The position numbers were made by a program, and so were the translations under genes. Positions 1 to 64,000 of a stretch of 64,000 bases of DNA are shown in pieces (the first letter of the stretch is position 1; each line of letters opens with the position of its first letter). The stretch is from Styela clava (Eukaryota), in NCBI RefSeq assembly GCF_964204865.1, contig NC_135261.1, positions 6,448,001 through 6,512,000 on the forward strand. The letters run 5' to 3'. Below the pieces are notes generated by a model. That model made no database searches. It saw nothing but the letters and a program-made list of their open reading frames with translations, and was not told where the DNA came from.

Positions 1-93
1 GATCAAAGATGTGCTTGTATGCACAATTATCTGGAATATCAAATAGCAGATGTGCTTTGTATTTACAAATATTTCTACCTCTGTGAGAAGTAA
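1..93 (+). CDS. Collectin-like gene c0: 3' end of last (CRD) exon only, truncated by window edge
   Basis: Frame 1 reads DQRCACMHNYLEYQIADVLCIYKYFYLCEK-TAA, matching the C-terminus of the nine other copies. It is followed by the A-type 3' flank. Confidence 0.85.
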   Translation, partial: DQRCACMHNYLEYQIADVLCIYKYFYLCEK

Positions 94-2488
94 TTGAAAA
101 TTTCCCTTGTTGCTTTCGATCAATGGGATTAATTTTAACAAAAGAAGAAACAATATTTATAGTAACTCTGCTAAAATATTACCACGACTTGTCATTGTTC
201 AAAAATTGAGTAACTAGTATTTTTATTCACTAAACTCTGCTTTCGACTTTTTTGTGAATCTATATATTCATTGTAAACTCGTTCTTTATCAAAAATCTTT
301 TTAAATATAAAATTATGTATTCTAAGTTTGATCATATCAAATGATATTAATTGTTGAGCTTAATTAGTGCGTTTTTCTGGACTTATAGAATTTTTCGATG
401 AATGATAATAAACGGAATCATTATACACTTGTGAATATTAAAAACGGAGATTTGCACAGTTTTGGAGTAATAGTCAAAAATAGAAAAAGTTAATATCACT
501 ATCTGAGGCACTAATGGAGATGAGGTGAAGTTGAGCGAGTTGAATATTTTTTCCACTATTTTTTGAATGCGACTAAGTTCATCATATCCTCAAACTCATA
601 GCTAAACCTCGGCATGTTATCTTTGATGTTGAAAGTTTCTATTTTTTGAAAAACTTCAAACAGAGATCTAACCTAAAGGCCATTGCGCTAAACTTTTAAT
701 GTACCAAATCTCACCCTCAAAAACGAGATGAAATTGAAAAAAAAAATGTTAATAAAGAAATAAAGGGCTATGCGTTAACAAATGATAGGCCACCATAGTA
801 GGGGCGATTTAAACAGTATCCCGTGTTATAAATATCACCATGTAAGAAATTAACCTCTCACCTCCAATTCCACTTTATTATTCACCATTTGATTATATTC
901 ACACTAAACCATGGGGTGATGAGGTACTGATTGTCAAAGAATGAATAAGCCGAAGCTTTCACAATTCGTGTTAATAGTACAAAATACTCTCGACACAGCA
1001 GTATCACCACCAAATACTATCGATTGACCTTGTGGTTTAGTACTCTGATCTTCATGTAGATTATTTTCATTACGATATTGATGTTTAATTCATTGTGTCA
1101 CCTCGCCAACCTTCTATGAGATTACTTCACTATACCATAGTCGTGTGTAGTTTTATACAATTTACAGATCTCTGAGGATAGGGTTATCACAATTGAACCT
1201 TGTTATTTTCAAGCTATCGAACATAGGGCTCGATATTTTGACAGTACCTTTTCAGAAGAGTCTCTAATGGAGTTTATATACATTAGACGCGCAATTCGAA
1301 ATATACGTGCCCACTGAATTAGGATTTGGTACGCACGGCCCCCATCGATCATTTTTATAAAACCACTAGCGTAATCATGCACCACAATTCAAAAACCACC
1401 TTTCCCTTTGCGACGGTCGTGATGCAATGGGAATAGGATACTGGTACCATACCATAAGACGTAGAATGAGGCGCACTGCCAATAAATTGCTTTGATTGGT
1501 CTTATATTCATACAGAAGGCGTAGATAAGATAAGATGATATAATGTATTGTTAATTTTTTTAAATTATGCTTGATACTTTACATTGGCTATCGTCTCCTA
1601 GTGTTTTTTTAACAAAATGCAAGCAATCCTTTTTGTTGTAGAATATAGATTATAGATGTAATGATTATATTCTTAATAATGCATAGCGAAGCAGATAAAC
1701 CGCTTTATACGCGGCGAAGTCTTACTAATACGTAGTTAGACAACTGATGATTATATGATCCCAAACGTCATTTAAATGGTCTCCTCATTAGACGACTTCT
1801 TGGGATGCCGTTTAGAAAATAAATTTGGGGTTTATAATGCTACGCGAGACGTGTGTTGCAAACCAAGTGTAACGTTTTGTGCAAAAACTCGTTTTTCTTA
1901 TGAATTCAAAAGGTTTTACCCCACGTAAGCGTCTTAGATAATGAATTGAATTTGAAAGCAATTTGCTTAACATTACTTACATATCATTCCACTGTTTAAA
2001 ATAAACAGGTCTACAATGAATATTATCTTTGAATAATAAATACTATATCATCATTCTTGAATTCACTGCTGCTTGGATAAAGTAATACGACTAGTATTTA
2101 ATATTTGTTCCCTACAGGCATTATTCAGGTACAACAGATCAATTAATGCAAAAAGGTGTCTTCATTTTTAAGGTTAAAATGGTACCGTATTTCAAATTTA
2201 GACAAATTCATTTAACTAACAGTATATTTTAATATTTGACCGTTTAAAAAGAAATATTTAGAACAAGAGTACCTAATGATTAAATATGGGAAAAATGGGA
2301 ATAAATTTTTGAACCGGTAAATTCTGGAACATGAATTTAAAAGAAAAAAGAAAACTTGAAAGAAAAAAATAAGAGTTGGGCCCCTGTGAATATTGAGAGC
2401 TTGGACTTTAGTCTGAGTTGTAGATAAGCTGCAGACTAGAATTTCTGATTATTGTTGCAACCTTTTAAAGTTGAAGAAAGAAAAGAGA

Positions 2489-5400
2489 TTACTTCTCACA
2501 AAGGTAGAATCGATTTAAAAAACAACGGGTATCTATCAACATATATTGCAGAGGCTCGAACATGCAAGCACAACGTTCATTTTGGCGATCTGGTTCTCCT
2601 TCACTCCATGGTGTATTAGAAGTAGTTGATGAAACTCCGTCCGACCATTTCCAGTTGTCTTGTTTCTCAAGATCGTCAAGTCCTATCCAAATCGAAGTTC
2701 CTGTTCTTCTGATGAACTTGTCGAGAAGATCGCTTAAAATATAATTATGTTTTGAACGTGATGAAGTTTCATTTAAGCCATTATTAATTGAATTATAAAA
2801 AGTTGGAAAAATGTAAAATACTAAACATTAAGCTCATTGCGTTTTCTATTTAAATTGGGCTACTGGGCTTTTAATAAAATAAAACACAGTATTTTTTAAT
2901 GAAAGGTAAAGTTGGTCATTATGTATTCGATACCACTTTATAGCTCTAAATATTACGATCACAATTTTTGATTAAACGAAAATTTTACAATTCCAGAGCC
3001 CAGAAATTAGTTCAGGCCAAGATTACACATTCCGGCTTCAAGATAATTAGACTTCCGGTGTTATTTGTTGTGAAAACAGTTTCAATATTTGTCGCAACCA
3101 ATTATTTTCAGTTTTTAAATACTTCAAGATAGGGAATAATATTACGAGGCGATTATTTTTTAAAAGTCTTCCGAGGCATACGGGATTCGATATTCTTATA
3201 TACTTCGATATAGAATGACTATCGTCTTCCAATGGAAATGTATGATCATCAAAGTGTTTCTGATGTGTTAAAATATTTGTTGATCAAAACACATTTAAAA
3301 CCTTAATTAGTGTTCTCCAACCGTTTCGACCGTGTATGTATCATTTCCGAAAAATAAAAATATTGGGGGCGGACATCGAAATTAAATATTTCTTTTATTT
3401 TAAATTTTTTATTACACCATTTATAAATATCATTCGCGCTTCTATTTTGCGATGTTTTAAGAAACAGAACAAGAAACACGTTCTGTCATACACGTAACAC
3501 CCTCTCCACGATGCAGGAAAATTAATTCAATTATTTTTATACTTAATGTTTTTTCTCGTTAACAAATCTTCTTGTCTGCGTTTATTTTAGTTGGAAAAGA
3601 AAATCGGCTCAAAACAGGGTCCTGAACATACTGGTAAGCAAAGCACTAATGGAGACTGATGTCTGTTCGTCTCTAGATGACACCACACTTTGTTTTTTTT
3701 AAGGAGTTGTTAGTTAAGACCTCTGAGCACTTTACACAACCCAGGTTATCGAATGTTCATGTACTTATAGTGGCACAAGAATTCAATTAAAAGTACTTGA
3801 ATAAGCTAGTGTTATGACAATATAACATCAGCGCACTCAAGGAAAACCAAATGCCACGAAACAAACGGTTTTGCATAAATGGTTTTGGAAACCATTGCAA
3901 ATATAATTAATCTTTATAAAAAATGATGAATCTAGTAAATACGTCTCCCATGGCCCTTTCAGAACTGAGACACTGCTCTAAACGAAAATTACCTATGAAT
4001 AACTGGGTTCCGTATACCCTTCGCTGCTAATCGGCCACCCAACAATTCACAATTTTTTCTGGCTGTTTGATAGTCTGTCGATACTTTGAATAATTTGTAC
4101 CAATATGGGTAACTGTGAACACGATACCAACCATCTGCTACTGGTTGTAAGGCTCGAGCTAAAATTAAAATAAAAACAAATATAGAAACCATATAAAAAA
4201 GCTTTTTAATTGATAAAAGCAGAATTAATCTGAAAATAGCCAAAGCTCCATATGGACGTTCAGATCAAGAATGCGATTTGCAAATTCTCAGTTTTTGACC
4301 ATATCTAACGAATCCGATACAATCAGGTAAAGCAGTGGTTCTCAACCGCCGGTCCGCGGACCGGTGGCGGTCCGCAACAACCTTGCTGCCGGTCCGCCAA
4401 ATATATTCCAATATCAATATATTATGAGTAAATTGCAAAATACAAAGTATTGATGGCATGTCTATTAGTTTTGTGATTTTTTTATTCTTTTTGGATCGTA
4501 GTACCGACATTGGTCTAACAACTAAACTTGGTAAGAAGTCCTCCGCCCATTTTGAACCCTGAAAGGCCTAAGTCTATGATTTCATAACGGGCTAACGTCA
4601 TAACGGAAGAGTCTAATAGCACATAGTACGGCAGCGCTTCACAACCAGTGATCCGCGAACTCGTTGCTAAATTATTCGTATTTTTCTATATTTTGTGTTA
4701 GAATTGAAATTAATTCGACTTTTCAGTAGGACAGCAATGGTATTCTCGTGAGAATCCCAATCAATTTTATCAATTTAGGCGCTCGAGCGTGGCTATCGGA
4801 TTCGTCTGTTGTCAAGTTTGCCAAAAAGCGGGAAAATGTATAAATTATTTTATGGCATCATTACAATTACAGCTTCACGTGATTTCGACGTAATGGAAAT
4901 AAATGCGTAAATAGGAAAGCTTTGCAAGGCAATGCCCATAGCGCAACCGTGCAAAATTGTCGCAACAATATGCGGCGCACGCTCGTACAGAAGATAACAA
5001 ACAATCAAAGTTCTATTTCATCGTCATTAATATACGTGAAAAGGCGCAGAAAATCGCTTGAAGATTTCAATCGAGAACGAAACACCCAGCTGACAGCAAA
5101 AAATTGCTATCATTTGCAATTATTCAAAAATTTGCCGAAAAAGTATATATTAAAATATTCGATTTGTTTTGGGCAACCCTGCCTCGACTTATTTTAGCCC
5201 TTGAAACAAAAATGTTAATAAAGGTGGTCCGCGAAGTAAAACTTTCCGTGAGAGTGGGGTGCGACATAAAAAAAGGTTTGAGAAGCGCTGTAGTACGGTA
5301 TATGATTGAGAACTTCGCAGTTCGCACGTTCCGTAATTTGACAGTCGTAATTGCATTCTTTTGATGAATTTTTGTGTTTTTGGTTAATTTTGAAGGTCCG

Positions 5401-6581
5401 CCGGTCCGCAAAATTTGTTTGGAAATTTCACCGGTCTGCGAACTAAAAAAGGTTGAGAACCACTGAGGTAAAGTGAGGTTTTCAAATAAAACAATGTAAT
5501 GAAGTGAAATAAATAAATTTGCAATAGTAACCTTTTTGTTCGAGGATTTGAACTGTGCGTGTCAAGTCATCATATCGTGAGCAATTACATGGTGTTCCGC
5601 TTTCTCCTTTAGCTCCCTGACGTCCCGTGGTGCCATTTTGTCCTGGCCGCCCGACATCGCCTTTTGCACCTTCTGGGCCTTTCTTGCCTGGTCGACATGT
5701 TGTTTGACATTGAGAATCGTTTGGAACTAAAGAATAAATATTTGAGTTTACAAAAACCTTACACGTGAGAGTTGCATTTAGTAGAGTTGTATTTGTATTT
5801 CTAAATTATTGCTTACATTGACTTTCTTGTATTCATGAAATTATCATTTCCAATAAATTATTTATTACAAGTCTGTAATTATTTAAAAATAATACACTAT
5901 TTTACCATTTCTTGCTGTTTCGCGCGCTTTTTCCATGATTAGAGATGCCATGTCCCAGGTGTCTAAAACTGAAAATATATACTCTCTTAAAACTCAATGA
6001 TCTGAAATCGGTCCTATTGAAAATTGTAATACCGGAATTATCATTTTATATAAAAAAAAAAACTGTTTTTAGACCCCAGGCAGGGGCTTAGCCAGGGGTT
6101 GATTTTGAGGGTCGTACCCCTCCCTCCCATACACCCACCCCCATTTGGAATGTAAAAAAAAAAAGCAGCTTTCTATATTATACATAGAAAATATTCGTAG
6201 CTTGTAACGATTTTTGGACCCTAAGACTCATGAAAACACACGTTTTCCGGCCAAGTTGCAATCTAACTTAGCAAATAGAAATTTTGCGAACAGATATATT
6301 GTACTGAACTCACATGACGTTGGCGAACACTTCTTATTTTTCTCTCTCTCAATTTCTCCCAGTTTCTGTTCCAGCATTTGGATTCTGATGTCGTATTGAT
6401 CGATTTTTGTTGAAGTTACATTTTCAATTTTACTAGATAGGCTCACGTTGTTATCAGAATTTCCCGAGCCAGGTTCGATCTCTGGACTCGTTGTGACAAA
6501 GCTAATATTGCTTCGATGTTCTTCAGCGCAACATTCAATTACGCATAGGAACGTAAGAGTGAAGAATGCTAACAAACTCAT
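2489..6581 (-). CDS. Collectin-like protein c1 (signal peptide, coiled coil, 11 GXY, C-type lectin; EPD motif)
   Basis: GT-AG exons 6581-6314, 5968-5906, 5726-5532, 4158-3993 and 2732-2489 splice in frame (phases 1,1,1,2). Starts MSLLAFFTLTFLCVIECCA; collagen GKKGPEGAKGDVGRPGQNGTTGRQGAKGESGTP; WIGLDD; ends GEPDRQNERCACMFEPLQYMLIDTRCFLNRFYLCEK. Confidence 0.9.
4333..5465. mobile_element. Non-autonomous hAT (Charlie-like) element in c1 intron 3
   Basis: TIR CAGTGGTTCTCAACC...GGTTGAGAACCACTG; perfect 8-bp TSD AGGTAAAG; absent from paralogous introns. Confidence 0.85.
4632..5290. mobile_element. hAT MITE nested in the 4333-5465 element
   Basis: TIR CAGCGCTTC...GAAGCGCTG; perfect 8-bp TSD TAGTACGG. 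Confidence 0.8.
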
Positions 6582-9453
6582 TTTGTAGTGAGAACCAGCA
6601 CAAGAGTATCGATTTAGGATAATGAAGGTATGACTTAGGTACCAACGCTTTATATATAGTGCTTCAATTTTTTTGGCAACAATTGCTTTTTTTGTCAATT
6701 GCCGGGCAGCGCAATAACCTCGCGGTTAAAGTCTTAAGATGCAAATGGCATCGCAGATTACACAAATCCCATGCGCCCTGCCCCACTCAGGGGGTAATTA
6801 ATTGAGTAAGCACTGCTGAAACCAAAAATTTCAGGTCATTCCAAATAAATAGTAGCTACTCAAAAATCATTAGAAGTCAGTGGTTGCTTTTACATGGCCT
6901 TGTTTTGAGTGAAAGGCGCAAGTAAGCGTCGTACTTAAAGAAAATCACATTTCTTGTTTCTTTATTTTAACAGAGAATGGCCCAGATTGGTGAGAGTGTT
7001 TAATTTTGTAATATTTTTGCAACGTTAGTTAATTGTGAAATCATACATATTGTTTTTCTTTATTTTCAACAGCCATTATTTGATCCTGTCTTTGCATTTA
7101 TAAAATTTTACTCGCTGCCACATACCCATTCAAATTTCCCCCCTTATAATAAGCCCATACTCATTTTGTATCCGTGTTCGATACAAAAAATATTTTGACT
7201 GTAAAATAATAGTTCTTATACCGCGCCACCTATACATTTGATTTGATTTTCTCTAATTTGATAGGGTAATTCGGGTCAAGAGTCGGTGTCCTGTTTCAAA
7301 CAACATTAAGCGTCGCATTAAAATAAATCCAGCTTTCTTGGTTCCTATTTCCGCAAAATGATCGGGAATCGTTAGAGTACTTTTTTTTATTTATTTCAAC
7401 CGTATTACCCCATGGCGCAATCACCCATATGTAATCGTATGAGCCCATAGCCCATTACGTAAACAATATATTTTTAATTGTTTTCATTTATATTTTCAAG
7501 CGTGTAATTCAAATGTATATTTAAACATTCAATGCGTAGTCAAAAAGTAACCATGATTGAGAGAATTTTTAAAAACTTTTGGGTCAACTTTTTGTGGAAT
7601 TCTGCTTAGAATAAGCAGATACTCAATTGACATCCATGTTTGATACGAGAAAATAATTGAAGTAAATGACAAATAGTTATTGACCCCGCTATCCTTATGT
7701 TTGAATTGAATCAAATAATTCAATCGGGGTTAGGTATCGGTGACATCCTCAACGTTGCATTTGTCACATATTCGCATATAAGGTCGAGGAGGTAACGCAA
7801 AGTATCAAATCTCAATATCATATTGAAAAAAAGAATCGACATGAATATCAGTGTTTTAAACCACATAGTCAACCATAGGTCAGTCGATTGTATTCGATGG
7901 TGAAACGAGTGCCAAAAGTATTTTGTACTATTAACATTAATTGTAAAAGGTTATGCATAGTCGTTTTAGACAATCGTTCATCTCATCATCCTATAGTTTT
8001 GTGTGGACATGAATGTAATGAAACAGTGAATAATACAGTGGATCTGGAGGTGGGGGGTTTAATAATGTACTGATTGTAAAAGTTTGAATATGCCAAAGCT
8101 TTTGAAATTAATGGTAACAGTACAAAATAATCTTGACACAGATTTCAACATTAAATACAATCGATTGACCTGTGGTTGACCATGTGGTTTAGTAAAATGA
8201 TCTTCGTGTCGATTCTTTTCATTAAAATATTGGAGCTTGATACTTTGTGTCACCTGGTCAACTTTATATTAGAATATGTGACAAATGCAACATTTAGGAT
8301 GTCCCCAATTTATAACCCCGGTTGAATTATTTGACTCAATTCAAAGGTAAGTTTGGCGGGTTCAAACTTAAATTTTTGTCCTTTACCTCGTTTATTTCTC
8401 GTATCAAACAGAAATGTTAAGTAAGTTTATACTTATTCCAAGTGGAATTCCACCCGAACATTACTAAAATTTCTCAACAACTCAAAGGGTTACTTCTTGA
8501 TTACGCATTGATTGTTTTTATATAGACCCCCTTAAATATAAAGAAAAATATTAAAAAAATATATTATTTGAGTAATGGGCTCTTGCCTATCACATATCTT
8601 GTGTGTAGGTGTAATAACGTTAAAAAAAGTACTTCCACCGATTTTCAATCTATCTGGGGAAAATTATAAAAAAGGAGGAAGCTGAAATTTTTCATAATGC
8701 GACGCTCAAAGTTGTTTTCAGCATGTCACAGACTCTTGAACCTCATAAAACAATCAGAGGAAATCACTCTAATTAGAGGAAATAAAATCGAATGTATAAC
8801 GACGTGGTATGAAAATATTTTTTATTTGTCCAAATATTTTCTGTATCAAACAGGAATATAAAATAAGTATCGACTTATTATAGGGGAAAATGTGAAACTG
8901 GAATAGGTATGCGGCATCGAGTAAAATTTTATGAATGCAAAAACAGGCACAAATATTGGCTACTGAAAAGAGAATATAGTTACAAATGTATGATTTCACA
9001 ATTAACTAACGTTGCAAAAATATACGAACTTAAACACTCTCATGATTCTGGGTCATTCTCTATTAAATAAAATAAAAACGAGAAATGTGATTTTCATTAA
9101 ATACAACGCTTACTCGCGCCTTTCACTCAAACAAGGCCATGCATAAGCAACCACTGACATCTAATGATATTTGAGTAGCTACTATTTATTTGGAATGACC
9201 TGAACCTTTTGGGCTCGCCACTGCCTACTCAATTTATTACCCCCTGAAAGGGGCAGGGCGCATGGGATTTGTGTAATCTGCGATGCCATTTGCATCTTAA
9301 GACTTTAACCGCGAGGTTATTGCGCCGCCCAGCAATTGACAAAAAAGGCAATGGTTGCCAAAAAAAAATGGAGAACCATATAAAAAGCGTTGGTACCTTA
9401 GTTATACCTCCATTATCGTAAATCGATACTCTTGTGCTGGTTCTCACTACAAT
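6582..9453. promoter_or_regulatory. Divergent intergenic region c1/c2: imperfect palindrome, putative bidirectional promoter
   Basis: The left half is the reverse complement of the right half (e.g. 7700-7790 vs 8270-8345) around a ~90-bp unique spacer at ~7977-8064. A TATA-like motif lies ~75 bp upstream of each ATG. Confidence 0.7.
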
Positions 9454-11728
9454 ATGAGTTTGTTAGCATCCTTCATTCTTACGTTCTTATGCGTAGTTGG
9501 ATATTGCGCTCAAGAACATCGAAGTAATATTAGCATTATGACAATGGGTCGAGAGATCGAACCTGGCTCGGGAAATTCTGATAACAACGTAAGCCTATCT
9601 AGTGAAATTGAAAATGTAACTTCAACGAAAATTGATCAGTACGATAGCTTGACCAAAAGAATCAAATCGCTGGAGCAGAAAGAAATTGAGAGAGAAAAAG
9701 TAAAGAGCTGCTCGCCAATGCCATGTGAGTTCAAGAAAAAAATATCCTTTGTTTTTGTAGATGTTTCTTATTTCCCAAAATTGAAGATTAAAATATAGAA
9801 TCGCAGTATAGATTCACGTCTTATTACTATGCAAATGAGGTTACGAACCCATCAAATAAAGCTTTTTTAGTTAATTGTCAAACTGCATTGAGCTAAAAAT
9901 ATTGGTATGATATTGATCGCGATATTTCGTTATTGCAATTTTTAATTTTGGGGCAGTTTTTTTTGCTTATCGGGTTTTATGAAAATCAATTTTCATTTTT
10001 TTTCAGTTGTCAACATCTGTGATATGGCATCGTTAATTACAAAAAAACTCGAGAAGAAGCAACAGACGGTGAAACTTTTTTTTTTAAATAATTACTTGTA
10101 TGACTTGCAGTAGAGAGTGGGTGTTTTTCTTATCATTGGCCACATATAAAGTTTTCTATAATTTATCATTTAAACTTTCTGATGCAAATTTTGAAAGTGT
10201 TTTGCAAAATAGGCGCTAAAACTTTCTTACGTTTAGATTCAAAATATTTAATAATCTGCTGTGCAAAAGCATTGAATGTTAATTTAATTCATTCGCCTTT
10301 TCGTGACATAATCGGCATAAGAATCCCATAAGTACAACAAATCGAGTTGTTTGGTCTTTTTTTTTATTTCATTCTCCAAATCTTTTAATTAACGTGACAT
10401 TAAAGAGACATAAAAAAAAATTATAAAAAAAATTCAGCATATTAATTTCATCTATATATGCATTTTTAAGCTTTTTTCCAAATTAAAATATTTATCGTTT
10501 TTAGTTCCAAACGATTCTCAATGTCAAACAACATGTCGACCAGGCAAGAAAGGCCCTGAAGGTGCAAAAGGTGATATCGGATCACCAGGACAAAATGGTG
10601 CCACGGGACGTCAGGGAGCTAAAGGAGAAAGTGGAACACCATGTAATTGTTCACGATATGATGAGTTGGCACACAAAGTTCAAATCCTCGAAAAAGGTTA
10701 CTATCTCAAACTCATACCCTTATTATACTTTGTTACATTGTTTCATTCAAAAACCTTACGTTAATTGATTGTGTCTCAAGTGTTGCATATGAAAAAAATG
10801 AGGATTTGCGGTTATCTCTATGGATCTAAACTTCGAAATAAAGCTTTGGCTTTTTAGATGAATTCCTCTTTTAAGTAATTATAAAGTTTTTTTTAAATAG
10901 TTCTATATTTGTTCTTATTTTAGTTTTAGCTCGAGAATTACAACTGCTAGCGGATGGTTGGTATCGTGTTCACAGTTACCCATATTGGTACAAATTGGCC
11001 AATGTATCGTCGGACTATCAAACAGCCAGAAAAAACTGCGAACTCATGGGTGGCCGATTAGCAGCAAAGGGTATTCGCAACCCAACTATTCGCAGGTAAT
11101 TAAACATTGTGTATTACAATGATTACAATTATTTAAACAGCGAAAACACTTTGACGATCGCATATATTCCATGGGAAAGCTGGTATGATTTCCTCGTAAG
11201 GGGTTTGAAAGTTATGTAGTTCTATACTGCCTCCAACTTAAAGTGATACTGCCTCCAACTTAAAGTGATAAAAATTTCAAATCGATTAATCTAAAAGTTG
11301 CGCAAAAGCGATTTTTTACAACAAAAACTGTTAAATACACTATATTTGATTTTAAATTTCCCTTAAGTCAAATTAACGATTGAATACCTCAATTTTTTAT
11401 GTGAGTGTTCCAAATCTAATTTGTATTTTTTAAAATATATGACATTGTTGGTTCAAATTGAAGACAAAATATTATTATTTTCAGCGATCTTCTCGACAAG
11501 TTCATCAGAAGAACAGGAACTCCGATTTGGATAGGACTTGACGATCTTGAGGAACAAGATAACTGGAAATGGTCGGACGGGGTTTCATCAACTTCTTCTA
11601 ATACACCATGGGGCAGTACCGAACCAAATAATCCAACTGAAAGATGCGCTTGCATGTACCAGCATCGGCAATATCAGTTAGCAGATTTTGGTTGTGATTA
11701 CAAACACTTCTACCTTTGTGAGAAGTAA
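9454..11728 (+). CDS. Collectin-like protein c2 (EPN motif); exon 2 is 1 bp short in an A7 run
   Basis: Exons 9454-9724, 10007-10068 (62 bp vs 63 in all others), 10505-10696, 10930-11095, 11485-11728. Ends TEPNNPTERCACMYQHRQYQLADFGCDYKHFYLCEK. Confidence 0.8.
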
Positions 11729-12006
11729 TTGAAATATTCCCTTTTTCTTACTTTTAATTAATGGAAATAATATCAACAAAACAAGAAACAATATTTATAG
11801 TCACTTTGCTAAAATATAGCTACGACTATTCGATATTTGAGTAAATTAAATTTTTATTCACAAAATTTTGCTTTCAACTTTTTCTTTGATCTATAAATTC
11901 ATTGTAAACTTGATTATTATCAACAACCTTTTCAATATAAAATCATGTATTCTGAGTATCGATCATAATAAATTGATTTTAATTGTTGAGTTCAAGTAGT
12001 GCGTTT

Positions 12007-12116
12007 GGAGCTCCAGAAGTATGTGCACTAAGATGGCGCACAACCTGAACTTAGTATGTGTACCAGAATAGGGTTCAGGTTTTGTGCCATCTTTGTGCAC
12101 ATACTTCGGGAGCGCC
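12007..12116. mobile_element. Short MITE of a GG..CC-ended, Merlin-like family
   Basis: Inverted ends GGAGCTCCAGAAGTATGTG / CACATACTTCGGGAGCGCC; 8-bp TSD GTGCGTTT, single-copy in the paralogous flank at ~367. Confidence 0.6.
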
Positions 12117-13347
12117 GTGCGTTTTTTGAAATAAGAGAATTTTCCAATTAATGGCAATAAATGGAATCATTACAGGATTTTGTCAATATTTAAAACCGAA
12201 ACTTAGTGAGCTTTGAGTATTTTTGGAGTTAAACAAAATAGATAACTCAATATTATTCTCCGAGATTGATAGGTCGAATGTTAAATTTCTTTCCCACAAT
12301 TTAATTCGACTGATCAATTGGTTGAATGAATCATTTTTTTATGTTGATCATGTTTCCAAAGTCGCGGCCAGAAGCAGGGACCATTATTGGTGTCGAAAAA
12401 AATACCTTCTTCTTTAATTTTAAGCTTGGATCCGAACTAAGTAAGATAAGTGATATTTCGCCTTGACTCTTGTACTAAACCTTTAATGAACCGGGGCTCA
12501 TCCACACAGGGAACAAAATAGGACTTAAAGAAATAAGGTCGCCGTTACATTTCATCAAATAAATTAACACCATGAGACACAAAGATTACTACGACGCACT
12601 CTTTCAACACCGACGTCACCTTTTATTGTAACCACATGAGATTCTGGTGTCCTACAGTACGTTTTATGATTATCATCCATGTAACGTATCGACCTCTAAC
12701 CCCCAGTTCCACTTTATTATTCAATATTTCATTTTATTCATATTATCACCGAACCATAGGGTACAGTAATGTGGAATTGTTTGTCAAAGAATGAATATCT
12801 TGAAGCTTTTACAATTAATGTTGATAGTACAAAATATTCTCGATACTTTATACAGGTTCACCACCCAATACAATCATCTAACCCAGTTATGCGCATGCGG
12901 CTCTCAACAACCTTTCATGCGGCTCTAATGCTTTAAAAATTAATTACTTTCAAAGAAAATTTTTCATTGGAAACTAATCACTGGCTTTAAATTAAATTGC
13001 GGAAGTCTATTAGTTAGTCGAATGGATTCCCCCGTGTTTATTTGCGTAGCCTTGACTAATATACAAGATGCAATAGGACGCAACAGCAAGCGTTTTCGCG
13101 GCCACGTTGGCTTGCTCTCGTGGATTTTCAGTTTTTGTTGCATTTCCGAATATTATATATAAATCAAATACCTCAGAGATTATTGTAATTGCTAGAGCAT
13201 TTTAATTTTCTTCCAGTAATCGAAAATAGTCCCGAAATATCTGGCGATCATCTCAAGCAGCTACTGCACCTTGCATCCTCCACGATTACGATCAGCTTTG
13301 CCAAACTTATTAGAAATCAAAGCCAAATTAATAAATGGCTGTTAGTC

Positions 13348-15041
13348 TAGGGTGGGCAAAACCGAATCTTTTTTCGAATCGAATAATTTGAATATTTTTA
13401 GCGAATACCGAAGAGTCGAATAATGAATATTTTTTATACATAACAGGGATACAGACGTCGGAGTTCGATACTCCATTTGGAAATTAATAGAAACATTAAA
13501 AAGTCGACAATAAAGCGTTTTTACTGGTTAATGGTTAAATTCATCATAATCGCTGATTCTCTTTGTCACCGAGACCATTTCGGTTGCGATATCCTAAAGT
13601 TGGTATACTACATTCTCGTCCTTTCTCGTTTTTTGCAAGAATAAGGGGTCGCCGGATATCGAAGTTTCATATTTCTAGTATACCCTTGTGTTCACATCAG
13701 CGACAGCTTTTGAATACATTAAGGTCTGATTTCAAAACCAAATTAGTTTTATTCTGAGCTTTATCCTCTGCCTTGGTTTTAATGTTCCTTATCACCGCTT
13801 GTAAATTAACCGTGTCTGTTTAAAATGAACGGTAATCGAGATGCAGATATTTATTAAAATGATAATTGAGTTTCTCATGCTACTCTATAGTGTTCGTGGT
13901 ATTTTACTATTAGATAGATGAACCTAGCAAATTTACGATTGCGTGAATCCTGAATGTTGATTTAAAATAGCGATGGAATAAATTAGCAAAGACTTTTCTA
14001 GGCCTTTGTGTCTAATAGAGGCTCAAACGCTAATTATAGCTAATTCGTTCAAGTTTTAAATTTTTTTTGGCTCAACAAAACAACACCCCGATGGTTATTA
14101 TAGCTAAAATACTTCTGAGAAATGCTCAATTTTCTTTACTGAATTTGCAAATTCAGCACTTTACTCAATGATTTTGATTATGTCATGCCTTAAGCTTAAT
14201 TATTACTGCCCAAATGTTTCAAAATTTAACAATTGTAATCATTTTCGAATATAATAGACGCAACAATTCGTGAACGAGTCAGTGTGCATTGTTACAACGA
14301 AATTCACGATTGATTTTACGTTCTACTCTTGGCTCAACGGCCATGCATGGTCGAGTGAACTGTTTACATATTCGAAACATTACCTGGCCAAGGATGGAAG
14401 GGATCACTAAAGAGCTATTACAAGGTGCTTTAAAGGGAGTAGGACATGACATTTCTTATCTGGTTACAACTTAATGATTGTTTTTCATACAAGTAACTCA
14501 TATCAGATTTTGGAAAACTTTCTGTTATTTTTAAATTCATGCTATTCTTATAACTAGAGTTTTCTTACGACCTAAAATCGCCCTTTTGACAATGAAACGC
14601 CGAAAAGTCATTTTAACAACTTAATCAACAATTTAATCAACTTTAAGTTCGGTAATGCAAGAAATGACTAATGACATGTCACCAAGCATGCGGAGTTTAA
14701 AATCTGGGAAATTTATTTTAAATACCTAATCTGGTTTGACGTTTCTAAATTTACGGAACGGTCGGTACGTTTTTTTGCAAACAATGGAATTGAAACGATA
14801 CGTTAAGTGCAAATATAAGCATATAACACCATAACGGCATAACCCAAAGACAACGACTTTCCAAATTTGTCTATTTTTTCTGATAGCCAGCGCCCTTGGG
14901 AAATTTCGCACTGTTCACGATTTACTTGGACACGCGAGGATTCGGTGTCCAAGCAGAGCGGCGTAGGTCACGTGGTATCGGATATTCGAATAGTAAAATG
15001 CAATTCGAATATTTTATTATTCGAATATTTTGTCCAGCCTA
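13348..15041. mobile_element. TAGGG-ended non-autonomous hAT-like element, lying inside a degraded CAG-ended hAT remnant (~12884-15194)
   Basis: TAGGGTGGGCAAAA...TTTTGTCCAGCCTA with CGAAT/ATTCG subterminal repeats. No clean TSD. Confidence 0.5.
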
Positions 15042-15303
15042 GTTGTTACGTGTGTTGTTGTTACGATGACTTGGTATTTTAAGTACGCGCTTAATGGTTT
15101 GTTGCTATTTTACCTTGCGTTGTTTGTGTGCGGCTCTTCATACCTTTGAGGTTTGAAAAACGGCTCTGGGACTAAAAAAGTTTGAGAACCACTGAATTCT
15201 AACCTGTGGTTGACCGTTCGTTTCAGCACAATGATATCTGAATTCTTTCCATTATTACCATCGTCGTGCGTTTAATTGAATGTATAATATCTATACTCTA
15301 GAT

Positions 15304-15568
15304 CAGGGTTGTGCAAACTGCGGCCCGCGGGCCAAATGCGGCCCGCAAAGAAAAATTGTGCGGACCGTGGGGAAGTGCCAATTTAAATTAACCTAGAATT
15401 AACAGATATCACTACACGCATTTTTTGAGTTTTCTATTTTCTATCAATATTTTGACGAGAATAATTTTGGTAAGTTGGATTTTTCGTAGGTAGAGTTTCT
15501 AGGTGCGGCCTGCGGCTTCACCCAGTTACTTGTATTTGACCTTTCTGTAATAAAGGTTGCACACCCTT
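15304..15568. mobile_element. hAT-Charlie MITE
   Basis: CAGGGTTGTGCAAACT...AGGTTGCACACCCTT with GCGGCCCGCGGGCC subterminal motif; TSD CTCTAGAT/CTCCAGAT. Confidence 0.7.
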
Positions 15569-17382
15569 CTCCAGATTGTTAACTTAGGTTTGTTAAAAAG
15601 ATGACGCACATTCGCCGCTTTGAGATATGTGTATTGAGTATAATAATATTGAAAATTTTATACAATTCACAGGTTCCAAGGATAGGTTTATCATAATTAA
15701 ACCTCGTTATTGGAACTTCATATTTTAATAATACGTCTCTAATAATAATAATAAGTCTCTAATGGAGTTTATTTCATTATATATATATTAGTCTCGCAAT
15801 TCGAACAATTAATCCGGTGCGCACTGGCTCCGTCGATCATTGCATCATTCTTTCATCGGACTCTTCATAAAATGACAACCAAAATTCAACAATCTGTCTG
15901 TTCTCATGTCACAATAAACCTGGTAGAAATATGGAAATATGTAAACTCTCAACATGATTGAAATGTTTACAGATATGAACCATTACGAAAGCGCGAAGAA
16001 ACTCAATGAATTTTAAATAACTGTTTGAATTTCTGGATATTGATAATTTTGATTTTATTGCCTGCTTCCACTTCTAAAAATACTAGAATAATTATATCGC
16101 AACTTCAAATCAACCTCATTACCACATCTCCCTCATGCCACCCTCGGCATTCGTGGTATGAGAATAATAAGCAAAAACGTCTAAATTCAGATGAGAATGC
16201 CCATGGGATTACTGTGCAAGATATACGCGATTTTCAGATAACCTCAACGCTAGCAATTCGTCACTCAATTATACATATTTGCACCGCCTAGTTATTTTGC
16301 TTTTTTAATGGGGATAAATTTGTGTTCAATAGTGGTTCATTTCACGTGAGCTACCTCTACGCCCATTTTGTTAGTTAGTAAATAGGTTGCCAAGTACTTG
16401 TAAGACAATTCCATGATAATGAAGGTCGGGAAAGAGCAAAGTCTAACTCAAAATGAAACCTAAATGTTACTCTAAAAATAATATTATCATGGAAACAATT
16501 GCTGTATTCTGTACACAGGACCTTACAAAGATTAATTTAAACAACCCAACATGTAACTGCTTGAAGTTAATGATATAAATATGCAATGATGATGCGCGAA
16601 TGTTAGAAATGCTAGAATGCTAGACGAGTAACACTCCAAAAGCTCAAGAAATATTTTTATTATCAAATTCAGTTCTGTTGCCCAATCTTTCTGGCTTTGT
16701 AAGTCGACATTACCCTTACGAGATTATCAATGTCTTGTTATAAGTGTTCCACGTGTATTACTTTCTGCTCGACATTACTGATAAACATAAATATCTTAAA
16801 TAATAAAGAATATATATAATTCTTTGTTTCGTTGTTGCTAGGATAAAGTAATATGGCTATTATTTAATATTTGTGTTTACGGACAAATATGTTTCACCTT
16901 CTATGTGGGCGGGCAATTACTTTTCTGAGTGGGCCAGTTACATATAATAGACTTGGTTAATGGGGCAGAGACTCAAAACTTAAAATGAAAAGAGACCAAA
17001 AACTATGGATAGATTACAGTTCATTTAATGAAAACTATAGTCGTAATTTCAGAAGACATGAGTGGGCCGGATGAAACACTTTGGTGGGCCGTAATTTGCC
17101 CACCTTTGTAATCTATATTTTAAGTTAAAATGATCAGGTTTTCCAATTTAGACAATTCATTTATTTAACCGTATTTAAATATTTGACTGTTCAAACGGGA
17201 GTATTTGGAACAAGAATAACTAATGCTTAAAACTAGGAAAATTTTTATGAATAAAATTTTGAACAGGTTAAATTCTGGAACATGCATTTAAAAAAAATTA
17301 AAAAATAATTAGGCCCGTATGGATATTGAGGGCTTGAAAAAGTTTCTGATTATTGTTGCAATTCTTTGAAAGAAAGAAGTAA

Positions 17383-19563
17383 TTACTTTTCACAAAGGGA
17401 GAATCTTTTTATGTAACAAAAGGTATCAATCAACTTATATTGGAAAGGCTTGTACATGCAAGCACATCGTTCATCTTGGCGATTTGGTTCTCCTTCATTC
17501 CATGGTGTATTAGAGGAAGTTGATGAAACTCCGTCCGACCATTTCCAGTTGTCTTGTTTCCCAAGGTCGTCGAGTCCTATCCAAATTGAAGTTTCTGTTC
17601 TTCTGATAAACTTGTCGGGAAGATCGCTGAAAATGATACTATTTTAAACACAGTGAAGTTTAATTTAGACAACAATGTTAAATAATTTGACAATTACAAA
17701 TAAAGAAGTTCGAATCATTATTGTTTAAGGCGTTGGATTTCCAAGATTCTTTGTTTGGTGCTCCCGAAGTATGTGAACCAAGATGGCGGACACCGGAACG
17801 TAGTACGTGTACCAAGTTAGGGTTAGGTCATAATTTCAGGTACAAATACTACGGGAGTCACTTGGCTAGTCCCCGAACTCGTAATAGAATTCAAAAAGGG
17901 AAAATTGGAATAAAATGATGGCCTAACCGTAAACTGGTACACATACTTCGGGAGTACTTCTTATTTCCCTAAATGCGAAAAATGGAAGAAAAACATTTAT
18001 TTGCTTCACTTGCTTAATTGCTAGCATTGATTGCTTATTTTGGGGGGATAGCATTGATGTTTAAATATTCGTTGAACCAAATGACTAAATGACAATACTA
18101 TTATCATTGTAATATACAATGTTAAACTACCTGCGAATAATTGGGTTGCGTATACCGTTTGCTGCTAATCGGCCTCCCATGATTTCGCAGTTTTTTCTGG
18201 CTGTTTTATAGTCTGACGGTACTTCGACAAATTTGTACCAATATGTGTAACTGTGAACACGATACCAACCATCTGCTACGGGTTGTAATTCTCGAGCTAA
18301 AAATAAAACAAAAACAAATATAGAACCATATAAAAAACCTTTATAATTGCTTAAAATAGGGATTTATATAAAAAAGTCAATGCTGACGTTAACATCAAAA
18401 GAGCGATTTGCAAATCCTCAGTTTTTGGCCATTTTCAACACATGCGACACAATCAATTAACTTTAGGTTTTCAAATAAAACAATGCAATAAAGTATAATA
18501 AAGGTTATGAATTTGAGATAGTTACCTTTTTCTTCTTTGAGTATTTGAACTTTGTGTGCCAACTCATCATATCGTGAACAATTACACGATGTTCCACTTT
18601 CTCCTTTAGCTCCCTGACGTCCCGTGGCGCCATTTTGTCCTGGTGATCCGATATCACCTTTTGCACCCTCAGGGCCTTTCTTGCCTGGACGACATGTTGT
18701 TTGACATTGAGAATCATTTGGAGCTAAAAAATAATAGTTTATAAAGATTCTTACACGTTAATGTTGCATTTAGCAGAGTTGTAAATGTATTTCTAATTTA
18801 TCACTTGCATTGATCTTCTTGTATTCGTGAAATTATCATTTCCAATTAATTATTTATTTCAAATCTGTAATTTTTTGAAAATAATCAAATATTTTACCAT
18901 TTATTGCTGTTTCGCGAGCTTTTTTCATGATTAAAGATGCCATGTCCCAGGTGTCTAAAACTGAAAATATATACTCTCTTAAAACTCAACAATATGAAAA
19001 ATCTGACAATAAAAAATGTAAAAACGAAATTAACATTAAATATAAAACCAATATTTTAGACTCATGTTTCCCGATTAAGCATTGGTACAATCTCGAAATT
19101 TAATCAAAAATCTTTCTTTATTTACTCATTCACTAAATTACTGATTGAAATTAGAACCATCGACTTATCAACAAGACTTTAATCTATGCTGATATTATAT
19201 AATTTCGTCTATATATTTAATAAAAATAGAAAAGTAAAACAAAGTAATAGAAATAGTAAAAGAATATACGAACAGATATATTTTCTCAAACTCACATGAC
19301 GTTGGCGAGCAGCTCTTTACTTTCTCTCTCTCAATTTCTCTCAGTTTCTGTTCCAGCATTTGGATTCTGATGTCGTATTGATCGATTTTTGTTGAAGTTA
19401 CATTTTCAATTTTACTAGATAGGCTCACGTTGTTATCAGAATTTCCCGAGCCAGGTTTGATCTCTGGACTCATTGTGGCAAAGCTAATATTGCTTCGATG
19501 TTCTTGAGCGCAACATTCAATTACGCATAGAAACGTAAGAATGAAGGATGCTAACAAACTCAT
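17383..19563 (-). CDS. Collectin-like protein c3 (EPN motif)
   Basis: Exons 19563-19296, 18960-18898, 18723-18526, 18296-18131 and 17626-17383 splice in frame. Ends GEPNRQDERCACMYKPFQYKLIDTFCYIKRFSLCEK. Confidence 0.9.
17757..17957. mobile_element. Merlin-like MITE in c3 intron 4 (family also at ~22619-22833, ~47717-48370, ~51063-51280, ~60482-60700, ~61500-61697)
   Basis: TIR GGTGCTCCCGAAGTATGTG...CACATACTTCGGGAGTAC; internal GTTAGGGTTAGG; several dispersed copies in the window. Confidence 0.6.
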
Positions 19564-22094
19564 TTTGTAGTGAGAACCAGCCCAAGAGTATCGATTTACA
19601 ATATTGAAGGTATAACTTAGGTACCAACGCTGTATATATAGTGCTTCATTTTTTTTGGCAACCATTGCTTTTTTTGTCAATTGCCGGGCAGCGCAATAAC
19701 CTCGCGGTTAAAGTCTTAAGATGCAAATGGCATCGCAGATTACACAAATCCCATGCGCCTTGCCCCACTCAGAGAGTAATAAATTGAGTAGGCAGTGCTG
19801 AAACCAAAAGGTTCAGGTCATTCCAAATAAATAATAGCTTCTCAAATATCATTAGAAGTTAGTGGTTGCTTATACATGGATAGGTTAATTCGGGTCAAGA
19901 GTCGGTGTCCTGTTTCAACATTAAGCGTCGCACTAAAATAATCCAGCTTTCTTGGTTTCTATTTCCGCAAAATGATCGGGAATTGTTAGAGTACTTTTTT
20001 ATTTATTTCAACCGTATTACCCCATGACACACTCACCCATATGTAATCGATGAGCCCATAGCCCATTACGTAAACAATACATTTTTAATTGTTTTCATTT
20101 ATATTTTCAAGCGTGTTATTTAAATGTATATATAAACAATCAATGCGTAATCAAGAAGTAACCATGATTGAGAGAGTTTTTAAAAACATTTGGGTCAACT
20201 TTTTGTGAAATTCTGCTTAGAATAAGCAGATACTTAATTGAAATCCATGTTTGATACGAGGAATAATTGAGGTAAATGACTAATATTTTTTTTTTGAACC
20301 CCGCCAACCTTACGTTTGAATTGAATCATATAATTCAATCGGGGTTAGGAATCGGTGACATCCACAACGTTGCATTTGTCACATATTCTCATATAAGGTC
20401 GAGGAGGTAACGCAAAGTATCAAATCTCAATATCATAATGAAAAAAAGAATCGACATGAATATCAGTGTTTTAAACCATATAGTCAACCATAGGTCAGTC
20501 GTTTGTATTCGATGGTGAAACGAGTGGCAAAAGTATTTTGTACCATCAACATTATTTGTAAAGGGTTATGGGTCGTTTTAGACAATCGTTCATCTCATCA
20601 TCCTATAGTCTTGTGTGAACATGAATGTAATGAAACAGTGAATAATACAGTGAATCTGCAGGTGGGAGCGTTAATAATGTACTGATTGTAGAAGATTGAA
20701 TATGCCAAAGCTTTTGAAATTAATGTTAACAGTACAAAATAATCTTGACACAGGTTTCAACATCAAATACAATCGATTGACCTGTGGTTGACCAATTAGT
20801 TTAGTACAATGATCTTCGTGTCGATTCTTTTCATTATAATATCGGAGCTTTATACTTTGTGTCACCTCGTCAACCTTCTATGAGAATATGTGACAAATGC
20901 AATGTTGAGGATGTCCCCGATTTAACACCCCGATTGAATTATTTGACTCAATTCAAACGTAAGGTTGACGGGTTCAAAAATAATTATTTGTCTTTCACCT
21001 CAATTATTTCTCGCATCAAACAGGAATGTGAAGTAAGTATCTGCTTATTCCACGTGGAATTCCACTCGAACCTTACTAAAATATATCAACTACGGTTAGG
21101 GTTACTTCTTGATTATGCATTAATTGTTTTTATATACATTTGACACCCTTAAATATAGAGAAAAATATTAAAAAAATATTTTGTTTGTGTAATGGGCTCT
21201 TGGCTATCACATATGTTTTGTGTGGGTGTGATAACGTTAAAAAAGTACTCCCACCGATTTTTAATCTATCTGGAGAAAATTAAAAGACGAGGAAGCTGGA
21301 ATTTTTTAATGCGACGCTCAAAGTTGTTTTAAGCATGTCACAGACTCTTGAACCTCATAAAACAATCAGAGGAAATCACCCTAATTAGAGGAATGAAATC
21401 GAATGTATAACGACGTGGTATGAAAATATTTTTTAATTAGTCCAAATATTTTCTGTATCAAACAGGAATATAAAATAAGTATCGACTTATTATAGGGGAA
21501 AATGTGAAACTGGAACAGATATGTGGCATCGTGTGAAATTTTATAAATGCAAAAACAGGCTCAAATAACGGCTACTGAAAATGACGCAAGAGAAGATAGT
21601 TACAAATGTATGATTTCACAATTAACTAACGTTGCAAAAATATACAAATATTAAACACTCTCACGATTCTGGATCATTCTCTGTTAAAATAAAAAAAAAT
21701 AAAAAAAATGTGAACTTTCCTCAAGTACGACGCTTACTTGCGCCTTTCACTCAATACAAGGCCATGTAAAAGCGACCACTGACATTTAATGATATTTGAG
21801 TAGCTACTATTTATTTGGAATGACCTGAACCTTTTGGTTTCGGCACTGCCTACCCAATTTATTACCCCCTGAGTGGGGCAGGGCGCATGGGATTTGTGTA
21901 ATCTGCGACGCCATTTGATCTTAAGACTTTAACCGCGAGGTTATTGCGCCGCCCGGAATTGACAGAAAACGTCACACTTACAAAAAAGGCACTCGTTGCC
22001 AAAAAAAAATGGAGAACTATATAAAAAGCGTAGGTACCTTAGTTATACCTTCATTATTGTAAATCAATACTCTTGTGCTGGTTCTCACTACAAA
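19564..22094. promoter_or_regulatory. Divergent palindromic intergenic region c3/c4 (mirror axis of the locus)
   Basis: Colinear with 6582-9453, with the same spacer at ~20590-20676 and a ~360-bp deletion in the c3 arm at ~19879. Confidence 0.7.
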
Positions 22095-24943
22095 ATGAGT
22101 TTGTTAGCATTCTTCATTCTTACGTTTCTATGCGTAGTTGAATGTTGCGCTCAAGAACATCGAAGCAATATTAGCTTTGTCACAATGAGTCCAGAGATCG
22201 AACCTGGTTCGGGAAATTCTGATAACAATGTAAGCATATCTAGTGAAATTGAAAATGTAACTGCAACACAAATCGATCAACACGATATCAGAATCAAAGC
22301 TTTGGAACAGAAACTGGAAGAAATTGAGAGAGAGAAAGTAAAAAATTGCTCGCCAACGTCATGTGAGTTTAAGAAAATATATCTGTTCGTAGATTCATTT
22401 ACTATTTCTATTATTTTTGTTTCCCCCCTTTCGATGTTCATCAAATTGCAGAATAGATTCAAGACTTATTCATAAGTCAATTGTGTTCTAATCCCAATCA
22501 GTAAATTCGAGCAGGGATTTTTGATTTAATTTATACATTGCACAATTGCTTAATCGGGAAACCTGAGTCTAAAATATTGGTTTTGTATTTAATGCGATAT
22601 TTTGTTATTACAAATTTTGGTGATTCAGAAGTATGTGTACCAATATGGATGTAACTAATTTTGTTCGCCTAGTTTACATCAAGTTGTGTAAAGGAACGGA
22701 AGCCTTCGGGCAAGGGGGCATATTCACTTGGCTTACACAGACAGTCCCCGAATTCTTAAGATAACTAAAGTAGGGAAAATCGGAAAAAAATTATGGCCCA
22801 ATTCTAACCTGGTACACATACTACGAGAGTACCAAATTTTTAACATAAGAGTGATTTTCAGAATATTGAGTTTTGAAAGAGTATATATTTTTAGTTTCAG
22901 ACACCTGGGACATGGCATCTTTAATCATGGAAAAGGCTCGAGAAACGGTATCAAATGGTGAAATTGAATTTTTAAATAATTACCGTTTTGTAATAAATAC
23001 CTAAATAATTTCACAAACACCAAAAAGTCCATGTAAACAGCATATTAAAAATACAAATACAACTCTGCTAAATCCGACCCTGACGTGTGAGAATTAGGAA
23101 TTTTGTAAACTAAAATAATTATTCTTTAGTTCCAAATGATTCTCAATGTCAAACTGCATGTCGACCAGGCAAGAAAGGCCCAGAAGGTGCAAAAGGTGAT
23201 ATCGGATCACCAGAACAAAATGGCGCCACGGGACGTCATGGAGCTAAAGGAGAAAGCGGAACGCCATGTAATTGCTCACGATATGATGAGTTGGCACACA
23301 AAGTTCAAATCCTCGAAGAAGAAAAAGGTTACTATTGCAAATTCATACCCTTATTATACCTTTTCACATTTTTTTCTTTTATTTGAAAACCTAACGTTAA
23401 TTGATTGTGTCGCAAGTGTTGCATATATGGCTAAAAATGTAGATATGCGAATATCTTATGGATTTAAACTTCGATATGGAGCATTGACTTTTTATATAAA
23501 TAAATGCATATTTCAGAAAATTATAAAGCTCATTTTAATAGGTCTATATTTGTTTTTATTTCAATTTTAGCTCGAGAATTACAATCAGTAGCAGATGGTT
23601 GGTATCGTGTCCCCAATTACCCATATTGGTACAAATTGGTCAAAGTACCGTCAGACTATCGAACAGCCAGAAAAAACTGCGAACTCATGGGTGGCCGATT
23701 AGCAGCAAAGGGTATTCGCAACCCAACTATTCGCAGGTAATTAAACATTGTACATTATATTCGATCCTAGGAAAATTCGCCGCATTTTGCCGTGGAAAAT
23801 CTTGCTGAATAGAAAATCGTCGCAAGAGCATTTTGCTGTAAAACAATCATTTTTGATAAAAACAGTTGGGTTTTTGAAATAGGTTTTTATTTGAAAAAGA
23901 TTCATTATTCAAGAGCATACCCTAACCTATGAACCTAACTGTTTTTATCACAAATTGGAAAAAGGCGGAAGATGAACCGCGGAAGATGAACCCAAAGGCG
24001 GAAGTTCATGTCTAGTCACGTGATAAACTCGCGCAAAATTATGAATTTGTCCCTTGTCAGCATATACTACTTTTCGCATTATACGTCATTTTCATGCAAT
24101 ATGACGTTGAAATCTGTATTATGGCGTCAGTTATGACCGGGTTACCGTTATAGTCGTCATATTTTTACACAATAAAAGAGGAGTATCAAGTTTGATCGGC
24201 TTTCTTCTCCCCGTGAAAAGATAACAAAATCTAAAATTTTACCGCACCTCGTTGACAGTATTGCTCAATGAATTGGAAAAAGGCTATATGCGTATTCCGA
24301 CTGATTCAACCTTCTATTGATGAAAAATTCAAATTGATTGATCTAGAAGTTGCGTGAAATCGATTAGATGGTTGTGAAAATACAACATATAAAACTGAAT
24401 ATTGGATTTTAATATTCTTCAAGTTATTATTCAAAAATAAACATTGAACTGCTCAAGTCTTTCGTTTCGCATTTTGAATAATAAATGTATATGAATCCAC
24501 CGACGCAAAAGCATTGAAAACGGAAAAGTAGTTGATCTTGTAGAAACCCAATCGATAGCACGAAAAAAGGAATGTTGGGAATTCAATGTCTTAGAGAAAA
24601 TAATACGTAGAACTTTATTATTTGTAATTTTCAAATTATTTAACATTGTTGGACCAAATCAAACTCCTCTGTTTAAAATATAATTAATATCATTTTCAGC
24701 GATCTTCTCGACACGTTGATTAGAAGAACAGGAACTTCGATCTGGATAGGACTCGATGACCTTGAGGAACAAGACAACTGGAAATGGTCGGACGGAGTTT
24801 CATCAACTTCTTCTAATACACCATGGTATGAAGGAGAACCAAATGGTCCAAATGAACGATGTGCTTGTATGTACATGCCTTTTCAATATAAGTTGATAGA
24901 TACCCTTGGTTTTCTAAGTCGATTCTACCTTTGCGAAAAGTAA
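22095..24943 (+). CDS. Collectin-like protein c4 (EPN motif; Gly->Glu in collagen; CRD Cys->Gly)
   Basis: Exons 22095-22362, 22895-22957, 23130-23327, 23571-23736 and 24700-24943 splice in frame. Ends GEPNGPNERCACMYMPFQYKLIDTLGFLSRFYLCEK. Confidence 0.88.
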
Positions 24944-26226
24944 TCTCTTTTTTTTCTTCATTTTTAAATGATTGCAACAATAATCAGAAAATTTTATTCT
25001 GTAGTCTATCCGCAACTCAGGCTAAAGGCCAAGCCCTCAAAAATCATATAGGCCTAATTATTTTTCAATTTCTTTTAAAATCATGTTCCAGAATTTAACC
25101 GGTTCAAATGTTTCTTCATAAAATTTTTCTAATTATATTCCTCCGTTATCCTTGTTCCGACCATTCCTGTTTGAAAGGATAAATATACATATATATATAT
25201 ATAAAAATTTGAAAAACTGTATGATTTTAACCCTAAAAATGAAAGGTGAAACACTTTTTTGAATTAATTTATCTATTTTACCCCAATAATGCTTGTAAAG
25301 GACACATATTAAATAATAGACATATTACTATATCCGAGCAACAGTGAATCTAAGAATTATATATACTCTTTATTATTTAAAGAAGGCTTTCATTGTATAC
25401 CTGTTTTTTTTAAATGGAATGTTATTTATATTTATCAGTAATCTTATGCAGTGATAAATGTGAAGAACGAAACTTCTACACCAGGACAATGATAGTCAAG
25501 TATAGTCGTGTGAATAGTTTCGACTTTCAAAGCCAGACAGATTGGGCAACAGAACTGAACTAGCTAATAAAATGTTTCTCAAATAATTCGAGTGTAAACA
25601 TCTCAATACCGAATTTCGTTAATTAGAATCATGTTTAACATTCGTGCATCATCATTGCATATATACAATCATATCATTGACGCCAAGCAGTGACATATTA
25701 AATGGTTTAAACTAATGTTTGAAAGATGTTGTGCGGATTACAGCATTTATTTCCATACTAATAATATTTTTGGAGTAACATTTGGGTTTCATCTGAGGCT
25801 TTGCTCTTTCCCGACCTTTATTACCATGGAATTGTCTTACGAGTATTTGGCAACCTATTTACTAACTTACAAAAAAGCGTGGAGGTAGCTCACGTGAGAT
25901 GAACGATAGTGCGGCTTTTAAGGCGCCTAATGTGTGGGCCAAGTAACCTCATGCTTTATTGCTTACACTCAAAACCAGTATCGGTTTTGCTATTATTAAA
26001 GACCTTTGCGCCTTATAGACCGATAAGCCTTATGTATGAAAAAAGATCAATCAAAGCCATTAATTGACAGTGCGCCTCGTATTACAGTTCGTCTTATGGT
26101 CCGTGCTGTAATACGGTACCATAATCCTATTCTCATTGTATCACGATTGTCGAAAACGACGGTATAAGGAAAAGATGGTTTTTAAGTTGATTACAGTGTG
26201 TATTGAAGTGTATGATTACACTAGTG

Positions 26227-27517
26227 CAGGGGTTCCCAAACTTTTTTAACTTGCGGGACACTAACAACAAAGTTAAAATATCGCGGCACAGTTATTACAA
26301 ATCAGTTTTAATAAATCCTTTATACGTAAATATTATGCGTTTCGACAGTAAATAAAATTAAAAAAAGATTTCGTGGGTCAATTGTATAAAAATTCTTTAT
26401 CGTTTTTAGCCTTTTATTTCTGTCAGCGCATGAAATTAATATTTGCAAAATCATGAAAATGCAAATGGAAAAAATATTTTGTTGTACTATATATATATAT
26501 ATATATTGCAAGGGTGGCCAACGCATTGTTCGGGATCGACCGATCGCCACGTCTCGAGTATTCGATCGTGTCTGATGTTGAGTGAATTTGCCAAAATTTG
26601 AGATTATTCATTATTCGCTGTTTAGATAATACATGAATACTTTTCAAGGTTTTCTGAGGAATTGAAAACACTTGCGACTAAAAATTAGACAAGCCCTAGA
26701 ACTCTATTGTATGATTTGAATAAATCTAAATTGAATGATAAAAAATTTACTCGGGGTACAATCACAAAATCAAATTAACAAATTGAATGGAATATAAAAA
26801 ATGCAAATTTTTGTGGCAATTTCATTGAGCCGAGCTTATTGGCAGTGGTGGAATTTTTGTATGCGTGTGCGGTGCGGTTATCTGCGTATTCAGTATTCAT
26901 TCATTTTTATTGTGACCTTATGAACGATCAGTCGATCGCGAGCTATTTTGAAGATTTTAGTCAATCGCGGTTGGAAGCAGGTTGGCCACCCCTGATATAT
27001 TGTATTGCATATGTTTCCCTGATATATTGACAGAAAATTTGCATGGCAAAATTTGTGGAAAATTTAACAACTGTAAATATTCTTAAAAAGGCTCATCAGT
27101 TTCTTAACTACTGAAAGTTTGAAGAAGATTGTCTAGTTAAAGTCAAGTGACTTTGCTTTGGGCGAACTTGCATTAATTGTTGAATTGGGGTCGAAAACGT
27201 ATAACGCCTTATATAATGGAAAAATTGGGGCATATTACATCCTCTGGCGGTGGACAGAATAATAAATCTTTATACATGGTGACCAAAGAAAACGGAATCC
27301 ATACAATATGTTCCAAATGGACTGGATTCTGTTTTTTGGTCATCCTATATATATGTGGTACCAAACTACACCCGTTGATGATTGCAATGTAATGAAGTTC
27401 ATGTTGCAGTGTTGAATATTGGGAAAACATCTCAGGAATTTCGTGAAAATTCGCGGCACACTTTCAGGACCTTGGCGGCACACTAATGTTTCGCGCCACA
27501 CAGTTTGAGAAACCCTG
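26227..27517. mobile_element. Non-autonomous hAT element
   Basis: CAGGGGTTCCCAAAC...GTTTGAGAAACCCTG; TSD CACTAGTG/CACCAGTG. Confidence 0.75.
26509..26994. mobile_element. hAT MITE nested in 26227-27517
   Basis: CAAGGGTGGCCAAC...GTTGGCCACCCCTG; perfect 8-bp TSD ATATATTG. Confidence 0.8.
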
Positions 27518-27966
27518 CACCAGTGTTTTTATAAACACGAAATGGTCAGTATATTCGAAATGGAGCCAGTATATTCCGAATTGTGCGTCTAATGTATATA
27601 TCCCCTAATTGGAGACTTTCTTGAATAGATACTATTAATCGTATTATCGAGTACCACGTCTGATAGCTTGGAAATAACGATGTTCAATTATGGTTCACCT
27701 AGCTTTGGAAACTTGTGAATTGTATAAAGTTTTCAATATTATACTCAAGACACATGTCGCACAGTCGCGAATACGCGTCATCTTTGTAATTAAACCGGCA
27801 TGGGTTAACAATCGTAGAAATGTTTAAACCCACGACGATAGTATAGTGAAATATTCTTATATAAGGTTGACGGGGTGACTAAATATCATAACGAAAAGAA
27901 TCGAAATGAAGATCAATGTTTTAAACCCCACAATCAACCACAGAACAATCGGTTGTATTTGGTGGT

Positions 27967-28153
27967 TGTACTGTTTGATCCCCAACCAGATTGATTAAAA
28001 CAGATTTAACTTACGGATTTAACCCAGAACTCTATACTCGAAGTACACACGCTCGCAGCACACAAGATAAGACTGTATTCACTCGACCAATCAACACGGA
28101 GTTACATAATACAAAGTGACGTGTTACAGTGCACGAAATGAACAGACACTACA
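27967..28153 (-). repeat. 3' LTR of the Gypsy element
   Basis: Direct repeat of 34827-35013; adjacent to the PPT. Confidence 0.95.
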
Positions 28154-28406
28154 ATCCCTTTTTTTCCCAAAATAATCAGAAAACCCAATCAAATAAAACG
28201 ACACCTTTACAAATTTCAAAACATTGAAACAGTTTACCGACTAAATCAGTTCATTACATAATCATCAAATCTAGAAGGTAATTTAGAAGTTCTTTTTGGT
28301 CTGCTAGGTAGTTGTTCAGTCAAACTCTTATCAGAGTCATTTGGCAAATTCGTATTTGGAACCTTTTCAGACTGAGCAGCATCTGACAGATCAAAATTAT
28401 CGTCAT

Positions 28407-31037
28407 CACTTTCGATGCCAAGGACGTATATATACGTCATTTGGCGCCAACCGTTCCGTGCCATCAATGCAAAATGACGTATATATACGTCATTCGAAAA
28501 GGAAAAAGTTCAATAGATAGACGAAGGTCGAGTTCAGGTATTAGCCGTCTTTTTTTCTTCTCTCTCTCTCTCTTGTTGTCAAGTTGGGGGGAAAGAATGA
28601 CGTCGTCAGCCAATCGCGTCATTCAAGAAATACCGAGATGGAAGGAGGGTCTGCCATGAAGTAAATTATCAACTTATTTAGCATGGCCGAGGTACATATT
28701 AGCCGCAAATTATCATCAAAAATTTGTACGAGACCGACTGACGCCAACACACGGTTTCAACTTTTTACGGTGAAATGATTGAAAGGTGTGAGGAGAGATG
28801 ATAATATTATCAATCATGTTACGAAGATGTAGAAAAACATTACTAAACCGGGAAATAATTCGAATATTTTTATATGCATGATCGTCGTCTTATTGGCAGG
28901 ACGATGAAATGATTCAAAATGTTGGTATTTTTGAACGTTTTTTTAATTTTTTATCATTTTTGGGTAACGGATTGACGGACATCTGCAACGAAAGCAAATT
29001 TTATCGTCCTGAGAGGTGAAATGTTACATTTTGAAATAATAAAGTGAGAAATTGATATTATTCGGAACATATATTTTTCTACTTGTCAGTGAGATATGAT
29101 CCGAGATATAGTAATTTAGTGGGAAATATATTACCAATAACACAGAGCCCCTCGTATGCTTTCAGCTCATATTGAATTCCTTCCGTAGCTATTGTATAAC
29201 CATAATTATAGCAAAATATGCAATCCTACGACTTTGTGTCGGATGAACAAGTTCAATAAGCAGCCATGGCGTACTGATTACGTAGCTACGCAATAGCGAT
29301 CACGTGTCTGGCGCCACGAAGACGGGACTACGTGCAGTCGAGACGACTTGCGTAGCAAATTGCGTGAGATGACAATTTCGGAAAATCGTGTTCTTGACAG
29401 ATCAACTGACGAATTTTGATGAAGCTTCAAACCTTTTTATTATGTCAACTTAGAGACACCGGATGCGTATAATGAATATTGAAATTGCATTTGGAAATAC
29501 TTCATTTGCACGCCAATATTAGTTCAAATATCCACACAAATAAGTATTTGCTCGCTATAAATACCAGATTGAATGAAATGTTTGCCGAGGCAAGTAAAGA
29601 CTTCGAATTTCATCGTTTACTGACTGAACCCACCAAATCTGGAAGCGCCCGACGAAAACTCAGGAGCAATACTAAGATACAAACGCACCTGAAATGTATT
29701 ACGCATGTTTCGGTATTATCCGACACATCAGTCGTAGGTGAAAGAACTCACCTACACATGCGTATCTTGTCGGAATTGCTCTCTCATGCTATTATAACAT
29801 AAGTTGGAGATAACTTGTCTTGATCTCTCATTGCGATAAAGATTCAATTCGAACATTTTATTCAGCAATCAGAATCATTTTATTATACGAATATATCAAA
29901 TTCGAACAAAGAAAACAAAATCGTTTACTAGCATACAAATATATCCTTCATTCGCTATATATTGCAATAACATTAATAATGGCCAATTATTGTCACTCAC
30001 AAGGATAACATATTGCAAAATAAACAAAGTAGTCACATTGCATATTCATACAACTGTAACACATATGTATCTCTATGACCTCGTCACCATTACAATACGT
30101 CGAAAGTATTGAAATCGGCCTCTTATCTTGCCATAGTAGTGCGAGTAATTGTCCTTTTCGTAGTGAGATGATTTCCCCTTTCTTTAGTTTTGTTTTTATT
30201 TCTGCTGGAAGTCCCTTCCGGTTTGCCATGACTGTTCCCGTTATCGATGTTTTCCTTCGCTGCAATTCCTCGGCTAATGCGACAGAGTTATAGAGTCTAA
30301 ATTAAAAATGAATATTATTAAAAATTGGTTGTGATAAAACAGTTTATGCAATTGATTGATATATCCGACAATGATTCGTTATCTAAAATAGAACGCAGTA
30401 TGGTGCCGAGACGTAAATTATCTAATTTGTCTTATCAATACCGAATAATCAACATACCTATCAACAAATACGTGATATCCTCTATCCAGATGACTTTCCA
30501 TTAGTTGCAAAACTAAATTCGAAGTTTTTGTGACGCCGGGTGGAAGTTGTTCCAAGTTTGGATTACCATAATCTATTTTTACATTGAAAATGTATCCAGT
30601 TGTTGAATCAGCAATCGATCTAGCAATGATGCCCCATTTAACCGGTTTGTTTGGCATATATCTTCTGAATGAAACTCTTCCTTTATATTCCTTTATTGTT
30701 CAAATTTGATATTTTCGTATAATAAAATGATTCTGATTGCTGAATAAAATGTTCGAATTGAATCTTTATCGCAATGAGAGATCAAGACAAGTTATCATCA
30801 ACTTATGTTATAATAGCATGAGAGAGCAATTCCGACAAGATACGCGTGTGTAGGTGAGTTCTTTCACCTACGAATGAAGTGTCGGAATGAACGATAACTG
30901 ATGACACCGCTGGGTTCGCCCCTTTCCCGATGAATCAAAAACTAAATACGAGAGAGAATGAAGAGGAGAGAACTCTCTCGTTTTCACCTTGGCACGGAAC
31001 GGTAAAATTGAAAAAACTGATCTTGGCATCGAAAGTG
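28407..31037 (-). mobile_element. Internally deleted piggyBac-like DNA transposon nested in the Gypsy integrase tail
   Basis: 16-bp TIR CACTTTCGATGCCAAG; two GACGTATATATACGTC subterminal palindromes; internal transposase fragment; flanks TCAT and ATAA. Confidence 0.85.
30070..30696 (-). pseudogene. piggyBac (PGBD4-like) transposase fragment with a GT-AG intron (30457-30297)
   Basis: KGRVSFRRYMPNKPVKWGI...GYHVFVDR, spliced to LYNS...GTVMANRKGLP...WQDKRPISILST. Splicing restores the D-x-x-Y/F-x-S catalytic motif. Both ends are truncated. Confidence 0.8.
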
Positions 31038-34000
31038 ATAAACAATAGGTGTACGTTCATGAAACTTTTTAACATGAGTTACGTTTTTCTTGTATTTCAC
31101 CCCTTCAGGTGATTCTACAATTAAACTATTGCCTGTTTTATTTTTAACTGTAAAAGGTTCAGGCTTAAAATTTGGAGACAATTTGTTTTCAGTCTCTTGC
31201 TTTACTAACACTTGATCTCCTTCTTCAATATCATTTTCACAAGCTCTTCGCCTTTGATCAGCATATATCTTCCCCTTTCCTTTCATCTCAGAGTCATGAT
31301 CTCTGATACCTTGATCATCTAATGAATATTGTTGAATTGCAGGAAGTTTGGTTCGAAGTTTGCGTTTGAACATCAACTCTGCTGGAGATGCACCAGTTGT
31401 TGCATGTACTGAGCTTCTATACATCAATAGATAGGTATTTAAACTTTTCTTCCAGTTCTTGCCTTCAGCTTTTGCAATTTTCAATCTCTTCAATAGTGAT
31501 CTGTTTTGCCTTTCTATTTCCCCATTTGCAGCAGGATAATATGGTGTTGTCTTCCTGTGCTGGATTCCATTTTCCTTCAGGTATTCAGTTAGTTCATTGC
31601 TTGTTAAATTAGGAGCATTATCAGTAGTTATGCTATAAGGATAACCATGTCTAGAAAACATATCTTGTAGACTTTCGATTATTTTCTCAGATGTTGTAGA
31701 TTTCAAAATTGATATTTCATAATAACGGCTGTAATAATCAACAACAACAAATATACTTTCTCCAGATGGTAAAGGACCTAGTATATCTGCAGCAACATCT
31801 ACCCATGGACCATTTGGTAATTCAGTTCTCAACATCGGTTCGGGACGTTCAGATTGACCGGTCATTTGACATCCATAACATGATTTACAATATTTCTCAG
31901 CATCATTGTCTATTCCTGGCCACCAAACTTTTGTTCTTAGATTTTGTTTCATAGCGACTATTCCAGGATGTCCTTCGTGACAAATCGCTAAAACTCTATT
32001 TCGCAGTGTTGTAGGAATTACAATTCTAGTTCCTCTCAAGAGTAATTTTCCAATAACACTCAACTCTTGTTGTACTCTCAAGTAGTTTGTCAATTTTCCT
32101 TTCGGCCAGTTTTCGTTTTGCAAACATTCTCTTACTGAAGTCAATTCATTATCTTGGAATGATGCTCTTTCAATATCTCTGGTTGTCAATGCTCTTGGTG
32201 TTGCATGAATGGCAATGAATTTAACATATTCTTCAGTTTCATCTGACAATTTCTCGTTTCGTTCACCATTACTTTGGACTAGTCGAGACAATGTATCAGC
32301 AATATTTTTATGACCTGGTATATGCTTAACCTTATACATTTAAGGCATCATCCGTAGAACCCATCTCTCGATTCTCGCACTTGGTTTTGATTTGGTAGAA
32401 TAGATGAATTCAAGCGGTTTATGGTCAGTCAACAGTTCAAACTCGATACCATAAAGATACACATGAAATCTTTCGCATGCCCAAACTATTGCCAATGCTT
32501 CTTTCTCAGTCTGGGAATACCTTCTTTCCACATCAGTTAAACTTCGGCTTGCAAAGCAAATGACTCGTTTTTCGCCTTTTTGCTCTTGCACCAACACACT
32601 TCCAAGTCCTACTGGACTGGCGTCAGTTATAACTTGTGTTTTAGCATTTTTATCATAATATCCCAAAATGCTTGCATTTGACAGTCTTTGCTTTAATGTT
32701 TCGAACGAGAGTTTTTGTGCTCGACCCCATCTGAACTTTTCTCCTTTTCGTGTCAGCTTTCTCAATGGTTCCGACAACGTTGCGAGGTCGGAAATATATC
32801 GTGCACAAAATTGAGCTAAACCAAGAAAACTTCGTATTTCGCTAGCATTTTCAGGTTCTCTTGCGTTTTTGATAGCTTCGACTTTCGCTTTATCAGGACA
32901 AATTCCTTTGCTTGTTACAACGTGTCCCATAAATTCAATTCTGGGCATTCGGAAATGACATTTTTCTTTATTCAATGTGAGATTCAAATTTTGGATACGC
33001 ATTAGAAGCTTTTCCAATTTTTTATCATGATCGGTTTCATTTACCCCATGAACAACTATATCATCGAGAATATTTTGGACTCCATCAAGTCCTTGTAATG
33101 AGTGTTGCAATATTCTCTGGTACTGTTCCGGAGCAGAACTGATACCGAATAAAAGACGTTTATATCTGTATAACCCTTTATGAGTGGCAAACGTAGTTAT
33201 ACCTCTCGAGTTAGGATGCAATTCAATTTGATGGTAAGCCCATTTAATGTCCAATTTCGAAAACAGTTTACTTTCCCCAAAGTCTTGTAATATTTCATCC
33301 ACAGTAGGTATCGGATGCCTCTCTCGTATGATAGCACGGTTAGCTAATCGCATATCAATACATAAACGAATATCTTTGCCATTCCGTTTCGGAGATATCA
33401 CTGCCGGAGAAACCCAGGGAGTCGGACCATCTATTTTTTCAATAATATCCAAATTTTCTAGCTCATCGAGCTTGGCACTCACTTGGTCTCTCAAATTGTA
33501 GGGAATTCTACGGAACGGTTGGGCAATAGGTTTAACACTTTCATCGATAGGTAATTGCAATTGAAACCCTTTAAGTTTACCAAAACCTTCAAAACATTTA
33601 GAATATTTCCGCAAAATTTTAGACTTCTGACTAACAGAATTAACATCAGGACCAAGACCCAAATTTATAGATGCTTGTTTGAATTCAATAAAATCAACGG
33701 CTCCATTCTCAACCGAAACATGAGCTTGAAACACACCAGCTACATCTAATGGATAATCACTACCATAAGCAAAAAGATTTTTAGTAATTCGTCTCTGGTT
33801 AGAGCATTTTACATGGTTTTGTTTCAAATATTCCCAGGATTTACGATCAATAATATTACAACTGGCACCAGAATCAATTATCATTGGTAAATCTACACCC
33901 CCAATAGTAACTACTATTTTATCAGAATCAAATTTCGAAAAATTATACACATGAAAAGTAAAATTATCCTCAATTTTATTTAAATTCTTGCGGCCTGATT

Positions 34001-34789
34001 GAAGTTTCGATTTGCAACATCTAGCAAAATGGCCAATTTTCTTGCACTTTCTGCATTCTTTTGCTCGTGCTGGACATATTAAATCTCTGGCAAGATGTCC
34101 CACATTACCACATCTAAAACATGTCAGTTTTTCTTTTCTATTGGTAGAAAATGTATTTTGTACAGTCTTACTTTTCTTTCCTCCTCGTAGAAAATGAATG
34201 GTCTCATCATGATGAATTACTTTTGCTTGCGACTCTGCAGCTTCCCATGACCTTGATTTCTCTTGTAATTGTTTTAGAGTTAGTTTTCCACCTTTTCCAA
34301 GCAGAATTCGTCGTAACTCTTGGCTGAAACATTTTTCAATAACCTGGTCTCGAATCAAGTTTTCTATTTCCCCTTCGAATTCACAAGTTTCAGCTTTTTG
34401 CCGTAATCTGGTTACATATTGATCGATTGTTTCACCTTCATCCTGTGACATCTGTCTGAAAACATGCCTTTCAAACACAACATTCGTCTGAGGTATGAAA
34501 TATTCGTTCAGTTTTTCCACAGCTTCATTATAGTTGTCACCAGTATTTGTTAAAGTTTCGTGGAACAAAAGTGCAGCACGTTTTTGCGCTGGATTTGTTA
34601 TCGCTTTACTCGCAATGAAATACTCGAAAGATCTCTTCCAACTCCGCCATCTTGAACCGACATTTGTAGGGTCGCCATTGCAGTCAAATATTGGTAAAGT
34701 ATATTCTCTATTTTCATGGTTTGTATATGCCATTTCTTGAAAATATTCATATATACGTGTTCTACACGCTGTCCTTTATTATCCTCGTC

Positions 34790-34823
34790 GCACGCGTGGG
34801 TTCGAATCCCATCCTTATCGCCA
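34790..34823 (-). promoter_or_regulatory. Primer-binding site complementary to the 3' end of tRNA-Ser(GCT)
   Basis: Plus strand GCACGCGTGGGTTCGAATCCCATCCTTATCGCCA, 3 nt from the 5' LTR; matches the recalled metazoan tRNA-Ser(GCT) 3' end with 2 mismatches. Confidence 0.8.
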
Positions 34824-34826
34824 AAT

Positions 34827-35013
34827 TGTACTGTTTGATCCCCAAACAGATTGATTAAAACAGATTTAACTTACGGATTTAACCCAGAACTCTATACTCG
34901 AAGTACACACGCTCGCAGCACACAAGATAAGACTGTATTCACTTGACCAATCAACACGGAGTTACATAATACAAAGTGACGTGTTACAGTGCACGAAATG
35001 AACAGACACTACA
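34827..35013 (-). repeat. 5' LTR of the Gypsy element
   Basis: Direct repeat of 27967-28153; adjacent to the PBS. Confidence 0.95.
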
Positions 35014-36151
35014 GTGGTGAAAAGAATATTTTGTACTAAAGAAACACAGCCAACATGAGCGACCGGGAACTCCAGACAAAATGGCGACGACAATGCGAGA
35101 AATTTTAGTTACGTGACTTAACCAATGCTGCCATCTAGCGTTATGAATCAAAACATTCTGAAATCTGCCTGTTCCACGCATTTGGGGAATCATTTAACCC
35201 AAGAGAATATCCCTGCAGTCGAGAAAGGGTTCAAACGCTTCGGCATATTCAACATTAAAGTAAAATTGGAGGTGAGAGATCGATACGTTACATTAATGAT
35301 ATTTATAATACGTACTGTAGGACACCAGAACTTCGTGTGGTTACAACATAAAGTGATGCTGCGAGATGAAAGAGTGCGTAGTAATCGCCTGTGTGTCCTA
35401 GAGTGTTAATTTATTTGATTGAATGTAGCGGCGCCGTTATTTCCCAAGTCCTATTTTATTCTCTGTATAGATGAGACACAGTTCATTAGAGGTTTAGTAA
35501 AAGGGCCAAGGGCTTACAATTCTCCGGATCCCAGTATAAAATTTATCAAAAAATAGTAGTTTTCTACACCAATAATGTTCCTTGCTTCTGACGTTAATTT
35601 TTGAAACATGATGAACTTGGTCGCATAAGAAGATAAAAAGTTCACCCAAGCAATTGATCGATTATGTGGATTTAATTGTGAGCAAGAAATATAACACCCT
35701 TACAATTGCCTTATCACTCTCATAATAATAATATTGAGTTCTCTATTTCGTTCGATAACTCCAAAAGTTCGCAAAGCTCACTATGTTACCTAATTTTAAT
35801 TTATTAAATTTTGAAATGTTGATAAGTATATAATGATTCCGTTTATTATCAATCATTGAAAAATGTTACTAGCAAACAAAACGCACCACTTTATCTCAAC
35901 AATCAAAATCAATTTAATATGATCGATACTCTGAATACACGATTTTATAATAATAAAAGGTTTTTGATAAAGATCGAATTTACAATGAATATATAGATCC
36001 ACGGAAAAGTCGAAAGCATAAATTTGTGAATGAAAATGCAATTTACTCAATTTTTTAACAGTGCCATATTTTAGCAGAGTGACTATAAATATTGCTTCTT
36101 CTTTTGTTGAGATTATTTCCATTAATTGAAAGCCAAAAGGGAATTTTTCAA

Positions 36152-39074
36152 TTACTTCTCACACAGGTAGTATAGTTTGTAATTACACCTCAAATCTGCT
36201 ATCTGATATTGCAGAGGCTGGTACATACAAGCACATCGTTCATTTCGATCATTTGGTTCTCCCCTGCCCCATGGTGTATTATACGAAGTTGATGAAACTC
36301 CGTCCGACCATTTCCAGTTGTATTGTTTTTCAAGATCGTCAAGTCCTATCCAAATCGAATTTCCCGAACTTCTTATGAACTTGCCGAGAAGATCACTGAA
36401 AATAATATTATATTACGTTTAACTCGGACCAACAATATCAAATAATTTTAAAATTTTAAAAAGGAAATAGCGAAGTTCGACGTAATTCTCTTTAATAAAT
36501 TAGATTTTGAACACTCTTTTTCAATTTAAAATATAGATTGAAGGTAAAAGATTTGAGCCATTGATTGTGTCTTTTCATCATTAAATTGACTATTTTATAC
36601 CTCCCATCTGACAGTTGTTGTTGTTGTGAAAATACGCTCCTAGCGACTTCCAGATAAACCAATTAGATATTTACATCACTCAAAGATAGGTAGATGTATA
36701 CTGTCTATTCTAAATGTTTTGTTTCTAATCGGACCAAAGTTTCATCGGGAATTCAGTTTGTTCTGAGTTACAAAACAAACTACATAACTTTCAAACCCCA
36801 TACAAGAAAAAACATACTTGCTTTCCCACGGAATATATGCGATCGTCACAGAGTATTTTGTAACAGTTTTGATGTTTGATTATTATCGAGCCAAATGACA
36901 AACTATTATATTTGTAATATACAATGTTGGATTACCTGCGAATAGTTCGGCTTCGTATACCATTTGCTGCTAATCGGCCTCCCATGCGTTCGCAGTTTTT
37001 CTTAGCTGTTCGATAGTATGACGATACTTTGACTAATTTGTACCAATATGGGTAACTGGGAACACGATACCAACCATCTGCTACTAGTTTATCTGCAAAA
37101 GAACAAATTTAAATCGATATTAAATTGTTTGGCAGGTGTTTAGTATCAAATATTTCAATCTCATTGTCTTGACTCCCTCTGCCATATGAAAAAATATTTG
37201 TTCGATTAAGGTTTTAAACGGTTTATTGCATATTGATCATTTACCATCGGAACAAAACCAAAATTCTAAAGATCCTAAACTGAAGTTATATTTTTAAACT
37301 AATGCTATGTTATTGGCAGGAACATATATATAGGTTATCACATGCGAGACATACACAGCTAACAATGAAAAGTTTTTTCCTGAATAAAGAATTTTTTTAA
37401 CCTATAATACGGGTTTGAATTAAAGATAGTAGTAACCTGTTTGTTCGAGGATTTGAACTTTGCGTGCTAACTCATCATATCGTGAGCAATCACATGGTGT
37501 TCCGCTTTCTCCTTTAGCTCCCTGGCGTCCTGGAGCACCACTTTGTCCTGGTGTTCCTCTTTCTCCTTTAGCTCCCTGACGTCCCGTGGCGCCAATTTGT
37601 CCTGGTGGTCCGATATCACCTTTTGCACCTTCCGGGCCTTTCTTGCCTGGTCGACATGTTGTTTGACATTGAGAATCATTTGAGGCTGAACAATAATTAT
37701 GTAAGTTTAAAACAAGTTTTGAAAATGCATATACCGATGAAATTTATATTTTGAAAAATTTTCATTGAAGATTTTGTTGGTGTAATTTTTATCTGATAAT
37801 GAGATCAAAAGTCAAAACGTTTTTGTGTGTGTATATTTAATATATCAAACCAAAATATTAAACTAGATCTAGCGACAAGTCAGAGAACACTCTCGAAGTA
37901 TGCATTAGAAATGATTGCAATGGTAACGTATAGGAATAATTTATCTGGGACTAATGGCCGGGGAAACATCCACTGTCTATTGCAAGTCAGTCATCAGTTC
38001 AAAATAAATTTACCTTTTGTTACTGTTTCTCCGCTCTTTTCCATAACTAAGGATGTCATATCACATAATTTCACACCTGAAACAGAAAATTTAGTGCGTT
38101 GAAACGCGATAAACGATTATATATACTAACAAAATATTGCAATAAATGCAGGGTGACTCGCATAATCACAAAACCCCTAATTTTTTCAATTTCTTGAGTG
38201 TGATCGAGTAAATCATTTGATTAAATTATTACTTAAACTTCTGTTTAAGTATGATTGTGCCCAAAAGTTCATGAATCTAGGAAGGTTTGCGCAAAAGTTA
38301 TGTTTTCTCTAAAATATGTTCCTAATTACCTCCTAATTATAGGCAATGGAGACACTTGCATCCATTGCGCAAATTTGTCAATCACCCACTTATTTTTGCT
38401 GAATCACACTTGCTGCTGTCAGGGTATGTCAACAGCAAAAATATTGAATATCTGGATATAACACCGCCGAAGAGTCTGTGTCTGTCGCTAGTGTCTAAGA
38501 CAAAGGTGACAACCATGAAATTTTGCCCGCCAAGAAATTTCGTGCGTCCCGCGAAAAATTCATGCTATTCAGTCATATCCCTTTAGGAACTGTGCAAAGA
38601 AAACGGGAGCGAGAGGGTTATTCATAATACTGGCAACGATAGGCTACATCTAGTTCTGTCGGATCAACGACACCTCTAACAATGGATCAAAAGGGCATTC
38701 GTTTTAGCAAAAATTCGACTCAATGATAAAAACAATGGAAACCTTCGTTTATCATTTCTGTATCTGAAGGCTTGCGAAGCCTTCTTTTGTACAAAACCCC
38801 CACCATTAATGCGAAAATAGGAAATTTGAGAAAAACACCGACTATACACTAGACTTAACTCACATGACGTTGGCGAGCACGTTTTAACTTTTTCTCTCTC
38901 AATTTCTTCTAGTTTCTGTTCAAGCGCTTCCATTCTGATATCGTATTGATCGATATTTGCTGAAGGTAAATTTTCTGGACTAGTTGTGACAATGGCAATA
39001 TTTCTTTGATGTTCTTGAGCGCAACATTCAACTACGCACAGGAACATAAAAACGATGAATGTTAACAAACTCAT
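36152..39074 (-). CDS. Collectin-like protein c5 (divergent: 17 GXY triplets, short N-terminal spacer; EPN motif)
   Basis: Exons 39074-38864, 38076-38014, 37685-37437, 37092-36936 and 36395-36152 splice in frame. Ends GEPNDRNERCACMYQPLQYQIADLRCNYKLYYLCEK. Confidence 0.9.
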
Positions 39075-39234
39075 TTTGTAGTGAGAACCAGCACAAGAGT
39101 GTCGACTGAGACAATGACGATGTAATTGAGGTATACAAACGCTTTTTATATGGTGCTTCATTTTTTTATAGCAACGTGTGCCTTCTTTGTCAATTTTTGG
39201 GCGACGAGATGGCCTAGCGGTTAAAGCTCTAGTG

Positions 39235-40664
39235 CAGGTGTGTCCAACCAGTCAAAGACCAAGAGCCGCATTTCGTATTTTATTACCGCGCAGAGTCACA
39301 TTATAAACAAGAACACACATAAACATCAAATATACATTTATTCAGATCTTCTAGAATGCTAGTTTATTGCAAATGTCACTAACCGACATGATTATGACCG
39401 AAATTTACAAACCATTCAATGTTATGCATGTTACTTAGTGGGACTTCTGACATTCCTTAGATTGAACAATTTTCGTAAAATTTGGCTTGTACATGTCGTT
39501 ATAGCCAATCGAAGCAGTTCTTTCACATGGGTGTCAGTCAGAACAAATCAATGCTTTGATTTCAGGCGTTTTAGGATAGAAAACATGGATTCGCAGACGT
39601 ATGTTGACACAAACATTGGCAATATCCTAAGCGCAGCTCGTTTGACATTGGAATATTTTTTTATTGGCATGCTTTTCCATAACTCAATGGTTATTTTCAA
39701 AAAAGCAGGGGTCTCCACTTCAAAACATGTCGCGGGCCACTTTTTGAAATTTAGTCACCACGCGGGCTGCAAGCCAATAAATTAGGTACAAAAGAGGGTA
39801 TCTGAATGTGATGTGTTAAAATTACACTTGAATCTTACAGCAAATGAGACATGAAACATATTCATTTACTTGGGCTGGATATTTGGTTGGTTTGCTATTC
39901 TCAAGACAACAACAAAATGCTCGTCCGTTAGTCGTGTGCGGAGGACTGACTTGGTGACTTTCATAGTTGGAAAAAAAATTGCTCGCAAATATAAGAACTG
40001 CCAAACATCGCAGGTATGCGACGATAATGTGCAATTAGCTTCGCAAACCTTTCTTCGGCGCAACGGACTAAACGAAATTCGTTTATTTCGTCACAATGAA
40101 CATGCGAAATGAAATTATTGCATTTGTAATTGAATTATACCAATGGAATAAAACATGAACATGGATAACAGGGGAAAATTTTTTCTTCATTTCATACAGT
40201 TTGTCGGACCGGACTCTTAATGATAAATGACACGATAAAACTTACTAATAGTGACATTGGTTTTTGTGGAAAAATCCCTACCATGACGCGGGCCGGGTGT
40301 TGGAGACCCCTGAATTAAAGCGTATTTCTTCAATTACTTTTGTTAAATGGTAAACTGCGCGTTTACCACCGAACTTCGTTTTCGATACAATTACTACAGC
40401 CGTTGTAGTACAAAGTACGCGTCTCACAACAAAGAGTTTGATGGTGACGAAATAGTGGACGATTGCATGGTAAAGTGAATAAAGGCGCTCATGTATCTTC
40501 AACGTAAAAAAAGTATGCACTATGAATCATAATATGTTTAATCGAAACATGATGAATTGTAGTTGTAATTATTTTTTTCTTCAAAATAATCATGGCGAAA
40601 AGAGCCTCATGAAACCGGAACAAGAACCGCATGCGGCTCTCGAGCCATGGGTTGTCCATCCCTG
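39235..40664 (-). mobile_element. Deleted hAT (Buster/Charlie-like) element in the c5 proximal promoter, containing a second hAT remnant (39706-40312)
   Basis: CAGGTGTGTCCAACC...GGTTGTCCATCCCTG; TSD CTCTAGTG/CCCTAGAG. The minus strand at ~39480-39670 reads ILPMFVSTYVCESMFSILKRLKSKH*..LTDTHVKELLR (decayed hAT dimerisation region). Confidence 0.75.
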
Positions 40665-41074
40665 CCCTAGAGTCTAGACTTAACCGTGTTTGTATCGCAG
40701 ATTATACATATCGGGTTTATATCCCATGCGCTCTACCTTACTCAGGATGTAATAAATTGGGTAGGCAGTAGGCAGTGTCGTACCAAAATAGTTCAGGTCA
40801 TCAAAATGAATAGTAGTTTCTTCCACATCGTTAAATATCAGATGCTGCTTATACAGGCCCTTGTTTTAAGTGAAAGGCGCGGATAAGCGTTGTAAATTCC
40901 ACATTACTTGATTCTTTATTTTCTCCGGTGTGATCGAGAATCGTGAGAGCACTTTTTTGTTTCGACGTTGAGCCCAGACGCCATTACACAAACAATATTT
41001 AGGCTTCCCGCTGCTTGTCAGCAGGGAACCTATTGTATTCCTACGTTTTATTATTATTATTATTTATTTATTAT

Positions 41075-42410
41075 GTTTGTTAAATTTATTCACAGTTCTT
41101 TGACTGGTGTATATTTTCTTGAAATCGAGACACGTCCCGCGTCCTTAGATTTCAAGAACCCTTCTCAGTATTCTTGCACTTCCCAAAAGAGCCGCCTTTT
41201 GCAAAGATTCCAATCTATTAGGCAAATTCATATCTTTTAAATACCCTTCTAGCTTGTTTGATATTGCACCCAAGGCACCAACGACAACAGGTATAATTCT
41301 CGTTTTTACATTCCATATTTTTCCCATTTCTCTCCGTAAATCTTGATATTTTTCTATTTTTTCTTTTTCCTTTAATAAAATACGATGATCGGCCGGAACT
41401 GCTATGTCGATTATCAAGCATGTATTTTCGGATGAATTTATTACTACAATATCAGGCCTTCTGTGGGTAATGACGTGGTCTGTTTGTATGTTAAAATCCC
41501 ATAGAACCGTAACGTTATCATTGTTTTGTGATTTTTCTGGGGTGTGGTCGTACCAGTTGTTTTCTCTGTTAAGGCCGTATAGTTTGCAGAGTTCCCAATG
41601 AACAATTCTTGCTAGATTATCGTGTCGATATTTGTATTCTCTTTGCGCCAATTTTGAGCATTCACACAATATATGAAAAACTGTCTCATCTCTTGCATCA
41701 CACATTCTACATTTTGCAGACACTCCCCGCTTTTCGATTTTTGCTTTGATAACATTTGTTCTCAAAGCCTGTTCTTGAGCAGCTGTTATCAAACCTTCCG
41801 TTTCCTTCTTGAGGTATCCTTTCTTTAGCCAGTTCCATGAGTCCTCGACCATTATATTTTTAGTTTCACGAAGGTATTTCCCATGCAACGGTTTTTCTTT
41901 CCACCTTTCCATTCTTTCATCTATTTTCCTTTCTTTAAATGCATTTGAGTCTTCGTCGCCACACAAAATACCCTCGCGATACACGGCTTTCATCAAAATA
42001 TCTTCACTATTCTTTGCATACTCTGTCATACTTTTCTTCTCTGCTTGAACACAGTCCTCAACACTCATTAATCCACGGCCCCCCATTTGCCTTGGCAAAT
42101 ACAATCTGTCAACATCACCTCTGGGATGAAGCATTCCGTACATTGTTAAAAGTTTTCTTGACTTACGGTCGAGCTTTTCAAGATTGTTTTTTGACCAACC
42201 AATAAAAACAGCGCTGTATCTAATTACCGAAACTGCACGTATGTTAATAGCTTTGATAATGTTGCCGCCATTTAATTTTGATTTTAGAATTTGTTTTAAT
42301 CGTTTAGTATATTCATGGATGATCAGTTTCTTCATTTGATTTTCGTTTATCGAATTTGATTCCAATATTCCAAGGTATTTGTATCCATTGCTTTCCTCGA
42401 GCTGATTTAT
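41075..42410 (-). mobile_element. 5'-truncated RLE-type non-LTR retrotransposon (R4/Dong-like)
   Basis: Identical 27-bp flanks TTATTATTATTATTATTTATTTATTAT at 41048-41074 and 42411-42437; open RT-thumb, CCHC and RLE frame. Confidence 0.85.
41145..42395 (-). pseudogene. C-terminal part of non-LTR ORF: RT end (GYKYLGI), CCHC knuckle, restriction-like endonuclease
   Basis: CRMCDARDETVFHILCEC, RHD, RRPDIVV, IIDIAV and KIEKY motifs. No stops, but the N-terminus and RT core are missing. Confidence 0.85.
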
Positions 42411-42519
42411 TTATTATTATTATTATTTATTTATTATTATTTATTTTTATTATTTTTTTTTCAAATTGGTCCTACAAACTTGAAATTCACCTCAGATGTG
42501 CAGAAGTTCTCAGCTAGCA

Positions 42520-43515
42520 ATAAAATGCAAATTTTATGCGTGACTGACCACGCTTCCACGCTCCAGTGAGCAAAACGCGTCTTCAGTTTTTTTGTGATTT
42601 CTCAAAATTGATACATGCTATTGGGTTGAAATTCATAACAATGATTAATGGACATGTTCCGGATACGATATGCCAAGGATACGCATGAGTGACCACGCTT
42701 TCACGCTCCAGTGAGCAAAACGCGTCTTCAGTTTTTTTGCGATTTCTCAAAATTGATACATGCTAAGGATACGCATGAGTGACCTCGGCGATACGCTCCA
42801 TTGAGCAATATAGGATTTTACATTTTCATCTTATTCTCGAGAACGACACTACTCAGAGACTTGAAATTTACATCACATGCAGATAATAAGTCTCCCATCA
42901 TAAATTGCAAATTTTATGCATGACTGACCACGCTTTCACGCTCCAGTGAACAAAACGCGTCTTCAGTTTTTTTGCGATTTCTCAAAATTGATACATGCTA
43001 TTGGGTTGAAATTCATAACAATGATTATTGGATATGTTTCGGATACGATATGTCAAGGATACGCATGAGTGACCTCGGCGATACGCTCCAGTGAGCAATA
43101 TAGGATTTTACATTTTCATCTTCTTCTCGAGAACGACACTACTTAGAGACTTGAAATTTACATCACATGCAGATAATAAGTCCCCCATCATAAATTGCGA
43201 ATTTTATGCATGACTGACCACGCTTTCACGCTCCAGTGAGCAAAACGCGTCTTCAGTTTTTTTGCGATTTCTCAAAATTGATACATGCTATTGGGTTGAA
43301 ATTCATAACAATGATTAATGGACATGTTCCGGATACGATATGTCAAGGATACGCATGAGTGACCTCGGCGATACGCTCCAGTGAGCAATATAGGAAGAGA
43401 CTTGAAATTTACATCACATGCAGATAATAAGTCCTCCATCATGAATTGCAAATTTTATGCATGACTGACCACGCTTTCACGCTCCAGTGAGCAAAACGCG
43501 TCTTCAGTTTTTTTT
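42520..43515. repeat. Tandem array with ~290-bp unit (about 3.5 units, internal deletions) inside the Helentron-like element
   Basis: CACGCTCCAGTGA(G/A)CAAAACGCGTCTTCAG recurs at ~42557, 42703, 42937, 43227 and 43478. Confidence 0.85.
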
Positions 43516-44902
43516 ACGCGGGAAGCATGTTAATGCTGCACGCAGCTCTAGTTTTTTAATTGGTTTCATTTATATTTTCATGGGTGTCAAATGCATACAA
43601 AAACAATCAATGCGTAATCAATAAATAAACCAAACTATAATTGAAAAAGAAATTTCAATAAAATTTGATTCCACTTTTTGTGGAATTCCGCATAGAATAA
43701 ATAGATACTTACTGGACATTCCTGTTTGATACGAGAAATAATTGAAGTAAATGACAAACAATTGTTTATTCAATCTTTTACAATCAGTACCTTATTAACC
43801 CTCCCACCTCCAGATCCACTTTATTATTTACCGTTTCATTATATTTATGTTCACACAAAACAGGATGATGAGATACAGGATTGTCTTTTGCGATTATGCA
43901 TGAGCTTTAACAATTAATGTTGAAAGTACATAATACTCTCGAAACCTGTTTCACCATCAAATACAATCGATTGACCTATAATTGACTATGTGGTTTAAAC
44001 ACTGATATTCATGTCGATTATTTTTTCTATTATGATATTGAGATTTGATACTTTGTGCCACCTCCGCAACCTTCTATGAGAATATGTGACAAATGCAAGG
44101 TTGAGGATGTCACCGATTCCTAACCCCGATTGAATTATATGATTCAATTCAAACGTAAGGTTGGCGGGGTTCAAAAAAATTATTAAATTATATATTAAAA
44201 AATTATTTGTCATTTACCTCAATTATTCCTCGTATCAAACAGGAATATCAATTAAGTATCTACTTATTCTAAGCAGAATTCCACAAAAAGTTGACCCAAA
44301 TGTTTTTTTAAAAACTCTCTCAATCATGGTTACTTCTTGATTACGCATTGATTGTTTATATATACATTTAAATAACACGCTTGAAAATATAAATGCAACC
44401 AATTAAAAATAGGTTGTTTTTGTAATGGTTACTGGATTCATACCATTACATATATGTCTTGAGTGTAATAACGTTGAAACAAATATGTACTATCACGATT
44501 CTCGATCATTATGGGGAAGACAAAGAAACAAGAAATGTGATTTTTTTCAAGTACGACGCTAACTCGAGCGTTTCACTCAAAACAAGGCCATGTATAAGCA
44601 ACCATTGACTTCTAATGATATTTGAGTAGCTACTATTTAGTTGGAATGACCTGAACCTGTTGGTTTCAGCACTGCCTACCCAATTTATTACCCCCTGAGT
44701 GAGGCAGGGCGCATGGGATTTGTGTAATCTGCGATGCCATTTGCATCTTAAGACTTTAACCGCGAGGTTATTGCGCCGCCCGGCAATTGACAAAAAAGGC
44801 ACTCGTTGCCAAAAAAAATGGAGAACTATATAAAAAGCGTAGGTACCTTAGTTATACCTTCATTCGTGAAAATCGATACTCTTGTGCTGGTTTCACTACA
44901 AA

Positions 44903-47177
44903 ATGAGTTTGTTAGCATCCTTCATTCTTACGTTGCTGTTCGTAATTGAATGTTGCGCTCAAGAACATCGAAGCAATATAAGCTTTGTCACAATGAGTCC
45001 AGAGATTGAACCTGGCTCGGGAAATTCTGATAACAACGTAAGCATATCTTGTGCAATTGAAAATGTAACTTCAGCAAAAGTCGATCAATACGACATCAGA
45101 ATCAAAGCTTTGGAACAGAAACTGGAAGAACTTGAGAGAGAAAAAAATAAGAAGTGCTCGCCAACGTCATGTGAGTTTAGGAAAATACATCTATTCGTAG
45201 ATTCTCCTACTATTTCTATTATTTTGTTTTACTTTTCTATTTTTATCAAATTGCAGACAAAATTATATAATATCAGCATAGATTTAAGTTTTACTGACAA
45301 GTCGATTGTGTTCTAAACTCAATCGAAAAATTCAAAAAAGAATTTCTGATTTAATTGCAAGATTTCACCAATGCCTAATCGGGAACCCTGATTCCAGGGG
45401 CGTAGCCAGAAATGCTAATTTTGTTATTACAATTTTTAATATAAGACCGATTTTCAGATTATTGAGTTTTATAAAAGTATATATTTTCAGTTTTAGACAC
45501 CTGGGACATGGCATCTTTAATCATGGAAAAAGCTCGCGAAACAGCATTAAAAGGTAAAATATTGGAATATTTTTAAATATTTACAGACTTGTAATAAATA
45601 AATAATAGGAAATGATAATTTCATGAATACAAAAAAATCGATGTAAGTGATAAATTAGAAATACAAATATAACTCTGCTAAATGCAACGTTAACGTGTAG
45701 GAATTTTGTAAACTATTATTCTTTAGTTCCAAATGATTCTCAATGTCAAACAACATGTCGACCAGGCAAGAAAGGCCCAGAAGGTTCAAAAGGTGATATC
45801 GGATCACCAGGACAAAATGGCGCCACGGGTCGTCAGGGAGCTAAAGGAGAAGGTGGAACACCATGTAATTGCTCACGATATGATGAGTTGGCACACAAAG
45901 TTCAAATCCTCGAACAGAAAGGTTACTATTGCAAATTCATACCCTTATTATAAATTATTGCATTATTTTATTATAAAACTTAATGTCAATTAATTGTGTC
46001 GCAAGTGTTGCATATATGGCTTAAAATGAGAATTTACAAATCGCTCTCTGGATCTAAACGTCAATATGGAGTTTTGGCTTTGTAGATAAATCCATGCAAT
46101 TATAAAGCTTTTTTTATATGGTTTTATATTTGTTCTTATTTTAATTTTAGCTCGAGAATTACAACCCTTAGCAGATGGTTGGTATCGCGTCCCCAATTAC
46201 CCATATTGGTACAAATTGGTCAAAGTACCGTCAGACTATCAAACTGCCAGGAAAAACTGCGAACGCATGGGAGGCCGATTAGCAGCAACGGGTATACGCA
46301 ACCCAACTATTCGCAGGTAATTCAACATTGTATATTACAATGATAATATTAGTATTGCCATATAGAAATTTGACTCAACAATATTTAAACTTCACCCGTA
46401 ATCCAAAAACACTTTCACGACCTCAAGTTTATTGGGGAAAAGCTATATGATGCGTCATTGTGGAACCCTCTCATATGTTTTCTTTGTATAGGGTGTGAGT
46501 GAGTTATGTAGTTTCAGACTTATTTTGTAACGAGAACGAGGTGCATTTCTAGTGAAATTTTGGCACGATTGGGGACGAAAGAATTGGAAAAAGGCAGTAT
46601 GCGTCTTCCGACTGATTCAACCTTCTATTGAGGAAAAATTCAAATCGATTGATCTAGAAGTTGCGGGAAAGCGATTAGATGGGTTTTTAAAATACAACAT
46701 ATAAAACTGAATTTTGGAGTTTGACCTTCTTCAAGTTATTGTTTAAAAATAAATATTGAACAGCTCAAGTCTTTTACTTTCGTTTCGCATTTTGAATAAG
46801 AAAAGGAATGTTGGGAATTCAATGACTTATTAAATAATACATCGAACTTCATTATTTCCTTTCTTAAATTATTTGATATTGTTGGACTAATTTATGTTCA
46901 CCATGTTTAAAATATAATAAATACCATTTTCAGCGATCTTGTCGGCAATTTTAATAGAAAAACAGAAACATCGTTCTGGATAGGACTTGACGATCTTAAG
47001 AAACAGGACAACTGGAAATGGTCGGACGGAGTTTCATCAACTTCTTCTAATACACCATGGAGCAGAGGTCAACCAAATCGTCGGGATGAAAGATGCGCTT
47101 GCATGCGCGAGCCTCTCCAATATAAGTTAATAGACGCCCATTGTTCCACAAATAGATTATTCCTTTGTGAAAAGTAA
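44903..47177 (+). CDS. Collectin-like protein c6 (QPN motif)
   Basis: Exons 44903-45170, 45491-45553, 45727-45921, 46151-46316 and 46934-47177 splice in frame. Ends GQPNRRDERCACMREPLQYKLIDAHCSTNRLFLCEK. Confidence 0.9.
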
Positions 47178-47750
47178 TCACTTCTTTCTTACTTCTAAAG
47201 AATTGCAACAATAATCAGAAAACTATAGTCTGTAGCCTACCCACAACTCAGGCTAAAGTCCGAACCCCAAATATCCATACGGGCCTGATTGTTTTTTCTT
47301 TGAAATGTACGTTCCAGAATTTAACCGGTTCAAAGATTCTTCCCTAAAATTTTTCCTATTTTGAAACCTCCGTTATTCTTGTTTCAAATATTCCCATTAG
47401 AAAAGATAAATATTTTAAATACGGTTACTTAAATGAATTTGTCTAAATTTGAAAAACCCATTTAAACCTTAAAAATAAAAGGTTCGACATCTTTTTGAAT
47501 TAATTGTTTTACCCCAATAATGCTTGTAAAGAACAAATATAGCTATATTACTTTATCCGGGCAACAGTGAATCTAAGAATTATATATTTTCTTTATTATT
47601 TGAAAATGATTTTCATTGTAGGCCTGTTTATTTTAAACAATTCAATGTTATATTTATCAGTAATGTTAAGCAGAATGTAATGAATGTGAAACACGAGACA
47701 CGTCCAGGACAATGGATACTCCCGTATTATACCAGCTTAGGGTTAGGGCC

Positions 47751-48293
47751 CAGGGGTCGGGAACCTTTTTGGTCAAGAGGTCCATAAACATACATACATA
47801 TTTTCAATTGCATTTCCGCGTGAGCCATACAGCATTTCTCCACTTAATCAGGCCTGAAATTTGTACTCGAAAGTCAACACATACAATGTCAATATACATT
47901 TAATGTGACTTCTGATGCTGCATGTTGTCGCTGCGGGCATTGTACGTCTGCTCATATGCAGAAAAAGTTGAAATCTACGATACTCAACCTCTATTTGTTC
48001 GTTTAGGCATCTCCGTAGTATTTTAAAAACTCTTTTGAATGTCACAAAATATGTTCCAGAATCCCCTAGTCTTGTCACAATGCCTGTCTGAAAATTCTCT
48101 TAAATAACATAGACATGCGCTCGGCGTGCGTTCTCAAACGTATTGGGAATTTTCTGCCAAATTTGCTATAAAAGAGTTTGAAATCTTGTAACAATAGTAA
48201 GCTAAGTCTTAGAATGTCAGATTTTTCTGGGAGCCATATGCCGTCACCAAAAGAGCCATATATGGCTCGCGAACCATGGGTTTCCGACCCCTG
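47751..48293. mobile_element. hAT MITE inserted into a Merlin-like MITE
   Basis: CAGGGGTCGGGAACC...GTTTCCGACCCCTG with GAGCCA/TGGCTC subterminal motifs; GGTTAGG is duplicated in the flanks. Confidence 0.7.
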
Positions 48294-49511
48294 GGTTAGG
48301 TCATAATTTTATTTCGATTTTCCTCACTTTTGTTCTATTACGAGTTCGCGACTGTCAGTGTTAGCCACGCTACATCTAAACAGACAGACAGAACGACTGG
48401 TAATAAGGGTCTCCTAGAGCGGAGATCCAAAAATTGCAAGTCAACCTTAACTATGTGACCTCACTAATGCCACGGGTAATTCGATACTGTTCCAATTATG
48501 ACATCACACACCCCTGGATATGCTTGCGTCTGCATGTCATTCATTTCTAATCCTTTTATGAACAAGGGCACATCGAGCAGCTTTGATCAACGTTCTTCGC
48601 TCCATCTGCGCTTTGGCTCAAGCGGATATTCAATATTGACACCACGGCATCCACCCCCCCCCCCCCCCCCCCCCCCCCCGTTTAGTGTGAATATAATCAA
48701 ATGATGGCTGAATAGAAAGTGAAACTGGAGGTGAAAGGTCGATTTATTACATAAATGATATTTATAACACGGGATACCGTTTTAACCGCCCCTGTGCCCT
48801 ATGGTGGCCTACTACTTGTCGAAGCGGAGCCCTTTATTTACTTATCTTATTTTATTTCTTCGCGTTCTTTTTGGAGGTGAAATGTAAAATGCTATGTAAA
48901 ATGTTGGGATCGCTGGTTTAAGTTTTTCAGATATACAAACTTTCAACACCAAAGATGACATGTCGAGGGTTAGCTATGAAGACATGATGAACTTAGTCGC
49001 ATTCAAAAAATAGTGGAAAAAATATACAAACCGCTCAACTTCGCCTCATCTACATTAGTGCCTCGGATAATGACAATAACTTTCTTATTTTTATCATTAC
49101 TCTAAAATTGCGCAAAGCTCACAGTTCCCGTTTTTGATGTTCACAAGTATATAATGATTCCGTTTATTATCATTCATTGGAAAATTCAATTAGTCCAAAC
49201 AGAAAATGCAATACTTAAACTCAACAATTAAAATTAATTCAATATGTTCGATACTCAGAATACATGATTTTATAATAATAAAGGTTGTTAATAAAGATCG
49301 AGTTTACAATGAATATACGGTTCCACAAAAAACTTGAAAGCAATGTTTTGTGAATAAAAATTCAATTTACTCAATTATCGAATAGTCGTAGCTATAGTTT
49401 TAGACTATTTTCCGTAGCTATATTTTAGGCGAGTTACTATAGATATTGTTTCTTTTTTTTGTTCATAGCATTACCAACCATATAATCAAAGGGAAAAAGA
49501 GAATTTCTCAA

Positions 49512-51825
49512 TTACTTCTCACAAAGATAGAATTGTTTGTAATTACAACTCACATCTGCTATCTGATATTGCAGTTGATTCCACATACACACACCTCTTT
49601 CATTTCGACCATTTGGTTCTCCTCGGCCCCATGGTGTATTAGAAGAAGTTGATGAAACTCCATCCGACCATTTCCAGTTGTCTTGTTTCTCAAGGTCGTC
49701 AAGTCCTATCCAGATCGCAGTTCCTGTTTTTCCAATAAAGGTGTCGAGAAGATCGCTTAAAATGATATTATGTTTAATTTGGATCAACAATGTCAAATAA
49801 TTCAGAAAAATACAAAAGTTGAACGTAAATCTTTCTAATCAATTGGATTTCCAACACTCACTTGAAAGCTTTAACTATTCATAGTTTTGTTTTCATTATC
49901 AAATTGACTTAGATAGAAAGTTGAAATAAAATATAATGCATTTAATTTCCATCTAACAGTTGTTGTTGTAAAAATCGCTTTAGCGCAACTTTTAGATTAA
50001 TCGATTTGAATTTTTGGAGCAGTTGGTAGAAGCATACTACTCTTTATTTCAAATTTTGTTGTCCCCAATCAGGCCAGATGTCTCGCCGGAAATTCACTTG
50101 CGTTACAACTTCTACACCCTATACAAGGAAAACGTTACCGGCTTTCGCACGGGATATGTGCGATCATCAAAGTGTTTTGCAGCAGTATTATTGTTTTAAT
50201 ACTTATATGAGTCAAATGACAATACTATTATAATTGTATAATTACCTGCGAATAGCTGGATTGCGTATACCCTTTGCTGCTAATCGACCACCCATGAGTT
50301 CGCAGTTTTTTCTGGCTGTTTGATAGTCTGACCGTACTTTGAATAGTTTATACCAGAATGGGTAACTGGGAACACGATACCAACCATCTGCTAAAAGTTG
50401 TAATTCTCGAGCTAAAAATAAATAAGAACAAATATAAAACCATATTAAAGAAAGCTTTATAATTGCTTAATATATGGATTTCTCTAAAAAGCCAAAGCTT
50501 CATATTGAAGTTTAGATCAAGAGAGCGGTTTGCAAATCCTCAGTCTTAGCCATATTCAACACTTGCGACACAATCAATTAACGTAAGGTTTTTAAATAAA
50601 ATAATGTTATAAAATATAATAAGAGTAGGAATTTGAGGTAGTAACTATCTTTGATGATTTGAACTTTGTGTGCCAACTCATCATATCGTAAGCAAATACA
50701 TTGTGTTCCGCTTTCTCCTTTAGCTCCTTGACGTCCCGTGGTGCCAATTTGTCCTGGTGATCCGATATCACCTTTTGAACCTTCTGGGCCTTTCTTGCCT
50801 GGTCGACATGCTGTTTGAGATTGAGAATCATTTGGAACTAAAGAATAATTATTTTAGTTTACAAAATTTTTACACGTGAGGGTTGCATTTAGCAAAGTTG
50901 TATTTGTATTTCTAATTATTTAAAAATAATCCAATATTTTACCATTTATTGCTGTTTCTCGAACTTTTTCTATGATTGAAGATACCATGTCCCAGGTGTC
51001 TAAAACTGAAAATATATACTCTCTCAAAACTCAATAATCTGAAGATCTGTCCTATAATAAAATGGGGGAATCCCATAGTATGTGTACCAGGTTAGAGTTA
51101 GGCCATAATTTTATTCCGATTTTCCATATTTCAGTTCTAATACGAGTTCGGGGACTGTCTGTGTTACCCAAGTGGATATACCCCCTGCCCATAGGCCTCC
51201 GTTCCTTTACACAACTTGATGTAAAGTAGGCGAACAAAATTAGATATCTCCATATTGGTACACATACTTCTCGAACGCCAACAATTGTAAAAACAAAATA
51301 TCGCATTAAATATAAAACCGATACTTTAGACTCAGGTTTCCCGATTACGCATTGGTGCAATCTTGTGATTAAATCAAAAATCCTTTTTTTCAATTCAATG
51401 ATTGGGATTAAAACAAACACAATCGACTTTTTAATAAGCATTAAATCTATCCTGATATTGAATAATTTCGTCTGTAATTTGATAAATATAGAAAAGTAAA
51501 ACAAAAGAATAGAAATAATAAAAGAATCTACGACCAGATATATTTTCTCAAACTTACATGACGTTGGCGAGCAGCTCTTTACTTTGTCTTTCTCAATTTC
51601 TTTTAGTTTCCGTTCCAGGGATTTGATTCTGATATCGTGTTGATCAATTTTTCTTGAAGTTACATTTTCAATTTCACTAGATAGGCTCACGTTGTTATCA
51701 GAATTTCCCGAGCCAGGTGCGATCACTGGACTCGTTGTGACAAAGCTAATATTGCTTTGATGTTCTTGAGCGCAACATTCAACTACGCATAGGAACGTAA
51801 GAATAAAGGATGCTAACGAACCCAT
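49512..51825 (-). CDS. Collectin-like protein c7 (EPN motif; two Cys substitutions)
   Basis: Exons 51825-51558, 51005-50943, 50837-50646, 50411-50246 and 49755-49512 splice in frame. Ends GEPNGRNERGVCMWNQLQYQIADVSCNYKQFYLCEK. Confidence 0.88.
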
Positions 51826-54461
51826 TTTGTAGTGAGGACCGGCACAGGAGTATCGATTTACCATAATGGAGATATGACTTAGGTACCAACGATTTATATA
51901 TAGTGCTTCATTTTTTTTCTTGGCAACCATTGCTTTTTTTGTCAATTGCCGGGCAGCGCAATAACCTCGCGGTGAAAGTCCTAAGATACAAATGGCATCG
52001 CAGATTACACAAATCCCATGCGCCCTGCCCCACTCAGGGGGTAATAAATTGAGTAAACACTGCTGAAACCAAAAGGGTCAGGTCATTCTAAATAAATAGT
52101 AGCTACTCAAATATCATTAGAAGTCAGTAGTTGTTTGTACATGGCTTTGTTTTGAGTGAAAGGCTAGAGTAAGCGTCGTACTCAATGAAAATCCCATTTC
52201 CTGTTTCTTTATTTTAACAGAGAATGGCCCATATTAGTGAGAGTGTCCAATGTTGTAATAATTTTGCAACGTTAGTTAATTGTGAAATCATACATATTCT
52301 TTTGCTTCATTTTCAACAGCCATTATTCAATCCTGTCTTTGCATTTATAAAATTTTACTCGCTGCCACATACCCATTCAAGTTTCCCCCCTTATAATAAG
52401 CCCATACTCATTTTGTATCCGTGTTCGATACAAACAATATTTGGACTGTAAAAGAATATTTCTTATACCGCGCCACCTATATATTTGATTTGATTTTCTC
52501 TAATTTGATAGGTTAATTCGGGTCAAGAGTCGGTGTCCTGTTTCAAACAACATTAAGCGTCGAATTAAAATAAATCCAGCTTTCTTGGTTCCTATTTCCG
52601 CAGAATGATCGGGAATCGTTAGAGCACTTTTTTATTTATTTCAACGGCATTACACCATTTCACACCCACCCATGGCATATGTAATCGTATGATCCCAGAG
52701 CACATTACGTAAACAAAATATTTTTAATTGTTTTCATTTATATTTGAAGCGTGTTATTCAAATGTAAATATAAACAATCAATGCGTAATCAAGAAGTAAC
52801 CATGATTGAGAGAGTTTTTAAAAAACATTTGGGTCAACTTTTTGTGGAATTCTGCTTAGAATAAGCAGATACTTAATTGACATCCATGTTTGATACGTGA
52901 AATAATTGAAGTAAATGACAAATACTTATTGACCCCGCTATCCTTACGTTTGAATTGAATCAAATAATTCAATCGGGGTTAGGAATCGGTGACATCCTCA
53001 ACGTTGCATTTGTCACATATTCGCATATAAGGTCGAGGAGGTAACGCAAAGTATCAAATCTCAATATCATAATGAAAAAAAGAATCGACATGAATATCAG
53101 TGTTTTAAACCATATAGTCAACCATAGGTCAGTCGTTTGTATTCGATGGTGAAACGAGCGGCAAAAGTATTTTGTACCATCAACATTATTTTTAAAAGGT
53201 TATGCATAATCGTTTTAGACAATCGTTCAACTCATCATTCTATAGTTTTGTGTGAACATGAATTTAATGAAACAGTGATTAATACAGTGGATCTGGAGGT
53301 GGGAGGGTTAATAATGTACTGATTGTAAAAGATTTGAATATGCCAAAGTTTTTGAAATTAATGTTAACAGTACAAAATTATCTTGACACAGGTTTCAACA
53401 TCAAATACAATCGATTGACCTGTGGTTGACCATGTGGTTTAGTAAAATGATCTTCGTGTCGATTCTTTTCATTATAATATTGGAGCTTTATACTTTGTGT
53501 CACCTCTTCAACCTTATATGAGAATATGTGACAAATGCAACGCTGGGGATTCCCAGATTTATAACCCCGGTTGAATTATTTGACTCAATTCAAACGTAAG
53601 GTTGGCGGGTTCAAAAATAATTATTTGTCCTTCACCTCAATTATTTCTCGTATCAAACAGGAATGTTAAGTAAGTATCTGCCTATTCCACGTGGAATTCC
53701 ACCCGAACATTACTAAAATATCTTAACTATGGTTAGGGTTACTTCTTGATTATGCATTGATTGTTTTTATATACATTTGACACCCTTAAATATGAAGAAA
53801 AATATTAAAGAAATATATTGTTTGTGTAATGGCTCATGGCTATCACATATGTTTTTTGTGTGGGTGTAATAACGTTAAAAAAGTACTCTCACCGATTTTC
53901 AATCTTTATGGAGAAAATAAAGAGACGAAAAAGCTGGGATTTTTTTAATGCGACGCTTAAAGTTGTGTTAAGCATGTCACAGACTCTTGAACCTGATCAC
54001 TCATCAGTGACACCCTAATTAGAGGATATAAAATCGAATGTTTAACGACGTGGTATAAAAATATTTTTATCAGTCCAAATATTTTCTGTATCAAACAGGA
54101 ATATAAAATAAGTATCGACTCATTATAGCGGAAAATGTGAAAATGCGGCATCCTGTAAAATTTTATAAATGCAAAAACAGGCTCAAATAATGGCTACTGG
54201 AAATGACGCAAGAGAATATAGTTACAAATGTATGATTTCACAATTAACTAATGTTGCAAAAATATACAAATATTAAACACTCCACGATTCTGGGTCATTC
54301 TCTATCAAAATTTAAAAAAAACGAGAAATGTGATCAGCCCGGCAATTGACAAAAAAGGCACTCGTTGCCAAAAAAATGAAGCACTATATAATAAGCGTTG
54401 GTACCTAAGTCATACCTTCATTATCGTAAATCGATACTCTTGTGCTGGTTCTCACTACAAA
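51826..54461. promoter_or_regulatory. Divergent palindromic intergenic region c7/c8
   Basis: Colinear with 6582-9453; spacer at ~53226-53313; ~235-bp deletion in the c8 arm at ~54335. Confidence 0.7.
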
Positions 54462-56592
54462 ATGGGTTTGTTAGCATCCTTCATTCTTACGTTCCTATGC
54501 GTAGTTGAATGTTGCGCTCAAGAACATCGAAGTAATATTAGCATTATGACAATGAGTCCAGAGATCGAACCTGGCTCGGGAAATTCTGATAACAACATAA
54601 GTCTATCTAGTGAAATTGAAAACGTAACTTCAACAAAAATCGATCAATACGATATCAGAATCAAAGCGCTCGAACAGAAACTGGAAGAAATTGAGAGAGA
54701 GAAAGTAAAGAAGTGCTCGCCAACGTCATGTGAGTTTAAGAAAATATATCTGTTTGTAGGCTCTCTTACTATTTCTTCTAGTTTGCTTCACCTTTCTATG
54801 TTTATCAAATTGCAGATAAAATTATATAGTATCAGCATAGATTTAGGTTTTATTAAGAAATCGATGGTCTTTGTTGTAATCCCGATAAGTAAATTAAAGA
54901 AAGGATTTTATATTTAATTTCCAGATTTTATCAATCAAGGGGGTGGGTGGGATGTAGTCTGAAGATTATATTTGCCAAGTTAGATCGAAACAGCTAGGGG
55001 GTCCGGTAAAAAGCGTTTCAAGCTACGAAAAATTGATATGTATGATACAAAAAGATCATTTTTAATTTTTTTACATTTCAAAAATGGGGGGAGGGAAGGC
55101 CCCCAAAACCACCCCCTGGCTACGCTCTTCATGAGTCTAAAAATTGGTTTTATATTTAATGCTGATTTCATTATCCCAATTTTTAATATAAGACTTCTAG
55201 TATAAGATTTTCAGAGAGAGTTTTGAGAGAGTATATATTTTCAGTTTTAGACACCTGGGACATGGCATCTCTAATCATGGAAAAAGCTCGAGAAACGGCA
55301 ATAAATGGTAAAATATTTGATTGTTTTTAAATAATTACAGACTTGTAATAAATATTTAATTGATAAGGATAATTTCATGAACACAAGAAAGTCAATGTAT
55401 GTGATAATTTAGAAATACAAATACAACTCTGCTGATTGCGACCCTCACGTGTGGGAATTTCGTAAACTATAATAATTATTCTTTAGCTCCAAACGATTCT
55501 CAATGTCAAACAACATGTCGGCCAGGCAAGAAAGGCACTGAAGGTGCAAAAGGTGATATCGGATCACCAGGACAAAATGGCGCCACGGGACGTCAGGGAG
55601 CTAAAGGAGAAAGCGGAACACCATGTAATTGCTCACGATATGATGAGTTGGCACGCAAAGTTCAAATCCTCGGAGAAAAAGGTTAATATCTCAAATTGAT
55701 ACCCTTCTTATACTTTATTACATTATTTTATTTTAAAATCTAACGTTAATTGATTGTGTCGCAAGTGTTACATATGGCAAAAAATGGGGATTTGCATATA
55801 GCTCTCTTGATCTAAACGTCGATATGGGGCTTTGACTTTTTTAATGAATACAAATTTAAGGCAATTATAAAGCTTTTATATAATTCTATATTTTTTTTTA
55901 ATTTTAGCTCGAGAATTACAACCCTTAGCAGATGGTTGGTATCGTGTTCCCAGTTACCCATATTGGTACAAATTGTTCAGAGTATCGTCAAGCTATCAAA
56001 CAGCCAGAAAAAATTGCGAACTCATGGGTGGCCGATTAGCAGCGAATGGTATTCGTAATCCAACTATTCGCAGGTAATTTGCATATTACAATGATTATAG
56101 CATTTTCATTTAATCTTTCGGCTCAACACATTTAGAAATGGATACTATTCTAAAAAAATGAAAAAAATAAGCAATGGGTGCTAGCAATTAAATGTTTTAT
56201 TTTCATTTGTCGTTTTCAATAAAATAAAGAATGTTAGAAATTTAAAATCGTAAAAAAAATACACTAAACTAATTATTTGTAAATTTTAAATCATAACATT
56301 GTAGGTCCCAATTCATCTTTAATGTGTTTAAAATAATATTATTTTTAGCGATCTTCTCGACACGTTCATCAGAAGAACAGGAACTTCGATCTGGATAGGA
56401 CTTGACGACCTCGAGAAACAGGACAACTGGAAATGGTCGGACGGAGTTTCATCAACTTCTTCTAATACACCATGGGGTGAAGGAGAACCAAATGGTCCAA
56501 CTGAAACATGTGGTTGTATGTGGAGTACCCTACAGTACAGATTAGCAGATATCCGTTGTAATTATCAAACATTCTACCTTTGTGAGAAATAA
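54462..56592 (+). CDS. Collectin-like protein c8 (EPN motif)
   Basis: Exons 54462-54729, 55245-55307, 55487-55681, 55908-56073 and 56349-56592 splice in frame. Ends GEPNGPTETCGCMWSTLQYRLADIRCNYQTFYLCEK. Confidence 0.9.
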
Positions 56593-57038
56593 TTAAAAGA
56601 TCCCTTCTGTTTTACTTATAATTAATTTAATTATTATTCAAAAAATTGAATCGATCTTGATCTTGAGTTTTCTGAGAATGGCGCCGTTTGAATTTCGCAC
56701 CTTCGTCAATTTTTATCGGATAATTTTTAAGTAAATTTTATGGTTAATACATGAAATAAAATGCAAGTTGCTTTGTTCGGGCCGCTTTTTTGAGCCTGAA
56801 TTTCTTTCAGAAAATTATTATTATTAGCCTGGAACATCTATAGTATTTGTATATCTTGTTATAAATTGATTGCCATGACGGCTATAGCTTATCTAAAATG
56901 GCGGCATACTTATGTTATGGCGGCTATAGCAAGTGGAATAAAAAACTTTAGCCTGTCGGCTGTAAAGTTATCCTTGGTTTGTGTTTTCTTGCAGTAAAAT
57001 ATTGTTATTGTTGATAAAGGACTTTATAAACTCACAAG

Positions 57039-57885
57039 TAGGGTTGTGAGTTTCGAATATATTTTTTTTTCGAGTTGAATTTCGAATCACAAAGTTCCGA
57101 TTCGAATATTTCCGCATCTGATTCTATTTAGTATATCATTGTATCATCGTTAACTATCTTCAAATTTGGTATAATTATCCTATAAATTTTGATAAAATAA
57201 CAATAATGAGCTTGAAGAATGAAGAAAGTTACTAGAAAACACAATGCGTGCATGTATCAACTACCAAATATATTACGGCTAAAATAATTTTTTTGTTACA
57301 TAAAGGTATACTAATTACTAAGGTACATATTTACTTACATACATATATGTTTGCAAAAATACAGGGTGTATAGTGAATGTTTCTTCCAAAATTGACCTTC
57401 AAAATTCATCCAATGATAAACGCTAGTTAGTAGGCCTACCGTATGCGCCATGATTTTTAAATAAGCAAGGGTAACGTGGGAAGCATCGCAGACATGTTTA
57501 TAAGAAAGAAAACAGTGATTTTTTATTATAATCATATTATGGTAGATAATTTGAAGAAACGTTTATATATTAAAATATTTGCGAAACTTCATAACATTTC
57601 GAGTAGTCGATCAAAATTGGGCAAAACCATTGGTCCCTCGAAAGATGCTACCAAAATAAAATATAACGACACTGGGAGTGTCACGGCTTTGGAAAGCTGT
57701 AAACGTAAGGAAAACGAACGCTTTTGGTCGATTTCAAAGCAGCGCCGCTTTGTCGTGCATTTGCCTTTGTTATATAAAAAAAATTTAAATAGAATCAAGC
57801 CCTTTTTTCTAAATTGCTCCGAATCGATTCGAATTGATATTGATTCGAATCGCTTCGATTCGAAATTCTGAAACTTACAATCCTA
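57039..57885. mobile_element. TAGGG-ended non-autonomous hAT element
   Basis: TAGGGTTGTGAGTTTC...GAAACTTACAATCCTA; perfect 8-bp TSD CTCACAAG; TTCGAAT subterminal repeats. Confidence 0.8.
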
Positions 57886-59528
57886 CTCACAAGACTCTGT
57901 CTCTAATATTTATTCTGTATTAATATGTTATTTGGTTTAAAGGATTTTGCATTGTATATACGTGTATATGCTGGGTTATTATGGAAAATGAATACGAATA
58001 AATCATTTGCTTTGTATTTATTTAATTTAAACGAAAGTTTCAAATAATCATCTCAAAGAAGTATGTTTCTTCTAATTTGATTCACTAGTGCAATCTTATA
58101 AGTTCAGTACCTCAGCATGTCAGCAAATTTTCAACCAATATTTCGCCAGGCTATGTATGAATACGTAGCACAGCATATTATACTTCAATCAGGTATGGTT
58201 AAATCATACCCAGGCAAGCCTCGGGTGAACAAAATCAAATCAAGGTATTGCAGTCTTTTCCACTCATAAAAACCTCGCTTAAGTCGTGCACAAACAAACT
58301 CGCATTACGCATCCGGAAACAATCTCGGACTTTGATAAAATCGAGAGTAGATGACAGACTTGGGCGTCGGATAATCTCGATGCAGTGATTGAAGTTCCTA
58401 TTTGCCCAATGCTCAAGTTGTAGTGTTTGCTCAATTTGCAATATAAAACTTGCAGGCACGGACATTTTAACTTAAATTAAAGTCGCAAAAAGAGTTGTTA
58501 CAATCAGAAGATATTTGGTTAACTCCGATAGTGATAAAGAAACCACTCAGGTTGTGTACCAGGTTATACCAGGTTAGGGTGCAGGATGTGTCGCATCTTG
58601 GTGCGCACACTTCAAGAGTACCGAATTATATTTCGGAAGAAATCAATCGGTCTATTCTGTAGGTGACTTTCCGCATCCTGTTTACGTCGTACATGTATCT
58701 AACATGTATGTACATGTATTTTGCCGTAACTGTATCTTTCTGAGTGCCAGCAATTACAAGGTAGTGTACATAAATAGTACACGGGAAAAGTAATGTTTGG
58801 CCTACTTTCTCAATATGACCTCCAAGAGTGCGACGTCGGGGAAAATGCGAGAACCGATACGCCCACGCAAAATCCCAACACGATAATAAGGGATTTATTA
58901 CCTTTTTATCGTTGACAGTAAGTCGTTCCCATTTAACGACAGTCGCAGATAGAATTAGATATGAATTCTTACTAACTTATATGTAAGGTTTGATTGAAAC
59001 GGAGTAAATGCATTCTTTCTTCTCTGCGACGCGTTTGATAAGTTACGATGATATTTCTTCAGCATCTTGTCGCCGTTGATGAAGTAATAACTCGTTTTCT
59101 CTTACTGGACTCCTAGTTGAAATCAAGCATCGTCGCCCTAATGGAACAAGATACATAAAGAGAATAAATACCGTTGTGAGGGGCTAAATACCACGTCACG
59201 CTTATCAGCGACTTTTTCGGTAAAAATGTAGCTTCGAGCCTGACTCGAGAAATTCTGTTAACGACGGAAGCCTATCTAGTGCAATTGAAAATGTAACTTC
59301 AACAAAAATCGATCAATACGATTTCAGAATCAAAGCTTTGGAACAGAAACTGGAAGAAATTGAGAGAGAAAAATTAAAGAAGTGCTCGCTAACGTCGTGT
59401 GAGTTTAGAAAAATATATCTGTTTCTTGATTCTATTCCGATCTTTGCAATAATTTAACTTTGATTTAAAATATATAATATCAGCATAGATTTTCGTCTCA
59501 TTCTAAGCCAATGTTGTTAGTTCTGAAC

Positions 59529-59854
59529 CAGGGATGTGCAACAGGCGGCTCGCCGAACCATTTAGTGTGGCTCTAGTCAACACTCAAATATTTATCCATC
59601 AAGAATAATATCCTAATCCGACAGTTTATGTTGAAAACGATGCTTACATGGATATAAACACATAATGTTCTTGCTTTTGTCGCTGCGTTAAATATTTCGC
59701 CGTTTTGCCCGGTGTATTTATTACCAATTACTTTAGGGCTGAGCGATAGTCGCATTATCATTTCTTGCCTTTCTCGCTTAATTTTTTGTGTGGCTCGGCG
59801 ATATGTCTGAAGTTGGTTATTATGGCCCGCCGATAAAAATGTAACACATCCCTA
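59529..59854. mobile_element. hAT MITE in c9 intron 1 (related partial copy at ~61697-61959)
   Basis: CAGGGATGTG...CACATCCCTA; TSD TTCTGAAC/TTCTAAAC. Confidence 0.7.
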
Positions 59855-62238
59855 TTCTAAACCAAGAAAATCAAAAAGAAGTTAGATCTGAATGCCAGAT
59901 TGTATCACAAGTTTTATCGCGAGTTTTGAGTACAAAGTATTCCTTTTATATTTATTGCGATATTCAATTATTACTATTTGGATTTTCAGCTTCATGATTT
60001 AAGGGATTCTCTTTACAGTTTTAGAAACCTGGGACATGGCATCTTTAATTGTGGAAAAAGCTCGAGAAACAACACTGAATGGTAAAATTATTGATTTTTT
60101 AATAAACAATTGCTGACTTGTATTAAATAGTTAAAATCATAATTGCATGATATCAGAAAGTCAATATAAGCGACACATTAGAAATACAAATACAACTCTG
60201 CTAAATGCAACACTCACGTGTAAGAATTTTGTAAACTAAAATATTTATTCTCCAGTTCCAAATGATTCTCAATGTCAAACAACATGTCGGCCAGGCAAGA
60301 AAGGCCCCGAAGGTACAAAAGGTGATATCGGACGACCAGGACAAAATGGCGCCACAGGACTTCAGGGAGCTAAAGGAGAAAGCGGAACATCGTGTAAATG
60401 CTCACAATATAATGAGTTGGCACATCAAGTTCAATTCCTCAAACAAAAAGGTGACTAGCACAAATCCATATCATTCTTTAAGGTACTCCCGTAGTATTTG
60501 AACTAAGATGGCGGACACCGGAACGTAGTATGTGTACCAGGTTATGGTTAGGCCTTAATTTCAGGTACAAATACTGCGAGAGTCACTTGGCTGAACCCCG
60601 AACTCGTAATAGAACTAAAATAAGGAAAATTGAAAAAAAAAACTAATCCTAAACTTGTACACATACTATGTTCAGGTGTCCGCCATATTGTGCCTCACAT
60701 GTTGTAAGCGGGCAAGAATTATTGATTTTTAATTGCTGTTTAGATCTAAAAGTCAATACTGTAGAGTCAGACCTATGGATCGTTGATATGTTGTTATTTT
60801 CTTGGTAATTTTTTTTCTTATCTTTATGAAAAAATCGCTTATCCCTGTAATTACTGGACCCATTGCTTTAACATTTTCGGTAGTTAAAGATTGTAATTTT
60901 GACGAAAAAACTATTACTTTCATTTATGCGCTTCCTGTCTCTATGTTCGAGCATAGCTCTTATGTAATTTTCAAAGCATAAGCAATTATCAAGCACTTTT
61001 ATATTTGTACTCATTTATTTTCAGCTCACGACTTACAACTCGTAGCGGAAGATTGGTATCGCGTTCCCGATTTTCTATTTTCGTACATAGTAGTCAAAGT
61101 ACCGTCAGACTATCAAACTGCCGGGAAACACTGCGAACGCATGGGTGGCCGATTAGCAGAAAATGATATACGGAGTGCAGCTATTCACAGGTAATATAAC
61201 ATTGGGATTTTTTGTACAAGGCCAAAAAACTCACAAATTTTTGCATTAATGGGGGGGGGGGGGGGGGGCTTTGTACAAATATTCCCAATATTGTATATTA
61301 CAAAGATAGTAGTATTGTATTGACATTTAGTCATTTGGCTCAACGAATATATAAACATCAATACTATTAAAAAAAAACTTTGACAATCGCATGTATCCCA
61401 CGGGAAAGCTGAGATGCTTCAATGTCGCTACCCTCATGTGTTTCTTCGTATAGGGTATAAAAGTTATGTTGTTTCTGGCTTATTTTGTCACGTAGAACGA
61501 GCGGACACCGGAGCGAAGCATGTGTACCAGGCTAGATTTAGGCAGGCATAATTTCAGGTACAGATACTACGGGAGTCACTTGAACTCGTAATGGAACTAA
61601 ATAGGAAAAATTGGAATAAAATTATGGTCTAACCCTAACCTGGTACTCATACTACGTTCAGGTGTCGGCCATTTTGTTTCACATACTTCGGGAGAGTCCA
61701 TATTTTTTGCCAGCAAGTATATAACCTCGATCCTACAGTTTATATTTGAAAAGGCACCCACGTGGATAAAAACACGTAATATTTCTTGCTCTTGTCGCCA
61801 CGTAAAATCTTCCACCGTTTTGCGCGGTGCTTTTATTACTGTAACGCTAAGCGATAGCCACATCCTCTTCATTTACTTTTCCCGCTAATTTTTGTGTGCT
61901 TCAGCTAAATGCCTGAAGTTGGTCATATGATCCACCGATAAAAATGTTGCACACCACTGGCTTATTTCTCTTACTTTTATTTTTATTTCGCATTTTATTC
62001 AATGCCTTAAAAAATAATAGGCCAAATTCCATTACTCCGATTTTAAAATTTTCCGGTTTTATTATTGGACTAAATTATATTGACTATGTTTGAAATATGA
62101 TAAATATTATTTTCAGCGATCTTCTTGACAACTTTATCAGAAGTGCAGGAACTTTTATCTGGATCGGACTTGACGACCTTGAGGAACAAAACAACTGGAA
62201 ATGGTCGGACGGAGTTTCGTCAACTTCTTCTAATACAC

Positions 62239-62848
62239 CAGGGGTGGCCAACCTATGGCGCATGCGCCAAACGTGGGGCATTGCATGATTAGAGGTGGCG
62301 CATTGCATCTTTAACTCTTTTCATGCCAAAATTGTTAATTGCACTTGGCTTCTCCACACCAAGCCGTTTTTTTTTGCAATATACATGGTGACTTTTGATT
62401 GTACCTAAAATCTATTCTCCTTACTCCACTTCGCCCACTTACGGCTTGTTGGAATTAGAAACAACAGGCGATTATCGACGTTAGCTTTTGGACGGACTTT
62501 ATGACATTCATCCTATACTTTTAGCAAAAATTAGTCTCAGTAACAACATTAACTCCAAGAATAAAAAAAACTGGCGAAAGTAAAACAGCAGCAAAAGTCT
62601 CATAAAGGCGGTACTTAAACAAAATTGATCAATTTTATTTATTATACTTCCTTGCTCAATTTCTATTCATGTGAAGTTGTAAATTGTAAAAACTACATAT
62701 ACGTGTGTATATATGTGTGTGTATTATAAATTTATATAATTTCAACAAGAAGCGGACATTAGGCGTGGGAATACAAGAGATTTACGGCGCATCTGAAACA
62801 TTATGTTTAAAACGTGGCGCATGGTATGTGAAAGGTTGGCCACCCCTG
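62239..62848. mobile_element. hAT MITE inserted in the c9 CRD exon
   Basis: Perfect TIR CAGGGGTGGCCAACCT...AGGTTGGCCACCCCTG; perfect 8-bp TSD TAATACAC. Removal restores NTPWSEGEPN. Confidence 0.92.
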
Positions 62849-64000
62849 TAATACACCATGGAGTGAAGGAGAACCAAATCGCCAAGATGAACGATGTGCT
62901 TGCATGTTTGGACTTGTGCAGTACAAAGTAATAGATATCGAATGTATTTACCAAGCATTCTACCTTTGTGAGAAATACGGTAATTGAAAACCCCTAGTTT
63001 TCCTCCTAGTTAAAGGGGATAATATTCAGAAAGTTGTATCGATGTTTATCTTTTTGCGAACGACGTAAGTTGTATGTTTACTACATGAAATCAAATACAC
63101 AAACTTTCCTTTTTTCTGAAAATTGTTATCAACTGCCTCGGTCGGCTAGCACCTGTATAACTAGTGATAGAAATAATAGATTATTGCTTATTTTGTCCTG
63201 GTTTTCGACTTTATGGCAGCGACAACTTGTGGGCTATGTGACTTGTTGCTTATTTTGTGCTTGCGTGCATATAGATTATCGAAAGTGACGGAAAACCTAG
63301 TTTCTATGGCGACCATCGGCTATGACAATTAGATCTTGTTAGAAATCGAGGCTGCAGCGATTATAAATTGTTGCTAATAACGACTCGGGCCTGTCGACTA
63401 TACAGTAATCGTTGGATTGCGATTGCATAGTCTTTTATTCACCACAGTAAAAAATTATTATCATTGGTTAATGATCAAAAATAAATATTATTATCTGACG
63501 TAGGGATGGATTATTCACTTCAAGTTCAATATTTTCCACATTTTAATCCGCATAATCAATCAATTGGCTAAGTAAGCCATTTTCCAATGCGACTAAGATT
63601 AACATGTTCCCAAAGTCATGCTAAAATCAAGCAGCATCTTTGATGCAAAGTGCTAGTATTTTTTCAACTTCAATTCCCCGAGACCGCATACCAAAGTGGC
63701 ATCGAAATAGCTATTTCAATTCCGGGATTTTGGTAATTCTAATTTTGCTGACTGTTTCCATTTCCAAAAGCACTAGCACAATCATACACCACAAATTCAA
63801 ATCATCTCAATGTCACATTTCCCATTTATCGCCTTTTTCAGCGATCGCGAAACAATAAGAATTAAATTTTAGTTCGGATGCAATTAACAACCACAACAAC
63901 CACAACATATTTACACCGGACTAATTATTGTGTAGCTAAGAGAGATAAGATTTTTTTGTCCACCAGTCAGTTACTCGTCTTTAGTTAGCTACGTCCGTCC

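Follow-up and report, generated by a model that had tools for sequence, protein, structure and literature searches.

Described collectins and tunicate lectins

The vertebrate collectins (CL-K1/collectin-11, MBL, SP-A and SP-D) are built from a signal peptide, a Cys-rich N-terminus, a Gly-X-Y stalk, an α-helical neck and a C-terminal C-type lectin domain that carries an EPN triplet. The Styela clava genes described here share this order of parts, with the neck predicted as a helix, and the same triplet, and the best Foldseek matches of the AF2 model were the neck-plus-CRD structures of CL-K1, SP-A and SP-D, together with the tunicate lectin TC14. They differ from the vertebrate proteins in having only 11 triplets, a long N-terminal coiled coil, an optional 21-residue microexon, a CxC at the collagen–neck junction, a fifth Cys in the lectin domain, and Ala, Ile or Val in place of the WND Asn. 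The identity between CL-K1 and the Styela model is only 21–22%, and the likeness supported here is one of build.

Among the matches listed, the closest single-domain structure was TC14 from Polyandrocarpa misakiensis (PDB 1BYF, 1TLG), with a TM of 0.86, an rmsd of 1.8 Å over 121 columns, 28% identity and a sequence E-value of 1.7e-9. TC14 is a compact lectin domain with one calcium site made from loop 3, loop 4 and strand β4, in which the residue matching the WND Asn is an Asp ligand (PMC3293724). TC14 lacks the collagen stalk of the Styela proteins, and its dimers are made by way of helix α2. Strand β4 of TC14 provides two Asp calcium ligands (Asp127 and Asp128), of which the Styela copies keep only the second, the first being hydrophobic. 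Although the fold matches, the TC14-type calcium site (Glu in loop 3, Asn in loop 4 and two Asp in β4) is not found in the Styela copies.

Other collagenous lectins are known from the same animal group, including collectin-like proteins of Styela plicata, the glucose-binding lectin of Halocynthia roretzi and the Ciona MBLs, and a role in the lectin complement pathway has been proposed for such ascidian collagenous and MBL-like lectins (PMC5465252). In S. clava itself, the genome paper reported 25 MBL genes, with collectin among the expanded families, and high expression of the expanded complement and lectin genes at metamorphosis (PMC7540406). RefSeq names the S. clava genes collectin-10/11-like. 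The collectin-11-like naming and the MBL/collectin expansion were already known; the variable C-terminal loops, the 5'/3' mosaic history and the loss of the WND Asn in this cluster are described nowhere in the literature searched.

Snail FREPs, amphioxus and Ciona VCBPs, sea-urchin 185/333 and vertebrate Ly49/KLR resemble the Styela cluster in being clustered multigene families with variation on a presumed binding face, gene content that apparently differs among individuals, and exchange of segments between copies. In the Styela cluster, omega >1 is unsupported and there is no sign of somatic diversification. Vertebrates have no closer relatives than the tunicates, which are not known to have antibody-type immunity, and this raises the question of how tunicates widen innate recognition. 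The present locus suggests a concrete route, in which a collectin-like scaffold is kept while the sugar-site loops differ by copy and apparently by individual.

Gene models and protein architecture of the C16 array

The window, that is, the whole stretch of 64,000 nucleotides analyzed here (Styela clava C16:6448001–6512000), contains eight intact collectin-like genes of 286–291 aa each (copies B–I), together with the broken copy J and the 3' tail of copy A. Six-frame translation showed nine occurrences of the WIGLDDL..NTPW block, and the tail of the tenth copy at window positions 5–95. The ten-gene collectin array reported in the initial annotation was thus correct as to the ten copies seen in the window, but only eight of these (B–I) are intact, and the array extends 30 kb further upstream, where copies K, L and M and the body of A are found. 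In total, the family comprises 13 copies on C16 and one further copy on contig C9. Queries for the database searches were single exons or database proteins, and the alignments and codon models were run on the joined coding sequences; all close relatives found by search were S. clava proteins. Consensus splice sites and open frames were present in eight of the ten window copies. The gene models are listed below, with the optional microexon in parentheses.

1–98 (+): copy A, last 90-odd bases of the final exon, tail ending in DQRCACMHNYLEYQIADVLCIYKYFYLCEK and a stop; remaining gene upstream of the window
2489–6581 (−): copy B, intact, 290 aa, EPD variant, alpha-type 3' end; exons 6581–6314, (5968–5906), 5726–5532, 4158–3993, 2732–2489, all AG/GT, in a single open frame
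9454–11728 (+): copy C, 290-aa frame without the microexon, beta-type 3' end; exons 9454–9724, 10505–10696, 10930–11095, 11485–11728
17383–19563 (−): copy D, intact, 291 aa, alpha-type 3' end; exons 19563–19296, (18960–18898), 18723–18526, 18296–18131, 17626–17383
22095–24943 (+): copy E, 291-aa open frame, alpha-type 3' end; exons 22095–22362, (22895–22957), 23130–23327, 23571–23736, 24700–24943
36152–39074 (−): copy F, intact, 286 aa, beta-type 3' end; exons 39074–38864, 37685–37437, 37092–36936, 36395–36152
44903–47177 (+): copy G, intact, 290 aa, QPN variant, alpha-type 3' end; exons 44903–45170, (45491–45553), 45727–45921, 46151–46316, 46934–47177
49512–51825 (−): copy H, 289-aa open frame, beta-type 3' end; exons 51825–51558, (51005–50943), 50837–50646, 50411–50246, 49755–49512
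54462–56592 (+): copy I, intact, 290 aa, or 311 aa with the microexon, gamma-type 3' end; exons 54462–54729, 55245–55307, 55487–55681, 55908–56073, 56349–56592
59234–62992 (+): copy J, pseudogene, exon 1 lacking its first ~100 bases, last exon split, stop codon lost; exon pieces 59234–59396, 60256–60446, 61019–61190, 62117–62240 plus 62850–62977
62241–62849 (no strand): MITE-like short non-autonomous DNA transposon, 609 bp, within the last exon of copy J

From A to J the strands read +, −, +, −, +, −, +, −, + and +, and gene pairs are mostly head-to-head and tail-to-tail. A simple tandem array was ruled out because the orientation alternates for most copies. Copy A is probably a pseudogene, since its first exon is 5'-truncated, the match covering only bases 174–268 of the reference exon. 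The microexon of copy C has diverged and is 62 nt long, so that its inclusion would shift the frame; the RefSeq model of copy C in this assembly (P0163) is truncated to 181 aa. The 311-aa form of copy I corresponds to RefSeq protein P0151 (LOC120329837), with a per-exon match of 98.5–100%. The ends of the 609-bp element in copy J, beginning with GGGGTGGCCAACC and finishing with GGTTGGCCACCCC, are inverted repeats, and the flanking TAATACACCA is duplicated. Three of the 13 cluster copies are clearly broken (J, A and M), and three more are damaged: K has lost its stop, E has lost one canonical Cys (DTLGFLSR) and has one collagen Gly replaced by Glu, and H lacks the first Cys of CxCM (ERGVCM). 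These broken and damaged copies fit birth-and-death evolution.

The product of each intact gene starts with a signal peptide, an N-terminal coiled coil and a Cys knot, has a stalk of 11 Gly-X-Y triplets, and ends with a CxC neck and a C-type lectin domain. The translations, inspected by eye, start with a hydrophobic N-terminus (MSLLASFILTFLCVVECCA), after which come N-glycosylation sequons and, ahead of the collagen, Cys residues (CSPTS..CQTTC). The stalk is unbroken in nine copies, with 17 triplets in copy F, where six are duplicated and exon 1 carries a 19-codon deletion; in copy E it has the single Gly-to-Glu break. Pfam recognized the collagen (PF01391, E = 2e-7, above its cut-off) and, from the last exon alone, the lectin domain (Lectin_C, PF00059, E = 3.6e-11). 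In the AF2 model, the lectin domain has a pLDDT above 90 and is preceded by a helix at residues 160–179. The 500 matches counted by Foldseek all had E ≤0.001, and every one among the matches listed was C-type lectin-like. A three-copy complex prediction of P0151 residues 150–311 scored 0.46, compared to 0.38 for the single control, which speaks neither for nor against a trimer. Together, the Pfam, AF2 and Foldseek results support the collectin-like, secreted-type build of the pattern-recognition repertoire proposed earlier; its other element, diversifying selection, did not hold up (see the last section). The collagen sequence P-G-K-K-G-P is kept in all copies (P-G-K-K-G-T in copy I) and constitutes the very first triplet of the stalk. 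MASPs dock on a Hyp-Gly-Lys-Xaa-Gly-Pro collagen motif, which this sequence resembles, and its lysine is a possible MASP dock.

The variable tail and the mosaic history of the copies

The last 38 codons of the lectin domain form a variable tail, in which the copies are 45–74% identical and 11 of the 38 positions are invariant. The remaining scaffold has a mean identity of 82.5% and 122 of 228 invariant positions; the term “near-invariant”, applied to it previously, is an overstatement given its range of 72.6–90.8%. All loop strings quoted at that time were exact, the nine EPN-flank strings belonging to copies B–J and the ten post-CxCM and ten post-Asp strings to copies A–J. The tail and the conserved core next to it are located in copy C as follows.

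11560–11610 (+): conserved core NWKWSDGVSSTSSNTPW, nucleotide diversity across copies 0.01–0.07
11612–11725 (+): 38-codon variable tail, comprising the EPN flanks, the β3–β4 hairpin and the residues after the calcium-ligand Asp

In its most variable stretch, the nucleotide diversity of the tail reaches 0.33–0.44, equal to that of the non-coding flanks. Among codons for invariant residues, silent variation was found at 2 of 12 in the core compared to 8 of 10 in the tail (Fisher p 0.008), but the core could not be distinguished from the rest of the gene (49 of 113 silently varying, p 0.12). The near-identity at silent sites that had been claimed for the whole WIGL..NTPW block therefore applies to the 17-codon core, and relative to the tail only; the block as a whole has an NG86 dS of 0.27, which equals that of the remaining gene, and special silent-site conservation of the block was rejected.

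The 38 residues retain a framework consisting of the EPN-type triplet, Glu, CxCM (the site of the fifth Cys), QY, Asp, Cys and LCEK, with ~20 loop positions interleaved. The triplet is EPD in A and B, QPN in G and EPN elsewhere. Every copy has (L/I/V)(A/I/V)D in place of the WND motif, with L-A-D set on W-N-D in the HMMER alignment to Endo180 CTLD2, and the Asn is Ala, Ile or Val in 14 of 14 copies and in 11 of 11 RefSeq relatives. Both the WND replacement and the mixture of EPN, EPD and QPN were thus as initially described. In canonical domains, the WND Asn is a calcium ligand as well as a sugar ligand. The canonical calcium site 2 is therefore incomplete, the EPN-type triplet, Glu and Asp being kept and the Asn gone, and sugar binding may be weak or atypical because of this loss in all copies.

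Variable residues are concentrated in three patches, on both sides of EPN, after CxCM, and after the calcium-ligand Asp. By homology, the first and third patches would adjoin residues of calcium site 2, whereas the Endo180 CTLD2 alignment and the strands of the model place the second at the tip of the β3–β4 hairpin, off the site. Of the arrangement suggested initially, with three patches around Ca2+ site 2, this leaves the three patches and the two that appear to flank ligand residues.

The copies have a mosaic history. The 5' and 3' halves of the genes give conflicting trees that reject each other (AU p 0.0055 and 1e-50), and the 3' flanks fall into three mutually unalignable classes (alpha, beta and gamma), representing three old 3' lineages. 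A PHI-type test showed mosaicism within the last exon (p 0.02) and within the tail (p 0.04). The synonymous divergence of the tail is up about three-fold (dS 0.73 vs. 0.19–0.28 elsewhere). Within 3' lineages, the per-site difference is 0.21 in the tail, 0.17–0.19 in the 3' flank and 0.23–0.29 in intron 3.

The protein sets of another individual, compared at the protein level, contain an allele of copy C with a scaffold 98% identical and a tail 76% identical to that described here, corresponding to differences at 9 of 38 tail residues and 2% of the scaffold. This tail divergence exceeds the prediction of simple neutral drift. At least five genes of the other individual are absent from this assembly, and its alleles retain their reading frames.

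Selection tests and alternative readings

Standard site models, with one rate for all codons, gave a strong signal on the last exon (M1a/M2a 2ΔlnL 17.4, p 1.6e-4; M7/M8 23.3, p 9e-6; M8a/M8 p 5e-5), with omega 2.6–3.0 at 12–16% of codons. The signal was weaker for the tail alone (M1a/M2a 2ΔlnL 5.9, p 0.05; M7/M8 8.4, p 0.015; M8a/M8 p 0.03), where M1a/M2a with full branch optimization gave 2ΔlnL 6.9 (p 0.03). When pseudogenes J, A and M were left out, 2ΔlnL was 0.3 and 2.5 (p 0.87, 0.28 and 0.64), and with gamma rate variation among codons it was 0.8 for the 14 copies and 0.1 for the 11 intact ones (p 0.68 and 0.96), the variable class then having an omega of 1.0–1.4, indistinguishable from neutral. 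The null model that allows for rate variation (lnL −1467.0) is better than M2a (−1470.9), and a class with omega >1 adds nothing. Diversifying selection had been put forward in the initial annotation with the M7/M8 comparison as a check and a dN/dS not above 1 in the patches as a result that would refute it; with the signal lost on leaving out the pseudogenes and on allowing rate variation, the claim is not supported, and in view of the tail-only, no-pseudogene and rate-variation analyses we do not regard positive selection as established. Omega is ~1 at half of the last-exon codons and 0.07–0.1 at the other half, and dN/dS is 0.11–0.6 across the protein outside the tail. Loop differences thus accumulate at about the neutral rate, and selection for diversity is not supported. 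In the recent duplicate pairs F/K, G/L and H/M, the tail accounts for 3 of the 28 amino-acid changes, where a share of 0.147 is expected (binomial p 0.80); with no excess of tail changes, ongoing rapid diversification was rejected. The locus is a cautionary case, in which textbook site models report strong positive selection, a signal produced by the mosaic history and the raised silent divergence of the same stretch; recombination within the exon inflates such tests.

We consider it somewhat probable that the cluster is a multigene family, evolving by birth and death, of secreted C-type lectins on collagen stalks, with loop change at about the neutral rate. Each gene would combine a shared 5' module, from the promoter to the first half of the lectin domain, with one of three old 3' modules (alpha, beta or gamma) made up of the last 38 lectin-domain residues and the 3' UTR, and ~20 tail loop positions would be free to change amid a fixed framework. 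Loop diversity would have three sources: the old split among 3' modules, new pairings of modules and shuffled tail patches brought about by recombination or gene conversion, and nearly neutral substitution. This would probably yield a germline set of lectins whose fine specificities differ by copy, presented on trimer-based stalks with a possible MASP-docking lysine, through which complement might be activated. A more elaborate version, which we regard as rather improbable, is a germline cassette system, in which recombination or gene conversion joins a common scaffold gene anew to old, divergent 3' “specificity” modules and shuffles tail patches between copies, the nucleotide-conserved core just upstream of the tail serving as the homology anchor. 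Haplotypes would then carry different sets of lectin heads, and the resulting individual-specific repertoires would serve microbe recognition or self/non-self discrimination (e.g., of gametes or at settlement).

We give a real but minor chance to true diversifying selection, in which new residues at 8–12 loop codons are favored by a self/non-self system or by an arms race with microbes. The standard last-exon and tail tests point that way, as do the copy C allele, the genes absent from this assembly, and the 18 most variable codons, although these were picked post hoc, with a dN of 0.27–0.64 compared to a within-lineage 3'-flank divergence of 0.16–0.29. This reading has to contend with the loss of signal in both controls, the three-fold synonymous divergence in the same stretch, the recombination inside the last exon, and the recent duplicates. 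Power to detect positive selection is low with 38 codons and ~9 independent lineages, and the omega estimates lie above 1 (1.1–2.5). Moreover, the whole tail keeps pace with the non-coding flanks even though 11 of 38 positions are invariant in the intact copies and about half of the codons are strongly constrained, so that some positive selection is possible.

Relaxed constraint without functional diversification, with redundant copies, unimportant loop residues and a family drifting towards pseudogenes, appears improbable. It would explain the omega of ~1 at half of the last-exon codons, the broken and damaged copies and the loss of the WND Asn throughout, but not the eight intact frames with intact splice sites, the frames kept in the other individual, the omega of 0.07–0.1 at the other half of the codons, the dN/dS in the rest of the protein, or a 38-residue stretch in which the EPN-type triplet, Glu, Asp, LCEK and the four framework Cys are all strictly kept. 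Very unlikely, in our judgment, is that these are no calcium-dependent sugar receptors but protein-binding domains or humoral developmental factors like TC14-3 of budding tunicates, the variable face being a protein-binding surface, possibly at metamorphosis. The missing Asn, the odd fifth Cys in CxCM, the closeness of the TC14 structure and the cytostatic activity of TC14-3 (PMC3293724) are in keeping with such a role, as is the high expression of the expanded complement and lectin genes at metamorphosis (PMC7540406); however, the kept E-P-N, downstream Glu and Asp are hard to explain without a calcium site, and TC14-3 itself needs to bind calcium and galactose for its cytostatic activity (PMC3293724). 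The uniform loss of the WND Asn makes the family useful for testing how a C-type site functions without that ligand.

Layout of the array

The locus is a real, expanded collectin-like family that is already annotated. S. clava RefSeq proteins named collectin-10-like or collectin-11-like match the window copies at 97–100% per exon, and the S. clava genome paper names collectin as one of the expanded families and gives a count of 25 MBL genes (PMC7540406). Six-frame translation revealed nine occurrences, on both strands, of the WIGLDDL..NTPW stretch of the last exon (the block), and, at the window start, the final 30 residues of a tenth. BLAST searches of the window (C16:6448001–6512000) with the single exons of copies C and I defined ten copies, A–J. 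Neighboring copies are arranged head-to-head or tail-to-tail, the sole exception being the tandem I/J. The genes are built of four constant coding exons, which have AG/GT borders and whose phases match; in copies B–I the reading frame is open over 286–291 residues. Pfam matched Collagen in exon 2 (2e-7) and Lectin_C in exon 4 (3.6e-11).

Gene layout (window coordinates)
Orientations: A+, B−, C+, D−, E+, F−, G+, H−, I+, J+
Exon 1: signal-like N-terminus, N-glycosylation sequons, heptad-rich helix
Exon 2: Cys knot, 11 Gly-X-Y triplets, CxC beginning of the neck
Exons 3 and 4: lectin domain, one half each
Microexon: 55245–55307 in copy I; also present in B, D, E, G and H
Head-to-head intergenic regions: 6582–9453 (B/C), 19564–22094 (D/E), 51826–54461 (H/I)

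Within intron 1, most copies have a conserved 63-nt microexon that preserves the frame and codes for a helix of 21 residues (FLDTWDMASLIMEKARETAIN). It is present in RefSeq isoforms, which is why the initial annotation numbered the last exon as exon 5. In copy C it has diverged and is 62 nt long in this assembly, so that its inclusion would shift the frame; the protein of another individual implies one base more in the A7 run, and the shorter form reflects a genuine defect or else an error in the homopolymer.

The intergenic regions of the head-to-head pairs B/C, D/E and H/I, ≈2.5–2.9 kb long, consist of two halves, one the inverted copy of the other (in B/C, 6293–7962 against 9746–8086, with a 78% match). 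The same regions are 89–93% identical between pairs, and each looks like a duplicated bidirectional promoter unit.

Variation along the gene and the predicted lectin domain

The initial annotation described a near-invariant scaffold followed by a different tail in every copy. Its account of where the copies vary was accurate, and every loop string that it quoted was correct. The contrast holds, but the scaffold (the protein up to NTPW) averages only 82.5% identity among the eight intact copies (range 72.6–90.8%), with 122 of 228 positions invariant. In the tail, the last 38 residues, identity falls to 57% (45–74%) and 11 of 38 positions are invariant in the same copies. This invariant framework comprises the P of EPN, the Glu preceding Cys, the C and M of CxCM, Q-Y, the Asp, and LCEK.

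The block had also been described as conserved at most silent sites. For the whole block this did not hold, since its NG86 dS of 0.27 is no lower than elsewhere (0.19–0.28), compared with a dS of 0.73 and a dN of 0.31 in the tail. It does hold, relative to the tail, for a core of 17 codons (NWKWSDGVSSTSSNTPW) whose DNA is nearly invariant: diversity is 0.01–0.07 per site, against 0.2–0.5 in the adjoining intron and 0.33–0.44 in the tail. Silent variation affects 2 of 12 codons in the core and 8 of 10 in the tail (p = 0.008); the core did not differ significantly in silent variation from the whole gene (49 of 113 codons, p = 0.12).

An AlphaFold2 model of RefSeq protein P0151 (copy I), calculated from a 19-sequence alignment, showed a confident lectin domain (pLDDT 85–97 for most of residues 190–311) and a helix at residues 160–179, while the N-terminal part and the stalk had low confidence. 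The best Foldseek matches were the CL-K1 trimer, SP-A, Mincle, SP-D and DC-SIGN; TC14 was the tightest single-domain match (TM 0.86, RMSD 1.8 Å, 28% identity). The variable loop positions fall into three patches.

Variable patches (last-exon codons, placed on the model strands)
Patch 1: codons 43–45 and 49–51, within the long loop on either side of EPN
Patch 2: codons 58–61, end of β3 and β3–β4 turn
Patch 3: codons 68–69 and 71–74, after the Asp at the end of β4, into β5

Patches 1 and 3 presumably adjoin calcium site 2, with patch 2 at the hairpin tip further away. The β3–β4 hairpin tip makes secondary contacts in some C-type lectins. In a HMMER alignment, the L-A-D of copy I falls on the W-N-D of Endo180 CTLD2, with EPN and the Glu in register; the Asn of WND has therefore been lost in every copy, in agreement with the replacement reported initially. 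In more distant S. clava relatives the Asn is retained, as (I/L)-N-D. The calcium ligands of TC14 are Glu, Asn and two β4 Asp residues (PMC3293724). Unlike in TC14, the first of the two β4 ligand positions is hydrophobic in the S. clava copies, so that the predicted calcium site would have one ligand fewer than MBP-type or TC14-type sites. The stalk starts with P-G-K-K-G-P, which resembles a MASP-docking motif and is a candidate for one. The most sensible reading is a functional repertoire of specificities in eight intact genes, with the framework strictly kept.

Mosaic origin and tests for selection

The 3' flanks of window copies A–I, of the upstream copies K, L and M and of copy N9 on contig C9 fall into three classes, which cannot be aligned with one another, and the tails sort into the same classes.

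Classes of 3' module
Alpha: B, D, E, G, L; tail LID
Beta: A, C, F, K, H, M; tail (I/L)AD
Gamma: I, N9; tail LAD or VVD

Upstream regions, introns 1–2 and exons 1–3 gave a different, star-like tree, and the 5' and 3' data sets reject each other's tree (AU p = 0.0055 and 1e-50). A PHI-type permutation test indicated exchange within the last exon (p = 0.02) and within the tail (p = 0.04), and about half of the informative site pairs displayed all four gametes. Much of the contrast between similar scaffolds and different tails is therefore due to mosaic origin, in which a younger or homogenized 5' module would have been joined to older 3' modules.

The initial annotation had proposed that the repertoire is under diversifying selection. 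Models M0, M1a, M2a, M7, M8 and M8a were fitted with a purpose-written codon-model likelihood program using F3x4 frequencies.

Likelihood-ratio statistics (2ΔlnL; triplets are M1a/M2a, M7/M8, M8a/M8)
Last exon, 14 copies: 17.4, 23.3, 16.5; ω 2.6–3.0 at 12–16% of codons, in the tail only
Tail alone, own tree: 5.9, 8.4, 4.6 (p = 0.05, 0.015, 0.03)
Tail alone, branches fully optimized: M1a/M2a 6.9 (p = 0.03)
Tail alone, pseudogenes J, A and M left out: 0.3, 2.5, 0.2
Last exon, gamma rate variation among codons: 0.8 (14 copies), 0.1 (11 intact copies)

Standard site models presume a single synonymous rate across codons. The present data violate this assumption: the tree of the tail has three times the length of the block tree (5.7 against 2.0 substitutions per codon). 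The null model with rate variation (lnL −1467.0) was also better than M2a (−1470.9), so that ω in the variable half of the codons comes to ≈1.0–1.4. When rate variation, pseudogenes and recombination are taken into account, diversifying selection is unsupported and dN/dS is, as far as the data tell, not above 1, an outcome that the initial annotation had itself named as refuting its proposal. Power is low, with ≈9 independent lineages and 38 codons, and a modest excess above 1 is possible. Within the 3' lineages, per-site divergence was 0.21 for the whole tail, 0.17–0.19 for the 3' flank and 0.23–0.29 for intron 3; for the 18 most variable codons, picked post hoc, dN was 0.27–0.64 against a flank divergence of 0.16–0.29. 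The recent duplicates F/K, G/L and H/M had no excess of tail change (3 of 28 amino-acid changes, expected share 0.147, p = 0.80) and gave no sign of ongoing fast change in the tails. The variation fits neutral-rate change at loop positions combined with mosaic origin.

Birth and death of copies, variation between individuals, and other elements

The cluster is a birth-and-death family. A genome-wide exon-4 search gave 133 matches with E of 1e-5 or better, the close ones being 13 on the window's own contig, C16 (6.431–6.511 Mb), and one on C9. The upstream flank holds four further copies, namely the body of A and K, L and M, which are duplicates of F, G and H, respectively, at 1–3% divergence. 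Several copies are damaged: in J the beginning of exon 1 is missing and the stop codon has been lost, as it has in K, while exon 1 carries a 5-nt deletion in M and is 5'-truncated in A. One framework Cys is missing in each of E and H, and a collagen triplet is also broken in E. N9 is intact and is the counterpart of RefSeq protein P0006 (scaffold 98% identical, tail identical).

Two lone exon-1 copies lie beyond K, upstream of the window, at about 6426255–6426394 and 6430126–6430393 of C16, with no rest of the gene; these are relics of additional duplication and deletion at the array edge. Other exon-4 matches are further C-type lectin exons that also cluster, on C13 (16.6–16.9 Mb, ≈40 matches), C19 (4.40–4.49 Mb), C8 (14.74–14.78 Mb) and C10 (4.05–4.08 Mb), and large lectin arrays are therefore common in the S. 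clava genome.

RefSeq proteins from an earlier annotation, which represent another individual, were compared with this assembly at the protein level and differed from it. Near-identical tails were found for P0157 with F and K, P0158 with E (97%) and P0160 with L (92%). P0155 matched copy C at 98% over 252 scaffold residues, but at only 76% in the tail, where its divergent patches, compared by eye, resemble the A and H tails. P0152, P0153, P0154, P0159 and P0161 have ≤92% identity to any scaffold here and 71–76% to any tail; their genes are apparently missing from this haplotype, although this is suggestive only.

Mobile and other elements (window coordinates)
62241–62849: 609-bp insertion in the last exon of copy J, exactly at the block/tail boundary; inverted ends (GGGGTGGCCAACC...), target TAATACACCA duplicated
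27966–35013, minus strand: LTR retrotransposon of Ty3/Gypsy type, between E and F
27966–28153 and 34826–35013: its LTRs, 188-bp direct repeats, 98.9% identical
34733–32340 and 32339–30984: its open frames, with zf-CCHC, RVT_1, RNase H and integrase domains
41148–42365, minus strand: open frame between F and G, with a weak zf-RVT match (E = 5.6e-4, under the Pfam cut-off); probably a LINE-type fragment
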